Source: an uncultured delta proteobacterium (lineage in GTDB: Bacteria; Desulfobacterota; Binatia; DP-6). From it: a stretch of DNA of 64,000 bases. A program made the translations under genes and the position numbers. Shown piece after piece: positions 1-64,000 of this stretch; positions within the stretch are counted from its first letter, which is position 1, and every line of letters begins with the position of its first letter. The DNA is taken from contig CAWFFN010000007.1 of assembly GCA_963815115.1 (NCBI GenBank), positions 320,001-384,000 of the forward strand, in the 5' to 3' direction. Below the pieces are notes generated by a model that was not told the origin of the DNA, searched no databases, and was given only the letters and a program-made list of their open reading frames with translations.

Positions 1-77
1 GCCGTGAGCTGTGCGTGCCCTCGCTCAAGAACCCGTAGCGGCCCCCGCAGGGGCGGAGCACTCGTTGAACATCCTCC

Positions 78-107
78 GGCCCGCGCCGTCGACGAGCGGC
101 GCGGGCC
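78..107. terminator. GC-rich hairpin downstream of tRNA-Glu (possible terminator or processing stem)
   Basis: Perfect 11-bp inverted repeat GGCCCGCGCCG (78-88) / CGGCGCGGGCC (97-107), 8-nt loop, no U-tract. Confidence 0.35.
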
Positions 108-201
108 CGGCGGGGCGAAGAGTCCCGAGGAGGAGCGAAGGGCTCCCTCACCGACCCCCGCGATCGAGTGCCGGTGGCCCAGCGCGCAGCACGAGACGAA
201 G

Positions 202-276
202 TGTCCCCGGCGGGATTCGAACCCACGTTATCGGCGTGAAAGGCCGACGTCCTAGGCCAGACTAGACGACGGGGAC
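202..276 (-). tRNA. tRNA-Glu (UUC), CCA not encoded
   Basis: Reverse complement is GTCCCCGTCGTCTAGTCTGGCCTAGGACGTCGGCCTTTCACGCCGATAACGTGGGTTCGAATCCCGCCGGGGACA. It has acceptor stem GTCCCCG/CGGGGAC, anticodon arm TCGGC-CTTTCAC-GCCGA and T-loop GTTCGAATC. Confidence 0.97.
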
Positions 277-389
277 GCGCGCAGGCGGCGGAGCGCAGGT
301 GCGCAGGTAGTACACGCGTCCCGGGCAGTCAAACCAGGGCCGTGCGGCTTGCACCGCGTCAGCACGTCGTGTTGAAGTGCGCGCTCGCG

Positions 390-1571
390 ATGGAGATCCG
401 ATTCAGTCCCGCAGAGGAAGCGTTCCGCGGCGAGGCGCGCGCGTGGCTCGAGCAGCACATCCCGCGCAGCAGGCGGCCGGAGAGCGCGGACCTGAGGGCG
501 CGCCGCGAATGGGACATGGCGTGGCAGCGGTGCATGTACGACGCGGGCTGGGCGGGCATCTCGTGGCCGCGGGAGTTCGGCGGCCGGGGCGCCACGTTGA
601 TGGAGCAGCTGATCTGGTACGAGGAGTACGCGCGTGCCGGCGCCCCCGACGTCACCACCGGCTTCGTCGGCCTGAAGCACGCCGGGCCGACGCTCATCGC
701 CTGCGGCAGCGAGGTGCAGAAGGCGTACCATCTGCCGCGCATCCTGCGCGGCGACGTGGTGTGGTGCCAGGGCTTCTCGGAGCCCAATGCGGGCTCGGAC
801 CTCGCCGCGCTCCAGACGCGTGCCGAGATCGACGGCGACCAGCTCGTCGTGACGGGACAGAAGATCTGGACCAGCTTCGGCCACATCGCGGAGTTCCAGG
901 AGCTTCTCGTGCGCACCGATCCGGCGGCGCCGCGCCACGCCGGCATCACCTGGGTGATCTGTCCCATGGATACGCCGGGGATCGAGATCCGGCCGATCAA
1001 GACCCTGGCCGGCAACAGCGACTTCTGCGAGGTCTTCTACGACCAGGTGCGCATCCCGCTGGCCAACGTCGTGGGCGCGCTCAACGACGGCTGGCGGGTG
1101 GCCATGGCGACGCTCAGCTTCGAGCGTGGCACGGCGTTCATGTCCGAGCAGGTGCGCCTCGCGCGGCGCATGGAGGAGCTGGTGGCGCTCGCCCGGCGCC
1201 CGACGGGTGCGGACGGCCCGCGCGCCATCGACGACGACGAGATCGCGCGCCGGCTGGCGCTGGCCAGCGCCGAGGTCGAGGCCATGCGTGCCATGACCTA
1301 TCGGAGCCTGAGCCTGGCGGCGCGGACGGGCATGCCAGGCGCGGAGGCGTCGATGATCCGGCTCTTCTTCTCCGAGCTGGTGCAGCGCATCGACGCCCTC
1401 GCGATGGAGATCCTCGGGCCGGCGGCGGTGGAGGGATTCGCCGCCGACGGCACGCCGCGTGACGAGTGGGCGGAGCGCTATCTCACCGGCCTGTCGCAGA
1501 CCATCGGTGGCGGGACGAAGGAGATCCAGCGCAACATCATCGGCGAACGCGTCCTCGGTCTGCCCAGATGA
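390..1571 (+). CDS. Acyl-CoA dehydrogenase family protein (probable catalytic subunit of a heteromeric pair)
   Basis: Motifs WCQGFSEPNAGSDLA, GQKIWTS, LSFERG, TIGGGTKEIQRNIIGER. Start placed at ATG 390 (MEIRFS). Confidence 0.95.
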   Translation: MEIRFSPAEEAFRGEARAWLEQHIPRSRRPESADLRARREWDMAWQRCMYDAGWAGISWPREFGGRGATLMEQLIWYEEYARAGAPDVTTGFVGLKHAGPTLIACGSEVQKAYHLPRILRGDVVWCQGFSEPNAGSDLAALQTRAEIDGDQLVVTGQKIWTSFGHIAEFQELLVRTDPAAPRHAGITWVICPMDTPGIEIRPIKTLAGNSDFCEVFYDQVRIPLANVVGALNDGWRVAMATLSFERGTAFMSEQVRLARRMEELVALARRPTGADGPRAIDDDEIARRLALASAEVEAMRAMTYRSLSLAARTGMPGAEASMIRLFFSELVQRIDALAMEILGPAAVEGFAADGTPRDEWAERYLTGLSQTIGGGTKEIQRNIIGERVLGLPR

Positions 1572-1599
1572 GGGGCCAGATGAGGAGCCAGGTGAGCCG
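1564..1599 (+). repeat. Imperfect 12-bp tandem repeat x3 spanning the ACAD stop codon
   Basis: CCAGATGAGGGG / CCAGATGAGGAG / CCAGGTGAGCCG. Confidence 0.7.
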
Positions 1600-1605
1600 C
1601 CCGCG

Positions 1606-2643
1606 ATGGATCTGACCCTGGGACCGGAGCAGGAGGCGGTGCGCACCGCGATTCGCGGCGTACTGGCGGATCGCCAGCCGCCGGCCCGCGTGCGGACCGT
1701 GATGGTGAGCGAGCCACCACTGGACGAGGCGCTCTGGCGCGAGACCGCCGACCTCGGCTGGTTCGGCCTCGCGTTGCCCGAAGCGTCGGGCGGTGCCGGC
1801 TACGACCTCCCCGAGGCGATGCTGCTCTTCCAGGAGCTCGGCCGGTCGCTCGCGCCCGGACCGTGGCTCGGGACGGTGCTGGCCGCCCGCGTGCTCGCCG
1901 GCGTGGAGGCCGAACGCGCGCTGCTCCGCGACCTGCTCGCCGGCCGCGTTCGCGTGGGCATCGTCGACGACCCTGACGGCCGCGTCGCGGGCGCCGCGCG
2001 TCTCGACGGTGTGGCACGCGCGGTCATCGACGCCGGATGCGTGGATCTCCTGCTGGTCCTCGGCGCCGAGCAGGTGCTGCTGGTCGAGGCCGAGGCGGCG
2101 GGCGTTCGGATCGCGAGCGGGTCCAGCATGGACCCCACGCGGCGCATCGGCACCGTCACCTTCGAAGGCGCGGTCGCGAGCCGGCTCGCCGGTGATGCGC
2201 GGCGCTGGCGTCTCGAGGGCACGACGCTCACCGCCGCCGAGGCGCTGGGAGTCGCGGAGCGCACGGTCGAGATGTCGGTCGAGTACGCCAAGGTGCGGCA
2301 GCAGTTCGGGAAGCCGATCGGCGTGTTCCAGGCGATCAAGCACCGCTGCGCCGACATGGCGGTGCGCGCCGAGGTCGCCCGCTCGGTCGCCACCTATGCC
2401 GCGGTCGCGCTCGCCGACGGCGAGCCGGACGCCGGACGCCATGCCGGCGTCGCGAAGGCCCTGGCCGGCGGCGCGGCGCTCGCCAATGCGACGGACAACA
2501 TCCAGAACCACGGCGGCATGGGGTACACCTGGGAGTCCGACGCCCACCTGTATCTCAAGCGGGCGCGGCTGCTCGAGCATTGCTTCGGCACGCGCGCCGC
2601 GCACCTGGACGCGCTCGCGGCGCCGTGGCGCGCCCCGTCCTGA
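1606..2643 (+). CDS. Acyl-CoA dehydrogenase family protein (short, probable non-catalytic partner)
   Basis: YAKVRQQFGKPIGVFQAIKHRCADM and QNHGGMGYTWESDAHLYLKRA are present, but the SEP..GSD motif is absent. Start ATG 1606 (MDLTL). Confidence 0.93.
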   Translation: MDLTLGPEQEAVRTAIRGVLADRQPPARVRTVMVSEPPLDEALWRETADLGWFGLALPEASGGAGYDLPEAMLLFQELGRSLAPGPWLGTVLAARVLAGVEAERALLRDLLAGRVRVGIVDDPDGRVAGAARLDGVARAVIDAGCVDLLLVLGAEQVLLVEAEAAGVRIASGSSMDPTRRIGTVTFEGAVASRLAGDARRWRLEGTTLTAAEALGVAERTVEMSVEYAKVRQQFGKPIGVFQAIKHRCADMAVRAEVARSVATYAAVALADGEPDAGRHAGVAKALAGGAALANATDNIQNHGGMGYTWESDAHLYLKRARLLEHCFGTRAAHLDALAAPWRAPS

Positions 2644-3902
2644 GCGTCGCGAGTCGATTCCCGGGCGTCGGCGCGGCCCGCTTCCCGGCGCTCCGGCACG
2701 GCGACTTCCGGCGCTACGTGCTCGGGCAGGGCGTGTCCCTGATCGGCTTCTGGATGCAGAGCGTGGCGCAGGCGTGGCTCGTCTACCGCCTGTCGGGCTC
2801 CGAGCTGGCGCTCGGCACCGTTGCCTTCGTGGGCTACCTGCCGGTCCTCTGCCTCGCGCCGCTGGCCGGGGTCGTCGCCGACCGGGTGGACAAGTGGCGG
2901 CTCATCCTGCTCACGCAGAGCGCCGCCATGCTGCTCGCCTTCGGCCTCGGGGCGCTCGCGGCCGCGGGCGCTGCGACGGTGCCGCTGGTGGCGGCATTCG
3001 CCTGCGCGCTCGGTACGATCGGGGCATTCGACCTGCCGACCCGGCAGGCGTTCCTGGTCGAGATGGTCGGTGGCGACGACCTGCCGAGCGCGATCGCGAT
3101 CAACGCATCGATCTTCAACAGCGCGCGGGTCGTCGGTCCTGCCATCGCCGGGGTGCTGGTGGCGACGGTCGGGGAGGCACCCTGCTTCCTGCTCAACGGC
3201 GCGAGCTATCTGGCAGTGCTGTGGGCGCTGGCCGGCATGCGCCTCGCGGACCGGCGTCCGGTCGGCGCCCGCCACGGCGGCCGGAACGTGCGCTCGGGCC
3301 TGCGCTACGTGCGTCGGCAGCCCGCGCAGGCGGCGCTGCTCCTCGCTCTGGGCCTGGTGTCGGCGCTCGGCCTCTCGGCGAACGTCCTGATGCCGTCGCT
3401 GGCGCAGCGCAGCTTCGCCCGGGGCGCGACCGGCTACGGGTTGCTGCTCACCGCCTACGGCACCGGCGCCGTGCTCTCCGCGCTGCGCCTCGCATCGCGC
3501 CAGTACACCCGCGCCCAGCACCGGCGGACGCTGCTCGGCGGCCTCGCTCTCTTCGGCACGGCGCTGCTCGGGCTCGCGGCCAGCCCGCGGTTTCCGCTCG
3601 CGATCGCTTGCCAGTTCCTCGCCGGGCTCGGCATGATCCGGTTCACGGCGACGACGAACACCCTCATCCAGCTCCTGGTCGACGACGACTACCGTGGTCG
3701 CGTGATGGGCCTTCACACCGTGATGTTCATGGGCATCGCGCCGTTCGGAAGCCTCTTGCTGGGGGCCATCGCCGAGCCCTTCGGGCCCCGTGCGGCGCTG
3801 GTGGTGTCGGGCTGCGCGCCGTTGCTGGCGCTGGCGTTCCTGGTGCGCCGGCTGGGGCTCTCCGAGCCCGCGCCGGCGTTGCAGCCGGCGGCGGGTCCGT
3901 GA
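2640..3902 (+). CDS. MFS transporter
   Basis: About 12 hydrophobic segments, motif-A-like AGVVADRVDKWRL, and RGRVMG in the C-terminal half. Start uncertain (CTG overlapping the upstream stop is assumed). Confidence 0.9.
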   Translation: MSVASRFPGVGAARFPALRHGDFRRYVLGQGVSLIGFWMQSVAQAWLVYRLSGSELALGTVAFVGYLPVLCLAPLAGVVADRVDKWRLILLTQSAAMLLAFGLGALAAAGAATVPLVAAFACALGTIGAFDLPTRQAFLVEMVGGDDLPSAIAINASIFNSARVVGPAIAGVLVATVGEAPCFLLNGASYLAVLWALAGMRLADRRPVGARHGGRNVRSGLRYVRRQPAQAALLLALGLVSALGLSANVLMPSLAQRSFARGATGYGLLLTAYGTGAVLSALRLASRQYTRAQHRRTLLGGLALFGTALLGLAASPRFPLAIACQFLAGLGMIRFTATTNTLIQLLVDDDYRGRVMGLHTVMFMGIAPFGSLLLGAIAEPFGPRAALVVSGCAPLLALAFLVRRLGLSEPAPALQPAAGP

Positions 3903-5182
3903 TGACGCCGGCCGCGGCCCTCGTCCTGGCGGCGCTCCTCGTCGAGCACGGGGTACGTCTCGCGGGCGATCTCTTGAACCTGCGCGCGCTCGATCCGGCG
4001 GTGCCGCCGGAGTTTCGCGGCGTCTACGACGACGAGCGCTACCGCCGCGCCCAGGACTACGCGCGCGACCGCCTCGGCTTCGGGCTGCTCACGTCGACCG
4101 CCGAGCTGGCCGCCACGATCGGGTTCTGGCTCTGGGGGGGATTCGGCTGGCTCGACGGCCTCGTGCGCCGCGCCGGCCTCGGCGCGGTCGGCACCGCCTT
4201 GCTCTTCATCGGCATCCTGCTGCTCACGCGCGCGGTGCTCGACTTGCCGGCCGCCTGGTGGTCGACCTTCGTCGTCGAGGAGCGGTTCGGCTTCAATCGC
4301 ACCAGCGCGCGCACGTTCTGGGTCGATCGCGTACGCGGCCTCGTCCTCGCCGTGCTGCTCGGTGGTCCGGTGCTGGCGGCCGTGCTGTGGCTCTTCTCGT
4401 CCGCTGACCCGACGGCCTGGGTGTGGTGCTGGGGGGTGAGCGCTGCCGCCCTGGTGCTCTTCCAGATCATCGCGCCGACCTGGATCCTGCCCCGGTTCAA
4501 CCGCTTCGCGCCCCTCGCCGAGGGGCCGTTGCGTGACGCCATCCTGGCCTACGCGCGCCGCGAAGGATACCCGGTCGAGGACGTCTGGGTGATCGACGGC
4601 TCCCGCCGCTCGACCAAGGCCAACGCCTTCTTCACCGGATTCGGCCGGCGCAAGCGGATCGCGCTCTTCGACACCTTGCTCGAGACGCTCGACGCGGAAG
4701 CGACGGTGGCCGTGGTGGCGCACGAGGTGGGGCACTACCGGCGCGGGCACGTCGTGCAGGGCGTGGTGCTCGCGATCGCCCACCTCGGGCTGCTGTGCTG
4801 GCTGCTGTCTCTCGTGCTGGCGGCGCCGCAGCTCTCCCTCGCCCTCGGCGTCGCCACGCCATCGCTCCATGCCGCCGTGGTGGTCTTCGCTCTCCTCCTG
4901 GGGCCGCTCGAGGTCGCGCTGGCGGTGCCGCTCCATGCCTGGTCGCGCCACAACGAGCGGGAAGCCGACCGCTTCGCCGTCCAGAGCACCGGAGCCGGTG
5001 AGGCGCTGGCGCGCGGACTCCGGCGCCTCTCGGTGGACGGCCTCAGCAACCTGACGCCGCACCCCCTGTACGTGCTCCTCCACTACTCGCACCCGCCGCT
5101 CGCGCAGCGGCTGCGAGCGCTCGCGGGTGGAGGATCCCGGCGCGGTCCTCAGCCGCGGGTGGCCGGCTCACCCGCGCCGTAG
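3902..5182 (+). CDS. M48 family Ste24-like integral membrane zinc metallopeptidase
   Basis: DGSRRSTKANAFFTG, HEVGH zinc motif, EREADRF, YSHPPL, multiple TM segments. This is the C-terminal part of track ORF 1793..5182. Confidence 0.93.
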   Translation: MTPAAALVLAALLVEHGVRLAGDLLNLRALDPAVPPEFRGVYDDERYRRAQDYARDRLGFGLLTSTAELAATIGFWLWGGFGWLDGLVRRAGLGAVGTALLFIGILLLTRAVLDLPAAWWSTFVVEERFGFNRTSARTFWVDRVRGLVLAVLLGGPVLAAVLWLFSSADPTAWVWCWGVSAAALVLFQIIAPTWILPRFNRFAPLAEGPLRDAILAYARREGYPVEDVWVIDGSRRSTKANAFFTGFGRRKRIALFDTLLETLDAEATVAVVAHEVGHYRRGHVVQGVVLAIAHLGLLCWLLSLVLAAPQLSLALGVATPSLHAAVVVFALLLGPLEVALAVPLHAWSRHNEREADRFAVQSTGAGEALARGLRRLSVDGLSNLTPHPLYVLLHYSHPPLAQRLRALAGGGSRRGPQPRVAGSPAP

Positions 5183-6331
5183 CCAGGCCAGGATGGCGGC
5201 GCGGTCGGCGTCGAGATCGGGCGGCGGCCGCCTGGTGTCCGGCTCGGGAACACCGGCGAGCTTGATCGGGTTCCCGGCGACGGCGAGCTGGCCGATGGCG
5301 GGATCGGGAATCTCGACGACCATGTTGCGTGCGGCCACCTGCGGAGAGCGGACCGCGTCCGCGACCGAGTTGACCGGTGCGCACGGGATGCCGGCGCGCT
5401 CGAAGCGCTCGAGCCAGTCGGCGGCGGTGCGCGAGCGCAGCGCCGCCGAGAGCTCGATCTCCAGCTGATCGACGTGCCGGCGGCGGGCGTCGGTGGTGTC
5501 GAAGCGCGCATCGCCGGTCAGATCGGGGCGGTCCACCGCCTCGCAGAGCTTGCTGAACTGGCTGTCGTGGCCTGCGCAGACGACGACCTGCCGCCCGTCG
5601 GCGGCCTCGAAGGCCTGGAACGGCGCGATGTTCGGATGGCGGGTCCCGAGACGGCCAGGGAGCGCGCCGGTCACGAGGTGCGTGGTGAGGGCGTTCTCGA
5701 GGATGGCGAGCTGGCAGTCGAACATCGCGACGTCGACCATCGTGCCCTCGCCGGTGTCGCGCCGGGCGTGGAGCGCCGCGACGATGCCGATGGCGAGGAA
5801 GAGGCCCGCCGCGATGTCGCCGATGGAGGTCCCGACCCGGGCCGGAGGGCCGTCCGGGTACCCGGTGAGGCTCATGACTCCCCCCATGGCCTGCGCGACC
5901 ATGTCGAAGGCTGGCCGCTCCCGCAGCGGTCCGGTCTGACCGAAGCCCGACACGGCGGCGAGCACGAGCCGCGGCCAGCGAGCATGGAGGACGTCCCAGC
6001 CGTAGCCGAGGCGCGCGAGCACGCCGGGGCGATAGTTCTCGACCAGGACGTCCGCGGCGCCGAGGAGCTGGTCGAAGATGGCGCGGTCGTCCGCTTGCCG
6101 GAGGTCCAGGGCGATCGACTCCTTGCCGTGGTTCAGCGCCGCGAAGTACAGGCTCTTGCCGCCGACGAACGGCCCGATGCCGCGCGCGTCGTCTCCATCG
6201 GGCGGGCGTTCCACCTTGATGACGCGCGCACCCAGGTTGGCGAGCACCAGGGTGCAGTAGGGGCCGGCGAGCACGCGCGTCAGGTCGACCACCATCACGC
6301 CAGCCAGGGGCCGCCGGTCCGATCCCGTCAT
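5168..6331 (-). CDS. CaiB/BaiF family (class III) CoA-transferase
   Basis: DLTRVLAGPY, LGARVIKVERP..GDDAR, ENYRPG, catalytic Asp in SIGDIAAG. Confidence 0.95.
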   Translation of the reverse strand: MTGSDRRPLAGVMVVDLTRVLAGPYCTLVLANLGARVIKVERPPDGDDARGIGPFVGGKSLYFAALNHGKESIALDLRQADDRAIFDQLLGAADVLVENYRPGVLARLGYGWDVLHARWPRLVLAAVSGFGQTGPLRERPAFDMVAQAMGGVMSLTGYPDGPPARVGTSIGDIAAGLFLAIGIVAALHARRDTGEGTMVDVAMFDCQLAILENALTTHLVTGALPGRLGTRHPNIAPFQAFEAADGRQVVVCAGHDSQFSKLCEAVDRPDLTGDARFDTTDARRRHVDQLEIELSAALRSRTAADWLERFERAGIPCAPVNSVADAVRSPQVAARNMVVEIPDPAIGQLAVAGNPIKLAGVPEPDTRRPPPDLDADRAAILAWLRRG

Positions 6332-6381
6332 TGCGGGTAGCATACGACGAGCGGACCGAGTTGGGCTACGATCCGCGCCGC

Positions 6382-6951
6382 ATGTCGCGAGAGGATCGGG
6401 AGCGCTGGGAGACGAAGCACCGCGGCGGCGCGACCGAGCTCGCACCGCCGTCCGCCTTTCTCGTCGAGCACGCCCACCTCCTGCCGCCGGGACGCACCCT
6501 CGACCTGGCGGCGGGCACCGGTCGCAACGCCGCGTTCCTGGCTGCCCGCGGGCACGCCGTGGTCGCCGCCGACGTCTCGTGGGCCGGCCTCGCGCACCTG
6601 CGTGAGGCCGCACGCCAGGTCGCGTGCGTCCAGATGGATCTCGACGCGCCCGGCTTCCGCGCCGGGGCGGCCGACAACATCGTCGTGGTGAGCTTTCTCG
6701 ACCGGCGCCTCTTCGCCGGGGTTGCCCGGTGGCTCCGTCCCGGCGGGAGGCTGCTGTGGGACACGTTCCTGGTCGACCAGCGCACGATCGGCCACCCGCG
6801 CGAGGCCGCCTTCCTGCTCGAGCGTGGCGAGCTCGTCGACCGTTTGCGAGGGGCGTTCCGGATCCTGGCCGCCCGCGAAGACCTGGTGGAGGAGCATGGG
6901 CGGTCGGCCTTCCGGTCCGGTGTCGTCGCGGAGCGCGTGGGCACGGGGTAG
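6382..6951 (+). CDS. Class I SAM-dependent methyltransferase (TehB-like)
   Basis: Motif I LDLAAGTGRNA, plus FLDRRLF and LRPGG. Start at MSREDRERW. Confidence 0.85.
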   Translation: MSREDRERWETKHRGGATELAPPSAFLVEHAHLLPPGRTLDLAAGTGRNAAFLAARGHAVVAADVSWAGLAHLREAARQVACVQMDLDAPGFRAGAADNIVVVSFLDRRLFAGVARWLRPGGRLLWDTFLVDQRTIGHPREAAFLLERGELVDRLRGAFRILAAREDLVEEHGRSAFRSGVVAERVGTG

Positions 6952-7029
6952 ATTGTGAAAACCATCGCTCTGGGCTATCGCCCGAGCCGGGCCGTGGCGG
7001 GGGAGCCGACAGCAGGACGACCGGGAACG

Positions 7030-7926
7030 ATGCGGGCCGCGGGCGCGCTCATCGCACGGAAGCGGCCGGCCGGCGCCATGGTGGCGGCCGTCCTGCTCGC
7101 GGGCTGTGCCACGCGAGCCGATCTGCTCGAGATCGAGCGTCGCATCGATACGCGCATGCAGGAGCAGGCACGCTCCATCCAGGAGATTCAGCTCGAGATG
7201 GAGCGCCTGCGCGGATCGGCCGAGGGGAGGGGTGCTCCCGCCTCGCGGGCCGCCACCCCGAGGGCCGCCGTACGCAGGGCGGAGCGTCCGGTCACGGGAG
7301 ACCAGTGGCCGCCGAAGCCCCCGTCGCCATCGCAGGAGATCGGCATGACCCTGGCGCCGGAGGGCATGTCGACCGAGGGCGCGACCCCGCCGGCGCCCGC
7401 GGCGCCGCCGCCGACCGGAGCACCAGCTGCGGAGCCCCAGGCGCAGCCGCCGGAGCCGTCGTCGAGCGCGCGGCCGCCGCGTCCGGGAGTCGACGAGGGC
7501 TGGAAGCGCGAGATCGAGCAGGATCGCGCCGTGGCGAGCACCATGCACGTCACGGAGCGCGCCGAGTACATGGGGGCGCTCGCACGCCTGGCCAAGGGCG
7601 ACTGCTCGAAGGCGTCCGGCCGGCTGAGCGCGGTCTCGTCGGACGCGAAGGGATCGCCACTCGCTGACAACGCGCTCTACTGGCAGGCGCGCTGCGACGC
7701 CGCGCGTGGCGATCAGGGCCAGGCCGTGTCGAGGTATCGCGACGTCGTCGCGCGCTACCCGAAGAGCGACAAGGCTCCCGCGGCGCTCTGGGAACAAGGC
7801 AAGCTGCTCATGCGCAGCGGCGATGCCCCCGCAGCGCGCGGCGTGCTGTCGCGGCTGGTGCGCGACTACCCGTCCTCGGCCGAGGCGGGGCAAGCGCGGC
7901 GGGCGCTTGCCAACCTCGAGCACTAG
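7030..7926 (+). CDS. CpoB/YbgF-like TPR lipoprotein
   Basis: Lipobox LLAGC, then a coiled coil, a Pro-rich linker and TPR motifs SPLADNALYW, RYPKSDKAPAAL, YPSSAEA. Start uncertain (6955/7030/7078). Confidence 0.8.
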   Translation: MRAAGALIARKRPAGAMVAAVLLAGCATRADLLEIERRIDTRMQEQARSIQEIQLEMERLRGSAEGRGAPASRAATPRAAVRRAERPVTGDQWPPKPPSPSQEIGMTLAPEGMSTEGATPPAPAAPPPTGAPAAEPQAQPPEPSSSARPPRPGVDEGWKREIEQDRAVASTMHVTERAEYMGALARLAKGDCSKASGRLSAVSSDAKGSPLADNALYWQARCDAARGDQGQAVSRYRDVVARYPKSDKAPAALWEQGKLLMRSGDAPAARGVLSRLVRDYPSSAEAGQARRALANLEH

Positions 7927-7931
7927 GCCCT

Positions 7932-7956
7932 CGACCCGAGACGGAGTCTCGGGTCG
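7932..7956. terminator. Hairpin between convergent genes (probable bidirectional terminator)
   Basis: Perfect 11-bp stem CGACCCGAGAC-GGA-GTCTCGGGTCG filling the gap between stops at 7926 and 7960. No U-tract. Confidence 0.65.
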
Positions 7957-7959
7957 GTC

Positions 7960-8370
7960 CTAGGCGACGGCGGGCAGAGCGAGCCGGTCCGGATCGCGGG
8001 GCGACGTGTACCACCACGCCCACGCGATGAGAACGCCCTGGAACGGCAGCCGCACCCAGTTCCAGACGCCGGCCCCCTGGGTGGCGCCGAACACCGGCAC
8101 GTCGTGCAACGCGATGTGCAGATTGGCCGGGAAGATCGCGATCAGCAACAGGATGAGGCCCCAGGCGGCGAGCCGTCGCGTCTGCGGCAGCAGGACCGCG
8201 ACGCCGAGCACGACCTCCGCGACGCCGGACAGGAGGACGAGCTCGCGGTGCGCCGGCAGATAGGGCGGCATCATCGGAAGGTAGTAGTCGGTTCGCACGA
8301 AGTGAGCGAGTCCCGCGCCCACGTAGAAGATGCCCATCACCCACAGCAGGACGCGCTTCGGCCGGCTCAT
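7960..8370 (-). CDS. DoxX-like membrane protein
   Basis: AGLAHFV..YLPMMPPYLP, SGVAEV, AIFPANL, WVRLPFQ. Start overlaps the stop of the upstream gene. Confidence 0.85.
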   Translation of the reverse strand: MSRPKRVLLWVMGIFYVGAGLAHFVRTDYYLPMMPPYLPAHRELVLLSGVAEVVLGVAVLLPQTRRLAAWGLILLLIAIFPANLHIALHDVPVFGATQGAGVWNWVRLPFQGVLIAWAWWYTSPRDPDRLALPAVA

Positions 8371-9311
8371 CGTCCCCACCCCCAGTGCAGGTTGCGGAGG
8401 AAGAACGCGTACAGGATCGAGGCCCACATGGCCCACTTCGCCGTATAGTAGAGACGGCGATTGGCGCGCTTCAGGCGCAGCAGCACCTGCCGGAACCGGT
8501 GCACCGCGCCGGAGACGAGGTTGACGATGCCCAGCTGCTCGGTGGCGACGTTCCGGCTCGCCGTGACGCGCAGCACGTAGCCGCTGATGAACCGGTTGAT
8601 CGCTCGCATGACCGGTGTGCGCAATGGACGCTCGACGTCGCAGAAGAGGATGATGCGGTCCTGGTCGGTGCGATTCTCGGCGCGATGGATGTAGGTCTCG
8701 TCGAAGACGACGTCCTCCCCGTCCCGCCAGGCGTACGGCTGTCCGTCGACGAAGATGCGGCAGGCGTCGGAGTTCGGCGTGATGAGCCCGAGATGGTAGC
8801 GCAGCGACCCGGCATAGGGATCCCGGTGCTCGGTCAGCTTGCCGCCGGCCGGGAGCAGGGCGAAGAGCGCGGCGTGCACGGTGGGGATCGATCGCAGCAG
8901 CGCAACGGTGCGCGGGCACAGCGCCTGGGCCGAGGGCAGGAAGTCGTCGTACCACTTCAAGTGAAAGCGCCGCCAGCCGCGCCGGAAGAACGTGTTGAAG
9001 GCGACGTCCTGGTGGCTGTCCGACGGCCGCACGTGGCCGCCCCGCACCAGCGCCGCGGCCTCGTCGCGCATCGTGTGCCAGTTCTCCCGGAGCGGGGCCA
9101 GCTCGGGAAAGTCGTGCGCCGCGAGCAGCGGCGTCCGGGGCACGGCCGAGAACGCGTACATGACGACGTTCACGGGTGCGAAGACCGTCGAGTGATCCGT
9201 CAGCTGGCGGCGCAGATGGTGGCGCACGTGCCCGCGTAGATGGACGTAGGCCGCCGAGCCCACGAAGGCGTACAGCACGAGGAACCGCGGCGCGAGCAGC
9301 TCACCCAGCAT
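8367..9311 (-). CDS. lpxO: Aspartyl/asparaginyl beta-hydroxylase family Fe/2OG dioxygenase, LpxO-like lipid A hydroxylase
   Basis: HRDPYAGSLRYHLGL, FDETYIH, RIILFCDVERP, WRRFHLKWY, with N- and C-terminal TM helices as in LpxO. Confidence 0.82.
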   Translation of the reverse strand: MLGELLAPRFLVLYAFVGSAAYVHLRGHVRHHLRRQLTDHSTVFAPVNVVMYAFSAVPRTPLLAAHDFPELAPLRENWHTMRDEAAALVRGGHVRPSDSHQDVAFNTFFRRGWRRFHLKWYDDFLPSAQALCPRTVALLRSIPTVHAALFALLPAGGKLTEHRDPYAGSLRYHLGLITPNSDACRIFVDGQPYAWRDGEDVVFDETYIHRAENRTDQDRIILFCDVERPLRTPVMRAINRFISGYVLRVTASRNVATEQLGIVNLVSGAVHRFRQVLLRLKRANRRLYYTAKWAMWASILYAFFLRNLHWGWGR

Positions 9312-9442
9312 CCGTGCCCGTCGATGGCGGCCGGCCGTCGGGCCACCGCTCCGTGGCGCACCGGGTACGTTGGATCCTGCCGGCGGTCAAGCGCGAGGCG
9401 CGAGCGGAGCGGGACGGCGGGCGCGCCGGGCGCGCGAGCGGG

Positions 9443-10006
9443 CTACTGGACACCGGGCCCCGGAGTCAGCGCCATGGGGTCGACGCCGAGCCCGCGGATC
9501 GCCGTCTCCCACATCTCGTCGGCAGGCGTCGCGAAGACCAGGTCGGGATCGGCAGGCGCGGTGAGCCACGCCGACTCGGCAAGCTCGCGATCGAGCTGAC
9601 GCGGTCCCCACCCGGCGTAGCCGAGCAGGAGTCGGCAGCGGCGCCGCGGCAGCTCGAGCGGATGCGCCTCGAGCAGCGGGCGGAGCGTCTCCATCGAGGC
9701 GGTGAGATAGAAGCCCTCGCCGATGCGCTGGCTCCCGTCGGTCTCCGGATCGTTGCCGAGCAGCAGGAAGCCGCGATTGGTCTCGACGGGACCGCCGGTC
9801 CACAAGCGGAGCCCGCTGTCGCGCTGGGGCGGCGGGTCGAGCGCCACCGCGTTCGCCGCGCGGACGTCGGTGGGACGGTTCACCACGAACCCGACAGCGC
9901 CCTCCGGGCTGTGTTCGCACAGGAGCACGACGGCGCGGCTGAAGTTCGGGTCGCGGAGCTGCGGCATCGCCAGGAGCAACGATGGCGCGAGAGATCCGTC
10001 GGCCAT
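9443..10006 (-). CDS. YqgE/AlgH (UPF0301) family protein
   Basis: LLLAMPQLRDPNFSRAV, GFVVNRP, GGPV, GYAGWGPRQLDRE..W. Confidence 0.93.
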   Translation of the reverse strand: MADGSLAPSLLLAMPQLRDPNFSRAVVLLCEHSPEGAVGFVVNRPTDVRAANAVALDPPPQRDSGLRLWTGGPVETNRGFLLLGNDPETDGSQRIGEGFYLTASMETLRPLLEAHPLELPRRRCRLLLGYAGWGPRQLDRELAESAWLTAPADPDLVFATPADEMWETAIRGLGVDPMALTPGPGVQ

Positions 10007-10050
10007 GTGGAATGCTTCACTTGCGCTGGCGGGTTTGTCAACCAGGCCAG

Positions 10051-10872
10051 TCACACACTCGATACGCGATGGTCGAGGGGACGGCGTCCGCCGCCGATCG
10101 CGGGCGCGGCGGCGAGGCCGCGGTGCACGAAGCGTCGCGCGCGCGCCACGGCCGCGACCAGGTCTTCGCCGCCGGCGAGCGCGGCGGCGATGGCGGCGGA
10201 CAGGGTGCAGCCCGTCCCGTGCGTCGGTCCGGAGGGCACACGCGCGGCGTCGAGCTCGTGGATGCTACCGGCCACGAGCAGGACGTCGATCGGCCGATCG
10301 GGCAGATGGCCGCCCTTGACGAGCGCCGCCGTCGCTCCGAGATCGACCAGGGCCTGCGCGGCCTCGCGCATGCCGGCGACGTCCTCGACCGGCCGGCCGG
10401 TGAGGGCCGTCGCCTCCGCGAGGTTCGGCGTGACGAGGAGCGCGTGCGGCAGGAGCGTACGCAGCGCCGCCGCCGTTCCCGCGTCGGCGAGCGAGTCGCC
10501 GCTGCCTGCCACCAGCACGGGATCGACGACGAGGCGGGGAAGCGGACGGCGGCGGAGCCGGGCGGCGAGCGCCTCGGCGAGGGCCGAGGTCGGGACGAGT
10601 CCCAGCTTGGCGGCGGCGACCGGCAGGTCGTCGTCCACCGCGTCGAGCTGGGCGAGAACCACGTCGGGCGCCACGGGGTGGACCGCGCGGACGCCCCGGG
10701 TGTTCTGCACGGTCAGCGTGGTGATGACGGCGGCGCCATAGACGCCGAAGGCGTGGAACGTCTTCAGATCCGCCTGGATGCCTGCCCCGCCACTCGGATC
10801 CGAGCCGGCGACGCTCAGAGCCACCGCGATCGCTGGCCCCCGGACGGCGGGTTCTGTACGGTGCGGCGCCAT
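10051..10872 (-). CDS. thiD: Hydroxymethylpyrimidine/phosphomethylpyrimidine kinase
   Basis: AGSDPSGGAGIQADLKTF, TVQNT, VDPV, TPNLAEA, KGGH, HGTGCTLSAAI. Alternative start GTG 10824. Confidence 0.95.
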   Translation of the reverse strand: MAPHRTEPAVRGPAIAVALSVAGSDPSGGAGIQADLKTFHAFGVYGAAVITTLTVQNTRGVRAVHPVAPDVVLAQLDAVDDDLPVAAAKLGLVPTSALAEALAARLRRRPLPRLVVDPVLVAGSGDSLADAGTAAALRTLLPHALLVTPNLAEATALTGRPVEDVAGMREAAQALVDLGATAALVKGGHLPDRPIDVLLVAGSIHELDAARVPSGPTHGTGCTLSAAIAAALAGGEDLVAAVARARRFVHRGLAAAPAIGGGRRPLDHRVSSV

Positions 10873-11617
10873 GCAGCTGGAGGTCTACCAGACGGACGCG
10901 GAGGTGTACGAGGCCGCGTCGGCGCTGGCGGCCGAGCGCCTGACGGCGGCGGCGGCGACGGGTCGGGCAACCGTTGCGGTCCCCGGTGGCCGTGGCGGCC
11001 GCGCGCTGATGCTGGCCCTCGCCGCCCGCGGCGACGTGCCGTGGCAGCGGCTGGAGGTATTCTTCACGGACGAATGCTGCGTCCCGGACGGTGATGCGCG
11101 CAGCACCCTGCACCTGGCGCGCGAGAGCCTGCTCGGTCCGCGCGGCGTGCCCGCTGCTCGCGTCCATCCGATCCCGGTCGGCGGCGGAGATCCGGCGCGG
11201 GCGGCCGCGGCGTACGCGGAGGTGCTGGCCCGCGAGGTGGGCGTGCCTCCGGTGCTCGATCTGGTCCTGCTGGATCTCGGTGCCGGCGGCGAGATCGCGG
11301 CGTTGATGGCGGGCAGCAACGCCGCGCGGAGCGCGAGCACGGTGGCGGCGGTGGAAGCGTCGCAGGTCACCCTCGAGCCGCGCCTGGCCCGGATCACGCT
11401 CACCGGCGCCGCGCTGCGCAGCGCCCGTCACGTGATCGTCACGGCGACCGGCGCCGAGCGAGCGGGCGCGCTGGCGGCGGCGTTGCGCGAGCCCGCCGAC
11501 CCGCCGTGCCGTCCGGCGCAGGCCGTGCTGCCGTCGGCCATGGTGTCGTGGTTCGTCGACCGCGCCGCTGCCGAGCCGCTCCTGCGCGACGCCCACCCGG
11601 CGCCCGGCTCTCAGTAG
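10871..11617 (+). CDS. pgl: 6-phosphogluconolactonase-like protein (catalytic motifs degenerate)
   Basis: Fold signatures VAVPGG, VPWQRLEVFFTDE, DLVLL, RITLT, VSWFVDRAAA. The typical DER and DGHTASLFP motifs are altered. Confidence 0.75.
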   Translation: MQLEVYQTDAEVYEAASALAAERLTAAAATGRATVAVPGGRGGRALMLALAARGDVPWQRLEVFFTDECCVPDGDARSTLHLARESLLGPRGVPAARVHPIPVGGGDPARAAAAYAEVLAREVGVPPVLDLVLLDLGAGGEIAALMAGSNAARSASTVAAVEASQVTLEPRLARITLTGAALRSARHVIVTATGAERAGALAAALREPADPPCRPAQAVLPSAMVSWFVDRAAAEPLLRDAHPAPGSQ

Positions 11618-14600
11618 CGACGCCGCCAGAGCAGATCGACGGCGCTGTCGCCACGCGTCGAGGTGGACAGCTTGAGCGAGAGACTGCGGGTGACCGAATA
11701 GTCGACGCCCATCACCTGTCCCGCGCGTCCCGTGAAGTCCTGAGCCAGGCTCACGAAGACGTCGCGGGTCACGTAGCGGCCGGCCCGGACGCCCTCGTCG
11801 CCCACCTCGAAGGTATCGAGGCCGAGGGTGTTCATCACCGATTGGCGCAGCTCGGGCATGACGTAGCCGGAGGCCAGCGAGATGGCCTGGCGTTGCAGAT
11901 CGACGCCCTGCTGGTGGCCGAGGTCGCGAGCGGGCCGGCCGAACACCAGCAGGGAGAGGATGTCGGCTTGCTCGAGCGGGGGCTCGGAGGAGAGGGCCAA
12001 CGCCGGCGCCGACGCGCGCCCGGTGATCTCGACCTTCACCTCGTACTCGCCGGTCTTGTTGATCGCGGTGATGTCGAGCTGCGGGTCGGGGGGGACGTCG
12101 CCCCCGAAGATGATGTGGCCGTCGTCGAGATCGAAGCGACGGCCCTGGAATGCGTACCAGCCGCGCACGAGTCGGATGTCGCCGGTGACGAAGAGCGGCT
12201 GGTAGGCTTCCTTGCCGAGCTGAAGCCGGCCGCGCAGCTCGACGTCGGCATCGTTGCGCCGGATCCAGGCGTTGCGATCGATGCGGATCTCGACGTCGAG
12301 CGACAGGGCATCGGCGACGTCCAGTGCGGGCTCGGCAGGCCGCGTGTCGGGTGGCTCCTCGCTTCCGACGACCTCGATCGTGGGATCGGGCTCGATGCTC
12401 GGTCCCGAGGTCGTCTCGAGAAGGGTGGGACGGACGAGGAGGCGCGTGAGGGTCAGCTGGCCTCGCACGACGGGGTAGGCGAGCGATCCCTCGACGGTGA
12501 GGCTGCCGTCGGTCGCCGCTTCGTAAGCGGGCAGCGCGACCGCCAGGAAGCGATCGAATCGGAGTCGGAGCGCGAACGGCGTCGTCGTCGTCGCGAACAG
12601 CGCCAGCGAGCCACTGCCGTCCACCGTGCCGTCGCCGGTGTGCGCACGCAGGGACTCGAGCTCGATGGTTTGCCCCCTGGCGACGGCCATCACCTCGATC
12701 CGGTCGTAGGTGACCCCGGTGGCCCGGAGACGCACCCGCCCGTCGCGCAGGCTCATCGTCCCGTCGGCACGGAGCTCGCGCCAGGGCCCACGCAGGCGCG
12801 CGTCACCGACGAGACGGCCGGCGCTCTGCTGGATGGCGTCCGGCGCGAGCAGGCGGACCACCGCCAGGTCGAGGCCGTCCGTGTGCACGCCGAGATCGAC
12901 GGGCGCATCGCTCAGGTCGCGACGCGGACCCTCCCAGGCGAGGTCGACCGGCAGGGCGCCCGAGAGGTCGAGCCGGCCCGCTTCGGCCTGCGTGACGGTG
13001 CCCCGGAGCGACAGCAGGCGATCGGCATAGCTGCCGGTGAAGGACAGCGCGGTGGTCGGAGCCTTCTCGAGGGTGATGCGGTCGGCCCGCGCCGTGAGCG
13101 TCAGGCTGGGACTCGCCGCCGTGCCGGACACTTTCACCGTGCCGCCGGTGAGGCCGGCGCACTCGAGCCCGCGCAGGCGGCAGAGCGCACCGACGTCGAC
13201 GTCCGTCCAGTCCAGCGCCGCGTCGGCGGGACCGCTCAGGCCCGCGCGCCCCGCGACGGCGACGTGCTGCGAGCCCGCCGCCAGCTCGAGCCGATCGACC
13301 GACAGGGTGCCGGTACGGACGGTCAGTGACGCGGGGCGGACGAGGGTCCACGTGCCGTGGTCCGGCACCGTCGCCGTGAGGTCGCGCAGGTCCATGCCCA
13401 GATCGCCGGTCGGCGCGCGACGGATCGCGGCGTGCGTGACCAGCCTGGCGCCGTCCTCGGCGTGTCCCTCGACACGGACGGCGGCGTTGTCGGTCCCGCC
13501 AGCCCGCTGCAGGTCGGCGGCCACGGTGCCGGTCCAGGGTGACGACCCTTCGACGCGCAACGTGCTCAGGTCGGCGCTCAGGCGGCCGGCCGGCGTCGCG
13601 CCGCCGATGCCCGTCAGCGCGGCCGTGAGCACCCCACGCTGGAGCGTGGCGAAGCCGGTGCCGACGTTCTCCGCCGTGAGCGTTCCGTCCACGGCGAGCT
13701 GTCGGAGCGGACCGCGAACCGTGGCCCGGGTGGTCATCGCGCCGGTGACGTCGGCCCCCGCGGCGCGGGCGGCGCCGGCGACGCTGCCGGCGGCCGTGAT
13801 AGTCGCGTCGAGCGTCTCGCGCTGCAGGTCGAGGGTGCCGGTCGCGTTCGCGCGCACGCCGCGGGCGAGCGCGGTGCCGTCCTCCACCCGGAGCGTGTCT
13901 CCGCGGAGCGTCAGCCTGGCGCTTCCACCGTCGACCGGCACATCGAGCAGGCGCGCGCCGTCGACATCCACCCGCAGCGCCACGCTGCGCCCCGGGCCGG
14001 TGAATCCGCGCCCTTCGACGGTCGCGCGGACGCGGCCGCTGCCGGGCATGGCGGGAAGGAGCGCGGCCAGGTCGACGATCTGGAGGCGTCCGCGTGCGGT
14101 GTAGGAGGGCTCGCCGGACCAGGACAGGTGGCCGTCGATGGCGGCCCGGCCAGCGCGTGCGACCACGACGCCGCGGGCGTCGAGGCCATCGCTCACGATG
14201 CGCCCGGCGAGCCGCGCCTCCGCGACGTCGACGCCCTCGAGGCCCGAGGGCGCGAGCCGGATGCGCAGGTCGAGTGGTGTCTCGAGGGTGGTGATCGCAC
14301 CCCGACCCGCAAGATGGCCGGTCAGGTCACTCCTCGGCAGAGTGGCCTCGACGGCGGCGAGGTCGAGATGACGGACGCGTGCCCGCGCCGCGTAGGGCAG
14401 TCCACCGGCGGCGGCGTTGACGACGCCGAACAGTCGGATCGCCCCGGCGTCGCGGCTGCGCAGCGCCGTCCGGAGGGCGATGCGGTGCCACGGGCCGCGT
14501 GCCACCACCGTGCCGTCGAGGTCCGGACGGCTCGGGACGGCTGGCACGATCGCGCGCAGCTCGCGGATCGAGAGCGGGGCGGCAGCGAGCTTCAGGTCCA

Positions 14601-15336
14601 CCAGACGGTCGAAGACGATTCGCCCGCCGCCCCGGAGCTGGCTGCGCCGCGTGGCGACCGTCAGGTCCTCGAACTGGATCGCGTCGCCGCTCGCCCCGAT
14701 CGTGAGGCCACCGCGCGCGGCGAGCGGCGAGACGGCGATGCCGCGAGGCACGGCGTTTAGGCTGGCCACATCGATGTGCACGCCCGTGGGGTCCATTGCC
14801 AGGGAACCGTCGAGGGCCAGCTGCGCGAGGGCGATGCGGCCAGGCGGCGCGGCCCCCAACGCCAGGTCGAGGCGGCCATCCTCGATGACCACCCGGCGGA
14901 TGCGGAGCGTGGGCAGCGGGGTTTCGCTCTCGCTCCCGGACGGCCCGGGCGCGACGAAGCCCCAGCCCTCGGCGGTGGCGAAGGCGCGGGCGCGTACGCC
15001 GCGCAGCCGCACCGAGCCGGCCTCGATCCGGCCGGAGAGCAGCACCTGGAGGGCATACGAAGCCGTCAGCTCGCGGGCGCTGACGCGCGCGCCGCCGGGA
15101 AATTGCAGATCGATGTCATGCGCCCAGATGCCGGTGACCAGCGAGCCGCCCACGCGGCCGATCGACACGCGTGCGTCCGTCGCCTGGACGAGGAGGGAGG
15201 TGATCCAATCACGCAGCTGCGCTTCTCCCACGGGCGTGCGGACGGCCATCACGAGCAGCACCAGGCCGACGGCGGCCAGGAGGAGAACGCCGGTCAGCAC
15301 GCGCACGGCGCGGCGGACGAGACGCAGCGAGGCCAT
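11611..15336 (-). CDS. tamB: Translocation and assembly module protein TamB (AsmA-like)
   Basis: N-terminal membrane anchor and about 1240 aa of beta-rich repeats. C-terminal DUF490-like region (PDPQLDI, LSSEPPLEQADILSLLVFG, GRYVTRDVFVS). Lies directly downstream of an Omp85 gene. Confidence 0.88.
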   Translation of the reverse strand: MASLRLVRRAVRVLTGVLLLAAVGLVLLVMAVRTPVGEAQLRDWITSLLVQATDARVSIGRVGGSLVTGIWAHDIDLQFPGGARVSARELTASYALQVLLSGRIEAGSVRLRGVRARAFATAEGWGFVAPGPSGSESETPLPTLRIRRVVIEDGRLDLALGAAPPGRIALAQLALDGSLAMDPTGVHIDVASLNAVPRGIAVSPLAARGGLTIGASGDAIQFEDLTVATRRSQLRGGGRIVFDRLVDLKLAAAPLSIRELRAIVPAVPSRPDLDGTVVARGPWHRIALRTALRSRDAGAIRLFGVVNAAAGGLPYAARARVRHLDLAAVEATLPRSDLTGHLAGRGAITTLETPLDLRIRLAPSGLEGVDVAEARLAGRIVSDGLDARGVVVARAGRAAIDGHLSWSGEPSYTARGRLQIVDLAALLPAMPGSGRVRATVEGRGFTGPGRSVALRVDVDGARLLDVPVDGGSARLTLRGDTLRVEDGTALARGVRANATGTLDLQRETLDATITAAGSVAGAARAAGADVTGAMTTRATVRGPLRQLAVDGTLTAENVGTGFATLQRGVLTAALTGIGGATPAGRLSADLSTLRVEGSSPWTGTVAADLQRAGGTDNAAVRVEGHAEDGARLVTHAAIRRAPTGDLGMDLRDLTATVPDHGTWTLVRPASLTVRTGTLSVDRLELAAGSQHVAVAGRAGLSGPADAALDWTDVDVGALCRLRGLECAGLTGGTVKVSGTAASPSLTLTARADRITLEKAPTTALSFTGSYADRLLSLRGTVTQAEAGRLDLSGALPVDLAWEGPRRDLSDAPVDLGVHTDGLDLAVVRLLAPDAIQQSAGRLVGDARLRGPWRELRADGTMSLRDGRVRLRATGVTYDRIEVMAVARGQTIELESLRAHTGDGTVDGSGSLALFATTTTPFALRLRFDRFLAVALPAYEAATDGSLTVEGSLAYPVVRGQLTLTRLLVRPTLLETTSGPSIEPDPTIEVVGSEEPPDTRPAEPALDVADALSLDVEIRIDRNAWIRRNDADVELRGRLQLGKEAYQPLFVTGDIRLVRGWYAFQGRRFDLDDGHIIFGGDVPPDPQLDITAINKTGEYEVKVEITGRASAPALALSSEPPLEQADILSLLVFGRPARDLGHQQGVDLQRQAISLASGYVMPELRQSVMNTLGLDTFEVGDEGVRAGRYVTRDVFVSLAQDFTGRAGQVMGVDYSVTRSLSLKLSTSTRGDSAVDLLWRRRY

Positions 15337-15337
15337 C

Positions 15338-17227
15338 CTAGAAAGTGTCTCCCACCGCCAGGTATACCTGCCAGGTGGAATCGTCGCCCCGGCGGTTGAG
15401 CGGGAAGCCGAGGTCGACGCGGACCGGCCCGATGACGGAGCGGTAGCGGGCGCCGAGGCCGATGCCGTACTGCAGATCGTCGATCGGGAGGCGCCAGCTC
15501 TGCCTGTCCACCTGGCCGGCATCGAGGAACCCGGCGATGTCGATCGTCTTGGTGACCGGGTGCCGCAGCTCTGCGGAGAACTCGACCAGCGAGCGGCCGC
15601 CGACTGGCTCGTCGCAGTCGACGAAGTTCTTCCCCTTGGCGTTGCACTGCGCCGTGGTGAGGAGCGAGCTCGCCAGCGGCCCCACGCGGCGGCGCCCGTA
15701 GCCGCGGACCGAGCCGATGCCGCCGGCGTAGAAACGCTCGAAGAGCGGAATCTGCGTGCTCCCGTCCGTCGGCTGCTGGCTGCCGAGGCGGAGTCGCGTG
15801 GCGGCGCCGAAGCCCTCCACGAGCGGGACGTAGAGCCGTCCTTCGGCGATGAGGCGCAGGAGATGGACGTCGCCTCCGGCGCCGACGGGCTCGACGCTGA
15901 AGCGCCCGATCTCGCCCCGGCTGGGATTCACGAGATCGTCGGTGCCGTTCCAGTCGACTCCGAAGCCGAGGCCGGAGACCACCGATCGGGAAGGCCGGCT
16001 CTCGTCCTGGTGCGGGCCGCTGAGCGCCAGACGGACGGCGGGCTTCACGTTGCTGAGCAGGTCGAGCGAAGCGCGGTAGAAGGCGTAGGTGGCGAGGCGC
16101 GGCGTGACGTCCCATTCGAGCCGCGGCAGGAGCTTGGTCTCCAGGAGGTCATAGGTGGTCTCGACCTGCTGCTCCTGGAGGAAGATGGTCCGGAGGCGGC
16201 TGGTCTGGCTCGGGAAGTGGGGCTGGAGGAAATCCGCGGCGATCGTGCGATAGAGCTGCGAGACGCGCGCCGATACGCCCAGCTGCCGCCCGCCGCCGAG
16301 AAAGTCGTAGTCCCGCCAGCCCGCGATCCCGCGGATGCCCTCCTCGGTGTCGTAGCCGATGCCCAGCTTCACCTCGTGGCGCTCGGTCTCGGCGAGCTTG
16401 ACCTCGACGTCGACCGTCTCGTTGCGCGAGTCGTCCTCGACCAGGCGGACGCTGCGGAACAGGTGGAGCGCGTCGAGGTTCTTGCGCGTCTTGTCGAGCA
16501 GGCTTTGCTGGAATGGCTCGCCTTCCGTGAACGCGATCTCGCGCCGCACCACCTCTTCGTCGACCTCGTCGACGCCGGTGATGGTCACGCGGCCGAAGGT
16601 GGCGGCCGGCCCGGTATCGACGACGTAGCGCACGGTGGCGGTGTCATCGCGCACGTCCACGCGCGCCGACTTCTCGACGGTGACGCGCGCCCGGCCGCGC
16701 TGGCGGAAGTAGTCGCGCAGGGCCGAGCGCCCGCGCTCGTAGCGATCCTCCTCGAAGACGTCGCCCGGCTCGAGCGGCAGGTCCTTGCGGAGCCGCCGTT
16801 CCGCCTCGGCGGAGAGCGTCACGCCGTCGATGGCCAGGCCGACGTCGGTCACGTGGACCGCGGGGCCCTCGTGGATGTACACGGTGACCTCCACCACGTC
16901 GCCCTTGGCGGGCACCTCGACGTCGTCGCTGACGACGGCGTGGTAGTACCCCCGGCTGCGGTAGAGGGCCCGGATGCGCGCGAGATCCGTCCGGAAGGTA
17001 TACGGATCGAACGGGGGCCGCTCCTGCCAGAGCGCGAACCAGCGGCGCGGCCGCGTGAGCAGCGCGTCACGCAGCGCGCTGGCGCCGACCTCGCGATTGC
17101 CGTCGAAGCGCAGCACCCCGAGCCTCCAGGCGTGCTGGGTGTCGAGCGCGTCGCTCGAGACCCCACGGACGGGCTGCGGGGCGGTCAGGAGCGCCGCCAG
17201 CGCCAGGCCCATCACCCCGGAGCGCAC
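15338..17227 (-). CDS. tamA: Omp85 family outer-membrane protein, TamA-like
   Basis: Signal peptide, three POTRA-like segments, FYAGG..SVRGY motif, GPVRVDLGFP, C-terminal Phe. Confidence 0.88.
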   Translation of the reverse strand: MRSGVMGLALAALLTAPQPVRGVSSDALDTQHAWRLGVLRFDGNREVGASALRDALLTRPRRWFALWQERPPFDPYTFRTDLARIRALYRSRGYYHAVVSDDVEVPAKGDVVEVTVYIHEGPAVHVTDVGLAIDGVTLSAEAERRLRKDLPLEPGDVFEEDRYERGRSALRDYFRQRGRARVTVEKSARVDVRDDTATVRYVVDTGPAATFGRVTITGVDEVDEEVVRREIAFTEGEPFQQSLLDKTRKNLDALHLFRSVRLVEDDSRNETVDVEVKLAETERHEVKLGIGYDTEEGIRGIAGWRDYDFLGGGRQLGVSARVSQLYRTIAADFLQPHFPSQTSRLRTIFLQEQQVETTYDLLETKLLPRLEWDVTPRLATYAFYRASLDLLSNVKPAVRLALSGPHQDESRPSRSVVSGLGFGVDWNGTDDLVNPSRGEIGRFSVEPVGAGGDVHLLRLIAEGRLYVPLVEGFGAATRLRLGSQQPTDGSTQIPLFERFYAGGIGSVRGYGRRRVGPLASSLLTTAQCNAKGKNFVDCDEPVGGRSLVEFSAELRHPVTKTIDIAGFLDAGQVDRQSWRLPIDDLQYGIGLGARYRSVIGPVRVDLGFPLNRRGDDSTWQVYLAVGDTF

Positions 17228-17299
17228 CGGGCCACTGGTAACAGCCCGGACGGGAGGCGCAAGGTTCGCCCCGCAAGCCGCCGAACGGAAGGAGGGACG

Positions 17300-17659
17300 C
17301 TACCTGCAGATGTATGTCCCGCGCTCCGGACCCGGGTCGCTCACCAGCTCGCAGGCGAGACGCTGCCCTTCGGACACGAGCGCGAGGGACACGCTGCCGT
17401 CGGCGCCGAACACGAGATCGGTCTGGCCCCTGGTTGCCGGGCAGGGGTCGGTGCGGCAGCGCGAGAAGCGTCCCTGGCACTGGCTGGTGCCCTCCGAATC
17501 CGTGCTGCAGCTCCTGACCGTGAAGCGGAATCGGCTCTGAGCGCCGGAGTGGTCGACGAGGAGGCCGCGATAGGTCTGGTCCCGCGCCTGGGCGACTCCG
17601 GCGAGGAGCCCGAGACAATATGCGGCTGCGACTAGAGTCGTACGTGCGCTTGCAGTCAT
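17300..17659 (-). CDS. Small secreted hypothetical protein with six Cys
   Basis: Signal peptide ending AQA. The mature part is beta-rich with 6 Cys. Fills the gap between ppa and tamA on the same strand. Confidence 0.6.
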   Translation of the reverse strand: MTASARTTLVAAAYCLGLLAGVAQARDQTYRGLLVDHSGAQSRFRFTVRSCSTDSEGTSQCQGRFSRCRTDPCPATRGQTDLVFGADGSVSLALVSEGQRLACELVSDPGPERGTYICR

Positions 17660-17754
17660 GCGGCGCGCATACCGCACAGGAGGCAGGAAGTCTAGCCAAA
17701 GCGCGATGATTCTTGCGACCAAAGGAGCGCATTCGCGCATGCATGCGCGACCTC

Positions 17755-18375
17755 CTAGGCAAATCCGGCGCCGTAGTCCTCCATCGCGAAGCGGATCACG
17801 TCGCGAGCCGTGGTCGCGTCGTACTCGTGGGTGATCTCGCACACCGGAGCACCGCCCCGGCCATCGGGGAGCTGCTTGTAGGTCAGGAAGTAATGACGCA
17901 GGCGGTCGACGATCGGCCGGGGCACCTGGGCCAGATCGGTGTAGGCGCCGTACGCCGGATCGTCGATCAGCACGCCGATCAGCTTGTCGTCCGCCTCGTG
18001 GCGATCGAAGAGCCGCAGGCCGCCGATCGGCCGCGCGCGCAGGATGATGCTGCCGTGGTTGATCGGCCGCTCGGTGAGGACGCAGATGTCGATCGGGTCG
18101 CCGTCGCCGACCACGCCCTGGCGTCCGGTCGCCGCGGCCGACACGGCCGCGACGCGGTCCTTGCACCAGGTGCGCGGGATGAAGCCGTAGGGCGCGGGAC
18201 AGAGGCTCGAGAACTGCTGCGGGCGGTCGAGCTTCAGATGGCCCGACTCCTTGTCGACCTCGTACTTGACGGTGTCGGTGGGGACGAGCTCGACGAAGAC
18301 GTTCACCACGTCGGGAGCGCGGTCTCCGACCGGAATGCCGTGCCAGGGATGCGACTGCAGGCGATGGAGCGTCAT
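17755..18375 (-). CDS. ppa: Inorganic pyrophosphatase (family I)
   Basis: HPWHG, KYEVDK, YGFIPRT, DGDPIDI, DDKLI, YFLTYK. Confidence 0.95.
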   Translation of the reverse strand: MTLHRLQSHPWHGIPVGDRAPDVVNVFVELVPTDTVKYEVDKESGHLKLDRPQQFSSLCPAPYGFIPRTWCKDRVAAVSAAATGRQGVVGDGDPIDICVLTERPINHGSIILRARPIGGLRLFDRHEADDKLIGVLIDDPAYGAYTDLAQVPRPIVDRLRHYFLTYKQLPDGRGGAPVCEITHEYDATTARDVIRFAMEDYGAGFA

Positions 18376-18379
18376 GCCG

Positions 18380-19585
18380 TCAGGAGATCACGCTCGTGTC
18401 CTTCCAGCGAGCGATCTCGTCCCAGGTGCAGCCCAGGTCGAGCAGGATCTCCTCCGTCTGCGCGCCGGTGTCCTGGGCAGGGCTGCGGACCGTCGGCGGC
18501 TCGCCCGCGAACTGGACGGGATTGGCGCATACTCGCACCGGGCCCTCGGGCGTCGGCGAGTTCAGCAGGTAGCCGTTGGCCTGCACCTGCGGATCGTCCG
18601 GCAGCTCGAGCGGCGTCTGGAACGGGCCCCAGATGCACTCCGAGGCGCGGAGCTGCTCCTCCCACTGGTCGCGCGGTCGGGTAGCGAAGAACTCCGCCAG
18701 CTCGGCACGGATGGCGCCGGCCTGCCGGGAGCGCGCCTCCGCCGTCGGATAGCGCTCGAGCAGGTCGCGGCGATCGACGGCGGCGGCGAAGATGGGCCAG
18801 AAGCGCTCCGCCTGGAGCATCATCAGCACCAGCCCCTTGCCGTCGGCACAGAAGTAGGTCCCGACGAGCGGATTGGGCGCGCTCGGCATGGCGCCGGCCG
18901 AGGGCAGCATGAAGCCGTAGAGCAGGGCCGCGGTGATGTCGGGCGCGAGCACCCAGAGCGCGGTGCCGAGGAGGGAGACGTCGACCTCGACGCCCATCCC
19001 GGTGCGCTCGCGCTGGAAGAGAGCAGCCGCGATGCCGCCGGCGATCGCCATGCCGCCGATGAAGTCGCCGAACGCAGGCCGTTGCTGGAGCGGCGGCTGG
19101 CCGGGGGTCGAGAGCCGATCCGCCACCCCGCCTCGCGCCCAGAACGACACGCCGTCGTAACCGCCGCGTCGCGCGTCGGGCCCACGCCGGCCCTGGCCGG
19201 AGCCGCGGGCGTAGATCAGGCGAGGGTTGACGGCGCGCAGGTCGTCCCAGGTGATCCGGAGTCGCTCGCGGGCGTCGTCGAGGAAGCTGGTGAGGAAGAC
19301 GTCGGCGCCGGCGACCAGCCGGTCGAGCAGGGTGCGGCCCTCCGCGTGCCCGAGATCGATGCCGATGGTGCGCTTGTTGCGGCCGAGATGCTCGACGAAG
19401 AAGTTTCGTCCGGACGCGCCCGGGATCAGTCCCGAGGTGACGAGTCCGCGGATGGGATCGCCGAAGCGGGGATGCTCGACCTTGACGACCTCCGCGCCCC
19501 AGTCGCCGAGGACGGTGCCCGCGGAGGGGACGAAGCCCCAGTCGGCAACCTCGATCACCCGCACGCCGGCGAGCACGTCGGCCAT
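18380..19585 (-). CDS. CaiB/BaiF family CoA-transferase
   Basis: GVRVIEVADW, WGAEVVKVEHP..GDP, RNKRTIGIDL, NPRLIYA, AFGDFIGG. Confidence 0.93.
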   Translation of the reverse strand: MADVLAGVRVIEVADWGFVPSAGTVLGDWGAEVVKVEHPRFGDPIRGLVTSGLIPGASGRNFFVEHLGRNKRTIGIDLGHAEGRTLLDRLVAGADVFLTSFLDDARERLRITWDDLRAVNPRLIYARGSGQGRRGPDARRGGYDGVSFWARGGVADRLSTPGQPPLQQRPAFGDFIGGMAIAGGIAAALFQRERTGMGVEVDVSLLGTALWVLAPDITAALLYGFMLPSAGAMPSAPNPLVGTYFCADGKGLVLMMLQAERFWPIFAAAVDRRDLLERYPTAEARSRQAGAIRAELAEFFATRPRDQWEEQLRASECIWGPFQTPLELPDDPQVQANGYLLNSPTPEGPVRVCANPVQFAGEPPTVRSPAQDTGAQTEEILLDLGCTWDEIARWKDTSVIS

Positions 19586-19598
19586 TGCCAGCCCCCGC

Positions 19599-20711
19599 TC
19601 AGTTGAGGTGGTAGAGCTCGGCCGCGTTCGCGCCGGCGATGAGCCGGCGCTCCTCCTCGGGCACGTCCTTGAAGTGCTCGACGAGCACCTCGCGCGACTT
19701 CGGCCAGGTGCTGTCGGAATGCGGGTAGTCGGTCGACCACATGATGTTGCGGAGTCCGGCGCGGTGGCGCTCGGCGACCCCCGCCAGGTCCTGGATGAAG
19801 GTCGCATGCCCCTGGCGGTACCAGTACGTGCTCGGCTTTTCCGTGAGGATCGATTTGGTCCAGAAGCGGTGCTTGTTGAACGTCTGGTCCATGCGCTCGA
19901 CGAAGTAGGGGATCCAGCCGATGCCGCACTCGACCAGCACGAAGTTGAGCTTGGGGTGGCGGGCCAGGATGCCGGTGAAGACGAGCGTGGAGACGGTCTC
20001 GCAGATCGAGATCGGCGCGATGGCGATGAACGTCTCCTTGACGCCCGGCGTGGGATTCTGGAAGGTCGCCTGGACGTTCGCGTTGCGCGGGCCGACGATG
20101 TGGAAGCTGATCGGCAGACCGGTCTCCTCGATCAGTGACCAGAACGGCTCGTAGGCCTCGTCCCACAGCGGCTTGGCGCCGCGTTCGTCGGGGAAGGGGT
20201 CGCAGTGGAAGCCCTTCAAGCCCATCCTCGCGATGCGGCCGAGCTCCTGCATCGCCTCGTCGAGATCGATCAGCGGCACGTGGGCGAGCCCGACCAGCCG
20301 GCCCGGCGCCGCCCGCGAGAGCTCGAGCATCCAGTCGTTGTAGCGCTGGACGACGTAGCGCCGCAGCGCGGGGTCCTTGGGGTAGCTCGTGACCGGGCCG
20401 CCGAAGTAGAGGACCTCGGCGTCGACCCCGTCGAGATCCATGTCCTCGAGCCGCGCCTTGGGATCGTAGGAGCCGGGGCGCATGTCCTTGTACCCGAGTC
20501 CGAAGGCCTTGAAGTCCTCGGGCTTGCGGCCGGCAGAGGAGTCGAGCCCGATCGCCCCGCTGATCTGCGAGTCGACGATCCAGAAGTCACCCTGCTCCGT
20601 CGACTCGACGCGCGGCACCCTGTCCTTCAGCCCGTCCGGCGCCCCTCGCGTCCAGAGATCCTTCGGCGGGTTGACGTGCGAATCCGCCGAGATGATGCGC
20701 TCGCTGCTCAT
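19599..20711 (-). CDS. Amidohydrolase family 2 protein
   Basis: ISADSHV, MDLDGVDAEVL, FH, VECGIGW, WSTDYPHSD. Confidence 0.93.
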   Translation of the reverse strand: MSSERIISADSHVNPPKDLWTRGAPDGLKDRVPRVESTEQGDFWIVDSQISGAIGLDSSAGRKPEDFKAFGLGYKDMRPGSYDPKARLEDMDLDGVDAEVLYFGGPVTSYPKDPALRRYVVQRYNDWMLELSRAAPGRLVGLAHVPLIDLDEAMQELGRIARMGLKGFHCDPFPDERGAKPLWDEAYEPFWSLIEETGLPISFHIVGPRNANVQATFQNPTPGVKETFIAIAPISICETVSTLVFTGILARHPKLNFVLVECGIGWIPYFVERMDQTFNKHRFWTKSILTEKPSTYWYRQGHATFIQDLAGVAERHRAGLRNIMWSTDYPHSDSTWPKSREVLVEHFKDVPEEERRLIAGANAAELYHLN

Positions 20712-20811
20712 CGTTCGATCCTCCTGCTCGTCGCGGACGACGAGGAAGGTTTAACGTGGCCTGCTCGCCTCGATCAAGCGATCGCTCGATTGTGCGCCGC
20801 GTCGGATACGA

Positions 20812-23480
20812 TCAGAGTCCTGCAACGGCCGTCATCGTCTTCGCGATCGCGTTGCGCAGGTCGCTGGCGGTGCTCGCGCCCGGCCTGGCCTTCGCGAGCA
20901 GCTTCATCAGGCTCTGGAGGTGGGCGTTCACGAACTTGCGCGCCTTCAACGCCTTCTTGCCGGTCCCGGAGACCGCGGCAAGCTTCCCCCTGACCTGCTT
21001 CACGACCTTGCCCATCTTCTTCTTGGAGCCCTTTTTCAGATCCGCGGCCCCGCTCAGCAGCTGCTCGATCGTCGCGAGGCGGCACTCGACGCCAGGCTCG
21101 CCGACGCGTGTGCTGGTCGCGCAGTGGAAGCCGGTGCCGTCGGGTTCGCAGTGGTCGCCGTCCGTGCAGGCGTCGCCGTCGTCGCAGGCGGGTGCGGCGC
21201 CCGTGACGGGTTCGCCGGTCGCTGGATCGCAGGTTTCGGTACCGTTGCAGGCATTGCCGTCGTCGAACACCTTCGGTGCGTGGGTGCAGCCGCTGGCGGG
21301 GTTGCAGCCGTCGGTCGTGCACGGGCTGCCGTCGTCGCAGCTCGGCGGATTGCTGGGCGTGCAGACGCCGGCGACACACGCGGTCGAGCCGCACAGGCTC
21401 GGGTCGCAGTCGGTGGCTTTGGTGCACGGGATGCAGTGGTCGGGGTCGGTCTCGCCTCCCGCGGCGCAGACCTCGCAGTGGCCGGCGACGGGCGTGCAAT
21501 CGCTCTTGCAGGTGTCGCACTCGTTGGTGTTGGCGTCGTCGCACAGCTCCCCGGCGTCGCCGTCGGCGTGGCCGTCACCGCACCAGTGAAGCGTGCAGGT
21601 CGCCGAGCACGGGTTCCCGAGCACGCCGTTCTGCGCGCCGTTGTCGCACTCGTCCTCCGGATCGACGACGCCGTTGCCACACACCTCCACCTGGCAGGTG
21701 GACGAGCAGCCGTCGCCGTCCGTCTGGTTCAGGTCGTCGCACTGCTCGCCGCAGTCCGGCTGGGTGGTGCCGTTCCCGCACACGCAGGGCCGCGGAGCCA
21801 CGAGGGAGCACTGGGCGGTGCAGGGATCCCCCTGCATTCCGTTTTTGTTGCCGTCGTCGCAGTCCTCGTTGCAGTCCTGGACGCCGTTGCCGCACTGCTC
21901 GATCTGACAGGTCGAGGAGATGCCGTCGCACGAGTTGGCGTCGCCCTTGTCGTCCTGCTCGCCGCACTCGACCATGCCGTCGCCGCACACGTTGTCGAAC
22001 CGCGAGCAATCAGCCTTGCAGCCGTCGCAGCTGACGGTGTTGCCGTCGTCGCAGGCTTCGCCGGGGTCGACGTTCCCGTCGCCGCACCGATGGCACGACT
22101 GACAGTCCGGGGAGCAGGTACCGCCCTGAGGACAGGTGCGCCGTCGCACAGCTCGCCCTGATCGACCTTGCCGTCGCCGCAATCGGCCGGAGGAGGCGGT
22201 GGCGGGAAGCCGCCGCAGGGAGTGAGGTTGGGGTTGATCTGCGCGCCCGAGTTGGGGTTGATCACGCCCGTGATGCTGATCGGATCGCTCGCGCTCCGGT
22301 ACTCGATGAAGTTGGCGGTGTCCGCGAGCATCGTGCCGGCCACCGTCAAGGCGCCGCCGCTCTCCAGCGAATTGGTCCCGCCGAGCCCGCGGGCGTCGAG
22401 CGTGATGCCGGCAGGGAGGGTGAGCGCGCACCAGGCGGTCGCATCGACCGAGCCGCCGAAGCCGTCGGAGCCGCCGTGCACGTCGATCGAGCCGAGGGTG
22501 AGGTTGCGATGCGCCTCGAACTCGAGGCTGCCGCCCTGGCTCTGCAGGCCGTTCCCCGAGGCATCGATCGCCACGCTCTGCGTGATGTCGTGCTCGGCGG
22601 TGAACGTCGCGCTGCCGCCGGCACCGTCCGACGGGACGCCGGTCATCTGGAGAAACGCGCCGATCTGGATCGAGTCGCCGGAGTTGACCGTGATGTCGCC
22701 CGCGTCGCCGACGTCCTCGCCGCTCGAATCGCCGCGCACGTTGATGTTGCCGCCGAGAATCACCGAGCCGTCGGCATCGATCTCGAGCGCGCCCCCGAAG
22801 CCGCCCCCGGTGATCGCGCTGAGGTCGATCTTGCCGGTCGTGGTGACGGCGCCGCCCGCCGTGAGGAGGATGCCCTCGACGTCGGAATCGCCGCCGCTGC
22901 TGTCGATGGTGCCGGAGAGGCCGAGGTTGGCCGCCGCGTCGATCTCGAGCGTCCCGGGGCTGCCGTCCCGCCCGCCGTGGATGTCGATCTCCCCCGGGAT
23001 GACGATGCTCGCGCCGGTCACCGTGATGTCGCCCGCGAACTGATCCACCGCGGTCGAGGACGCGTCGAGGATGCCCTCGACGACCACGTTCCCCATGGCG
23101 TTGAGGGTGATGCTGCCGGCGGCATCACCCGCGGTATCGATGCGCGAGATCGAGTTGCCGTCGCGGCGCACGGTGATGGTTCCCGTGGCGTCCACCTCGA
23201 TCATGCCGCCGGCGCCGAGGAGGCCGCTGGCGGGCTCCAGGGTGAGGTTGCGGACCTTGATGACCATGCTGCCTGCGCCGACGACGAGCTTGGCGCCGCC
23301 CATCAGCTGGAGATCGCGGGCACCGAAGTCCAGGATCGAGCCGGGGGTGACGATTCGCGTCGTGTTCTTCTGGACCACGCACGGGTTGCCGGAACAGATC
23401 TCATCGGCGGTGGTCGCCTCGGCCGCAGGGACGAGGCCGAGGCATAGCAGGAGGACTGTGGCGACGAGGGCGGTCCGCAT
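20812..23480 (-). pseudogene. Secreted Cys-rich repeat protein A (Gly-rich beta-helix, Myxococcus-type Cys repeats, basic C-terminal domain), frameshifted at about 22138-22139
   Basis: Signal peptide MRTALVAT..AEA. Track ORF 21729..23681 reads ..DCGDGKVDQGELCDG and ORF 20812..22431 continues TCPQGGTCSPDC, with a 2-nt remnant GC between them. Contains repeated CG(D/N)G..E.CDDGN. About 890 aa if joined. May be an assembly error. Confidence 0.85.
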
Positions 23481-23493
23481 GATCTGTTGTCTC

Positions 23494-23509
23494 AGCAACG
23501 GGTGTGCCC
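23494..23509 (-). promoter_or_regulatory. sigma54 (-24/-12) promoter of Cys-rich protein A
   Basis: Minus strand reads GGGCAC-ACCCG-TTGCT with exact GG-N10-GC spacing. The -12 C lies 15 nt before ATG 23480. Confidence 0.7.
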
Positions 23510-23704
23510 GCGTCGGGGGTGGCGGCACGCATCCGCTCCGCGTCCGGTGGGCTTCCCGGCGCATCATGGATGCACGCCGCGTGGCAGGTGTGCAAGCGTC
23601 AGGCGCGGGTGCGCGAGGGCGCCAGCGCGAGGCGGAGCGCACACGCCAAGGCACCGGAACGGCGAGCCTTGCTCCACCCACCCGAGGCGTGTAGCGAGGA
23701 ACGG

Positions 23705-23944
23705 ATGGTGGATACCGAGGACATCAGGCGCCGCATCGAGGCGGCGCTTCCCGACGCGCGGGTCGAGGTGGCCGACACGACCGGCGCCGGAGATCACTTC
23801 GAGGTCCACGTGGCCGCCGCGGCGTTCACGGGACTGGGCCTCGTCGAGCAGCATCGACTGGTCTATGGCGCGCTGGGTGATCTGATGCCGCGGATCCATG
23901 CGCTGGCATTGCGAACCGAAACACGAGGGGAGGGAGCGCGATGA
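23705..23944 (+). CDS. bolA: BolA family protein
   Basis: GDHFEV, F.GLGLVEQHRLVY.ALG, IHALALRT. RBS GAGGA. Coupled to grxD. Confidence 0.93.
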   Translation: MVDTEDIRRRIEAALPDARVEVADTTGAGDHFEVHVAAAAFTGLGLVEQHRLVYGALGDLMPRIHALALRTETRGEGAR

Positions 23945-24930
23945 GCGAGGTACTCGAGGACATCGATCGAGAGGTGAAGGCGAACCCCGTCGTCGTCTAC
24001 ATGAAGGGCACGCCGAGGTTCCCGATGTGCGGCTTCTCTGCCGCGACCGTCGAGGTGCTGCACGAGATCGGCGTCCCGTTCAAGGCCGTCGACGTCCTGG
24101 CCGAGGTGGACAAGCGAGACGCCGTGAAGGCCTACACGAGCTGGCCGACCATTCCGCAGCTCTTCGTCGGCGGCAAGTTCGTGGGTGGCTGCGACATCGT
24201 GCGCGAGATGCACGCCCGCGGCGAGCTGGCTCCGCTGATCCGGGAAGCCGCCGAGCCGCACTGAGCGCGCCGCCCTCCGCCGCTCGAGTCCCCCGCACGG
24301 CTCGATCCGCCAGCGCTGGACGAGCCAGTAGACCACCAGCTTCTCGTACTCCGTCAGCACGTCCTTGGCCGCCCGGCGGTTCGTCCACCACCGCTCCGCC
24401 GGAAAATCGGCGGCGAGTGCGGGCCGCATCGCGAGCCGGACGCCGGGGCCGAGCGCCTGCGCCAGGATCAAGCGCGCGCGCCGCGTGTGCCACGGCGACG
24501 TCACGACGACCACGTCCCGCAGGTGGCGCTTGCAGACGTAGCGGGCGATGGTTCTGGCCTCGCTCACGGTGCTGAAGGCGCGCCGCGCGAGCGTGTGGAT
24601 GGCGGACGACGGGACGCCGAGCGCGATCAGCGCCTGTCGCGCCAGGTCGTAGTCCTCCGGCAGCCGGACGCCGCGGGCGCGTAGGGCCGGGGCGCCGCGC
24701 GCGAGCCGCTCGCGCGTGAGCACGATGAGCGGCGCGCGCCCCTGGTGGTAGAGGCGCGCCGTCTCCAGCACGCGGTCGGCGACCGAGCCGGCCAGCATCA
24801 CGATGGCGTCCGCGTGCACCGGCTCGGGGTCGGCGACGACCAGGTAACGACCCGCTCCCCGGAAGGCGAGCACGGCCGCGGCGGTGGCGACGGCGGCGGC
24901 GACCAGGAGCGGCAGGAGCCGCGGACGCAT
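23863..24930 (-). CDS. YdcF/DUF218 family protein with C-terminal read-through antisense over grxD
   Basis: N-terminal TM, ADAIVMLAG, STVSEA, VVVTSPWHTRRAR, WW..EYEKL. The domain ends near 24320 but the first in-frame stop is at 23863. Confidence 0.8.
   Translation of the reverse strand: MRPRLLPLLVAAAVATAAAVLAFRGAGRYLVVADPEPVHADAIVMLAGSVADRVLETARLYHQGRAPLIVLTRERLARGAPALRARGVRLPEDYDLARQALIALGVPSSAIHTLARRAFSTVSEARTIARYVCKRHLRDVVVVTSPWHTRRARLILAQALGPGVRLAMRPALAADFPAERWWTNRRAAKDVLTEYEKLVVYWLVQRWRIEPCGGLERRRAARSVRLGGFPDQRSQLAAGVHLAHDVAATHELAADEELRNGRPARVGLHGVSLVHLGQDVDGLERDADLVQHLDGRGREAAHREPRRALHVDDDGVRLHLSIDVLEYLAHRAPSPRVSVRNASAWIRGIRSPSAP
23941..24264 (+). CDS. grxD: Monothiol glutaredoxin (Grx4 family)
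   Basis: YMKGTP.FPMCGFS, WPTIPQLFVGGKFVGGCDI. Confidence 0.97.
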   Translation: MSEVLEDIDREVKANPVVVYMKGTPRFPMCGFSAATVEVLHEIGVPFKAVDVLAEVDKRDAVKAYTSWPTIPQLFVGGKFVGGCDIVREMHARGELAPLIREAAEPH

Positions 24931-25014
24931 GCGAGCGGGACGCTACGGGACACGGCTGCCGGGACGCAACCCGGTGCTTGACGGAGGTAACGCGACGGCG
25001 CTCTCCTCCCCGCC

Positions 25015-25992
25015 ATGCAGAACGTCCAGACGGTGACCGGCACCTGTGCTCCCGCGTCCCTCGGCATGACGTTGATGCACGAGCACCTGCTCATCGGCTG
25101 GCCGGGCTGGGAGGCCGACGCACTCCTCGACCGCGCCACCCGGCGCGAGCATGCCCGCCGCTGCATCGATCGGCTCGCCGAGCTCCATGATCTGGGCGTG
25201 CGCACGCTCGTCGACCCGTGCCCGATCGACCTCGGGCGCGACGTCGAGTTCATGGCCGAGGTGGCACAGGCGAGCCGGGTCCGCATCGTCTGCGCCACCG
25301 GGCTCTACAAGGAGGACCAGGGGGCGCCGGCGTACTTCAAGTTCCGGCGCCAGTTCGGCGACGCGCTGGCGGAGATGACGGAGGTCTTCGTGCGCGAGAT
25401 CGGCGAGGGCGTCGGCGAGACGGGCATCCGCGCCGGCATCATCAAGGTGGCGACGGGCGCGCACCAGATCACGCCGTACGAGGAGCTGGTCCTGCGTGCG
25501 GCCGCGCGGGCCCACCGCGCGACCGGGGTTCCCATCACCACCCACACCGACGAGGGGACGATGGGGCCGGAGCAGCTCGACGTGCTCGCCGGCGAAGGCG
25601 TGGCGCCGGGCGCGATCGTGGTCGGCCACTCGTGCGGTGCGAGCGACGTCTCCTACCATCTCCGCATGCTGGATCGTGGCGCCTTTCTCGGGTTCGATCG
25701 GTTCGGCCTCGAGCTGCTGCATCCCGATCGCGAGCGGCTCGCGGTCCTCATCGGACTGCTCGGGCTCGGCTTCGAGCGCCAGCTCGTGCTGTCGCACGAC
25801 ACGGTGTGGTGCTGGCGGGGACGGGGCCCGACGCTGCCGCCCGAGACCCTGGCGCATTGGGAGCCGACCTACGTCCTGCGATCCGTCGTGCCGCGCCTGC
25901 GTGCCGCCGGCGTCGCGGAGGAGAAGATCGAGACCATGCTGGTCGACAATCCGCGCCGCTACTTCGCCGAGGCCGGAACGGCCGCCTGCTAG
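25015..25992 (+). CDS. Phosphotriesterase family metal-dependent hydrolase
   Basis: TLMHEHL, ATGLY, GIIKVAT, ITTHT, VGH, FDRFG, LSHD, LVDNPRR. Confidence 0.93.
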   Translation: MQNVQTVTGTCAPASLGMTLMHEHLLIGWPGWEADALLDRATRREHARRCIDRLAELHDLGVRTLVDPCPIDLGRDVEFMAEVAQASRVRIVCATGLYKEDQGAPAYFKFRRQFGDALAEMTEVFVREIGEGVGETGIRAGIIKVATGAHQITPYEELVLRAAARAHRATGVPITTHTDEGTMGPEQLDVLAGEGVAPGAIVVGHSCGASDVSYHLRMLDRGAFLGFDRFGLELLHPDRERLAVLIGLLGLGFERQLVLSHDTVWCWRGRGPTLPPETLAHWEPTYVLRSVVPRLRAAGVAEEKIETMLVDNPRRYFAEAGTAAC

Positions 25993-27128
25993 GCTCCCGG
26001 CCCGGCCAGGATGACGACGCAGGCGTTGGCGCCGCGGCCGACGGTGTGAGCGAGCGCGACCCGCGCGCCCTGCACCTGGCGCGGCCCGGCCTGACCGCGA
26101 AGCTGCCAGGTGAGCTCGACGACCTGGCCGAGCGCGGACGCGCCGAGCGGCTCGCCCTTCGAGAGGAGGCCGCCGCTCGCGTTGACGGGCAGGCGCGATT
26201 CCATGGTGCCGCCGCCGTCGCGGACCCAGCCGCCGCCGCCATGACGGGGGCACAGGCCGAGCTCCTCCGCCGACAGGATCTCGCGCGCGGCGTCGGTGTC
26301 CTGCACCTCCGCGAGATGGACGTCGGCGGGCCCCAGGCCGGCGGACTCGTAGGCGCTCCGCGCCGCCATCTGCGTCGGTGTCGGAATGGCGTCGTCGGCG
26401 ACGCCGCCGAGCGGCGTGTGCTCGCCGAGCACGGAACCGGCGAGATGCGATCGCAGGACGGCCGTCGCGATGCGCACGGCGGACGCGCGCGGCGTGGACG
26501 ACACGACGACCGCCGCGGCGCCCTCGTTCGGCGAGCACAGCATCAAGAGCCGGAGCGGGTCGCACACGAGGGGCGAAGCGAGCACCTCCTCGGATGACAG
26601 GGCCTTGCGGTACATCGCGTGCGGATTGTGGACGCCGTGGCGATGGTTCTTCACCGACACCGTGGCGAGGTCGGCCGGCCGGACGTCGCTCTCCAGCATC
26701 AGACGCTGCGCCCGCAGCGCGAAGTAGGCCGGCGTCGCGGCCAGGCCCGCTTCCTCGCGCCAGGGCTCGAAGAAGCTCGAGCGGATCATGCCGCGCGGCA
26801 TCTTCTCGACGCCGAAGGCGAGCACCGTATCGTGCTGGCCGCTGGCGACCTGGGCCGCGGCGAGCGCCAGGGCGGCGCCCCCGCTGGCGCAGCCCGCCTC
26901 GACGTTGACGATCGGCACGCCGGAGAGACCGAGCGCGGTGAGCACCTTGTGGCCGGTCGCGACGCCGCCGTAGACGGTGCCGCAGAACGCAGCCTGGAAC
27001 CCGCCGCGCGCGACGTCTGCGTCCGCCAGGGCGCTGCGCACGGCGGCCACCCCGAGCGCGGTGAGGCTGCGATCGGCGAAGCGGCCGAAGGGGTGCAGGC
27101 CGACTCCCGTGATGTAGACCGGCCTCAC
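25989..27128 (-). CDS. SCP-x/lipid-transfer-protein type thiolase family protein
   Basis: VYITGVG, NVEAGCASGG, VKNHRHG..NP.A, CSPNEGAAA, VNASGGLLSKGEP, RQVQGARVALAH. GTG start overlaps the OB-fold gene stop. Confidence 0.9.
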   Translation of the reverse strand: MRPVYITGVGLHPFGRFADRSLTALGVAAVRSALADADVARGGFQAAFCGTVYGGVATGHKVLTALGLSGVPIVNVEAGCASGGAALALAAAQVASGQHDTVLAFGVEKMPRGMIRSSFFEPWREEAGLAATPAYFALRAQRLMLESDVRPADLATVSVKNHRHGVHNPHAMYRKALSSEEVLASPLVCDPLRLLMLCSPNEGAAAVVVSSTPRASAVRIATAVLRSHLAGSVLGEHTPLGGVADDAIPTPTQMAARSAYESAGLGPADVHLAEVQDTDAAREILSAEELGLCPRHGGGGWVRDGGGTMESRLPVNASGGLLSKGEPLGASALGQVVELTWQLRGQAGPRQVQGARVALAHTVGRGANACVVILAGPGA

Positions 27129-27547
27129 GTCGCTCCGGTCTCCGCGGGATCGGGCGCGAAGGCATACGACAGCACGGGGGTGCCGTCGTCGTCGGCGAAG
27201 AGTGGTTCGACGACGAGAGTGACCGCCAGGCCGGGCCGCAGCCGCGCGGGGTCCGACTCCGTCAGCCGCGTGATCACCCGCAGGCCGTCCGCGAGCTCGA
27301 CCATGCCGAATCCATACGGCACGGGTCCGCGATAGCCGGGCGGGCGGTTCGCCACCACCGTGCACAGACGGAGGCGTCCGGCGGGGCCGACCGGCGTCTC
27401 CCTCGCGTCCTCGGCGCCACAGTACGGACAGGTCGGCGAGGCGGGAAAGTGGAGTGCCTTGCACGACGAGCAGCGTGCGGCGAGGAGCCTGGGTCCGTCC
27501 GGTCCGACGGCGAAGAGGCCGGGGGTGATGGGGCGCGGCGATGCCAT
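27125..27547 (-). CDS. Zn-ribbon/OB-fold (DUF35) thiolase partner
   Basis: CSSC..HFP...CPYC, VPYGFGMVEL. Translationally coupled to the thiolase. Confidence 0.9.
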   Translation of the reverse strand: MASPRPITPGLFAVGPDGPRLLAARCSSCKALHFPASPTCPYCGAEDARETPVGPAGRLRLCTVVANRPPGYRGPVPYGFGMVELADGLRVITRLTESDPARLRPGLAVTLVVEPLFADDDGTPVLSYAFAPDPAETGAT

Positions 27548-27636
27548 GCTCAGCACCAGTGAAGGCCAGAATGTGCAGACAAACGCAACGAAATTTTCTC
27601 GCCAGTACCCCGGCCCGCATGGTACGGACACCGGCC

Positions 27637-30523
27637 ATGCGGATGCTCGCCCTCACCCGAGGGCTGTTCCCGATCGCTCTCCTCGCCGCCGCCGGTCCGG
27701 TCGCCGCGACGGTTCCCCAGGATCTGTCCCCTGGCGCAGGATCCCTGCGTCGTGAATTCCGCCCTCACGCTCACGCCGGGTTCGGTCATCGACCTCGGTG
27801 GCCGCGGCCTCCAGTTCGGTCCGGCGGCGCGGGTGATCGTGGGCGCGGGCGACGTGGTGATCTTGGCGGGACCGGTCCAGGTGCAGGCGGGAGCGCGCAT
27901 CGCGGGAACCGCGGGTCTGGCGCTCACGACTTTCGAGATCGACTCGACCGGCGCCATCCGGGTCGACGCCACGGGCGGTACGCGGGGGCGCATCGATCTG
28001 TCGGCCGACGAGATCGCCGGGTCGGTGACCCTGAGCGCGCAGACCGGCATCACCGTGACGGGCGACCTCATCGCGGACGGGACCACCCCGGACGGCAGCG
28101 GCGGCTCGATCAATCTCCTCACCGCCGGCGGCGACGTCCTCGTGAGCGGATCGCTCTCGGTCCAGGGCGGCTCGAACGCCGATGGCGGTCTCATCTTCGC
28201 CCAGGCCCCCGGCAGGGTCGACCTGTCGCAGGTGGTCGACATCTCCGGCGGCGACTTCGGCGGCGGTGAGCTCGACATCGCCGCCGGCGGGGACGCCATC
28301 GTGCGCCAGAGCGTCAATGCGAGCGGGGGTGGTCTCTCCGGCGACGGCGGGACGCTGAGCATCGATGCGGGGGGCAGCATCACCGTGCTCGGGCAGTTCA
28401 ACGGCACCGCCTCCGGTGACAGCGACGAGGGCGGCGGGTCCGGTGGGGACATGGAGCTCACCGCGGGGCAGGACGTGACGGTGAGCGGGTTGGTCGACCT
28501 GACGGGTGGGTTTCCCGACGGCGAGGGCGGCAGCTTCACCATCGACAGTGGCGGCAGCTTCACCCAGACCCAGTTCGTGAACCTGCTCGGGAACGGGATC
28601 GACGGCTGTGGCGGCTCGGTGGACATTCGGGCCGCGCGCGACATCACCACGAACCGCTACGACGTCAGCGGCGGCTCGTGCGGCGCCGGCGACGTCACCA
28701 TCCTGGGGCTCGGCACGGTGACGATTCCCGCCCAGATCGTCGCCGACGGCACCACCGGCATCTCCCAGGGCGGCATCATCAGCCTCCAGGGTCGTGACCT
28801 GGTGACGAACGACCTGGTGCGCGCCAACGGCGGCAGCCAGAGCTTCGGCGGCGTGGTCATGCTGCTGGGGTGCAACGTGACCGTCAACCAGTCGAGCGAG
28901 ATTCGGGTGCTCGGCGCGACCGGTAGCATCACCGTCACCGGGAGCGGAAGCATCGCCGTCCGGGGCAAGCTGACCGCCGGTGCGGGCGGCACCAACGCGA
29001 TCGTGTATCGCGATCCCGCGATGCCACCGACGATCACCGGACAGGTGAGTCCGCCACCGGTGAAGACGGTCGATCCGACGCTGCCGCCATGTGCAGGGGA
29101 GACGGCCGCCTGCGGGAACGGAACGCCCGACCCGGGCGAGGAGTGCGACGACGGCAACACCACCTCGTGCGACGGCTGCAGCGCGAGCTGCCGGCAGGAG
29201 GGCTGCGGCAACGGACGCGTGGAGTGCAGCGAGGAGTGCGACGCCGGGGCGCAGAACGGACAGCCGGGAAGCGGATGCGACGCCACGTGCAACGTCGTCC
29301 CGCTGCCGGGCGGGTTGCTCCTGTTTCCCGGGGGGCACTCGCGCAATTCGTGCATGGCGGAATGGCGCATCAAGCTGGCGAACGGGCTGATGAGCGGCGG
29401 CTTCCCGCTCATGAGCCAGCCCTGCGTCGACGGCGACCCCGGCTGCGATCGGGACGGGGCCACGGACGGGAAGTGCGTGTTCGAGACGGCGGTCTGCACC
29501 CACGTCACCGATGCGCGCCTTCCCGGCTGCAATCCGCTCCAGGTGGAGTCGATCTCCGTCAACAAGCCGGGTCCGCTCAGTGCGAGCGCGCCCGTCGACG
29601 TCGCCAACGCGAACGCCCTGGTCGGTGCGCTGGCGGGGCTGGGATTGACGGTGAAGGCGGGGACCAACGTCCTGGTTCCCGGCACGCCGGACGTCCAGCA
29701 CGACCATTGCACGGCGACCACCGGCATCACGGTGCCTCACCCGGCCGGCCTGTCGGCTGCCAAGACGCTCAACATCGCCGCCCGCGACGGCCTCGGTGGC
29801 CGCATGCACTCGAATCAGGTGACCCTGATCTGCGGCCCGAACACCGCGGTGTGCGGCAACGGACACATCGAGGTCGGCGAGCAGTGTGACGACGGGAACG
29901 ACGTCGCCTGTGACGGGTGCACGCCCACCTGTCGGGTCGAGCGGTGCGGCGACGGCATCGTCGAGTGCGGCGAGGGATGTGACGACGGCCCGGCCAACGG
30001 CACGCCGGGGAGCATGTGCACGGCGGCCTGCACGCAGATCGTGCCTCCGCTCCGCATTCCGGGCGGCGGCTCGAAGCGTTCCGACTGCCAGCTCGAGACC
30101 GCGATCGACCTCCAGGACGTGGTCGTGAAGGGAGATGGGACGCCGTCGAACAGGCAGGTCTGCGTCGACAACGACCCTGGCTGCGACTTCGATCCGGTGC
30201 CGGGCAGCTGTCGCTTCCATGCCTTCCTGTGCTTCGGCGGCGCCGACGACCGCCTGGCGTGCGCGGCAGACTCCGTCGCGTCCATCGAGGTGCGCAAGCC
30301 GAGCGCGAAGGACCAGGGTCCGGCGGGAGCACTGCGCCAGGCGGTGCTCCAGCGCCTGGCGGCATTCTCGCTCCCGCTTCCGGCGGGGGAACGGTGCACC
30401 CAGCGGATCGACATCGACGTGCCGGCGGGCAAGAAGCAGGCGTCCCTGGCGCTGCGCACGCGCGACACGCTCGGCGACAAGGACAGCGACTCGATCAAGC
30501 TCAGATGCTCGCCGGCGCCCTGA
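27637..30523 (+). pseudogene. Secreted Cys-rich repeat protein B (Gly-rich beta-helix, Myxococcus-type Cys repeats, duplicated Cys domain), frameshifted at about 27724-27727
   Basis: Signal peptide MRMLAL..PVAA-TVPQDL is in one frame and CPLAQDPCVVNSAL.. continues in the 27752..30523 frame. Restoring TG (CTGT to CTGTGT) gives DLCPLAQDPCVV, matching EICSGNPCVV of protein A. May be an assembly error. Confidence 0.85.
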
Positions 30524-30531
30524 AGGGCGGC

Positions 30532-31194
30532 TCAGTCGGGCGAGGGGAGGGGCGTGCCCCAGCGATCGAGGTGAGCCACCTCGGCGAGCGGCCGGCGTCG
30601 CGTCGGACCGAAACGGTCGCGGGGATGACCCAGGGGCACCAGGGCGGCCACCTCGACGTGCGCGGGGATCGCGAGGAGAGTCTTCAGGTCCTCCTCGAAC
30701 GTGCGGTGCAGGGTGGTGAGGGTGGTGCCGAGGCCGAGCGCGCGGGCGGCGAGCAGCAGGTTCTGCACCGCGGGGAAGATCGACGCGTAAGCGGCGGCAG
30801 GCGCGCGCAGCGTGCCGTCGGCTGCAACCAGCGGCCCGAGGCGCGAGTGATCCAGCCCGCAGGCGATCACGACCGGGGCCTCGTGAAACGACGAGGCCAG
30901 GTCACCCGCGGCGCGCATCATCCGCGCGTAGTGCGGCCGATCCCGCACGTCGCGATCGGCGTCGGTGGCGCTGGTGAATTGCTCCCCCGCCTCCCAGGCG
31001 GCGCGGTAGCGGCGGCCGATCTCCGCGCGCACGGCGGGGTCACGGACGACGACGAAGGCCCATGGCTCGGCCCCGCGTGCGGACGGGGCGCGCGTGGCGG
31101 CCTCGAGGAGCCGGTGCAGCGCCGCGTCGGCGACGGCATCGGGGCGGAAGCGGCGGAGCGCGCGCTGCGTCTCGACGACCTCGAAGAAATCCAC
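30532..31194 (-). CDS. Nitroreductase family protein
   Basis: QRALRRFRPDAV, AATRAPSA, PWAFVVV, QNLLLAARALGLGT, VPLGHP. GTG start. Confidence 0.92.
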   Translation of the reverse strand: MDFFEVVETQRALRRFRPDAVADAALHRLLEAATRAPSARGAEPWAFVVVRDPAVRAEIGRRYRAAWEAGEQFTSATDADRDVRDRPHYARMMRAAGDLASSFHEAPVVIACGLDHSRLGPLVAADGTLRAPAAAYASIFPAVQNLLLAARALGLGTTLTTLHRTFEEDLKTLLAIPAHVEVAALVPLGHPRDRFGPTRRRPLAEVAHLDRWGTPLPSPD

Positions 31195-31210
31195 GGAAGT
31201 CCCGGGTCGC

Positions 31211-32425
31211 TCAGACGGCTTCGAGGATCGTGGCGGCGCCCTGGCCCATGCCCCCGCAGATGGTGGCGAGGCCGAACCGCCCGCCGCGCCGGCGGAGCTC
31301 GAGCGCCGTGGTGCCGACGAGGCGCGCACCGGAGGCGCCCACCGGATGGCCGAGCGCGCAGGCACCCCCGTTCGGGTTCACGTGGGCATCGTCCCCGATG
31401 TCGAACTCGCGCATGAGCGCGATCGGCGCGCACGCGAAGGCCTCGTTCACCTCGATCACCGCCATGTCGCGCGGGCCAAGCCCGGAGCGGGCGAAGGCGC
31501 GTGCCGTGGCCGGGATGGCGGAACGGATGAGATCGGTCGGGGCGCAGGCGCCGGTCGCGATGGTGTGGATGCGCGCGAGCGGCGTGAGGCCGCGCCGTGT
31601 CGCCTCCGTGCTCGACATGACCAGGCACACGGCGGCCCCGTCGGCCTGGCCGGAGGAGGTGGCGGCGGTGATCTTGCCGTCGGCCCGGTAGACGGGCGCC
31701 AGAGCGGCGATCCTCTCGAGCGAGGTGTCGGAGCGCGGGCCCTGGTCGTCCGTGACGCCGACGGGGCGTCCCTCGAGATCGAGGCCGTCGACCGGCACGA
31801 TCTCCTCGCGCAGGCGGCTGCGCGCCGCAATCGCGCGCTGGTGGCTCCGAAGCGCCCAGCGGTCCATGTCGTCGCGGCTGATCGCGTACTGGTCGGCGAG
31901 GCGCTCGGCGCCCTGGCCGCCGTTGAGCTCGATCGGGTTCACGCGCTCGAAGAGCTTCGGGTTGGGGTTCATCGCGGCGAGCATGTGGCCGCCTTCCTTG
32001 ATGACGTCCGCCATCTCCATCCCGTCCTTGATGGTCGGGATGCGGAAGTGGGTCATGCTGTCGAGGCCGCCCGCGACGAACACGTCGCCGAGACCGCATT
32101 GAATCTGCATGACCGCGACATGCACCGACATCATGGCGGTGGTGCAGGCGCGCTCGACGCTCAGCCCGACCACGTGATCCGGGAAGCCGGCGAGGAAGGG
32201 GATGGCGGTCCCTGCATGCGCCTGCTCGCCCATCATCTCGACGGCGCCGAGGATCACCCCGTCGACGTCGCCGGGCGCGACGCCCGAGCGGCGCAGGACC
32301 TCGTGCAGCACGGCGACGGCGAGGTCGTCCGAGCGGACCTCCCGAAAGGCGCCGCGCTTCGAGTCCGCCTTCCCGAACGGTGTCCGGACGTATCCGACGA
32401 GAACCGCGTCGCGCAGCTCGGCCAT
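31211..32425 (-). CDS. Acetyl-CoA C-acyltransferase (thiolase)
   Basis: RTPFGK, VERACTT, DGAA, EVNEAFA, NPNGGACALGHPVGASG, TICGGMGQG. Confidence 0.95.
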   Translation of the reverse strand: MAELRDAVLVGYVRTPFGKADSKRGAFREVRSDDLAVAVLHEVLRRSGVAPGDVDGVILGAVEMMGEQAHAGTAIPFLAGFPDHVVGLSVERACTTAMMSVHVAVMQIQCGLGDVFVAGGLDSMTHFRIPTIKDGMEMADVIKEGGHMLAAMNPNPKLFERVNPIELNGGQGAERLADQYAISRDDMDRWALRSHQRAIAARSRLREEIVPVDGLDLEGRPVGVTDDQGPRSDTSLERIAALAPVYRADGKITAATSSGQADGAAVCLVMSSTEATRRGLTPLARIHTIATGACAPTDLIRSAIPATARAFARSGLGPRDMAVIEVNEAFACAPIALMREFDIGDDAHVNPNGGACALGHPVGASGARLVGTTALELRRRGGRFGLATICGGMGQGAATILEAV

Positions 32426-32455
32426 GGTGGCCGGGCCTGTAGCGCAGGACCGGCG

Positions 32456-34180
32456 CTACTGGCAAACCCCGTGGAAGCAGACTACCCCGTTCGGCCCGCA
32501 GCTCGTGAAGTCCGGCAGCGTGCCGTGGGTGCAGACGGCGGTCTGCTGGCCCGCCGGGCCGACCACGTTGCAGCCGTCGGCGGTGCAGGCGTTGCCGTCA
32601 CCGCAGAGGTTGGCGACGCCGGACGTGCAGGCGCCCTTCACGCAGGCGTCCTTGGCGGAGCACGGGTCCAGGCTCGCGGGGCACGGGGTGCCGTCCTGGA
32701 CATTGGTGGTGACGCACCCCTTGTTCGCCACGCAGGCGGACGCCGTGCACGGATTGGTGTCGTTGCAGTTGGGCGGCGGACCGCCGACGCACACGCCGCG
32801 GATGCACGCGTCGCCGGCCGTGCACAGATTGCCGTCCTCGCAGGTAGCGCCGGTCGCGAGCGCCGTGTGCTTGCAGCCGAGGGCCTGGTCGCAGGTGTCC
32901 GTCGTGCACGAGTTCTTGTCGTCGCAGTCGCGCGCCGGCCCGCTGACGCACTGGCCACTCTGGCAGGAGTCGCCCGCCGTGCAGAGGTTGTTGTCGGTAC
33001 AGCCCGCGCCGTCGGGTCGCGGCCGGCCGGGGCTCAGGCAGCCCTGCACCGCATCACAATCGATGGTGCAGGGGTTGTTGTCGTCGCAGGCCGGCGGATC
33101 GCTCGGCACGCAGATGTGGTTCTGGCACTTCTCGATGCCGTCGCACTTGTCGCCGTCGCTGCACTCGACGTCGGTGGTGCAGCTGCAGCGGCACTGGCCG
33201 GGCTGGCCGTTCTCGATGTTGCCCAGGCCCTGCGAGTCGCCCGCGATGCACTTCCCCGGGCAGGCGGCGTCACCGCTGGCTGCGCTGGCGTCGCACTGCT
33301 CGCCGACGGTCAGGGCGCCGTCGCCGCAGACGCCGCCACGCGCCACCTGGGCGTGCTTGCCGATCGACACCCGGCCGCCGATCGCCCGGCCCTCGAGCTC
33401 GGCGCCCGGGCCGACGCCGATCTTGCCGGTGGGCACGCGTACGTACGCCTTGACGCTCGCTGCACCCGATAGCTTGGCTGCCGGACCCGCGACGTCGATC
33501 TGGAAGTCGCCCGGGGCGAGGAGCTGGTTGGGCGACGGGCCGACGGTCGAACCGCCGCCGGCGCCGAAGCGGCCCTGGACGTTCAGGACGACGGGGTTGT
33601 CGGCGAGGAGGCTCGCGTGGCTGCCCACCTTGACGCTCGCGACGTGGTATCGACCGACGCCGCTCCCGGAGGACAGGCCGCGCAGCACGAGCTTGGCGTT
33701 CTCCGCGACGGTGATGCTGCCGTAGAATCCGGGAGCCAGGAAGACGATGTCACCGGCGGCGACCTCGACCGCCTGGCTGCCGGGGCTGACGCTCGGGAAC
33801 GCCGGCAGGTTGGCGAAGGTGATCGGCAAGGTGACGGGGAAGGGGCCGCCGGTGTTGATGTTCGAGCCGTCCTTCAGGATCGGCTCGTTCGCGAACAGCC
33901 GCCCGACGTTGGCTCCGTTCATCAGCTTGGCCCGGTCGCCGACGGCGTCGGCGGTGACCGGGCACGAGGCGCCCTTGCCGACCATCAGGACGCTGCCGGC
34001 GTTGGTCGCCGCGGCGTTGCCGCCGAGGATCAGGGCGCCGCTGCCGAGCTTGATCTGTGAGCCGGCGATGACCGCGTAGGTCCGGAAGTCGCTGGAGGGA
34101 GTCTGCGCGCCGGCGAGTCGGACCGTGGTCAGGGATGCCACGAGGGCGAGCGCCAGGAAGGCGCCGGAGGCTGTCCGCAT
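32456..34180 (-). CDS. Secreted Cys-rich repeat protein C (N-terminal beta-solenoid-like domain plus CDDxNxCT repeats)
   Basis: Signal peptide ending AGA-Q. Repeats CDDNNPCTIDC, CTDNNLCTAGDSC, CDDKNSCTTDTCD resemble Dictyostelium CTDC-type repeats. 574 aa. Confidence 0.85.
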   Translation of the reverse strand: MRTASGAFLALALVASLTTVRLAGAQTPSSDFRTYAVIAGSQIKLGSGALILGGNAAATNAGSVLMVGKGASCPVTADAVGDRAKLMNGANVGRLFANEPILKDGSNINTGGPFPVTLPITFANLPAFPSVSPGSQAVEVAAGDIVFLAPGFYGSITVAENAKLVLRGLSSGSGVGRYHVASVKVGSHASLLADNPVVLNVQGRFGAGGGSTVGPSPNQLLAPGDFQIDVAGPAAKLSGAASVKAYVRVPTGKIGVGPGAELEGRAIGGRVSIGKHAQVARGGVCGDGALTVGEQCDASAASGDAACPGKCIAGDSQGLGNIENGQPGQCRCSCTTDVECSDGDKCDGIEKCQNHICVPSDPPACDDNNPCTIDCDAVQGCLSPGRPRPDGAGCTDNNLCTAGDSCQSGQCVSGPARDCDDKNSCTTDTCDQALGCKHTALATGATCEDGNLCTAGDACIRGVCVGGPPPNCNDTNPCTASACVANKGCVTTNVQDGTPCPASLDPCSAKDACVKGACTSGVANLCGDGNACTADGCNVVGPAGQQTAVCTHGTLPDFTSCGPNGVVCFHGVCQ

Positions 34181-34193
34181 GACGCGTGCGTTC

Positions 34194-34209
34194 CGCAAGA
34201 CACATGCCA
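34194..34209 (-). promoter_or_regulatory. sigma54 promoter of Cys-rich protein C
   Basis: Minus strand reads TGGCAT-GTGTC-TTGCG. The -12 C lies 15 nt before ATG 34180. Partial IHF-like AATCAAGGGTATTA at 34246-34259. Confidence 0.8.
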
Positions 34210-34363
34210 CGGAGTGATTCCATTCGCCGACGGAAAGCATCGTTAAATCAAGGGTATTACGCTCCATCCCACTGCGCTGCCGCATGGTGTCGCGCAGCCG
34301 CAAGGGGCGTTGGGACTAGAGGGCCGGACGCGAGTCGGGAAGGCCGGTGCGACCGGCGGGCGG

Positions 34364-34425
34364 CCAGAAACTGCCTTCGATTTTCTGGACTCGACTTGCA
34401 CTCATGCATCCGTCAGGCGTGCAAG
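34364..34425. promoter_or_regulatory. Two adjacent 7-bp inverted repeats, candidate enhancer sites between divergent sigma54 promoters
   Basis: CCAGAAA(34364)-N11-TTTCTGG(34388) and CTTGCAC(34395)-N17-GTGCAAG(34425). Confidence 0.4.
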
Positions 34426-34497
34426 ACATGCCCCCTCCCTTTGGTCGCATACGGACGGCCCTTTGGGGCGGTGGCTAGTGGCCAAAGATCGTCGTGA

Positions 34498-34510
34498 AAT
34501 CAATAAGTTG
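34498..34510 (+). promoter_or_regulatory. IHF-type binding site
   Basis: AATCAATAAGTTG is an exact WATCAANNNNTTR match, 35 bp upstream of a -24 box. Confidence 0.7.
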
Positions 34511-34545
34511 ATCCAGATGAACGGGTGCCGGGCCACGGGACCCCG

Positions 34546-34561
34546 TGGCATGTTTTCTGCT
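34546..34561 (+). promoter_or_regulatory. sigma54 promoter of Cys-rich proteins D-E
   Basis: TGGCAT-GTTTT-CTGCT with GG-N10-GC spacing and an upstream IHF consensus. Confidence 0.72.
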
Positions 34562-34576
34562 GCCTGGAGGACCGCG

Positions 34577-37500
34577 ATGCGGACATACGCGAAGATTGCC
34601 CGGTGCGGCGAGTACCTACTGTTTTTGGGCCTCCTGGTCCTCGCCGCCTCGACCGCCCATGCGCTGCACAGGGAATCGCCGGACGAGTTCCGCGAGACCA
34701 GCGCCGACGACCATACCCATACCCCGGGTCGGGCGTGGGGCAACTGGGACACATTCTCGTCCACCCAGGACCTCGCCGTCCCACCGCACGGTCCAGCGAA
34801 GGCGCCCGGCCGGCAGATCTTCGTGTTCAACCTGGGCTTCTACGACTGCGCCCAGGACACCACGAAGCGGTGTGCCGACAACGACACGCCGGGCAACTGC
34901 CAGAACACGCCATGTCCGCCGATCGGGACCCCTTACCTGCGCCAGATCACCAACGGCCCGGGCGACCCCGACAACCCGACCATCAGCACGGCGACGTTCG
35001 CCGCCGTCCAGGCCGGCAACCAGGAGGACGTCTGGGTCGCCTTCGACGCCCTCGGCATCTTCGGCTGCAACCCGACCGACGCGGCGTGCACGGGCGGCGC
35101 CGCCGCGTCGCATCGCCAGATTCTTCATGTACAACCTGCTCACCACCGAGCTGCGGCAGATCACCAACTCCGCGCTCGGTGACAGCGTGCAGCCGTCGTT
35201 CAACCGGACCGGCGGCATGATGGTCTTCCAGTCGACCGCACCGCTCACCGGCTTTCCGAATCCGGCCGGAGTCCCCCAGGTCTTCGTCGTCAAGCTCAAC
35301 TTCGTCGGCAACCCGCAGCTGCCGGGGCCGATCTTCAAGCAGCTGAGCGTCGGCCCGAGCCCGGCGAACGTCATCGGCCTCGGCCCGAGCATCAACCCCA
35401 TCCTCAACGAAAACGGCACCGGGATCGCCTTCCAGTCCCGCTCCGACTTCCTGGGCGGCGGCCGTGACACAGGTATCTACCAGATCTACTACGTCGATTT
35501 CGACAAGGACACCTTCAACGTCCGGACGCTCTTCCGGATCACCAACGGCAACGCGTCGAGCGAGCACCCCCACCTGGGCTTCACCAAGGTGCCTAACCCC
35601 CAGCCCGGTGCGGACAACAAGCGCAAGGTGCTCCTCTTCGACTCCGCCGCCACGAACCTGCCCGGCGCGCAGCCGGGGGACCCGGCGCGGAAGATCTACG
35701 AGGTCGCGATCTCGGGTCTGAGTGACGACAACGGGACGCCGGATCAGTCGTGCGTCAATGGCCAGCCGAACACGGCGTGCGTCCACAACATCACGACCGG
35801 GGTATTCGGTAACTGCACGCATCCGGTCGTCGATCCTTCGGGGAGTCGTCTCGCGTTCACCTGCGACGGCGACCCGCTGCGCAACGGCAGCACGGGCAAC
35901 CAGGCCTTCGCGCTGACGCGGCAGAACTCGCAGCTCTACCAGATCACCGGCGCCGGCGAGGTGGTCGGTCCGATCTCCAACAGCATCGGCCAGTGGTTCC
36001 TCACCCTCGCCACCACCAGCGATCTCAGCCAGGGCGGCTCCTGCGGCACGCAGCTCTATATCATCGACTTCGCGGCCGGGAAGTGGGTCGCCGCGACCGG
36101 CCTCGGACAACTGCCGCCGGACGCCATCCCGCAGGGGCCGACCAGCCGTATCGGCCAGCGCAACTTCTCGATCCTCCCCGCCGGCGCGGCGGCTGGTGGC
36201 AGCGATACCGCTGTCACCACGCGCGACGGCACGACCACGACGCCGGTCGCGACCACGAAGAGCCCGATCGATCAGGGCAACATCAGCATGATCATCGGCG
36301 CCCCCGATCCGTTCCTGTTCGAGACGACCATGGAGATCCTGCAGAATCGTATCAAGCTGCCGCCGATCCGCACGCCGTTCGGCGCCGTGTGCGTGACACC
36401 GACGGACAAGGGCGTGGGCGACCTCGACTGCGACGGCGGGAAAGAAGGCGGCGACTACGTCATCACCAAGGATCACTTCACGGACGACAGCGATCCGCTG
36501 TGCGAGCAGGGCTGCCGCGAGAGCATCATGTGCCCGGACAGCTACGTGGCGCCATGGCAGTACGTCACCCTCTGCCCGTTCTGCGACTTCCCGGACCCCA
36601 CGACGCCCGGCCTGCCCCCGCCCGACACGGGGACCTGCTCGGGCGGTCCGAACGCCGGGATTCTCTGCCGGAGCGACGACGCCTGTCGCATCGGCCTCAC
36701 CTGCACGAATGACCTGATGTCGCAGTGGGCCTGTCAGGGTGCGCGGACCGTCGACGCCCAGGGCACCTTCCTTCCGGGCGGCGCGCGCATGAACTTCCCG
36801 GTGCGGCTCACCCTGTCGGGTGCAGCCGGGCCGGACCGCGAGTTCTGCTCGGGCGACGACACCTACATCAACATGCCGCCCATCGACACGCGGCTGTTCC
36901 TGACGACGGGATCGGCCACCGGCACCATCACGGATGCCGACCTGGCGCCCGATCCGACGACGCGCGCGCTGACGCTCGGCACCACGGTCACCATCACGCA
37001 GACCGGGGCTCCCTTCGACTGCGCCCGCCTCCGCACCGGCGACCTCGCGGGCGCGGCCCTGGTCGGCGTGCTGCCGATCATGAACGTTCCCAACCTGCCG
37101 GGCTTCCGCGACGTCGTCCTGAGCCTGCACTACACGCCGGACGTGGGTGCCCTGGCATCGTGCGATCCGTTCTGCCTCGACAGCAGCACGTGCGACGACG
37201 GCAACCCTTGTAACGGCGTCGAGAGCTGCAACGGCAACCGCTGCGCCGCCGGCACCCCGGTGGTGTGCGACGACGGCGTGGCCTGCAACGGCGTCGAGGT
37301 CTGTGACCCGGCCAACGGCTCGTGCGGCCCGGGCACTCCGCTCGTCTGTAACGACAACAACGTCTGCACCGGGACGGACGCCGCCGGCACGGACGCCTGC
37401 GTCGAGCCGACCGGGTGCGTGTTCACGCCCAGGATCGGGGCGACGTGCGACGACCTGGATGCCTGCACGGCGAACGACCTGTGCGTCGCCGACCCGACCG

Positions 37501-38918
37501 CGGTCGCGGCCTGCCACGGCACGATCACGGCGGCGGCGCTGGCGTGCGACGATCATCAGCTCTGCAATGGCGTGGAGTCGTGCAACCCGGCTAGCGGGAC
37601 CTGTCAGACGACGCCGACCAGCTGCGACGACACGAACACCTGCACCACCGACACCTGTGATCCGGCCGCCAACGCCGGAGCGGGCGGCTGCGTGAACACG
37701 ACGCTGGCCGCTGGGACGCCGTGCAACGACGGCAATGCCTGCACGGGCCCCGGAGTCAGCGACACCTGCAATGCCGCGGGGCAGTGCACGGGGGCCCCCG
37801 TCGTCTGTACCGACGGCAACGCGTGCAACGGCCTCGAGCTCTGCGACTCGACGCTGGGCTGCCAGCCGGGAACCCAGCTCGACTGCGACGACAACAACCC
37901 GTGCACGACGAACGACTGCGACCCGACGCAGGGGTGCGTCAACGCGCCGCTGAACGGCATGGTCTGCGATGACGGCAGCGCCTGCACCGTCAACGACGTC
38001 TGCACGCCGTCGGGCAGCAGCAGCGTCTGCACCGGCGCCCTGATGACCTGCGACGACGGCAACGCGTGCAACGGGACCGAGACGTGCAACCCCGGAGCGA
38101 GCAGCCCGGCGACGGCCTGCGTGCCCGGCACGACCCCGACGTGTGAGGACAACGACATCTGCACGACCGATAACTGCGTCGCACCGACCGGGTGCGTGCA
38201 TACGCCGACCGCCGCCTGCGACGACGGCAACGCCTGCAACGGGCCGGAGAGCTGTGATCCCGCGAATCCCACCCAGTGCCTGCCCCCGGGGCCGGTGACC
38301 TGTGACGACGGGAACGATTGTACCGACGACAGCTGCAACCCGGGCGTCGGCTGCCAGCACGACAACAACACCGGACCCTGCAGTGACGGCACGGAGTGCA
38401 CGACGGGCGACATCTGCAGCGGCGGGAGCTGCGTCGGCACGCCGATGCAGTGCACCGACAACAACGCCTGCAACGGAATTGAAACCTGCGATCCGAACCT
38501 CGGCTGCATGGCGGGGACGATCCCGAACTGCAACGACGGCGACGAGTGCACCACCGACAGCTGCGATCCGGTGTCCGGGTGCCAGAACGGCTCCGACCCG
38601 GAGTCCTACGCCATCTGCCGCCTGAACATCCTCGCCGATGCCATCCAGGGCACGCCGGCGAACGATCTGGGCGGGGTCAAGAAGAAGAAGAAGTACATGT
38701 TGCAGGTGACGAGCTCTCTGCGGGCGCTCCAGAAGGCCCTGGTGGCATCGCCACGGCAGAAGGCCCAGAACCTGCGGAAGTCCCAGCGTCGCCTGAGCCG
38801 CGTCAACGACGGCATCCAGAAGGCGATCGACACGCACCAGATCGATACCGCTCTCGGGAACCAGATTCTCGACCTGGTCGCCAAGGCGGCGCGCGCGCTG
38901 CAGGCGATCGGGAAGTAG
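34577..38918 (+). pseudogene. Secreted Cys-rich repeat protein D (TolB-like beta-propeller, CTDC-type repeats, basic C-terminal domain), frameshifted at about 35120-35122
   Basis: Signal peptide ending TAHA. CAG-A-TTC-TTC-ATG carries one extra base, and removing it gives HRQIFMYNL, matching the earlier blade GRQIFVFNL. Propeller blades (RQITN, VFQS, IAFQS, FDS) and many CDDGNxCNGxExC repeats follow. About 1446 aa if joined. May be an assembly error. Confidence 0.85.
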
Positions 38919-38998
38919 TGATGGTCCGGAGAGCGATACGGCGTGGCTGCCGGGCCGTGGCCCGGCGGCCAGCGACGCCCGTCAACGAGGGGGTTTAG

Positions 38999-40783
38999 AT
39001 GATCTGGAAGTCCAGCAGCCTGGCCGTCGCCGCACTCCTGGCGGGGGCTCTCGTGAGCCCTGCCCGGGCCAACATCCTGCACGTCGACGACGACGGTCTC
39101 GATCCCTTCGAGTGCGAGGCGGCGCAGTTTCACACCATCGCGGAGGCCCTCGCGACGGCCAACCCGGGCGACGAGATCCGGGTATGCCCGGGCGTGTATC
39201 CCGAGCAGGTGGTGCTCACGCAGGCGATCCGGCTGACCGGAATCTCGTTCGGCAGCGCCCGGCCCGTGATCAGGCCGACGGCGCTGCCCGCGTCGCGGCC
39301 CAGCCTGCTCGGCGGCAATCCGGTGACCGGCGCGATCATCGTCGACAACGAATTCGTCCGCATCACCAACCTGGAGATCGATCTCTCCAACGTGAACGTC
39401 ACGACCTGCCTGCCGTTCCTCACCGGCGTGTATCTGCGCCGGGCCAACGGCTCGGTGGAAAAGACACGGATCGAGAACGTGGCCGTGGCTGGCAACCCGA
39501 GCTGCGAGAGCGGCGTCGGGCTCTACGTCGAGAGCGGAGCGGTCGACGAGTTTCTCGGCAACCCCGTTCTGCTCCCGGCTCGCGTGATCGTCCGTGACCT
39601 GGACGTTTCCGGCTATCAGAAGGCCGGGCTCGTCGGGAACGGCCCGCGCACGGTCCTCATCGTGAAGGGTGGCGGGGCGACGGGTCTCGGAGCCACGGCG
39701 GGGGTGGTGCAGTATGGCTACCAGGTCGGCTTCGGCGCCAAGGGCAAGATCGCCCAGGTGTCCGCGAGCGGCCATCGCTCGCTCGTCACGGCCAAGGCCG
39801 CGGCGGGACTGCTCATCTTCCAGGCCGACCGGGTGAGCTTCCGGAAGAGCGACGTCAGCGACGGACAGGAAGGCGTCCTCTGCATCGGCGACCGCGCCCG
39901 GGTGAAGAAGACGAGCTTCAGTGACATGTCGGGAGACGGGGTCGTCTTCCTGGGCGACGCGAACCTGGCGGCAGCCAACTTGATCGAGCGCAGCAGCGTG
40001 GCCGGCGTGTTCATCAAGGGCGACCGCAACACGGTCCGGGGCGGGATCATGCGCGACCTTGGCAACGGCGTCTGGTTCCAGGACGGCGTCGGCAACAAGT
40101 ACGGCGGCGTCCACTTCGAGAACGTGCCGCTTCCTGCCCAGGGAGTGTACGGCGGGGTCCGCTGGGACTTGGGCAAGGCCTCGGCCGATCCGTTCTCCAC
40201 GGCCTGCGACACGGCCGCCGATTGCGACGACTCGAACTCGTGCACCACGGACGCTTGCGACCCGGCCAGCGGACACTGCTCCTACACGACGCTCCCTGCG
40301 GGGACCACGTGTGACGACCGGAACACCTGCACGACAGCAGACGTATGCAATGCCGCCGGTGCCTGTCAGGGTACGCTCGCGCCGGCCGGCACCGGGTGCG
40401 ACGACGGCAACTCGTGCACGCAGGTCGATACCTGCAACGCGAGCGGGGCATGCATCGGCACCCCGTCCCCGGTCGGCGTCTCCTGCGACGACGGGAACGC
40501 GTGTACGGGACCCGACACCTGCGCTGCGGGCGCCAGGTGCGTCGGGCTACCGGTCACGGTCGGTACGACCTGCGACGATGCAAATCAGTGCACGGCGAAC
40601 GATGCCTGCGACGCGTTCGGCATCTGCCGCGGGGCGGTGGCGCCGATCGGAAGCGCCTGCGATGACGGGAACGAGTGCACCATCGATCAGTGCGACACGG
40701 CCGTGTGCGAGGGCGACCCGGCGCTGGACGGGACCCCGTGCGCGGGCGGAACGCTCGCCTGCACGGCGGGCGTCTGTTCCTGA
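38999..40783 (+). CDS. Secreted Cys-rich repeat protein E (right-handed parallel beta-helix plus CDDGNxCT repeats)
   Basis: RBS GAGGGGG and signal peptide ending ARA. The beta-helix cap FHTIAEAL..ANPGDEIRVCPGVYPEQV and GYQKAG are followed by about six Cys repeats. Confidence 0.88.
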   Translation: MIWKSSSLAVAALLAGALVSPARANILHVDDDGLDPFECEAAQFHTIAEALATANPGDEIRVCPGVYPEQVVLTQAIRLTGISFGSARPVIRPTALPASRPSLLGGNPVTGAIIVDNEFVRITNLEIDLSNVNVTTCLPFLTGVYLRRANGSVEKTRIENVAVAGNPSCESGVGLYVESGAVDEFLGNPVLLPARVIVRDLDVSGYQKAGLVGNGPRTVLIVKGGGATGLGATAGVVQYGYQVGFGAKGKIAQVSASGHRSLVTAKAAAGLLIFQADRVSFRKSDVSDGQEGVLCIGDRARVKKTSFSDMSGDGVVFLGDANLAAANLIERSSVAGVFIKGDRNTVRGGIMRDLGNGVWFQDGVGNKYGGVHFENVPLPAQGVYGGVRWDLGKASADPFSTACDTAADCDDSNSCTTDACDPASGHCSYTTLPAGTTCDDRNTCTTADVCNAAGACQGTLAPAGTGCDDGNSCTQVDTCNASGACIGTPSPVGVSCDDGNACTGPDTCAAGARCVGLPVTVGTTCDDANQCTANDACDAFGICRGAVAPIGSACDDGNECTIDQCDTAVCEGDPALDGTPCAGGTLACTAGVCS

Positions 40784-40809
40784 GCTCGGAGCTGGAGCGC
40801 AACAACGTG

Positions 40810-40849
40810 ACACGCGGCGCCGGCGGGCCGAGCCCCCGGCGCCGCGTGT
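40810..40849. terminator. Hairpin between convergent genes
   Basis: Perfect 14-bp stem ACACGCGGCGCCGG / CCGGCGCCGCGTGT. Confidence 0.65.
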
Positions 40850-40865
40850 GCGTCTGGCGGACGAC

Positions 40866-41435
40866 TCAGCTCGTCGGCTCGAGCGAGGACCCGATGGTCG
40901 GCGTCTCGAGGCCGGTCCAGTTCTCCCAGTAGCCGCCGTCCTTGTTCTTCAGCTTGAAGGAGTTGCCGAGCAGCGCATCGGGGCTGAAGATGCGGAGACC
41001 GTGACCGAAGGCCCGGACGAGGCCGACCGGGTACTCGTAGAATGCGGCCTCCAGGAAGCGAACCGGGAGGGAGTGCTCGGACATGTCGTATGTCGGCAGC
41101 GCCCCCACCGCCTCACAGGGACCGCAGGCGATCGGCGCCCACAGCCAGTCGTACGCGCTCACCACCTGGGTCGTGCCGATCTTGTAGCCGGGCTTCTCGA
41201 CCTCGACGCGGTAGTTGTTGTCGCGTCGCAGACGCACGGTTGCGGGCGTCGTGACGGTCTGCTTCTGGGTATCGACGAATAGCGGCCCCCGCGTGGACGT
41301 CTGGGCCGACACCGTCGCCTGCGCCCCCGGCGGGTTGGAGTCGATCACGACGTCCTGGTACGGCCCGTGGACGATCGTGGCGCATCCGCTCAGCACGGCG
41401 AGCGCCACTGCGGAGAAAGTCACCTGCCGGGTCAT
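40866..41435 (-). CDS. PEGA-like domain lipoprotein
   Basis: Lipobox LSGC, then ATIVHG..QDVVIDSNPPGA, TTPATVRL, VEKPGY. Confidence 0.82.
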   Translation of the reverse strand: MTRQVTFSAVALAVLSGCATIVHGPYQDVVIDSNPPGAQATVSAQTSTRGPLFVDTQKQTVTTPATVRLRRDNNYRVEVEKPGYKIGTTQVVSAYDWLWAPIACGPCEAVGALPTYDMSEHSLPVRFLEAAFYEYPVGLVRAFGHGLRIFSPDALLGNSFKLKNKDGGYWENWTGLETPTIGSSLEPTS

Positions 41436-41530
41436 CGGACCCCCTTTCGATGAAATCGGGACGGGGCCTCGTGCACGCCCCCGCCCGGAATCACGCGGCC
41501 GCGCGGAAGACCACGCGGCGGGCCGCAGGC

Positions 41531-41812
41531 CTACTTCTTGCCCAGGACGGACTCCTTGAACGTCTTCGCCACCGAGAAGCCGACCTTCTTGCGGGCAGGA
41601 ATCTTGATCGGCTCTCCCGTCTGCGGATTCCTCCCCATGCGGGCCTTCATCTTGCGGAGCCGGAAGATGCCCAAGCCGGGGATCTTGACGGACTCGCCCT
41701 TCTTGACGCTCTTCGTGACCGTATCGACCAGGCAGTCGAGGATCTCGTCGCCCTGTTTACGGCTAACCCCACCTGCTTCTGCGAGTTTTGTCACCAACTG
41801 CGCCTTCGTCAT
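41531..41812 (-). CDS. hup: HU family DNA-binding protein
   Basis: MTKAQLV, V.IPGLGIF, ARMGRNPQTGEPIKIPA. RBS GGAGG. Confidence 0.95.
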   Translation of the reverse strand: MTKAQLVTKLAEAGGVSRKQGDEILDCLVDTVTKSVKKGESVKIPGLGIFRLRKMKARMGRNPQTGEPIKIPARKKVGFSVAKTFKESVLGKK

Positions 41813-42124
41813 CGCAGCACCTCCATCCCTGAGGACAACGAACCGGAATGATCGCGGAGAAACGGGCTCTATTACGGCAGTCGGACGGCGAGTGTCAAGA
41901 AAACCCGCGCCAATCAAGGGCTAGCACGCTATTCGCCCACCCGGGGTAGGTGCTCGGCGGCACGGGACGGCGCTGGCCAGGGCGGGGACGGCGAGCCGGC
42001 ACGATCGGCGGCACGAACGCCCGGGTGATCGGGCGGATATGCCCATCCATTGCGCAAACGCACGATATCGGGAAAATCATGGTCTTCCGCTGATGCGACT
42101 TTCGTGCAGAAACCACCACTTTGG

Positions 42125-42140
42125 TGGCATCCGAATTGCA
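42125..42140 (+). promoter_or_regulatory. sigma54 promoter upstream of the small protein and regulator cassette
   Basis: TGGCAT-CCGAA-TTGCA, near-perfect consensus. Degenerate IHF-like AATCATGGTCTTC at 42075-42087. Confidence 0.82.
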
Positions 42141-42170
42141 ACTATGCGAGAAAACGAAGGTCGGTGACAG

Positions 42171-42473
42171 GTGCATACGACGATCAGCAACCCGGCGAAC
42201 GGAGTCCGTGAGATCCTGGACCGGGTCATCTCTGCCTACGAGGAGATCGACCGTCGGTTCACGGCCGCAGGGGGCCTGTCCCGGCTCCTCGCCCTGTACG
42301 AGCAGCTCCAGCGCGAGCTCGAGCGCGTATCGTACGAGGAGATCGACCGGATGACCGGCGAGATCAAGAGCGTCATCGAGACCCTCCTCACGATGGACTA
42401 CGAGCTGCGACGGGTGAACAACCTGAAGCTGGCGTTCGACGCCAGACAGCCGGGCTCCGGCGGCACGGGGTGA
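42171..42473 (+). CDS. Small helical hypothetical protein (100 aa)
   Basis: Typical high-GC codon usage, amphipathic helices, internal repeat YEEIDR twice. Directly follows a sigma54 box. Confidence 0.75.
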   Translation: MHTTISNPANGVREILDRVISAYEEIDRRFTAAGGLSRLLALYEQLQRELERVSYEEIDRMTGEIKSVIETLLTMDYELRRVNNLKLAFDARQPGSGGTG

Positions 42474-42722
42474 GGGCAGGCCGCGTATCCAACCCGCAAC
42501 CGCGCGAGACCGATCGCGCGGGAATGCGGGACGCCTGGTTGCAAGGTTGAGATGGCCCCTCGTATGATCGGCGAGCTCGTCCGGCGATTGGAGCCGAGCG
42601 TGACCGGCATCCCGTACGAGCTGGATTCTAGCCGCCCTCGCATTCCGGCGTTGCGGAAAGGGGGCACGCAGGAGGCCGTTGCCGGCGGGCTCATGCGCAT
42701 TCACAGCCCGAGCAGACGGACG

Positions 42723-43427
42723 ATGCCCGCCTACAAGCCCCCCAAGGTCGAACCCGCTTCCACCTCCTCCGTCGATTCGCCGCCGCAAGCGTCCTGGCTC
42801 GAAGAGACCGCTGCGCAGGATCGCGTGATCGCCGAGATCTCCCACGAGCTCGGAAACCTGTTCCACAAGCTCTACTACTGGGCCGAGTTCCTCCAGGAGC
42901 GGCGCGGCGACCATGCGAGCGACGCGCCGGCGGTCCAGATGCTCACGCAGACGGTCGGGGGCCTGGAAGAGTTCTTGAAGGGCGTGCTCGACTACTTCCG
43001 TCCCCTCAAGTTGTCGCCGATCCGGATGGCCGTCGCCGACCTGATCGCAGGCATGGTGATCCAGATGCGTTCGCAGCTCCTCGGCTGGCCGGTACGCGTG
43101 AGCGATTCCGGAGCGTGGGACCAACGCAGCGTGCTGATCGACCCCGTCCGTCTCCCCGCGGTCCTGCTCGCGGCGGGACGACGTCTCACCGAGCGCGCGC
43201 CGGCGGGCAGCGGCGTCCACATCGCGTTCCACGCGCTGTCGGACGGCGTCGAGGTGACCTTCCGCGTCGAGGGCGCCGGCGGGACGCCGGGGCTGCAGAG
43301 CGCCGCGACATGCATCGAGTGGGGAGTGGCGGAGCGCATCGTCGCTCTCCACGGCGGGCGGCTTCGCGAGTGCGCCGCCGCCGACGGTCCGCACGCGCTC
43401 GTGCTCTTCCTGCCATTTCAGCATTGA
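42723..43427 (+). CDS. Histidine-kinase-like protein with H-box but degenerate ATPase domain and no sensor domain
   Basis: IAEISHELGN, VLDYFRP, IDPVRL, ERIVALHGGRL are present. N, G1 and G2 boxes are absent. Start uncertain (42552-42723). Confidence 0.75.
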   Translation: MPAYKPPKVEPASTSSVDSPPQASWLEETAAQDRVIAEISHELGNLFHKLYYWAEFLQERRGDHASDAPAVQMLTQTVGGLEEFLKGVLDYFRPLKLSPIRMAVADLIAGMVIQMRSQLLGWPVRVSDSGAWDQRSVLIDPVRLPAVLLAAGRRLTERAPAGSGVHIAFHALSDGVEVTFRVEGAGGTPGLQSAATCIEWGVAERIVALHGGRLRECAAADGPHALVLFLPFQH

Positions 43428-43438
43428 TCTCGAGGTTC

Positions 43439-44872
43439 ATGATGGAAACCCGCATCCTCATCGTCGACGACGATCCCTTCATCTGCCGGCAGCTCGAAGA
43501 GCTGTACACCTCGCAGCGCTACGCCGTCGCCTGCGCGCCCAATTCGACCGAGGCGCTGCGCCTGCTCGGGGAGCAGGAGTTCGCGCTGGCCGTGGTGGAC
43601 CTCAAGATCCCCGGTACGGACGGGATCGGCCTCACGCGGGAGATCCGCGACCGCTGGCCCGATCTCGACGTGATCATGATCACCGGCTACGCCAGCATCA
43701 AGGGCGCGGTCGAGGCGATCAAGCAGGGAGCCAGCGACTACATCACCAAGCCGTTCCAGAAGGAGGAGATCCTCCTCGCCACGGAGAAGATCCTCGAGAA
43801 ACGCCGCCTGCTGGACGAGATCAACTACCTGCGCAGCCAGCTGTCTGATCGCTACTCGTTCGCCAACATGGTGAGCCGCAACCGGGTGATGCACGAGATC
43901 TTCGAGACCATCAGCGTCCTGGCGCAGAACGACGCGACGGTGTTGATCTACGGCGAGTCGGGAACCGGGAAGGAGCTGGCGGCCCGTGCCATTCACTTCC
44001 AGGGCAAGCGCAAGAGTGGCCGCTTCGTCGCCATCAACTGTGCGGCGTTCCCCGACACGCTGCTCGAGAGCGAGCTCTTCGGGTACGAGCGCGGCGCGTT
44101 CACCGGCGCGATCCACGATCGCGTCGGCAAGATCGAGCTGTCGAGCGGCGGCACCCTGTTCCTCGACGAGATCGAGAGCATCTCGCTCAACATGCAGCTG
44201 AAGCTGCTGCGTGTGCTCGAGGAACGCGAGGTCGAGAAGCTCGGTTCGAACCGACGCATCAAGGTCAACATGCGGATCATCTGCGCGACCAACATGGACC
44301 TGGCTCAGGGCGTCGCCGAGGGCCGCATGCGCGAAGACTTCTACTATCGCATCAACGTGGTCCCGCTACGCATCCCGCCGCTGCGTGAACGGATCGAGGA
44401 CATCCCGTTGCTGGTCGGAGAGTTCCTCCGCAACAGCGAGATGGCTCGCGAGAAGGGGATCAACCGCCTGTCGAACAAGGCGCTGTCTCAGCTGATGAGC
44501 TACGCGTGGCCCGGCAACGTACGCGAGCTGGGCAACGTCATCGAGCGAGCCATCCTGCGGACCAGCGGATCGGTGATCCGCGAGGTCGACCTGCCCGGCC
44601 ATTCCAGCGTGGGCCGGGAGACCAGCAACGGCAACGGCCGGCAGGCGGGCTACGACTACGAGGTCCCGCTGAAGGAATACCTCCGGCGGGCGGAGAAGGA
44701 CTACCTGGCCCGCGTGCTGCGGAAGTACCGGGGGGGCATCAACCTGTCCGCGAAGCATGCTCTGGTGGATGCGGCGACGCTGCACCGGAAGATGAAGCTG
44801 CACGGGCTGCGCCGCGAGGAGTATCGCTTCCGGGGCAAGCTGGACGGCAGCGAGGCGATCGGGACCACGTGA
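43439..44872 (+). CDS. NtrC/AtoC family sigma54-dependent response regulator
   Basis: Receiver (ILIVDDD, VDLKIPG.DG, ITGY, YITKPF), Walker A GESGTGKE, ESELFG, GAFTGA, LFLDEI, WPGNVREL, Fis-type HTH. Confidence 0.97.
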   Translation: MMETRILIVDDDPFICRQLEELYTSQRYAVACAPNSTEALRLLGEQEFALAVVDLKIPGTDGIGLTREIRDRWPDLDVIMITGYASIKGAVEAIKQGASDYITKPFQKEEILLATEKILEKRRLLDEINYLRSQLSDRYSFANMVSRNRVMHEIFETISVLAQNDATVLIYGESGTGKELAARAIHFQGKRKSGRFVAINCAAFPDTLLESELFGYERGAFTGAIHDRVGKIELSSGGTLFLDEIESISLNMQLKLLRVLEEREVEKLGSNRRIKVNMRIICATNMDLAQGVAEGRMREDFYYRINVVPLRIPPLRERIEDIPLLVGEFLRNSEMAREKGINRLSNKALSQLMSYAWPGNVRELGNVIERAILRTSGSVIREVDLPGHSSVGRETSNGNGRQAGYDYEVPLKEYLRRAEKDYLARVLRKYRGGINLSAKHALVDAATLHRKMKLHGLRREEYRFRGKLDGSEAIGTT

Positions 44873-44999
44873 ATACCCGTTGGTACGGGCCATCGGGTCT
44901 AGGCTATCGAGCATCGGTGAGCGGGATTGCACGAGCGCCACACCAAAGCCCTGAACCGGGGCGATTCGGCGAGGCATTCATGGCACCAAAACACATGAT

Positions 45000-45012
45000 A
45001 ATCAGTAACTTA
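45000..45012 (+). promoter_or_regulatory. IHF-type binding site
   Basis: AATCAGTAACTTA fits WATCARNNNNTTR in an AT-rich patch 22 bp upstream of a -24 box. Confidence 0.6.
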
Positions 45013-45034
45013 CATCACCGTATGCGTTGGTCCG

Positions 45035-45050
45035 TGGCATTGAAATTGCT
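45035..45050 (+). promoter_or_regulatory. sigma54 promoter of the polysaccharide operon
   Basis: TGGCAT-TGAAA-TTGCT, near-perfect consensus. Confidence 0.85.
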
Positions 45051-45066
45051 GACCTTCGATACGGTC

Positions 45067-45861
45067 ATGAGTACGACCGAGGTTCGATCTGGACTCGGGG
45101 AGCCGGTCTCTGGGCGTTCCTCGGGTGGATTCGCGCACCCCGCGGTCCGGGCAGTCCAACTGTGCGTGCTGGCAGTCGGTATGCTGGCGGTGCTCGGTGG
45201 GTGCGGCGGGAGCCGGCCCCCGCAGGTCCCCTCCATGGCTCTTCTTCCGCCTCCGCCGCCGACGCCCGGGCCGGACTATCACATCCAGCTCGGCGACACC
45301 TTGAAGGTGGCCTTCCTGTTCCAGCCGGAGAACGACATCGATCTCGTGGTGCGGCCCGACGGGCGCATCTCGCTGGCTGCCGCCGGGGAGGTCGAGGCGG
45401 TCGGCAAGACCGAACAGGAGCTCGAGGAGGTCATCAAGGAGCGCGCCTCGTCGCATCTCCGGGATCCCGTCGTGACGGTCACGGTGACCAAGGTCGGCAC
45501 GCAGAATATCTACGTGGGAGGCGAGGTCCTGCGCCCCGGCGTCGTGGCCCTGGTCCCGGGAATGACGCCCTTGCAGGCCGTGATGGAGCAGGGCGGCTTC
45601 CGTCCCACGGCCAAGCGCGACAGCGTGGTGCTCATCGTGCCGACCGCCGACGGCAAGTTCTCGGCGTCGCGCATCAATCTCGAGCAGGTGCTCACCGACG
45701 GCGTGCCCGAGCGCGTCCGCCTTCGGCCGAACGCGGTCGTCTTCGTGCCGAAGACCTGGGTCGCCAACGCCGGCGACGTCGTCGACCTGTACGTCCGCGG
45801 GCTCATCCCGGCGCTGCCGCGCGTCGGCGTCGGGTACTCGCTGAACAACAACAACCAGTAG
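45067..45861 (+). CDS. wza: Polysaccharide export (OPX/Wza family) lipoprotein
   Basis: Lipobox LGGC, DYHIQLGDTL, VRPDGRISL...GEV.AVGKT, SLBB YVGGEVLRPG, C-terminal amphipathic helix. Start 45067 or later. Confidence 0.9.
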   Translation: MSTTEVRSGLGEPVSGRSSGGFAHPAVRAVQLCVLAVGMLAVLGGCGGSRPPQVPSMALLPPPPPTPGPDYHIQLGDTLKVAFLFQPENDIDLVVRPDGRISLAAAGEVEAVGKTEQELEEVIKERASSHLRDPVVTVTVTKVGTQNIYVGGEVLRPGVVALVPGMTPLQAVMEQGGFRPTAKRDSVVLIVPTADGKFSASRINLEQVLTDGVPERVRLRPNAVVFVPKTWVANAGDVVDLYVRGLIPALPRVGVGYSLNNNNQ

Positions 45862-45886
45862 TCGGACGGAGAGGAACGAAGACGAC

Positions 45887-47377
45887 ATGGCGACCCTCCA
45901 GACCCTCCCCGACGCAACCACGTTCCTCCCGGCTTCGGGAGGCGCAACCTCGCCGGTCGCAATACGCAGCGTCCTGTATGCCGTCTTCAAGCACCGGAGG
46001 CTCGTGCTCGGCATCCTGGCGATGGTGTTCCTGGGCTCGGCTCTGGCCGCGTTCCTCCGGCCGCGCACGTGGCTCGCCAGCAGCAAGGTGCTGGTGAAGC
46101 TCGGTGAGACGGTGCAGCTCGCACCCGCCGAGGCGCCGTCTCGCAGCGTCAACCTCCCCCTCAACCAGGACGTGGTGAAGACGGAAGCGGACATCATCAA
46201 GAGCCAGTCGGTGATCGCGGAAGCGGTCCGGCGTCTCGGCATTCAGCCCGAGCCGGGCACCGACATGGACGAGCTCCTCGCGGCGATGCAGCTCGCCACC
46301 ACCGTGACGCAGAACCCCGGTGGCAACATCCTGCAGATCAACTTCCTGGGCAGGGATCCGAAGCGGGCCGCGCGCAACGCGAATGCCATCACGGACGTGT
46401 ACATCGAGCACCACAACCAGGTGTACGGGAAGTCCGGAGTATCCGAGTTCTACCGCGAGCAGCTCAACGTGCTCGAGGGGCAGATGGGCCAGGCGGAGCG
46501 ACGCCTGAAGCAGTTCCTCGCGAGGAACAACATCGTCGACGCCGAGACCGAGATCAAGCTGCTCGCGGAGGACGAGATCGAGCAGGAGAAGGGGCTCCAG
46601 GCGCACCTGGCCAAGATCTCCGCGCTGCGCAAGAAGCTCAAGACCATCGAGGGGCAGCTGGCCAATACCCCGGAGCAGATCGCGTGGGGTGAGGAATACA
46701 CCACGAATCCCACGGCGCTCACCTACAAGAACAAGCTCGCCGAGCTCGAGGTGAGCCGGGCCAACGTCCTCCAGCGCTATATGCCGAACGACCGGCACGT
46801 GGTCGACTTCGACGAGCAGATCGCGGGTCTCAAGAATCGCCTGAGGGCCGAGCAGGACAAGCTGCTGAGCAAGCAGACGATGCGAACCAGCCTGCTCAAC
46901 ATGGACCTCAAGCGCGGGGTATTCTCGATCCAGGCGCTGCTCGCCGACGCGGAGGCGCGCAAGCCCGATCTGTGGCGTCGGCTGAAGGGCACCCAGAAGC
47001 ACCTCAAGACGCTGCGCCAGCTGAGCTTCCAGGTGGCCAACCTGCAGGACGAGGCCGACCGTAAGAAGTACGCCTACCAGCTGTACTGGAAGAAGCACGA
47101 AGAGGCTCGCGCCACCGAGGCCATGAGCGAGCAGAGCATGGTGAGCGTCAGCGTGGTCGATCGCGCGGTACCGCCGATCGATCCCCAGAACCCGCCGTGG
47201 ATACCGTTGGTCCTCGGGCTCTTTGCCGGGCTCGTGCTCGGCACGGCGACGGCAGTGGCGGTCGAGTTCCTGAATCGCCGCCTCCGCTTCGAGCAGGAGG
47301 TCGAGCACTATCTCGAGCTTCCCGTGCTCGCCGTGATTCCGGACCTGGACCACGTCCCCGATTTCGCGCGCGGATGA
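45887..47377 (+). CDS. Polysaccharide co-polymerase (GumC/Wzc membrane part)
   Basis: Two TM helices flank a long coiled coil. TEADIIKSQ, VVDRAVPP..P and LELPVLAVIP are present. Confidence 0.9.
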   Translation: MATLQTLPDATTFLPASGGATSPVAIRSVLYAVFKHRRLVLGILAMVFLGSALAAFLRPRTWLASSKVLVKLGETVQLAPAEAPSRSVNLPLNQDVVKTEADIIKSQSVIAEAVRRLGIQPEPGTDMDELLAAMQLATTVTQNPGGNILQINFLGRDPKRAARNANAITDVYIEHHNQVYGKSGVSEFYREQLNVLEGQMGQAERRLKQFLARNNIVDAETEIKLLAEDEIEQEKGLQAHLAKISALRKKLKTIEGQLANTPEQIAWGEEYTTNPTALTYKNKLAELEVSRANVLQRYMPNDRHVVDFDEQIAGLKNRLRAEQDKLLSKQTMRTSLLNMDLKRGVFSIQALLADAEARKPDLWRRLKGTQKHLKTLRQLSFQVANLQDEADRKKYAYQLYWKKHEEARATEAMSEQSMVSVSVVDRAVPPIDPQNPPWIPLVLGLFAGLVLGTATAVAVEFLNRRLRFEQEVEHYLELPVLAVIPDLDHVPDFARG

Positions 47378-47393
47378 TACTCGGAAGAGCGAC

Positions 47394-48227
47394 ATGAGCC
47401 GGATATACGACGCACTGAAGAAGCTCGAGGCGGAGAGCGGCAAGAGCGGTCACCACAACGGCGGCGGCAACGGGACGAATGGGTCCGGTGGCAACGGCAA
47501 CGGCAATGGACGCAAGGGCTGGCGCCCCTGGCCGTTCCGCCGTGGTGCCAGGGAGAGGCCCGCTCCGACGGCGATCAACTTCGAGCTCGGGCCCGAGGTC
47601 GAGGAAGCCTATCAGCGGCTCGGAACGAACCTCCTGGTGTCCCCGGGGCAGCTGGCGACCGATCATCCGAAGCTGCTCGGCGTGGTTGCGGCGGGCCACG
47701 GCGAGGGCGCGACGACCACCGCGGGCGTATTCGCGTCGATCCTGGTCCGCCGCCGTGGCGGGCGGGTGGTCGTCGTGGAAGGGAACATGCGCTCGCCCTC
47801 GTTCGAGACGGCGTTCGGCGTCAAGCCGGCGCCGGGGCTGGCCGAGATGATCCAGGGACAGGCGACGCTGGCCGCGGCCGCCCAGGCGACCTCCGTATCG
47901 AATCTGTTCGCGATCGCCGCGGGCCGCTCGACCGCTGCGCCCGTCGCCCTGTTCGACTCGCCGGGCTTGCCCGCGGCGTTCGCGCAGCTCCGCGAGAACT
48001 TCGACTTCGTCATCGTCGACCTCCCACCGGTCAACGTCTACGGCGATTCGCTGATCGTCGGGCCTCATCTCGATGCCGCGATCATCGTCATCGAGGCGGA
48101 CGCGACTCGTGTCCCGGACATCGAACGGGCGCGGCGAAAGCTCGAGCGTTGCGGGGTGCGCTTCGTTGGCTCCGTGCTGAACCGCCAGCGAAACTACATC
48201 CCGGCATTCATCGAGGAGATGCTGTGA
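47394..48227 (+). CDS. CpsD/CapB family tyrosine-kinase-like protein (probable pseudokinase)
   Basis: MSRIYDALKK, EEAYQRL, Walker A GEGATT, EGNMRSP, FDFVIVDLPP, GSVLN. Confidence 0.88.
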   Translation: MSRIYDALKKLEAESGKSGHHNGGGNGTNGSGGNGNGNGRKGWRPWPFRRGARERPAPTAINFELGPEVEEAYQRLGTNLLVSPGQLATDHPKLLGVVAAGHGEGATTTAGVFASILVRRRGGRVVVVEGNMRSPSFETAFGVKPAPGLAEMIQGQATLAAAAQATSVSNLFAIAAGRSTAAPVALFDSPGLPAAFAQLRENFDFVIVDLPPVNVYGDSLIVGPHLDAAIIVIEADATRVPDIERARRKLERCGVRFVGSVLNRQRNYIPAFIEEML

Positions 48228-48266
48228 AGCCGAGGCTCTAGGCCTCGTGTGCCGCCGTGATTTCAG

Positions 48267-49748
48267 ATGCCCGCGACTTCCGTCCCGAGCCGACCAGCCG
48301 CTGGCAACCCCGCCCTGATCCGGATCGCGATCGCGTTGGCATTGCCGGCGTTCGGAGCCGCGACGGTCGCGGGAACGCTCCTCGGTAAAGAGGTCATCGT
48401 CACCGCCGGATGGCTGGCGCTGGCGATTTCCGGTCTCCTCTTCATCCGTCCGGTCATCGGCATCGCCGTCATGACCGTGCTCTTCCTCCTGGCGGCGTAC
48501 CCGACGCTGCTCCAATCGCTCGGCTTTCTCACCATCAACAACCTGCTCGGGCTCTGCCTGGTCGTCCTGCTGGCGGCCCGGATCATCGAGACGCGAGATT
48601 TCTCGTTCCTCCGCATCCGTCAGGTGCGGATCCTGATCTTGATCGGTCTCCTGCTCCTGCTCGGCACCTACATGGCGGGGGTCCAGTTCCCGATGCTGCA
48701 GGCGACCGTCGGCAAGACGAAGGTCCTCGACAAGACGTCGGACATGGGCCACGACTTCGTCGCCCGCCTCGCCTATCTGATCTTCTTCGCCGTGTTCGTC
48801 CGCAGCCGGTCCGACGTGAGGATCATGTGCCTGGTCTTCATGCTCGGCCTGTACGCGGCCGTTCCGTCGGCGCTGGTGAACTGGTGGCAGGGCACGCTCA
48901 ACCGCGGCTTCCGCGTCGAGGCGAGCCTGACGTCCGGCTCCAACCCGAACCGGCTCGGAATGATCTGTCTCATCCAGATGATCCTGTGGTGGTTCTGGGC
49001 CCAGACGCGGCCAGGGGTCCTGCGCCAGGTGATCGCGTTCGGCGCCGTCGCTACGGCAGGGCTGGTCCTGCTCGCCACGGGCTCGCGGAGCGGACTGCTC
49101 GGCCTGGGATTCGTGGCGTTGATTCTCCAGACCGGGCCGCGACGGTTCCGGCTGCCCGCGGTCCAGGTGGCGCTGTTCGCGGTCCTGGGCGTCATCGCGA
49201 TCATCGCCATCGTGCCGGCGGAAACCTGGCAGCGCATGTCCACGCTGATGCCGGAGAAGGGGCAGATCGGAGCGACCTCGAACCAGATGCGCGAGGAGAC
49301 CCTGGAGCGTGCCTGGCAGGTGGCACAGGACTATCCGGTCTTCGGCGTCGGCCTCGGCAACTTCCGCGAGGTGACGCGGCAGGTCTACAAGGACGACTTC
49401 TTCCGGCCCCCCCACAACTCCTATCTGTGGGCCATGTGCGAGGGCGGCATCTTCGTCCTGGCCGCCTACCTCTGGCTCTTCTGGGTCACCTGGCAGGACC
49501 TGAAGCACGTCAGGCGGTACGCCCACCGCGACCCCGAGTTCGAGATCTGGGCGACCGCCATCCGGATGGTGTTCCTCCTGTTCTTCTTCTATTCGGCGTT
49601 TGCCGACCTCTGGCTGAACCCCTTGTGCTATGTCCTCATCGGGCTGGTGATCTCCATGCGCCAATACGTCGACACGACGCTGATCTCGCAGTCGGAGCGA
49701 GTTCCGGAGCCGCGCTCAGTGAGACTCGCCGGGCGGGCGGCTGCGTGA
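48267..49748 (+). CDS. O-antigen ligase/Wzy polymerase family membrane protein
   Basis: Multi-TM, with NPNRLG, TGSRSG, PVFGVGLGNF, PHNSYL..EGG. Confidence 0.9.
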   Translation: MPATSVPSRPAAGNPALIRIAIALALPAFGAATVAGTLLGKEVIVTAGWLALAISGLLFIRPVIGIAVMTVLFLLAAYPTLLQSLGFLTINNLLGLCLVVLLAARIIETRDFSFLRIRQVRILILIGLLLLLGTYMAGVQFPMLQATVGKTKVLDKTSDMGHDFVARLAYLIFFAVFVRSRSDVRIMCLVFMLGLYAAVPSALVNWWQGTLNRGFRVEASLTSGSNPNRLGMICLIQMILWWFWAQTRPGVLRQVIAFGAVATAGLVLLATGSRSGLLGLGFVALILQTGPRRFRLPAVQVALFAVLGVIAIIAIVPAETWQRMSTLMPEKGQIGATSNQMREETLERAWQVAQDYPVFGVGLGNFREVTRQVYKDDFFRPPHNSYLWAMCEGGIFVLAAYLWLFWVTWQDLKHVRRYAHRDPEFEIWATAIRMVFLLFFFYSAFADLWLNPLCYVLIGLVISMRQYVDTTLISQSERVPEPRSVRLAGRAAA

Positions 49749-50881
49749 CCGTCCGGGTCGCCCTGTTTGCGCCCTTGCTCGGAACCGGGGGGACGCAGCG
49801 CCATCTCCAGCAAGTGCTCGCCTTGCTCGATCCTGCACGCTTCGCCGTCCAGGTCTTCACGTTGCGGCCCGGGGGCGAGGTCGAGGACGAGCTGCGGGCC
49901 AGCGGCGTGAGCGTGCGCTCGCTCAGCGTCGGCGGGCGATTGTCCTCGCCGCGCACGCTGCGGGCGATCGTCGCGACGGCGCAAGCGCTGCGGCGCGCCC
50001 GCGTCGACGTCGTGCACGGCTATCAGTGGCGCCCGGCGCTGGTGGGCGCGCTGGCGGGACGGCTTGCCGGGGTGCCGCTGCGTCTCGCGAGCAAGCGGAG
50101 TCTCACGGGTGAGGATCGCCAGGCCGGGCGGGCCTGGCGCCACATCGCCCGCCAGGTCGACACGGTGATCGTCAACGCGGACGCGTTGCGCGTCGAGGGC
50201 GAGCAACGCGGCATGCAGTGCCGCTGGGTGCTGCTCCAGAACGGAGTCGACACGGAGCACTTCCGGCTCGCTCCTCCCGACCCGGCTGCCCGTGCCGCGC
50301 TCGGCCTCGATCCGCAGCGCCCGGTCGTCGGCACGATCGGACGTCTCGAGGATCGCAAGGGCCACGACCATCTTCTCCGCGCGGCGGGAGCCATGCTCGC
50401 GGTCGGGAACGGCCGGCGGCCCCAGATCGTCATCGTCGGCGACGGCCCCTTGCGCGAGAGCCTGCGACAGCAGGCCCGGTCGCTCGGCGTGGCCGACAGC
50501 GTGCGATTCGTCGGGACGGTGGCGGACGTGCGTCCGTCCCTCGCGGCGATGGACGTCTTCGTGCTGCCGTCGAACGCCGAAGGCATGTCGAACGCGCTGA
50601 TGGAGGCCATGGCGGCGGCGCGTCCGGTGGTGGCGACGGCAGTGGGAGGAAACACCGAGGTGGTGATCGACGGGAAGACGGGCGTGCTGATACCGCCCGC
50701 AGACCCGGCGGCGATCGCAGATGCCATCGGTGGCTTGCTGCGCGATCCCGATCGCGCAGCGGTGCTCGGCGCGGCGGCGCGCGAGTTCGTCACCCGGGGG
50801 TTCGGCGCCCGTGCCCGGGTGGCGGAGCTCGAGCAGCTGTACGAGGAGCGCCTCGCGCTCCGAACCAGGAGGGCGGCGTGA
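49745..50881 (+). CDS. Glycosyltransferase family 4
   Basis: GGTQRH, NGVD, GRLEDRKGH, VGDGP, DVFVLPS..EGMSNALMEAMA. GTG start overlaps the upstream stop. Confidence 0.95.
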   Translation: MTVRVALFAPLLGTGGTQRHLQQVLALLDPARFAVQVFTLRPGGEVEDELRASGVSVRSLSVGGRLSSPRTLRAIVATAQALRRARVDVVHGYQWRPALVGALAGRLAGVPLRLASKRSLTGEDRQAGRAWRHIARQVDTVIVNADALRVEGEQRGMQCRWVLLQNGVDTEHFRLAPPDPAARAALGLDPQRPVVGTIGRLEDRKGHDHLLRAAGAMLAVGNGRRPQIVIVGDGPLRESLRQQARSLGVADSVRFVGTVADVRPSLAAMDVFVLPSNAEGMSNALMEAMAAARPVVATAVGGNTEVVIDGKTGVLIPPADPAAIADAIGGLLRDPDRAAVLGAAAREFVTRGFGARARVAELEQLYEERLALRTRRAA

Positions 50882-52560
50882 GCCAGGGGAACGGCGGCGC
50901 GCGACGGCGCGTGCTGGTGGTCGGGCTGGATGCCGCGACCTTCGACCTCATGCTGCCGTGGGCCGAGTCCGGCGTGCTGCCGACGATCGGCCGTCTCATC
51001 CGCGAGGGCATGCGCGCCCCGTTGCGCTCGACGCTCCCGGCGCTGACGCCACCGGGCTGGACCTCGGCCGCGACCGGCCGGAATCCGGGCAAGCACAACG
51101 TGTTCAACTTCTATCGCGGCCGGGCCGGCGGGCTGGAGCCCGCGCCCGTCACACCGGCCGACCTGCGCAGCCCGCGCGTCTGGGACATCGCCGCCCAGCA
51201 GGGCCGGCGGAGCGTCGTGCTGCACATGCCGCTCACGTATCCGCCCGAGGACCGCGTCGGGGTGATGATCTCGGGGATCATGACGCCGAAGGGGGCGGAG
51301 GACTTCGTGGCGCCCGCCGCGCTCAAGGAGACGCTGGCGGCGCGGATTGCCGGCTATCGCATGGAGGTCGACGCCAGCCCCCTCAAGCGTGGTGACCTCG
51401 AGACCTTCCGGCGTGACGCCTTCGACCTCCAGCGCATCCAGACCGAGGAAGCCCTGTACCTCATGCAGCACGAGGACTGGGACCTCTTCTGGGTGATGAC
51501 GCACACCCTCGACAAGCTGCAGCACTTCTTCTGGCGCTACATGGACGCGGATCACCCGGCATATCCGGGTCCGGGCCCGTTCCAGCACGTCATCCGGGAT
51601 TTTCACGTCGCCTTCGACCAGTCGCTGGCGCGCTTCATCGAGGCGGCTCCGGCGGGCACCCCCGTGGTGTTGCTGTCGGATCATGGCTCGGCACCGCTCC
51701 ATAGCTACTTCTGCGTGATGAACTGGCTCGCCGACGCCGGTTTTCTCGCCCTGAACGGCGACAGCGTCGCGCGTCGCGGCCTCGGCGCGGTCGGGGTCGA
51801 CGCGCGGGCCGTGGTGCGGGGGTTGCGGCGAGCGGGTCTCGGCTGGGTGCCGCGCATGGTCCCGCGCGGGCTGAAGCGTGCGGTACCGCAGGCCCTCACG
51901 TCGTTCGGCAAGGTGGCGGGACGGATCGACTGGAGTCGGACCCGTGCCTACTGTCCGTCGGCGCCCGGCAGCGGGCTATGGGTCAACCTGCGGGGCCGGG
52001 AGCCCCAGGGCATCGTCGAGCCGGGCGCGGAGTACGAGCGCGTCGTCGCCGAGCTGCGTGAACGCCTGCTCGCGTATCGCGACCCGCGTACCGGCGCGCC
52101 GGTGGTCGACGCCGTCCACCGACGCGACGATATCTATCACGGACCCCATGCCTCGGAGGGGCCCGACCTGCTCATCGAGACCGCCCGCACCGTGTGCATG
52201 GTGGAGGGGCTCGGCCAGCGAGCGTTGATGAACGCCGGGCGCGGACCCGAGGAGCGCACGGGCAATCACGCCCGCGACGGCATCCTCGTGCTGCACGGGC
52301 CCGACGTGAAGCGAGGCCTGACGCTGCCCCTCGCCGCGATCGAGGACGTGGCGCCCACGGTCCTCTACCTGTTGGGTCTGCCCGTCGATGCAGACATGGA
52401 CGGACACGTTCTCACGGACGCGCTCACGCCCGAGCGCGTGGCTGCCGAGCCCGTCGTGGTGGCGGACACACCGTACGAGCTGCCCGAGAGCGCATTCCGC
52501 TACTCCGCCGAGGACGAGAAACGCATCCAGGACATGCTGGAGGGACTCGGCTACGTATGA
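50878..52560 (+). CDS. Alkaline phosphatase superfamily protein (type I phosphodiesterase/nucleotide pyrophosphatase)
   Basis: VGLDAA, LRSTLPALTPPGWTS..TG.NPGKH, DKLQH, SDHG, GNH..DG, DVAPT, C-terminal LEGLGY. Confidence 0.9.
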   Translation: MSQGNGGARRRVLVVGLDAATFDLMLPWAESGVLPTIGRLIREGMRAPLRSTLPALTPPGWTSAATGRNPGKHNVFNFYRGRAGGLEPAPVTPADLRSPRVWDIAAQQGRRSVVLHMPLTYPPEDRVGVMISGIMTPKGAEDFVAPAALKETLAARIAGYRMEVDASPLKRGDLETFRRDAFDLQRIQTEEALYLMQHEDWDLFWVMTHTLDKLQHFFWRYMDADHPAYPGPGPFQHVIRDFHVAFDQSLARFIEAAPAGTPVVLLSDHGSAPLHSYFCVMNWLADAGFLALNGDSVARRGLGAVGVDARAVVRGLRRAGLGWVPRMVPRGLKRAVPQALTSFGKVAGRIDWSRTRAYCPSAPGSGLWVNLRGREPQGIVEPGAEYERVVAELRERLLAYRDPRTGAPVVDAVHRRDDIYHGPHASEGPDLLIETARTVCMVEGLGQRALMNAGRGPEERTGNHARDGILVLHGPDVKRGLTLPLAAIEDVAPTVLYLLGLPVDADMDGHVLTDALTPERVAAEPVVVADTPYELPESAFRYSAEDEKRIQDMLEGLGYV

Positions 52561-53345
52561 GGGCGCGCGCGGCCATCTTCTGTCTCCACGACATCGTGCG
52601 AGACGAGCATCTCGCCGAGGTGCCGCTGACGCACCGGCCGTATGCGCTTCCGCCCCAGGAGTTCCGGTCCCATCTGATGGCGGCCCAGGCGGGAGCCCCT
52701 CGGGCCGTCACCGTGGCGCAGGTTCCGGACGAGCTCGCCGGACGCTTCTTCTGCCTCACCTTCGACGACGGAAGTGCCAGCGACTATGGCGAGGCCTTCC
52801 CGGCACTGCTCGAGTTCGGTCTGCGCGCGACGTTCTTCGTGGTGCCGACCCTCATCGGGACCGCCGGCTACGTCACCTGGGCGCAGCTGCGCGAGATGGC
52901 CGCCGCCGGCATGGAGATCGGCAGCCACTCGATGACGCACCCCTTTCTTCACCGGCTGGACGCGGCCGGACTGCGGCGGGAGTTCGGGGAGTCGAAGTCC
53001 ATCCTGGAGGACCGGCTCGGGGCAGCGGTGCGCAGCGCCTCGCTGCCGCGAGGCTGGGAGCCGCCCGGCCTCGAGCAGGTCCTGACCGGCCTCGGCTACC
53101 GTGCCTTCTGCACCAGCCGTGTCGGCTGGTGGCATCCGGGCGACCGTCCGCTCGCCATCCCGCGCGTCGCGGTGCGCCGGGGCATGGCGCCCGACGAGTT
53201 CGTCGCGATCGCGGCCGGCGCGCCCCGCGCGCTCTGGCGCCTCACCGCCGTCGAGGCCGCGAAGAACGCGGCCAAGGCGTGCCTGGGCCACGGCGGCTGG
53301 CAGCGGCTGCGACAGCCCCTGCTGGCCCTGCGGGAGCGCTGGTGA
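52557..53345 (+). CDS. Polysaccharide deacetylase (CE4)
   Basis: LTFDDG, ATFFV, EIGSHSMTHP. Confidence 0.9.
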   Translation: MRARAAIFCLHDIVRDEHLAEVPLTHRPYALPPQEFRSHLMAAQAGAPRAVTVAQVPDELAGRFFCLTFDDGSASDYGEAFPALLEFGLRATFFVVPTLIGTAGYVTWAQLREMAAAGMEIGSHSMTHPFLHRLDAAGLRREFGESKSILEDRLGAAVRSASLPRGWEPPGLEQVLTGLGYRAFCTSRVGWWHPGDRPLAIPRVAVRRGMAPDEFVAIAAGAPRALWRLTAVEAAKNAAKACLGHGGWQRLRQPLLALRERW

Positions 53346-54484
53346 TCGCCGAGATTTCATTCTTCGGCGCTCTGGCCGTCATCGCCTGGGTGTACATCGG
53401 CTACCCCGTGGTGCTGTGGGCGATGGCGATGGTGCGCCGCAGGCCGGTGGGGCGACGCGCGATCGAGCCGTCCGTCTCCCTCATCATCTGCGCCTACAAC
53501 GAGGAGCGCGACATCAGGCGGAAGCTCGAGGAGACGCTCGCCAGCGACTATCCCGCCGACCGCCTCGCGGTGATCGTCGCGTCGGATGGCTCGACCGATC
53601 GGACGGACGACATCGTGCGCGAGTTCGCGCCGCGCGTCCGGCTGCTGCGGGTCGAAGGGCGAGGCGGCAAGACGCTGGCGCAGAATGCCGCCGTCGCGTC
53701 GGCCCGGGGCGACATCCTGGTCTTCTCCGACGTCACGACGGTCTACGAGCCGGGCACCATCCGGGCTCTGGTCGAGAACTTCGCCGATCCCCACGTCGGC
53801 TGCGTGGGGGGCGACCTGCACTATCTGAAGGAGGCGCGCAACCCGTCGGCCGAGGGGCGTGCGCTCTTCTGGAGCTACGAGCGTCAGCTGCGCATCTGGG
53901 AGAGCCAGGTGCACTCGATCATCGGCGTGGCGGGCTGCGTCTACGCCATGCGGCGCGCTCTCTACCAGCCGCTGGATGCCGGCGCGATCAGCGACTTCAT
54001 CCAGCCGGGCAAGGTCACGGAGCGGGGTCACCGGACCGTGCTCGAACCCGCGGGCGTGGCGTACGAGCCGGTCGAGTCGCAGTCGCTGGGGGAGGAGCTC
54101 TACCGCCGGGCGCGAGTCATCACCCGCGGGCTGCGCGGAGCCTTCCACATGCCCGCGCTCCTGAACCCGCTGCGCCATCCCTGGTTCGCGACTTTGCTCT
54201 GGTCGCATCGCGTGCTGCGCTGGCTCGTGCCGGTGTTCCTCCTCGTGCTGCTGGCGGCGAGTGCGGCGCTGGCAGGGCAGGGTGGCCTCTATCGCCTCGC
54301 GCTCGCCGGACAGCTCGCGATCTACGGCACCGGCCTGGTCGCGTTCGGGCTCGAGCGCGCGCGCGTGCGCGTGCCCGGGCTCTTCATCCCGCTCTACTTC
54401 TGCGTCGTGAACCTCGCGCCGCTTCTTGCCCTCGCCTGGCTGGCTCGCGGCGAGCGCAAGGTGGTCTGGGAGACCGGCCGATGA
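53342..54484 (+). CDS. Glycosyltransferase family 2 (membrane-bound)
   Basis: YIGYP, IICAYNEE, SDGSTDRT, GK..AQN, FSD, ISDF, RRARV, with TM helices. Confidence 0.93.
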   Translation: MIAEISFFGALAVIAWVYIGYPVVLWAMAMVRRRPVGRRAIEPSVSLIICAYNEERDIRRKLEETLASDYPADRLAVIVASDGSTDRTDDIVREFAPRVRLLRVEGRGGKTLAQNAAVASARGDILVFSDVTTVYEPGTIRALVENFADPHVGCVGGDLHYLKEARNPSAEGRALFWSYERQLRIWESQVHSIIGVAGCVYAMRRALYQPLDAGAISDFIQPGKVTERGHRTVLEPAGVAYEPVESQSLGEELYRRARVITRGLRGAFHMPALLNPLRHPWFATLLWSHRVLRWLVPVFLLVLLAASAALAGQGGLYRLALAGQLAIYGTGLVAFGLERARVRVPGLFIPLYFCVVNLAPLLALAWLARGERKVVWETGR

Positions 54485-55503
54485 GCGACGGCGCACGCCG
54501 ACTCGCCCCGCTGATGAAGCGCGTGCTGTTCCACTCCGGCCTGCTCGCGCTCGCGCGGCTGGCGCGCCAGCGGGTTCGCGGAGTCGTCCTGCGCTACCAC
54601 GCCCTGACCGAGGGGCTCGACGAGGTACTCTACGCGGCACCCGACATCTGCCTCCCGGTCGACGCGTTCCGGCTCCAGATGGCGTTCGTCAAGCGTGCCT
54701 ACCGGGTGGTGTCCCTCGACGAGCTGGTGCGGGTGCTGGAGCGGGGTACGCGGCTCCCGCCGCGCGCGCTGGCCGTGACGTTCGACGACGGCTACGCCGA
54801 CAATCACCGGCTGGGCCTCCCGGTGCTCCGGAAGCTCGGCCTGCCGGCGACGGTCTACGTCGCGACGGGAGCGGTGGGCGGCCAGGCGCCGTTCTGGGTC
54901 GGCGCGGTGCGCGCGCTGGTGCTGCGTGCGCCCGGGACGGTCCTCGAGATACCGGGACAGGCGGCGATCGCGCTCGGTGTGCCAGGCCGGCGCGAGGCGG
55001 CGGCGAGGGCGCTGACCCGGGCGCTGGTTCCGCTGTCCGCGCCGGCGCGCGCCGAAGTCCTGGCGAGCGCCGCGGCACGAGCCGGGCTCGACCTGAGCGT
55101 CCTGCTGGCCGGGACCATGCTCACGTGGGAGGAGATCCGGGAGCTGCATGCGGCCGGCTGGACGATCGGAGCGCACACGGTGACGCATGCGAACGTGGCG
55201 CTTGCCACGCCCGAGCAGGCCGAGGCCGACATCGTGGGCTCGCGCGATGCCCTGGCGGCCGCGCTCGGAACGTCGATCGAGCATTTCTGCTACCCGAACA
55301 GTGGCGGTCAGCATCGCTACGTATCGCCCGACGTCGTCGGGATCCTGCGACGCCACGGCTTCCGCTCGGCCACGACCTCACGGCCGGGCGCGCTGCGTCC
55401 AGACGCCGACCGCTTCCAGCTGCCCCGGCTCGGGGTGAGTCCGCGGCTCGGCCCGGTCGTCGAGCTGGCCACCGCGCTCGAGCGCCAGCGGCTGGCGGCC
55501 TGA
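54481..55503 (+). CDS. Polysaccharide deacetylase (CE4)
   Basis: LRYH, AVTFDDGYADN, MLTWEEI, IGAHTVTH, FCYPN. Confidence 0.92.
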   Translation: MSDGARRLAPLMKRVLFHSGLLALARLARQRVRGVVLRYHALTEGLDEVLYAAPDICLPVDAFRLQMAFVKRAYRVVSLDELVRVLERGTRLPPRALAVTFDDGYADNHRLGLPVLRKLGLPATVYVATGAVGGQAPFWVGAVRALVLRAPGTVLEIPGQAAIALGVPGRREAAARALTRALVPLSAPARAEVLASAAARAGLDLSVLLAGTMLTWEEIRELHAAGWTIGAHTVTHANVALATPEQAEADIVGSRDALAAALGTSIEHFCYPNSGGQHRYVSPDVVGILRRHGFRSATTSRPGALRPDADRFQLPRLGVSPRLGPVVELATALERQRLAA

Positions 55504-55519
55504 CGGGAGACATCGACGC

Positions 55520-57439
55520 ATGTGCGGGATTGCCGGCGAGCTGCGACTGACACCCGGGGAACGGCCCAGTGCGGCGCGGGTGCGGGCGATGTGCGACGTC
55601 ATGGTCCATCGCGGCCCGGACTCGTTCGGCGAGTTCTCCGACGGCGAGGCGGCCCTCGGAATGCGCCGGCTCGCCATCGTCGACGTCGCTGGCGGCCAGC
55701 AGCCCCTGGGCAACGAGGACGGCTCCGTGCAGGTGGTCTGCAACGGTGAGATCTACAACTCCCCGGCGCTCGCTCGCGAGCTCGAGGCCCGCGGCCACAC
55801 GCTGCGCACCCGCTCCGACGTCGAGGTGATCGCGCACCTCTACGAGGAGGACGGCGTCGACGTCGCGGCGCGCCTCGACGGGATGTTCGCATTTGCCCTG
55901 TGGGACACGAAGGCGCACCGCCTCGTCCTCGGCCGCGACCGCGTCGGCATCAAGCCGCTCTACGTGACCCGCCTCGGCGATCGTCTGGTGTGGGGCTCGG
56001 AGGCGAAGTGCCTCCTCGCCGCCGGCCTCGATCCGCAGCTCGACCCGCAGGCGCTGCACGACTATCTCACCCTCGGCTACGTCGCGGGCCCGGCGTCCAT
56101 CTTCGCCGGCGTCCGGCAGCTCGCTCCCGGGCACGTCCTCGTCGCCGAGCCGGGGAAGGAGCCGGTCACCCGGCGCTACTGGTCGCTCGAGGGGCACGTC
56201 GCGGGACGCGAGACGCGGAGCGATGCCGACTGGGAGGCCGAGCTGGTCTCGACGCTGCGCGGCGCGGTGCAGAGCCATCTCATGGCGGACGTTCCGCTCG
56301 GCGTGTTCCTGTCCGGCGGCCTCGATTCGGGCAGCATCGTCGCCCTCATGCACGAGCTGGGGGTGCACCCGATCCGCACCTTCACCATCGGCTTCGAGGA
56401 GAAGAGCTTCAGCGAGCTCGACGAGGCGCGACAGGTCGCGACGCGCTACGGGACCGAGCATCACGAGCTGATCGTCCGGCCCGACGCGATCTCGCTGCTG
56501 CCGCGGCTCGTACGCAGCTTCGACGAGCCCTTCGCGGACTCCTCGGCCATCCCCGTCTTCCACGTCTCCGAGCTGGCCCGGCGCCACGTCACCGTGGTGC
56601 TGTCGGGCGAGGGGGGCGACGAGGTGCTCGCCGGCTACGAGACCTACCGCGCGCGCCGTGTCGCGGCGCTCTACGCGCGCCTGCCGCAGGCGATCGGCCG
56701 GCGGCTCGTCCCGGCGGTGGTGCGGCAGCTTCCGGTCTCGCATGCCAAAGTCAGCTTCGACTACAAGGCGAAACGCTTCGTCACCGGCGCCTATCTGCCC
56801 CCGGCCGCCGGCCACCTCTGGTGGAAGACGATTCTCGACGAGGACGGCAAGGCGGCGCTCTACGGAGACGGTAGGGACGGCCGAGCCCCGACGGTGCGGC
56901 TCTTCGAGGACCTCTTCTCGGAGAGCGACGGCGACGAGCTCGACCGGCTGCAATTTGTCGACACGAAGCTTTACCTGCCGGCCGACATTCTGGTTAAGGT
57001 CGACCGGATGAGCATGCAGCACTCGCTCGAGGCGCGCGTTCCCTTCCTGGACCGCTCGATGCTCGAGCTGTCGCGCCGCATTCCCTCGCGCCTGCGGCTG
57101 CGCGGGATGACGACCAAGTACCTGTTGCGCCGTGCCATGGCGGAACGGCTTCCGCCGGCCGTCCTGAACGGCAAGAAGCGCGGCTTCAACGTACCCATGC
57201 CGGCGTGGCTGGCCGGCGGCCTGCGTGATTTCACGCGTGACGTCCTGGCGCCCGACCGCGTTCGGCGCCAGGGGATCTTCCGCCCGGCGGCGGTCGAGCG
57301 ACTGGTGGCGGAGCACCTGAGCCGTCGGATCGATCACAGCCGCGCAATCTGGACCCTGCTCGTGCTATCGGTCTGGCAGGACGAGTTCCTTCGCGACGTT
57401 CCTCCCGTGCCCCAGCGGGTGGCCGCCGCCTCGCTCTGA
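55520..57439 (+). CDS. asnB: Asparagine synthase (glutamine-hydrolysing) family amidotransferase
   Basis: MCGIAG, HRGPD, RRLAIVD, NGEIYN, RDRVGIKPLY, FLSGGLDS, SGEGGDE, KVDRMSM.HSLEARVPFLD, KRGF. Confidence 0.95.
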   Translation: MCGIAGELRLTPGERPSAARVRAMCDVMVHRGPDSFGEFSDGEAALGMRRLAIVDVAGGQQPLGNEDGSVQVVCNGEIYNSPALARELEARGHTLRTRSDVEVIAHLYEEDGVDVAARLDGMFAFALWDTKAHRLVLGRDRVGIKPLYVTRLGDRLVWGSEAKCLLAAGLDPQLDPQALHDYLTLGYVAGPASIFAGVRQLAPGHVLVAEPGKEPVTRRYWSLEGHVAGRETRSDADWEAELVSTLRGAVQSHLMADVPLGVFLSGGLDSGSIVALMHELGVHPIRTFTIGFEEKSFSELDEARQVATRYGTEHHELIVRPDAISLLPRLVRSFDEPFADSSAIPVFHVSELARRHVTVVLSGEGGDEVLAGYETYRARRVAALYARLPQAIGRRLVPAVVRQLPVSHAKVSFDYKAKRFVTGAYLPPAAGHLWWKTILDEDGKAALYGDGRDGRAPTVRLFEDLFSESDGDELDRLQFVDTKLYLPADILVKVDRMSMQHSLEARVPFLDRSMLELSRRIPSRLRLRGMTTKYLLRRAMAERLPPAVLNGKKRGFNVPMPAWLAGGLRDFTRDVLAPDRVRRQGIFRPAAVERLVAEHLSRRIDHSRAIWTLLVLSVWQDEFLRDVPPVPQRVAAASL

Positions 57440-57474
57440 CGCGAGCCTATCCACATGGTCGAGCGGAGAAACCC

Positions 57475-59382
57475 GTGATTGCTCTCGAAGCCAAGGAGTT
57501 CAAGGTCGCCCCCCCTCCGGAGGAGTTCCGCGACCTCGGGCTGCGGGCCGACTCGGCATGGAGCCGCCTCTGGCAGCTCGCGGTTGCTGCCATCGGACTC
57601 CTGCTCCTCCTGCCCGTGTCGATGGCGATCGCGGTCGCCACCAAGCTGACGAGCCGCGGCCCCGTCCTCTACAAGGGGACCCGCATCGGCCGGAACATGG
57701 AGCCCTTCACGATCTTCAAGTTCCGGACGCTCCTGGTCGACGCCGAGCAGCGCATCGGCGCCCGCCTGCTCACGCCCGGTGATCCCCTCTACACGCCCGT
57801 CGGCCGCTTCCTGAAGCGCACCAAGCTGGACGAGATTCCGCAGCTGCTGAACGTCGTGCGCGGGGACATGAACATGGTCGGCCCGCGACCGATCCGGCCG
57901 GTGTTCCTCGCCACCTCGATGCGCGAGATCCGCAACTACGCGGCGCGCTTCGTCGTCCGGCCGGGGATGACGGGCCTGGCGCAGCTCCGCGGCGGCTACT
58001 TCACGCACCCGCGCGACAAGCTGCGCTACGACATCCTCTACATCCGCAACCGCGGCTTCTGGCTCGACTTGAAGCTCGTGGTCGCGACGTTCGTGAAGCT
58101 CCTCAACCGGTGGCTCACGCTCGGCCTGCTCCTGGCGCTCATCTTCCTGAGCGCGTCGTTCGTGCCGGCCGTGTTCCGTTCGCCCTTCGAGCTCGAGCTG
58201 GGCGGATTCCACCTCTCGCCCTTCGAGGGGCTCGGCCTCCTGCTGGCGGCGTTCGTGCTCGTCCGTCAGATCCCCGTCCACCAGCTCTATCTCTATCGCA
58301 CGCCCACCAACCGTCCGATGGTCTGCTTCGTGGTATTCTCCCTGCTCGCGGGCCTCGTCGCCGGTGATCTGGTGCCGCGGCTGCGGGACGCGGCGTACTT
58401 CACGGCGTCGGGCTTCCTGCTCTTCTTCCTGGTGGTGAGCGGCGAGGTGACGGCGGGCTTCGCACGCCGGGCAACCCGGCTGGTCGCGCTGGCGGCGGTG
58501 GCGGTCGCGGTGGTCGGCATCCTCCAGCTGGCGCTGGAGGCGCATGCCCTGGCGGCGGCGGCCGGCGGCTCGGACGGCGGCCTGCCCCGGGTCGCGTCCA
58601 CGCTCGGAAGTCCGGTCGTGCTGGCCGCGTACCTGGTGCTGGGCATCCCGCTCGTGTTCGTCGAGCTGGTATGTGCGGAGCGACGCGAGGAGCGCGATTT
58701 CTGGCTCATCTGCACCACGCTCGTCGTGGTCGCCGTGCTGCTCACCCAGACCCGCCTGTCGCTGCTTGCGCTCTGGCTGACCGGGGTCGTGTTCGCGTGG
58801 CGCGTCTCCCGGCGAGCCTTCCGGCTCGTCCTCGGCGCCGCCCTCGCGCTCCTCGGCGTGCTGGTGATGTCGGGGGCGCTGCGTCTGTCGCCGGCCGACA
58901 TCGGCGCCGAATTCTCGCGGCGGCTCACCGTGACCGCGGCGACGGTATCGGAAGAAGCCATGGGCCTGCGTGGCCTCGTCGGGACCGATCCCGGCAAGGG
59001 CGCAGTTGCCATGGTGGAGGTCGAGCACGGGCCCGACGGCGCCCCCGAACGGGTGCACAACGAGAACATGCACTTGACGCTGGTGCTCCGCACCGGCCTG
59101 ATCGGATGGGCGCTCATCATGTGGGTCATCGGCGCCGCGCTCGCCGGCATCTATCGCGGTAGCGGGGCGGTGAGTGACCGGCGCCTGGCGCTCACGCTCT
59201 GGGCGATCTTCTCCTCGGGCCTCGGCTTCCTCATCTCGATGAGCAACTTCAACGCCTTCTACAATCCGACGATCCAGATCATGTTCTGGGGACTGCTCGG
59301 AATCGGGACTGCGATCGCGACCCACTTCGGGGGCCGGCGGCCGCAGTTCAACGTGATCTACCGCTTCGGGCAGGGCGAATGA
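57475..59382 (+). CDS. Sugar transferase (phosphoglycosyl transferase) fused to an O-antigen ligase/Wzy-like domain
   Basis: The N-terminus has FTIFKFRT, KLDEIPQLLNV.RGDM.MVGPRP, RPGMTGLAQ and YDILY. About 430 aa of multi-TM sequence follows, with RVASTLGSP, LTQTR and ENMHL..RTGLIG. Confidence 0.88.
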   Translation: MIALEAKEFKVAPPPEEFRDLGLRADSAWSRLWQLAVAAIGLLLLLPVSMAIAVATKLTSRGPVLYKGTRIGRNMEPFTIFKFRTLLVDAEQRIGARLLTPGDPLYTPVGRFLKRTKLDEIPQLLNVVRGDMNMVGPRPIRPVFLATSMREIRNYAARFVVRPGMTGLAQLRGGYFTHPRDKLRYDILYIRNRGFWLDLKLVVATFVKLLNRWLTLGLLLALIFLSASFVPAVFRSPFELELGGFHLSPFEGLGLLLAAFVLVRQIPVHQLYLYRTPTNRPMVCFVVFSLLAGLVAGDLVPRLRDAAYFTASGFLLFFLVVSGEVTAGFARRATRLVALAAVAVAVVGILQLALEAHALAAAAGGSDGGLPRVASTLGSPVVLAAYLVLGIPLVFVELVCAERREERDFWLICTTLVVVAVLLTQTRLSLLALWLTGVVFAWRVSRRAFRLVLGAALALLGVLVMSGALRLSPADIGAEFSRRLTVTAATVSEEAMGLRGLVGTDPGKGAVAMVEVEHGPDGAPERVHNENMHLTLVLRTGLIGWALIMWVIGAALAGIYRGSGAVSDRRLALTLWAIFSSGLGFLISMSNFNAFYNPTIQIMFWGLLGIGTAIATHFGGRRPQFNVIYRFGQGE

Positions 59383-61364
59383 GCGATCGACCGTCTCGGC
59401 TCGGCGGCGCGATCCGCGGACTCGGCCTCGGGGCGCTCGCCGGCGCGCTCTGGTTCGCCCTGGAGGTGATAGGGAATCGGCTCGGGGGCGGCTTCGTCCC
59501 CGTGCCGCTCCTGATCGCGATGGCGCAGCTCGACCTCGGCCTCGGCGCGGTTGCCGGCGCCGTGCTCGGTGCGTTGTTGCCGCGCGGCGGCCTCGCGCTC
59601 GGACTCGCACTCGCCATGGCCTATGGGTTTCTACGCGTCTTCGAGCCGCCGGGCATGGGGGCCGAGGCGGTCTTCGTGCTGGTTGCCGCCGTCCTGGTCC
59701 TCGGTGCCGTGCGCCTCGCGGACCGCGACGGGACGGGGGTCCTCGCCTTCGTGCACGCAACGCTGCTCGGCGCCCTGGGAGTGCTGGGGTTGGAGACCGT
59801 GCTCGACCAGATGCACGCTCACGCGCTGCGCGGCCTGCGCCTGCCCGTCGCGATCGCGGTTCTTCCGGCCCTGCTGGTGGCCGCGGACTGGCTCGTCGGC
59901 CTGGTGATCCGCCGCCGCGGCATGCGGCTCGCCATCGAGACGGTCGCGGTGCTCGTCACGTGCGCGATGCTCGGCCGGCCGCTCTCGACGGCCCCGCTCG
60001 AGAGCCGCGTGGTCACGGCGGTGCCGCCTCCGGCCGGCACCCCGGACATCTTCCTGGTCTCGCTCGACACGACGCGCGCGGACCACCTCTCGCTCTACGG
60101 CTACGGGCGGCCGACCTCGCCCAACTTGGAAGCGCTGGCGTCGGATGCGCTCGTCTACACCCAGGCACGCTCGGCGGCGGGCTGGACGCTGCCCGGCCAC
60201 GCCTCGATGCTCACGGGCATGTACCCGAGCCGGCACGGCGCGCACCTGGCCGGCGGATGGCTGCCGGGGGAGTCGATCGACGGCCGGCGCAACGTCGCCT
60301 TTCCGCTCGCCGCCGACAAGGTGACGCTGGCCGAGGCGCTGCGCGACCGCGGCTACACCACCGCCGGCTTCGTCGCGAACTTCTCCTATCTCTACCGTGA
60401 TTTCGGCCTGGCCCAGGGCTTCTCGCTCTACGAGGATGCGCCGGGGTTGCTGCTGCGGGTGCGTCCGCCCGCGGTGCGCTTCGCCCAGCGCTTCTCGCCC
60501 GGATTCTGCCTCAAGCCCTATCGCACCGCGCGGGACATCAACCGCCTCGCCCTCGACTGGCTGGACCAGGCGCCTTCGGGCCGACCGGTGTTCGTGTTCG
60601 TGAACTACATGGAGCCGCACCAGCCATGGCTGGCGCCCCCTCCCCACGACCGCTGGGTGTCGGAGTTGCCCCAGGCGCGCGCCCTCGCGACCAAGGACCT
60701 CTATACCCACGAGGTGAAGAACTTCACCCCCGAGGAGATCACCTTCATCCAGGCGAACTACGACGGCCAGGTGGCCGCCATGGATGACGCCCTCGGCGAG
60801 CTGGTTGCGGAGCTGAAGGCGCGCGGGCGCTACGAGCGGTCGCTCATCATCGTCACCGCCGACCACGGCGAGCTGCTCGGCGAGCACGGCTTCGTCGGTC
60901 ACATGGGTCGGATGCTCTACGAGCCCCTCCTGCACATCCCTCTGGTGGTCAAGTTCCCCGGTGCCGACCACCCGCGCGGCCGGGTGGACGGCCCGGTGCA
61001 GACCGTCGACGTCACGCCCACCGCGCTGCACGAGGCCGGCGCCGCGCTGCCGCCGGACGTCCAGGGGCAGGACCTTCGCCACGTGACCCGTCCGAGCCTG
61101 GCCGAGGAGGACATCAATCCCTTCCTGGTGGCCGACTACGGAGAGACCTACGACCGCGCGGTGCGCGTGCTGTTCGACGGCAGCTGGAAGCTCATCTCGA
61201 CGTCACGCGGGCAGCGGATGCTCTTCGATCTTTCCCGCGATCCGGGGGAGACCCACGACCTCGCCGCGGCGGAACCCGAGCGGGTCGACGAGCTCGCGCG
61301 CCGCCTCGAGGATCGCATGAGCACCATGGTCGCCACGGCCGAACCGACCAGGCAGGTGAACTAG
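59379..61364 (+). CDS. Membrane-anchored sulfatase-like hydrolase/transferase
   Basis: About 7 N-terminal TM helices, then SLDTTRADH, WTLPGHASMLTG, NYMEPH.P, YDGQV, TADHGE, GH, and LFDL..DPGE. Confidence 0.88.
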   Translation: MSDRPSRLGGAIRGLGLGALAGALWFALEVIGNRLGGGFVPVPLLIAMAQLDLGLGAVAGAVLGALLPRGGLALGLALAMAYGFLRVFEPPGMGAEAVFVLVAAVLVLGAVRLADRDGTGVLAFVHATLLGALGVLGLETVLDQMHAHALRGLRLPVAIAVLPALLVAADWLVGLVIRRRGMRLAIETVAVLVTCAMLGRPLSTAPLESRVVTAVPPPAGTPDIFLVSLDTTRADHLSLYGYGRPTSPNLEALASDALVYTQARSAAGWTLPGHASMLTGMYPSRHGAHLAGGWLPGESIDGRRNVAFPLAADKVTLAEALRDRGYTTAGFVANFSYLYRDFGLAQGFSLYEDAPGLLLRVRPPAVRFAQRFSPGFCLKPYRTARDINRLALDWLDQAPSGRPVFVFVNYMEPHQPWLAPPPHDRWVSELPQARALATKDLYTHEVKNFTPEEITFIQANYDGQVAAMDDALGELVAELKARGRYERSLIIVTADHGELLGEHGFVGHMGRMLYEPLLHIPLVVKFPGADHPRGRVDGPVQTVDVTPTALHEAGAALPPDVQGQDLRHVTRPSLAEEDINPFLVADYGETYDRAVRVLFDGSWKLISTSRGQRMLFDLSRDPGETHDLAAAEPERVDELARRLEDRMSTMVATAEPTRQVN

Positions 61365-61367
61365 CCG

Positions 61368-62471
61368 ATGCGTCCCAACGGAACCCAGGCCCCCTCCTCG
61401 CCGGAGCCGGCGCCGGGCGGCGTTCGCCGCGTCACCTCGATCGCGCGCTGGCTGTCGCGCCGCAAGACATCGGCGGCGCAGCCGGCGCCCGCCGTCTCGG
61501 TCGTGATGCCGGTCTACAACGCGGAGGCCACGCTCGAGGAGTGCCTCATGCGGCTCGGGCAGTCGACCTTCGAGGACTTCGAGGTCGTCGTCGTCGACGA
61601 CGGTTCGACCGACCGCTCGGCGGAGATCCTCGCGCGCTTCCCGGTCCGGGTGGTGCCGAGCCCGGGACGGGTGGGGCCCGCAGCGGCGCGCAACCTGGGA
61701 GCCCAGATCGCCACCGGAAAGATCCTCTTCTTCATCGATTCCGACGTGATGGTCCGGCCGGATACGTTGCGCCTGCTCGCGGACGGGTTCGAGCAGCCAG
61801 AGGTGGATGGCTTCTGCGGGGTTCAGGCAGCCGAGATGCGCCACCGGGACCTCGTGAGCCAGTACAAAAACCTGTGGATGCGGTGGACCTATTTGAGGCA
61901 GACTGGCGACGTGCCCCTCTTCTACACCACCGCCGCCGCCATCCGGCGGGATGCGTTCCTGCGTGTCGGCGGCTTCGACGTGGGCTACTCGACCCCCAAC
62001 GTCGAGGATACCGCCTTCGGGCAGAAGCTGAGGCGGCTGGGCATCCGGGTGCGCGTCCACCCCCTGCTCGAGGTCGAGCACGTCAAGCGCTACTCGCTCC
62101 GCGGCCTGCTGCGGACGGACTTCATGCGCGCCGTGTCGCTCACGCGCCTCAAGCTGCGCCACCCCACCGACCTGGCTGAGAACAACACCTCCGTGCCGTC
62201 GAGCTACATGGCGAGCGTACCGCTGAGCGGTCTCGCCGTGCTGGGGCTCACCGTCGGCCTGGGCGCCGGCTGGTGGCCGGCGACCGCCATCGGCCTGCTC
62301 GCCGCGGGCGGCGTGCTCGGGCTGAACTTCGGATTCCTGGAGGCCATCCGGCGCAGCGAGGGCTGGGCGCGCGTCCTGTCGGCGATCCCCCTGCTCTGGC
62401 TGGAGCTGCTGGTGGTGGGAGCGGGCACGGCCATCGGGCTGCTGTCGTTTCCGTTCGGCCGGCGCTACTGA
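61368..62471 (+). CDS. Glycosyltransferase family 2 with C-terminal TM helices
   Basis: SVVMPVYN, VDDGSTD, GPAAARN.G, FIDSD, VGGFD, VED. Confidence 0.93.
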   Translation: MRPNGTQAPSSPEPAPGGVRRVTSIARWLSRRKTSAAQPAPAVSVVMPVYNAEATLEECLMRLGQSTFEDFEVVVVDDGSTDRSAEILARFPVRVVPSPGRVGPAAARNLGAQIATGKILFFIDSDVMVRPDTLRLLADGFEQPEVDGFCGVQAAEMRHRDLVSQYKNLWMRWTYLRQTGDVPLFYTTAAAIRRDAFLRVGGFDVGYSTPNVEDTAFGQKLRRLGIRVRVHPLLEVEHVKRYSLRGLLRTDFMRAVSLTRLKLRHPTDLAENNTSVPSSYMASVPLSGLAVLGLTVGLGAGWWPATAIGLLAAGGVLGLNFGFLEAIRRSEGWARVLSAIPLLWLELLVVGAGTAIGLLSFPFGRRY

Positions 62472-62496
62472 GACCCGCGATCAAGGAGACATTGCG

Positions 62497-63726
62497 ATGG
62501 GCTACCTCGACTACCTGCAGCACGGGAAGAAGATCTTCCGCAAGAAGGGCGAGCTCCCCGTGTACCTGGTCTACTTCATCACCGACGCCTGCAATGCCAA
62601 GTGCAAGCACTGCCTGCTCGCCGACGGTGCCCACCCCGGGTGGGAAGAGCCCTCGATGACCTACCGCAAGCAGGAGCTCTCGCTCGAGGAACTGGACAAG
62701 GTCACGAGCAGCATCGGCAAGGGCAGCCTGATGTTTCTCCTGCCCACGGGCGGTGAGCCGTTCCTACGCAAGGACATCGGCGAGATCGTGAAGGTCTTCC
62801 ACAAGAACACCGGCGTGCGGAACGTGGGCATCCCCACCAACGGCAGCACGACGGCGCGCACCGTGTCCATCGTGAAGGACCTGTGCGAGAGCTGCCCGGA
62901 GCTCGACCTCCACATCGACGTCTCGCTCGACGGCGTGGGCGAGCTGCACGACGAGATCCGCGTCTTCCCCGGTCTCTTCAAGCGCTCGATCGAGACCTAC
63001 AAGGCGCTGCGCGAGATCGAGAAGCACTACAAGAACTTCAGCGTGCAGGTGGAGACCACGGTCTCCAAGCACAACGAGGACGTGCTGATCGAGAACTACG
63101 AGTGGTTCCGCCACAATCTCGACGTCGACACGGTGTTCACGCTGCTGACGCGGGGCAGCCCCAAGGAGCCGCTCGCCAAGTTCTTCGACGTCGAGAAGTA
63201 CCAGGCGTACGCCGATCACATGGAGCGCGAGTACAAGAGCGGCTCGCTCTCCGGGTACGATCATTTCCCGTTCGCCGACTTCATCAACGCGAAGCGGATC
63301 GTACGCCACAACCTGATCGCCAAGATCGTGCGCGAGAACGAGTACCAGATTCCGTGCTACGCGGGGAACCTGGGCGGCGCGATGTTCGCCAACGGCGACA
63401 TCTACCCGTGCGAGCTGCTCATCGATCGGAAGCTCGGCAACGTCCGCGAGGCCGGGTACGACTTCCGGAAGATCTGGTTCAGCGAGGCCGCCGAGGCGTC
63501 GCGTCGCTTCATCCGGGAGTCGAAGTGCTTCTGCACCTACGAGTGCTTCCTCACCATCAACATCCTGTTCAACCCGCGCATGATGCCGGCCGTCCTGAAG
63601 GAGTGGTCGAGTCTGAAGGCACGGAAGGCGTGGCGGAAGCTGACGGGCCGGCCGCCGGCGCGCGCCACGCTCGCCAGCTGCGGAACGGGTACCAGCAACA
63701 CGGCCACGGCCGCGGCCGACGCCTGA
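62497..63726 (+). CDS. Radical SAM protein with SPASM/twitch-like C-terminal domain
   Basis: CNAKCKHC, GGEPFLR, TNG, VSLDG..HD.IR, CYAG..NGDIYPC..CFC..EC. RBS AAGGAG. Confidence 0.93.
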   Translation: MGYLDYLQHGKKIFRKKGELPVYLVYFITDACNAKCKHCLLADGAHPGWEEPSMTYRKQELSLEELDKVTSSIGKGSLMFLLPTGGEPFLRKDIGEIVKVFHKNTGVRNVGIPTNGSTTARTVSIVKDLCESCPELDLHIDVSLDGVGELHDEIRVFPGLFKRSIETYKALREIEKHYKNFSVQVETTVSKHNEDVLIENYEWFRHNLDVDTVFTLLTRGSPKEPLAKFFDVEKYQAYADHMEREYKSGSLSGYDHFPFADFINAKRIVRHNLIAKIVRENEYQIPCYAGNLGGAMFANGDIYPCELLIDRKLGNVREAGYDFRKIWFSEAAEASRRFIRESKCFCTYECFLTINILFNPRMMPAVLKEWSSLKARKAWRKLTGRPPARATLASCGTGTSNTATAAADA

Positions 63727-63757
63727 GGGCGTAGCCGATCTCTGCGGGAGATTTCCG

Positions 63758-64000
63758 ATGTTTCGAGGCAAACGCATCTCCGTCGTCATTCCGTGCCACA
63801 ACGAGGAAGAGGGCGTCCGCACCACGATCGAGCAGATGCCGCCCATCGTGGACGAGGTGCTCGTGGTCGACAATGCGTCGACCGATCGCACCTCGGAGGT
63901 GGCGCAGTCGCTCGGCGCACGCGTCGTCTACGAGGCCCGCAAGGGCTACGGTCGGGCGTACAAGACCGGCTTCTCCGAGGCACGGGGCGACATCATCGTG
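63758..64000 (+). CDS. Glycosyltransferase family 2 (polyprenol-phosphate glycosyltransferase-like), truncated by window end
   Basis: MFRGKRISVVIPCHNEE..VVDNASTDRT..KGYGRA..ARGDIIV. RBS GGGAG. Confidence 0.88.
   Translation, partial: MFRGKRISVVIPCHNEEEGVRTTIEQMPPIVDEVLVVDNASTDRTSEVAQSLGARVVYEARKGYGRAYKTGFSEARGDIIV

Follow-up and report, generated by a model that had tools for sequence, protein, structure and literature searches.

The window, i.e. the whole stretch of DNA that was analysed, comprises 64,000 nt (positions 320,001-384,000, forward strand) of contig CAWFFN010000007.1 from assembly GCA_963815115.1 of an uncultured delta proteobacterium (GTDB Bacteria; Desulfobacterota; Binatia; DP-6); this genome, G000, was rated 100% complete. 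Genes for Cys-rich and secreted proteins (A to F), a regulatory cassette and a polysaccharide operon are arranged there as follows:

20812..23480, minus strand, Cys-rich secreted protein A (one gene with a frameshift near 22125-22143; the alignment with the G011 ortholog covers both frames)
20815..21099, minus strand, basic C-terminal four-helix domain (CTD-H) of A
23495..23509, minus strand, sigma54 -24/-12 box of A, 14 nt before the ATG
23598..23617, minus strand, candidate enhancer dyad for A, weak (score 8.2)
27638..30523, plus strand, Cys-rich secreted protein B (probable frameshift near 27725)
32456..34180, minus strand, Cys-rich secreted protein C, Dictyostelium-type repeats
34195..34209, minus strand, sigma54 box of C
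34246..34258, IHF-like site for C (2 mismatches)
34393..34427, two overlapping candidate dyads between the divergent C and D-E promoters (scores 8.3 and 11.7)
34498..34510, IHF-like site for D-E (0 mismatches)
34546..34560, plus strand, sigma54 box of D-E
34577..38918, plus strand, Cys-rich secreted protein D-E, one gene of ~1447 aa (weak TolB-like propeller match)
38601..38912, plus strand, CTD-H of D-E (predicted structure, pLDDT 98)
38999..40783, plus strand, secreted protein F, beta-helix and Cys repeats, 80 nt after D-E
40866..41435, minus strand, PEGA-domain lipoprotein, syntenic in the family
41531..41812, minus strand, HU-family gene divergent from the cassette, the sole HU-type gene found in the genome
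42047..42066, candidate dyad of the cassette at -78, a position kept in relatives (weak here, score 7.6)
42075..42087, IHF-like site of the cassette (2 mismatches)
42125..42139, plus strand, sigma54 box of the cassette
42171..42473, plus strand, conserved 100-aa protein that matched no known family
42552..43427, plus strand, sensorless DHp-CA pseudo-kinase or phosphotransferase (start uncertain; conserved part from ~42816)
43442..44872, plus strand, REC-AAA+(GAFTGA)-HTH enhancer-binding protein
44924..44943, candidate dyad of wza at -111 (score 8.0; 11-17 at the same position in four relatives)
45000..45012, IHF-like site for wza (1 mismatch)
45035..45049, plus strand, sigma54 box of the polysaccharide operon (wza)
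45067..48227, plus strand, wza (start uncertain), chain-length protein, tyrosine autokinase
48267..57439, plus strand, Wzy/O-antigen-ligase-family protein, GT4, AlkP-family enzyme, two polysaccharide deacetylases, GT2, AsnB-type amidotransferase
57475..64000, plus strand, priming glycosyltransferase fused to an O-ligase-like membrane domain, membrane sulfatase-family protein, GT2, radical SAM/SPASM protein, GT2

Protein A has a signal peptide, a Gly-rich N-terminal region and both TIGR02232 and Dictyostelium-type repeats. Its reading as two ORFs was rejected on the ortholog alignment, and so was that of D and E as separate genes, since orthologs continue across the junction; base 35121, where D-E is broken, is absent from an independent short-read contig (one contig, depth 2.7) and is most likely an assembly insertion. 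F has no sigma54 box of its own and is probably co-transcribed with D-E; no box was found before B in 12 of 12 genomes, and this gene is probably outside the regulon. As the preliminary description had stated, no C-terminal TM anchor or exosortase is encoded within the window.

The CTD-H occupies the C-terminus of about 39 secreted proteins with unrelated N-termini (12-39 copies per genome in the family); it contains an invariant Cys and is strongly basic, with a net charge of +4 to +15 in 36 of 37 copies. Outside the window, 6 of 33 CTD-H genes are preceded by a box. Its identification as FIMAH (PF22888) was rejected, since the three matching copies out of 37 (best E 0.0074) did not reach the Pfam cutoff. 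The fold search, in which no match reached E 0.001, listed 7nsn (TM 0.63), a Neobacillus GH92 enzyme whose C-terminal four-helix bundle contributed to polysaccharide binding, according to the part of PMC10167667 cited here. It should be added that there are other recurring C-terminal modules, including an acidic one in 29 proteins.

The GAFTGA activator and the HU gene noted earlier in mid-window were both confirmed, and so were the EPS genes. The activator, with intact receiver and HTH, is 91-98% identical across the family, and rpoN is present, as expected of an enhancer-dependent sigma54 regulon. The cassette protein formerly called kinase-like retains this likeness in its predicted DHp-CA fold (DivL, 4q20, is among the fold matches) and in an H-box His invariant in 18 of 18 sequences; no conserved N box or DxGxG (G1) was seen in the alignment of these 18, judged by eye, and no Pfam match was found. 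A canonical histidine kinase was rejected on the lack of these two ATP-binding boxes in a protein that is also sensorless and soluble. ChpT has a DHp-CA fold without intact ATP-binding motifs.

The polysaccharide operon holds Wza, Wzc, a priming glycosyltransferase and a Wzy-family protein of the Wzx/Wzy-dependent EPS set, together with charge-adding as well as charge-removing enzymes, and its cluster extends beyond the window end. The AsnB-type amidotransferase scored under the TIGR03108 cutoff. No Wzx flippase was recognised in the window genes or in the 12 of 20 downstream genes scanned; G000 has a second wza cluster at another site, and this one does include a Wzx flippase, as well as an ExeA-like ATPase.

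All five -24/-12 boxes described earlier (A, C, D-E, cassette, wza) were found again. Their count within the window is by itself not above chance (5 matches to the consensus with one mismatch vs 3.4 expected, and at least 5 in 27 of 100 shuffles). Their significance rests on the genome-wide excess of the correct spacer (83 forward upstream matches vs 5-9 with wrong spacers) and on conservation in orthologous upstream regions: 18 of 18 family orthologs for the cassette, 16 of 17 for the wza unit and 9 of 10 A-type orthologs. G000 has about 200 sigma54-like sites (208 counted) and about 40 activators, and the anticipated enrichment before Cys-repeat genes was not seen genome-wide (8/112 Cys-rich genes outside the window vs 187/3507, p=0.25). 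Cys-richness has to be abandoned as a mark of the regulon, given also that B is boxless and that several enhancer-marked genes encode Cys-poor secreted proteins. At 19 family loci, boxes stood at 28/62 Cys-type promoters vs 23/238 other genes, and box plus dyad at 17/62 vs 9/238. Boxes alone say little, and the dyad appears to be the better evidence for common control.

Scored against the IHF consensus, the four IHF-like sites proposed previously were recovered before D-E, wza, C and the cassette, the last being poorly conserved in relatives; the scan gave none upstream of the A box. Two or fewer mismatches were found at just 10 of 203 other sigma54 sites in G000. Genes resembling ihfA and ihfB are sited elsewhere in the genome, outside the HU locus.

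The candidate enhancer, TGCA-N4-TGCA, is a de novo motif located 78 nt upstream of the cassette's own promoter; it was also found before the wza and Cys-gene promoters, and in relatives mainly before secreted-protein genes. With a profile trained solely on relatives' cassette promoters, held-out promoters scored above within-promoter shuffles in 12/23 cases for Cys genes, 9/14 for the wza unit and 3/13 for others. The window's own dyads in G000 are weak (7.6, 8.0, 11.7, 8.2 and 6.0 vs a control 90th percentile of 8.5), shuffles being beaten at D-E only. Among other sigma54 promoters of this genome, that of the second wza gene scored 14.3, the amtB-like 3.2 and the glnB-like 6.7. Over all 208 sigma54 sites of G000, a dyad in -95 to -55 was seen at 10 vs 0-1 in control windows. 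Two exact dyad-plus-box patterns gave 19 and 23 matches in 25 genomes vs 2 and 3 for reversed-pattern controls, mostly 5' of genes for secreted proteins or of the cassette, two of the marked genes having a 'choice-of-anchor' NxxGxxAF domain; related genomes are not independent cases, matches at the cassette involve circularity, and the reverse pattern took its shape from G000 matches. Of 33 genomes that encode the activator's HTH, 13 have the dyad pattern, vs 1 of 28 that lack this HTH (among 13 profile-positive matches two, L180 and L181, look spurious), and the exact pattern was absent from several activator-bearing families. Together these data suggest an enhancer common to cassette, wza and Cys-gene promoters; about 40 other activators of G000 are alternative candidates for its binding.

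Synteny in relatives, which had been proposed as a check, was confirmed: the order Cys genes, PEGA gene, (HU), small gene, pseudo-kinase, activator and wza is repeated in 16 family relatives, with HU absent in one and few Cys genes in three. More distant members of the class still have the activator and wza cluster but neither neighbouring Cys genes nor the CTD-H expansion. What the sequences themselves show is the genes and their synteny, the boxes, the conservation of the dyad and the lack of PEP-CTERM. The earlier interpretation is supported in part, by box conservation, synteny, the common candidate enhancer and the non-exosortase nature of the locus; the definition of the regulon by Cys-richness is not supported.

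In Binatia a conserved activator would probably switch on the polysaccharide-export operon and some large secreted proteins via a common DNA signal. We put at about 0.6 the probability that Candidatus Binatia have a 'surface-building' sigma54 regulon, conserved in the lineage, with the following mechanism, for which we infer the dyad-binding protein, phosphorelay, co-expression, secretion route and matrix function. Phosphate from some upstream kinase would reach the activator's receiver domain by way of the sensorless pseudo-kinase, and the activator would bind the dyad. From the near dyad (-78) of its own cassette it may act directly, giving positive feedback; from farther dyads (about -95 to -150) IHF bending may assist. 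The sigma54 promoters opened would be those of the cassette, the wza operon, the second wza cluster, A, C and D-E(-F), and of about ten scattered secreted-protein genes. The products, with signal peptide and without membrane anchor, would leave probably by Sec and type II secretion (two GspD-like secretins are encoded in the genome); disulfides would stiffen them, and they would probably be held non-covalently on the decorated polysaccharide, some perhaps through the strongly basic CTD-H.

The regulon could be narrower, as in an ordinary activator-controlled EPS locus where the activator drives only the cassette and wza operon(s) and the Cys genes answer to other activators. Such a locus is known from Myxococcus xanthus, whose NtrC-like regulator EpsI/Nla24 is encoded within the eps locus (PMC4877007, in the part cited here), and it would agree with an activator and wza cluster kept class-wide beside family-specific Cys genes, with interspersed housekeeping genes, with the abundance of sigma54 sites and activators, and with the unremarkable G000 dyad scores at A and C. 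We consider it unlikely in view of the held-out dyad, which at Cys promoters outscored control in different genera and at positions that recur, and of exact dyad-plus-box matches before secreted proteins in a distant family too.

Less likely still, the regulon would be real and serve the envelope or secretome in general (for predation, polymer degradation or a developmental coat), its proteins being released enzymes or adhesins rather than cross-linkers and the CTD-H a secretion signal or stability module. The box and dyad at both wza clusters, the basic charge of the CTD-H and the polysaccharide-binding contribution of the structurally similar GH92 bundle (PMC10167667, same part) speak against this; the spread of CTD-H over unrelated N-termini, mostly without a box, and the other recurring C-terminal modules speak for it, contact between protein and polysaccharide being itself putative.

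Profile searches for exosortase and PEP-CTERM, as previously recommended, indicated that the locus is not an exosortase locus. PEP-CTERM (PF07589, TIGR02595) had no matches in G000 and was found in 0 of 25 family genomes; the same search gave 3 and 10 matches in G033 and G039, the only genomes with full-length EpsH plus PEP-CTERM, where the window's activator was not found. The best G000 match to EpsH/XrtA (TIGR02602) reached 28.8 bits vs a cutoff of 105.55. The sole exosortase of G000 is an XrtE (196.8 bits, cutoff 150) on another contig (C9:1114596-1116447), fused to a CAAX domain and adjoining a small VPEID-like substrate ORF (assigned by eye, with no NCBIfam match), which agrees with a VPEID-CTERM/exosortase E pair; exosortase-family matches in 8 of 25 family genomes are all long frames like it. 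For PrsR (TIGR02915, cutoff 502.6) the window activator scored 368.7 bits and the genome best 410.6, and for PrsK (TIGR02916, cutoff 300) the genome best was 117.8. An ordinary PEP-CTERM/exosortase A locus with anchor genes elsewhere or missed, for which the one exosortase-family gene and several EPS genes best matched by XrtA-system models, though under cutoffs, might be cited, is largely refuted by these results and by the completeness of G000, and we consider it very improbable.

No description of Binatia surface biology was found in the literature searched. With the activator defined, a 20-bp operator predicted and target promoters listed, the proposed regulon of these uncultured soil bacteria can be tested without culture. 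If the CTD-H does hold proteins on polysaccharide, EPS-protein matrices would need neither PEP-CTERM nor sortase, which would bear on how PEP-CTERM proteins retain EPS, and the domain would be a small portable tag for polysaccharide display.

Compared with known systems, the cassette pseudo-kinase shares the DHp-CA fold and non-intact ATP-binding motifs of ChpT/DivL-type pseudo-histidine kinases; it differs in having no Pfam match and in its pairing with a sigma54 activator, phosphotransfer being putative. The CTD-H resembles FIMAH and the GH92 bundle as a helical bundle of ~100 aa with which otherwise unrelated secreted proteins end, and differs in its invariant Cys and strongly basic charge. 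With M. xanthus the locus shares a REC-AAA+-HTH activator gene inside an EPS locus (PMC4877007, same part) and Myxococcus-type cysteine-rich repeats (TIGR02232) on secreted proteins; unlike there, the MYXO-CTERM anchor had no matches in G000, in a search whose sensitivity is unproven as no control genome passed the cutoff either.

The closest parallel is the PEP-CTERM/exosortase A (EpsH) system with PrsK-PrsR-PrsT (Haft et al. 2006, PMC1569441; Aquincola pepA study, PMC9850573), which the present system resembles in its proposed working without being a member, as membrane anchor and sorting enzyme are lacking. Common to both are a sigma54 box with an enhancer (a candidate one here) some 60 nt ahead of it, 5' of scattered secreted-protein genes (dyad-to-box ~58 nt here, ~63 nt there), a REC-AAA+-HTH activator gene adjoining EPS genes, 'choice-of-anchor' type passenger domains and an EPS kit of Wza, chain-length protein, tyrosine kinase, deacetylases, AsnB-type amidotransferase and ExeA-like ATPase (here in the second cluster). 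On the other hand, PEP-CTERM, TM anchor and EpsH are missing here, a soluble pseudo-kinase and the 100-aa protein take the place of the membrane kinase PrsK, and the candidate enhancer is a TGCA dyad, whereas the PEP-CTERM motif, compared by its published description, ends in TTTACA. The earlier premise that PEP-CTERM loci co-express the EPS cluster via sigma54 was overstated: in the cited part of PMC9850573, transcription of the Aquincola EPS genes appeared not to be RpoN1-regulated, whereas the wza operon described here has a conserved sigma54 promoter. It is possible, if doubtful, that Binatia remade the PEP-CTERM logic with non-homologous parts, in that polysaccharide and surface proteins would be co-induced through a new enhancer and a new phosphorelay made up of the 100-aa protein, pseudo-kinase and activator, and the CTD-H would dock unrelated passengers onto the polysaccharide, replacing cleavage and anchoring in a sortase-free manner.

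All five sigma54 -24/-12 boxes of the preliminary description were found in place in the window, before the genes of the secreted Cys-rich proteins A, C and D-E, before the regulatory cassette (a 100-aa protein, a kinase-like gene and a REC-AAA+(GAFTGA)-HTH activator) and before the polysaccharide operon that starts with wza. The following window features are referred to below.

23705-32425: genes between those of the Cys-rich proteins (bolA-grx, phosphotriesterase-like, two thiolases, DUF35-like, nitroreductase), partly syntenic; named by eye, save bolA and grx
42125: sigma54 box of the cassette
45035: sigma54 box of the wza unit
57475-59382: priming glycosyltransferase and O-antigen-ligase-like membrane domain in one fusion, with a weak TIGR03097 match; it could act in glycosylation of secreted proteins

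The window is C7:320001-384000 of the source genome (G000), which comprises 6.9 Mb at 70% GC and is rated 100% complete; its 6097 genes were called with a hexamer script, with starts possibly wrong and some upstream regions possibly missed. D and E had been taken for separate genes. Orthologs align unbroken over their junction, and base 35121 is absent from one short-read contig that is otherwise identical over 254 bases; on these sequence grounds D-E is a single gene, and its box stands. Alignment with orthologs likewise indicates that A is a single gene, and B seems to start at 27638, with a further frameshift. Repeats in the Cys-rich proteins are of the TIGR02232/DUF4215 and Dictyostelium types. 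The polysaccharide genes encode Wza, a chain-length protein, a tyrosine kinase, a member of the Wzy/ligase family and glycosyltransferases, together with two deacetylases, AlkP-family, sulfatase-family and AsnB-type enzymes and a radical SAM protein.

An activator ortholog (E 1e-150 or better) was detected in 29 of 41 genomes, with 91-98% identity within the family; of 28 matching relatives, 22 were used for the comparison of loci, with extra flank for 14. On the suggested check for synteny in related genomes, the 16 family relatives share the arrangement PEGA - HU - small gene - pseudo-kinase - activator - wza, and most of them have Cys-repeat genes upstream of it; exceptions are G013, which has no HU, and one relative whose contig stops short of wza. 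In distant members of the class the activator is retained, as is the wza cluster in most cases, and the neighbouring Cys genes are lacking. The boxes are conserved before the cassette (17/18 in the main count, the sole miss, G017, having a box in separate inspection), the wza unit (16/17) and A (9/10 orthologs, including one A-like gene labelled B by BLAST). At the other Cys genes, boxes occur at 14 of 19 D-E-type and 3 of 4 C-type rows, at 1 of 8 for F and in none of 12 genomes for B; over all loci, 28 of 62 Cys-type promoters carried one against 23 of 238 others. Six of the wza-unit boxes precede an inserted NusG-family gene.

L012:19597, L016:19501, L039:12477 and L040:18229: NusG/RfaH-like gene between the sigma54 promoter and wza, examples from the six family genomes

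Counting within the window only gave 5 box matches against 3.4 expected, which is not above chance; upstream regions of G000 held 83 forward matches with the right spacer against 5-9 with wrong spacers. The position weight matrix returned 208 sigma54 sites in this genome, which has 49 PF00158 matches, about 40 of them full-length activators. The enrichment of boxes before Cys-rich genes expected from such a scan did not emerge genome-wide (8/112 vs 187/3507, p=0.25; p 0.25, 0.08 and 0.15 at three thresholds, not significant). The four IHF-like sites were confirmed, with 0 mismatches to the IHF consensus at D-E, 1 at wza and 2 each at C and the cassette; two mismatches or fewer occur at only 10 of 203 other sigma54 sites of G000 and, in relatives, at 9/16 Cys promoters, 7/13 wza-unit promoters and only 2/17 cassette promoters. 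Start codons lie 14-17 nt past the -12 element (23481-23494, 34181-34194, 34561-34576), which implies near-leaderless mRNAs; this short spacing is kept in A orthologs and occurs at 41 of 208 genome sites.

A motif search in 13 cassette promoters yielded ATCGTGCA-N4-TGC(G/A)A, far above shuffles. Forward matches at -78 and reverse matches at -74 fall on the same 20 bp and hence form a dyad, a candidate enhancer ending about 58 nt ahead of the box; PEP-CTERM motif 1 ends TTTACA and is found, on average, 62.8 nt ahead of its box (PMC1569441). De novo search on the Cys promoters gave an AT-rich, IHF-like patch and not the dyad. A symmetric matrix learned from the cassette promoters of 15 relatives beat shuffles at held-out Cys (12/23) and wza-unit (9/14) promoters, against 3/13 others. 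The window's own dyads are weak (6.0 to 11.7, control 90th percentile 8.5), and only that of D-E beats shuffles. With one promoter per genus the counts were 4/5 for A, 5/7 for E and 7/11 for the wza unit against 22/203, and 3/5 for A and 4/7 for E under the alternative promoter choice; the p-values were set aside since the better-scoring promoter had been used for three genera.

Genome-wide in G000, dyad scores of at least 10 between -95 and -55 were reached at 10 of 208 sites, whereas each of three control windows gave 0-1; the marked sites show an excess of secreted-like genes (5/9 vs 24/188). The marked genes include two NxxGxxAF 'choice-of-anchor' proteins and two proteins (C9:558710, 560912) with the basic C-terminal domain of A and D-E, CTD-H. 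The dyad ahead of C7:822547 is near-perfect. The genome has a second wza cluster, of about 58 kb (G000:C7:1004000-1062658; L097-L099), at whose start lie a sigma54 box and two dyads; it comprises wza, a chain-length protein, an ExeA-like ATPase, a NusG-family gene, Wzx and Wzy, and holds the gene of a secreted DUF4082 protein of 2681 aa, which has a box of its own. A NarX/NarL-like two-component pair (G000:C7:839324-841684) has both a sigma54 box and a strong dyad and is possibly a second tier of the regulon.

Exact dyad-plus-box patterns in 25 genomes gave 19 reverse and 23 forward matches against 2 and 3 in controls. Inspected by eye, the forward matches precede the cassette in 12 cases, which is circular, and secreted proteins in 11; the reverse ones precede secreted proteins in 14-15, a probable polysaccharide gene in 1 and HU in 1, with 2 unassigned. 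A class-wide search added 17 loci (secreted proteins 9, cassette 4, glycosyltransferase 1, spurious-looking 3). Of 33 genomes with the activator HTH, 13 showed the pattern, two of them probably through noise, against 1 of 28 without it, these counts being of related and not independent genomes; the lone exception is 92% complete and comes from a family with the HTH.

The 'kinase-like' assignment of the cassette gene survived in part: its product has a DHp-CA fold and an H-box His invariant in 18/18 sequences, and no recognisable N box, G1 box or sensor in these. We infer a phosphotransferase or pseudo-kinase. The 100-aa protein has 623 relatives, among them proteins of Candidatus Binatia MAGs, with no family assigned and no ESM Atlas match at 0.8 or above. 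A distant paralog (G000:C7:399926-400207; L096:15926-16204) lies at the far end of the polysaccharide cluster, and G036 carries both in tandem. The HU gene reported near the activator does adjoin the cassette in syntenic order. A role as a dedicated component is unsupported. It is the only HU-type gene found in G000; ihfA- and ihfB-like genes lie elsewhere.

CTD-H, of about 100 aa, is common to some 39 G000 proteins whose N-termini are unrelated. One Cys is invariant, the net charge is +4 to +15 in 36/37 copies, and a four-helix fold is predicted with confidence (pLDDT 98). Pfam and NCBIfam gave no family save a weak touch of FIMAH, the fold search nothing at E 0.001 or better, and the ESM Atlas unnamed clusters only. 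All 7 family genomes counted have 12-39 copies, against 0-2 in 54 other class genomes; a profile search returned 2060 cluster representatives, and in 144 of the best 150 of these the domain ends within 15 residues of the C-terminus. Boxes precede only 6/33 CTD-H genes outside the window, a modest enrichment (p=0.007), so most lie outside the regulon. Deletion of a comparable C-terminal bundle from a GH92 enzyme is reported to have halved its binding to yeast cell wall, with the authors' caveats (PMC10167667). Other C-terminal modules end secreted proteins across the genome (e.g. G000:C8:359867-369256), namely an acidic one with an LPGPG-type end motif (29 proteins) and basic beta-type ones (9, 8, 6 and 4 proteins).

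The observation itself is real. We put at roughly 60% the probability, judged from sequence, that the activator, the polysaccharide systems and some of the secreted proteins are co-regulated. The activator would receive phosphate through a phosphorelay and co-induce its own cassette, one or two polysaccharide systems and these secreted proteins, which would stick non-covalently to the polymer; such a matrix role is less probable than the co-regulation. In the freely readable main texts searched, nothing relevant was found on Binatia exopolysaccharide, a Binatota secreted C-terminal domain, Binatota sigma54 or FIMAH, nor any description of this system for Binatia.

An exosortase partner is rejected, as the only exosortase gene of G000 is XrtE, a stand-alone exosortase-CAAX fusion (L001:1167-3018) on another contig and adjoining a small VPEID-like ORF; of 25 family genomes, 8 have long-frame exosortase matches of XrtE size. 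Neither PEP-CTERM nor MYXO-CTERM was found in G000, PrsK and PrsR models scored under cutoff there, as did all XrtA-system models on the window polysaccharide genes, and the view that this is no ordinary exosortase locus holds. Among 41 genomes PEP-CTERM and full-length EpsH were confined to G033 and G039; the activator was not found in them, and two genomes are too few to call mutual exclusion. The tests run for membership of the PEP-CTERM/exosortase system by sorting signal, EpsH, PrsR and PrsK came out negative for the window system, which nevertheless would work like PEP-CTERM/PrsKR, where an RpoN-dependent protein retains the exopolysaccharide on cells (PMC9850573); it also resembles EpsI/Nla24 of M. 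xanthus (PMC4877007).

Follow-up and report, generated by a model that had tools for sequence, protein, structure and literature searches.

A phosphoglycosyl transferase fused to a WaaL-fold membrane domain in a polysaccharide cluster of an uncultured soil lineage

Small phosphoglycosyl transferases (PGTs) of the PglC type, exemplified by Campylobacter PglC (PDB 8e37/8g1n; PF02397), consist of a minimal core with an Asp-Glu dyad and a proline-kinked re-entrant helix, after which the protein stops. WaaL of Cupriavidus metallidurans (PDB 7TPG; CAZy GT121, clan GT-C1) is a 12-TM ligase; PMC10920833 assigns its Arg191 and Arg265 to binding of the Und-PP phosphate and its His313 to activation of the acceptor. 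In families GT125-129 of clan GT-C1, the inverting Wzy-type polymerases, an Asp or Glu stands where WaaL has its His, together with one or two outer-face arginines (PMC10920833). WadA of Brucella joins a GT25 glycosyltransferase to an O-antigen ligase, and its catalysis on both membrane faces is characterised (PMC9938171). PMC10942596 describes “Lg-PGT” and “Bi-PGT” classes; in these large and bifunctional monoPGTs, such as WbaP (PDB 8t53), a PGT core is extended by membrane or enzyme domains of accessory or pathway-linked role. A separate architecture with PGT and Wzy_C is found in WbaP-like proteins of 1030 aa that form one Atlas cluster; of its 70 members, 100% have Bac_transf and 99% have Wzy_C. 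The fusion partners that O'Toole and colleagues are reported to have named in PNAS in 2021 comprise sugar-modifying enzymes, glycosyl transferases, regulatory domains and polytopic PGTs. Our full-text literature search found no paper describing a PGT fused to Wzy_C, and an earlier note on this DNA knew of no characterised fusion of the two; the concept of a two-faced glycosyltransferase and ligase, however, has a characterised precedent in WadA (PMC9938171).

The window (the whole stretch of 64,000 nucleotides analysed here) holds a polysaccharide cluster of an uncultured soil lineage in which a PGT and a WaaL-fold domain are encoded as a single unbroken ORF, with GGAGA 6 nt 5' of its start codon (Table 1). 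Pfam Bac_transf (PF02397) covers residues 31-210 of the product and positions 2-178 of the 179-position profile (E 3.2e-54; 183.6 bits against a cut-off of 27), and the full-length profile of the protein matches PglC 8g1n_A with E 1.8e-43. In an AlphaFold2 model (pLDDT 82.3, pTM 0.79) the PGT domain superposes on PglC 8e37_A (Z 19.2, rmsd 2.4 Å, 170 residues) and on WbaP 8t53_A (Z 21.2); its predicted re-entrant helix is formed by helices 28-44 and 46-59, with a break at 45 adjoining the invariant P47. The D119-E120 dyad is present in 107/107 close orthologues and 19/19 distant fusions (126/126 aligned). The complete PGT core with DE in KLDEIPQ that had been proposed from the sequence is thus borne out: the domain is a complete small monotopic PGT, PglC-like in fold, dyad, kinked helix and core size, and it would be expected to have PGT activity. 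It is not of the large, WbaP-like type: the catalytic core begins at about residue 28 with no four-helix N-terminal bundle before it, and TIGR03025 and TIGR03023 match over their C-terminal 185 positions only, under their cut-offs. WbaP carries its additions, 4 TM helices and a nucleotide-binding-like domain, ahead of the core, whereas the fusion protein has a WaaL-fold domain behind it; and where PglC ends, the last PGT helix leads into 12 more TM helices.

Table 1. Coordinates of the fusion gene, its domains and key codons, and of neighbouring genes in the window
Feature	Position	Strand	Basis
Whole fusion gene, 635 aa	57475..59382	+	GTG start; stop overlaps downstream ATG; same-length orthologues
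Small monotopic PGT domain, residues 1-213	57475..58113	+	Re-entrant helix with P47, D119-E120, GPRP motif; invariant columns
Catalytic Asp119-Glu120 dyad codons (KLDEIPQ)	57829..57834	+	D and E kept in close and distant fusions
Domain junction, residues 205-220 (VKLLNRWLTLG)	58087..58134	+	Linker-free; best-conserved stretch of the protein
12-TM WaaL/Wzy-fold domain, residues 215-635	58117..59382	+	Structure superposition, Foldseek, bridging profile
R427 codon, CmWaaL Arg191 equivalent	58753..58755	+	Alignment to 7tpg_B
R483 codon, CmWaaL Arg265 equivalent	58921..58923	+	Alignment to 7tpg_B
E530 codon, CmWaaL His313 position, motif N-E-N-M-H-L	59062..59064	+	Alignment to 7tpg_B
Fusion-specific cytoplasmic C-terminal tail, residues 619-635 (FNVIYRFGQGE)	59329..59379	+	Strand 625-630 in model (DSSP)
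AsnB-type glutamine amidotransferase	55520..57439	+	Pfam Asn_synthase E 2.7e-102; TIGR03108 587.6 bits, below cut-off 816.9
Stand-alone canonical Wzy_C, Arg/Arg/His motif	48267..49748	+	Pfam Wzy_C E 9.3e-21
Membrane sulfatase/AlkP-family protein	59379..61364	+	ATG overlaps fusion stop; same neighbour at locus L100 only
Export/chain-length genes: Wza-like OPX (start uncertain), Wzz-like PCP, BY-kinase	44506..48227	+	Profile matches

The fusion recurs. Among the 120 relatives listed of the 186 matches to the C-terminal domain, 113 carry PF02397, and the other seven are fragments on contigs of at most 1.6 kb, a mid-helix start or a frame-shifted call; a single ORF of about 630 aa is found again and again in relatives from many independent assemblies. 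Of 301 genomes of the class, 61 hold the domain, 58 within one open frame of at least 564 aa and two (G001 and G168) in two pieces, and at 9/9 loci examined Bac_transf lies within the same ORF. At the junction, mean column conservation among the 107 orthologues reaches 0.97; in alignment A3, K208 and G217 are invariant, and R212, W213 and T215 are kept in at least 90%. The fusion is therefore far beyond chance or artefact; the reading of PGT and ligase-like part as one ORF stands, and relatives keep the two together rather than encoding them as separate genes. Several candidate exceptions were set aside: apparent stand-alone C-terminal domains (P0128, P0130, P0134, P0143 and P0045) begin inside helices or after TM1 and are taken to be cut or mis-started calls. 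The N-terminal membrane extensions of long Wzy_C proteins that lack Bac_transf (620-690 aa; P0211 and others) are unrelated, and phmmer with the PGT domain finds nothing in these proteins. A tblastn search with the C-terminal domain gave no match at E<=1e-5 in at least 80 ordinary PGT loci, which were chosen by PGT-domain patterns and are uninformative on the fusion. Sequencing runs that share words with the window do so at shares of 0.19 or less, with no RNA run among them; the contigs of four runs are short, and no listed piece spans 58049-58203, so these data are uninformative on the junction.

What is the domain that follows the PGT? The model places 12 long helices beyond residue 214, and residues 211-621 superpose on residues 5-407 of WaaL 7tpg_B (Z 24.7, rmsd 4.3 Å, 366/403 residues; Foldseek E 5.3e-7). 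As in the WaaL fold, a large periplasmic loop (467-531) precedes TM10; the topology and the placing of the loops were derived from a single AlphaFold model together with anchoring on WaaL. The Wzy-like domain proposed in the earlier note is thus borne out at the level of fold, but the helices number 12, not about 10. Sequence connects the domain to this family less directly. Pfam Wzy_C (PF04932) does not match the fusion protein even at E<=1, and a PDB search with its full-length profile A1 returns PGT structures only, WaaL emerging only with the bridging profile A2 (7tpg_B, E 1.7e-15). However, phmmer with the C-terminal domain alone reaches canonical Wzy_C proteins: 59 of the 87 scanned matches of at least 380 aa carry Wzy_C without Bac_transf, and of the 25 scanned fusion-type matches, those with Bac_transf, 7 also carry Wzy_C at E<=0.001, 4 of them passing 31.7 bits. 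The domain is therefore a member of the WaaL/Wzy_C superfamily and has its fold, with an indirect sequence tie via intermediates; the C-terminal part is Wzy_C-like, yet without a direct Pfam match. Its nearest stand-alone relatives are of the [D/E]-N-M-Y-L class, and it descends from the branch of the Wzy_C superfamily with that motif. A recent duplication of the cluster's own Wzy_C was considered and rejected (BLASTP of the C-terminal domain against that protein, E 0.28).

The residues that matter in WaaL were located by alignment to 7tpg_B. R427 is kept in 107/107 close orthologues, 14/16 diverse fusions and 40/40 stand-alone relatives; R483 is kept in 107/107, 5/16 and 38/40, respectively, with the loop alignments of distant fusions, those around R483 especially, being uncertain. 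In the window's clade R427, R482/R483, N531 and H533 are invariant (107/107) and R372 is kept in 98/107. The His313 position is different: it is Glu in the fusion protein, and no His occupies it there or in any of the 16 diverse fusions. Among the close orthologues it holds E in 68, A in 25, D in 13 and Q in one (an acid in 81/107), and an E remains in 3/16 diverse fusions, versus H, D or E in 40/40 stand-alone relatives. Clades f1, f5 and f10 retain the arginines, whereas in the sister families f7 and f8 the two domains stay fused but R372, R427 and the base are gone. The Glu and outer-face arginines of the fusion protein recall GT125-129, but in those families the acid is conserved (PMC10920833), while among the aligned fusions it gives way to Ala in the 25 close orthologues and most distant members lack it.

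Where, then, does selection act on this domain? Across the 107 orthologues, column conservation falls from 0.88 in cytoplasmic loops through 0.84 in the C-terminal tail and 0.78 in TM helices to 0.66 in periplasmic loops. Stand-alone proteins, taken as a control, have 0.38 in periplasmic versus 0.30 in cytoplasmic loops, and none of their 25 positions conserved at 80% or more is cytoplasmic. Two features are fusion-specific: (i) the tail, where 12 of 16 fusions have F and three have Y at residue 631, versus a gap in 31/40 stand-alone proteins; and (ii) W410, in 13/16 fusions versus 4/40 stand-alone proteins. As read from these alignments, the cytoplasmic face and the fusion-specific tail are where constraint has come to lie. 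Compared with WaaL, then, the domain keeps the whole 12-TM fold and the equivalents of both arginines but differs in its PGT partner, in a Glu for His313 that varies among orthologues, in conserved residues that cluster on the inner face instead of the outer one, and in a tail missing from stand-alone relatives. It is probably no classic ligase but a helper, because the acceptor-activating position lacks the constraint that all stand-alone relatives show there, and the strongest conservation is cytoplasmic. The outer face is nevertheless not drifting freely, since its periplasmic loop is still conserved at 0.62-0.66.

The surroundings of the gene point to exopolysaccharide synthesis. An AsnB-type amidotransferase lies immediately 5' of the fusion at 8/9 other loci, and in 5/5 other genomes checked a canonical Wzy_C shares contig and strand with the fusion and lies upstream of it, in four of them within about 15 kb; in the window itself, the stand-alone Wzy-family protein noticed earlier at 48267 is confirmed by Pfam. 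The cluster resembles XrtA/PEP-CTERM EPS clusters in its amidotransferase, deacetylases, PGT, ligase-like protein, Wza/Wzz/kinase set and adjoining sigma-54 response regulator. It differs in that PGT and ligase-like protein are one polypeptide here and in that no exosortase is encoded in the cluster, the genome's only PF09721 match lying on contig C9, not C7. The models compared all score under their cut-offs: beside TIGR03108 for the amidotransferase (Table 1), TIGR03013 for the PGT gives 178.2 bits against 393.35, TIGR03097 for a putative O-glycosylation ligase 22.6 against 188.1, TIGR03027 104.5 against 180, TIGR03007 110.2 against 278.85, and TIGR03018 71.9 against 230.65. No Wzx gene was found in the window region plus 18 kb downstream, which counts against the explanation that we prefer.

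That explanation, held with moderate confidence, is an initiating PGT with a diverged WaaL-fold accessory domain that binds the carrier lipid. The gene product would be the initiating PGT of a Wzx/Wzy-type exopolysaccharide cluster. At the cytoplasmic face, its core would convert nucleotide sugar and undecaprenyl phosphate into Und-PP-sugar; its last helix would run without a linker, through the conserved junction, into the 12-TM domain; at the outer face, this domain would bind the carrier lipid (Und-PP or Und-PP-glycan), in this clade via the two retained WaaL-type arginines, and would hold or regulate the PGT beside the polymerisation machinery. Polymerisation would be the job of the cluster's stand-alone Wzy_C. 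We infer the PGT activity, the lipid binding, the accessory role and this division of labour. Carrier channelling by the fusion protein, an idea raised in the earlier note, is possible. That note's headline, “first and last steps fused”, survives in part: a first-step PGT and a ligase-fold domain do share one protein, but last-step activity is doubtful given the Glu at 530, the Ala there in 25 of 107 close orthologues, the variation among the 16 diverse fusions, the loss of the arginines in f7 and f8 and the canonical Wzy_C in the cluster.

Could the C-terminal domain be an enzyme after all? A bifunctional protein with active sites on both faces is a reading that we hold tentatively: the PGT would prime Und-P inside and, once flipping has taken place, the C-terminal domain would act as a second transferase on Und-PP-glycan, either a Wzy polymerase or a ligase moving the finished chain to lipid or another acceptor. 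E530 or H533 would serve as its base, and the stand-alone Wzy_C would do the other job. The domain could be a working transferase because R427 and R482/R483 are invariant in its clade and R372 nearly so, an acid persists at 530 in most close orthologues and the conserved Glu/Asp of inverting polymerases aligns with WaaL His313 (PMC10920833). Nearest relatives of the [D/E]-N-M-Y-L class also fit, and two Wzy_C-type proteins in one cluster would suit a polymerase and a ligase. WadA offers a model, with a cytoplasmic glycosyltransferase fused to an active O-antigen ligase; like the fusion protein, it has an N-terminal cytoplasmic sugar-transferring domain and a C-terminal 12-TM ligase-fold domain in one polypeptide. 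However, the N-terminal domain of WadA is a Leloir glycosyltransferase acting on lipid A-core, not a PGT acting on Und-P, and its ligase needs Arg614 (PMC9938171). The Pfam scan finds no GT25 match in the fusion protein, whose N-terminal domain is Bac_transf, so it is not WadA-type. Against a second active site stands the pattern of constraint: Ala replaces the candidate base in nearly a quarter of close orthologues, base and R483 are unconserved in the diverse fusions but kept in stand-alone proteins, f7 and f8 retain the fusion after losing the arginines, and the periplasmic loops are the least conserved part of the domain.

A further reading, which we regard as unlikely, makes the WaaL-fold domain a pseudo-glycosyltransferase turned transmembrane sensor that binds Und-PP or Und-PP-glycan at the outer face and switches the cytoplasmic PGT on or off. 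The signal would be relayed by the rigid junction together with the conserved cytoplasmic loops and the C-terminal tail peculiar to the fusions. If this reading were true, initiation would be matched to the availability or recycling of a scarce carrier lipid, a built-in cross-membrane feedback.

The Wzy_C family also includes PglL-type O-oligosaccharyltransferases, and the earlier note had put forward the Thr-rich Cys-repeat proteins as a glycan acceptor; these Dicty_CTDC proteins are encoded upstream of the fusion, at positions 32456-40783 of the window. The shared fold and the presence of these proteins are what such a reading could call on, but it is very improbable: a His is missing from the His313-equivalent position, Dicty_CTDC genes lie on other contigs or, in one case, 71 kb off in five other fusion genomes, and at nine loci the flanks of the fusion, about 8 kb each way, contain none, so that linkage lends the proposal no support. 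Hardly credible at all is an artefact in which a sequencing or assembly error joined adjacent PGT and Wzy-like genes: a separate PGT gene does sit beside a Wzy_C gene elsewhere in the same genome (C7:791643-793202), and the domain is split in G001 and G168, but the same long single frame recurs across listed relatives, assemblies and class genomes, the junction is the best-conserved stretch of the protein, and neither a linker nor intergenic-like sequence separates the two parts.

The fusion family bears on how cells coordinate two sides of glycan assembly on Und-P, namely its first, cytoplasmic step and the steps in the periplasm by which the carrier is set free. It also draws attention to a conserved pair, an AsnB-type amidotransferase followed by a fused PGT, in an uncultured soil lineage. 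By joining the two sides of the membrane covalently, the fusion family offers a natural handle on that coupling, and its graded series, from f1, f5 and f10 with the arginines to f7 and f8 without them, would allow direct tests of the ligase-fold domain as a lipid-binding or regulatory module.

Pfam assigns residues 31-210 of the fusion protein to Bac_transf (PF02397; E 3.2e-54), the phosphoglycosyl transferase (PGT) domain, and gives no Wzy_C (PF04932) match to the protein even at E ≤ 1. In NCBIfam, large-PGT models align to it through their C-terminal catalytic part only, with all scores below cut-offs; residues 268-467 give two faint matches, one to IctB and one, at 22.6 bits, to TIGR03097 (“putative O-glycosylation ligase”). 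Is the fusion genuine? The earlier note had read a PGT and a ligase-like domain in one ORF, and this reading stands. A protein search with the C-domain alone (residues 215-635) yielded 186 matches, with identities of 63-100% for the 120 listed; PF02397 is present in 113 of these 120, which are ~630 aa long, while the other seven are five fragments on contigs of at most 1.6 kb, one call beginning inside a helix and one with an N-terminus resembling out-of-frame translation. Whole genomes agree: 58 of the 61 class genomes with a match encode the whole C-domain in a single frame of at least 564 aa. The match is partial in genome G142; in G001 and G168 it is split between different frames, and this split looks like frameshift or assembly error. 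An artefactual fusion is thus considered excluded: the single frame is conserved across genomes, Bac_transf lies in the same ORF at 9/9 fetched loci from five families, and conservation at the junction reaches 0.97.

The host is an uncultured soil bacterium. The C-domain was found in 24 of 41 relatives’ whole genomes (same family, 19/24), and a class-wide sample of 301 genomes has it in 61. Broken down by family, this sample gives 19/24 in the window’s own (f1), 17/20 in f7, 19/19 in f10, 3/48 in f8, 1/8 in f2 and 1/1 in f5, with none found in its other 14 families. In a phylum sample of 301 genomes, only the window’s genome and G006, both f1, match, and genomes of other classes give nothing at E ≤ 1e-15. 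Among the matches listed, source labels of proteins 66-70% identical include Candidatus Binatia, Eisenbacteria, and Limnocylindria; Myxococcota is the commonest phylum of the nearest ESM Atlas clusters.

An AlphaFold2 model from 55 sequences (pLDDT 82.3, pTM 0.79) places the N-domain near WbaP (Z 21.2) and PglC (Z 19.2). Residues 211-621 superimpose on WaaL 7tpg_B (Z 24.7, rmsd 4.3 Å, 366/403 residues; also found by Foldseek), followed by SEDS proteins (Z 11-15). A phmmer search against 1.84 billion representatives gave 372 matches at E ≤ 0.001; among 87 of at least 380 aa, out of 150 listed, Pfam found Wzy_C without Bac_transf in 59, neither in three, and Bac_transf in 25, of which seven also match Wzy_C, four above cut-off. 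Judged from sequence, the C-domain is a divergent branch of the Wzy_C superfamily, because a bridging profile (the window’s C-domain, 40 stand-alone Wzy_C proteins and distant fusions) matches 7tpg_B at E 1.7e-15. The Wzy-like character claimed earlier for the C-terminal part therefore holds for fold and superfamily, but not as a direct Pfam match. A copy of the cluster’s own Wzy_C is ruled out (BLASTP E 0.28). The distant matches include other Wzy_C fusions (P0249, P0257, P0250, P0232, P0240, P0244): to a MurJ-type flippase (981-1110 aa), GT4, a C5-epimerase, or TPR.

Elaborated PGTs are a known kind, exemplified by Lg- and Bi-PGTs in one account (PMC10942596), and WadA, as described in PMC9938171, already joins a cytoplasmic GT to an active ligase domain. 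The ESM Atlas holds a separate cluster of 70 WbaP-family proteins of ~1030 aa (Bac_transf 100%, Wzy_C 99%, CoA_binding_3 57%), which have a canonical Wzy_C domain and form a second, apparently independent PGT + Wzy_C architecture. “Glycosyltransferase/O-antigen ligase” already appears among JGI product names. A full-text literature search, with the O’Toole 2021 survey outside its reach, found no paper describing or testing a PGT + Wzy_C fusion.

The cluster does encode, as the earlier note had it, a stand-alone Wzy-family protein: a canonical Wzy_C, which lies 5′ of the fusion and shares its contig and strand in 5/5 genomes checked (at 9.7 kb, ~14 kb in three, and 32 kb). An amidotransferase immediately precedes the fusion at 8/9 loci; such AsnB homologs are predicted to convert uronic acids to uronamides (PMC7468200). 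No Wzx was found near the cluster in the window’s genome; related loci L101, L104, and L106 have one. All XrtA/PEP-CTERM model matches in the cluster fall below cut-offs, and the genome’s sole exosortase is on another contig. The sulfatase-family protein, whose translation is coupled to that of the fusion, may decorate the polymer with a phospho-substituent; the beta-helix/NosD-like protein of f7 and f8 may serve the cluster as a polysaccharide lyase or epimerase. L100 and L101 also have the GT2-radical SAM/SPASM-GT2-YdjM block, of which L103 has the radical SAM gene and one GT2. Linkage lends no support to the Cys-repeat proteins as glycan acceptors, the role once proposed for them: their genes are common in related genomes, with no linkage to the fusion cluster in five others. 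We regard it as solid that the fusion protein joins the cluster’s predicted initiating PGT to a WaaL-fold domain, a C-terminal addition that is conserved.

Features of the window and of related loci (window positions unless a genome or locus is named)
Feature	Position	Strand	Remarks
Dicty_CTDC Cys-rich repeat protein	32456-34303	-	large; 5′ of EPS cluster
Dicty_CTDC Cys-rich repeat protein	34545-38918	+	large; 5′ of EPS cluster
Dicty_CTDC Cys-rich repeat protein	38999-40783	+	large; 5′ of EPS cluster
Sigma-54 response regulator, then Wza-like exporter, Wzz-like protein, BY-kinase			cluster order 1
Canonical Wzy_C	48267-49748		order 2; Arg/Arg/His
AlkP-type enzymes, two deacetylases, GT2 enzymes			order 3
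AsnB-type amidotransferase	55520..57439		order 4, before fusion; stops 36 nt 5′ of fusion start
Fusion ORF	57475..59382	+	order 4; GTG start, 635 codons open, GGAGA 6 nt 5′ of start; window G+C ~70%
Membrane sulfatase/AlkP-type protein	59379-61364		order 5; ATG overlaps fusion stop (ATGA); 661 aa, N-terminal membrane region, faint phosphoethanolamine transferase matches
GT2, radical SAM/SPASM protein			order 5
GT2, radical SAM/SPASM, GT2, YdjM block	61368-62471, 62497-63726; L098:758-2105		3′ of fusion region
GT2, YdjM, CobW, UDP-glucose dehydrogenase			farther 3′
Unfused equivalent (L002)	G000:C7:791643-793202		outside window, in the window’s genome; separate PGT gene, then canonical Wzy_C gene, same strand
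Two-piece C-domain	G001:C11:269804-271067		different frames
Two-piece C-domain	G168:C24:197272-198488		different frames
Beta-helix/NosD-like protein	L104:7094-8494	opposite to fusion	adjoins fusion
Beta-helix/NosD-like protein	L105:7235-8497	opposite to fusion	adjoins fusion
Beta-helix/NosD-like protein	L107:3907-5196	opposite to fusion	~3 kb from fusion

If the C-domain has a WaaL fold, does it keep the ligase catalytic positions? By HMMER alignment and columns, CmWaaL Arg191 and Arg265, which bind the Und-PP phosphate, map to R427 (LLTQTR) and R483 (FSRRLTV), and His313-Asn314, the histidine activating the acceptor, to E530-N531 (motif N-E-N-M-H-L). Stand-alone Wzy_C relatives (n = 40) have Arg in 40 and 38 at the two arginine positions and H 24, D 11, E 5 at position 530; close full-length orthologs (n = 107) keep both arginines throughout, and R482 too, with E 68, A 25, D 13, Q 1; diverse fusions (n = 16) have Arg in 14 and 5, with E in three and P, A, G, N or others elsewhere. 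R372 is kept in 39/40, 98/107, and 13/16, respectively. The three f7 loci and the one f8 locus have substitutions at R372, at R427, and at the base; f5, f10, and f2 retain R372 and R427, while their residue 530 is A, T, or P. According to PMC10920833, the His position is occupied by Asp or Glu in inverting polymerases of WaaL’s clan. Because the R427/R483/E530 pattern of the window’s protein fits these enzymes, a truly bifunctional fusion in its clade, with Glu530 or His533 as base, is a live, if less favored, alternative.

Where does constraint lie? With regions assigned from model helices and oriented by WaaL anchors, mean column conservation across 107 orthologs is highest at the junction (205-220), then 0.88 in C-domain cytoplasmic loops, 0.86 in the PGT domain, 0.84 in the C-terminal tail, 0.78 in TM helices, and 0.66 in periplasmic loops. 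In the 40 stand-alone proteins the loop order is reversed (periplasmic 0.38, cytoplasmic 0.30), and 0/25 positions of at least 80% conservation are cytoplasmic; PMC10920833 places conserved residues on the outer face in all these clan families. Distant fusions (n = 13) do have cytoplasmic positions at 80% or above, P277 and R407 among them. Two features are fusion-specific: W410 (13/16 fusions versus 4/40 stand-alone) and a tail ending F631-G632 (F/Y in 15/16 versus a gap in 31/40).

We hold, with middling confidence, that the C-domain probably no longer acts as a standard ligase or polymerase family-wide; its best conserved surfaces would face the PGT, in the window’s clade it would probably still bind a pyrophosphate lipid, and polymerization would fall to the stand-alone Wzy_C.
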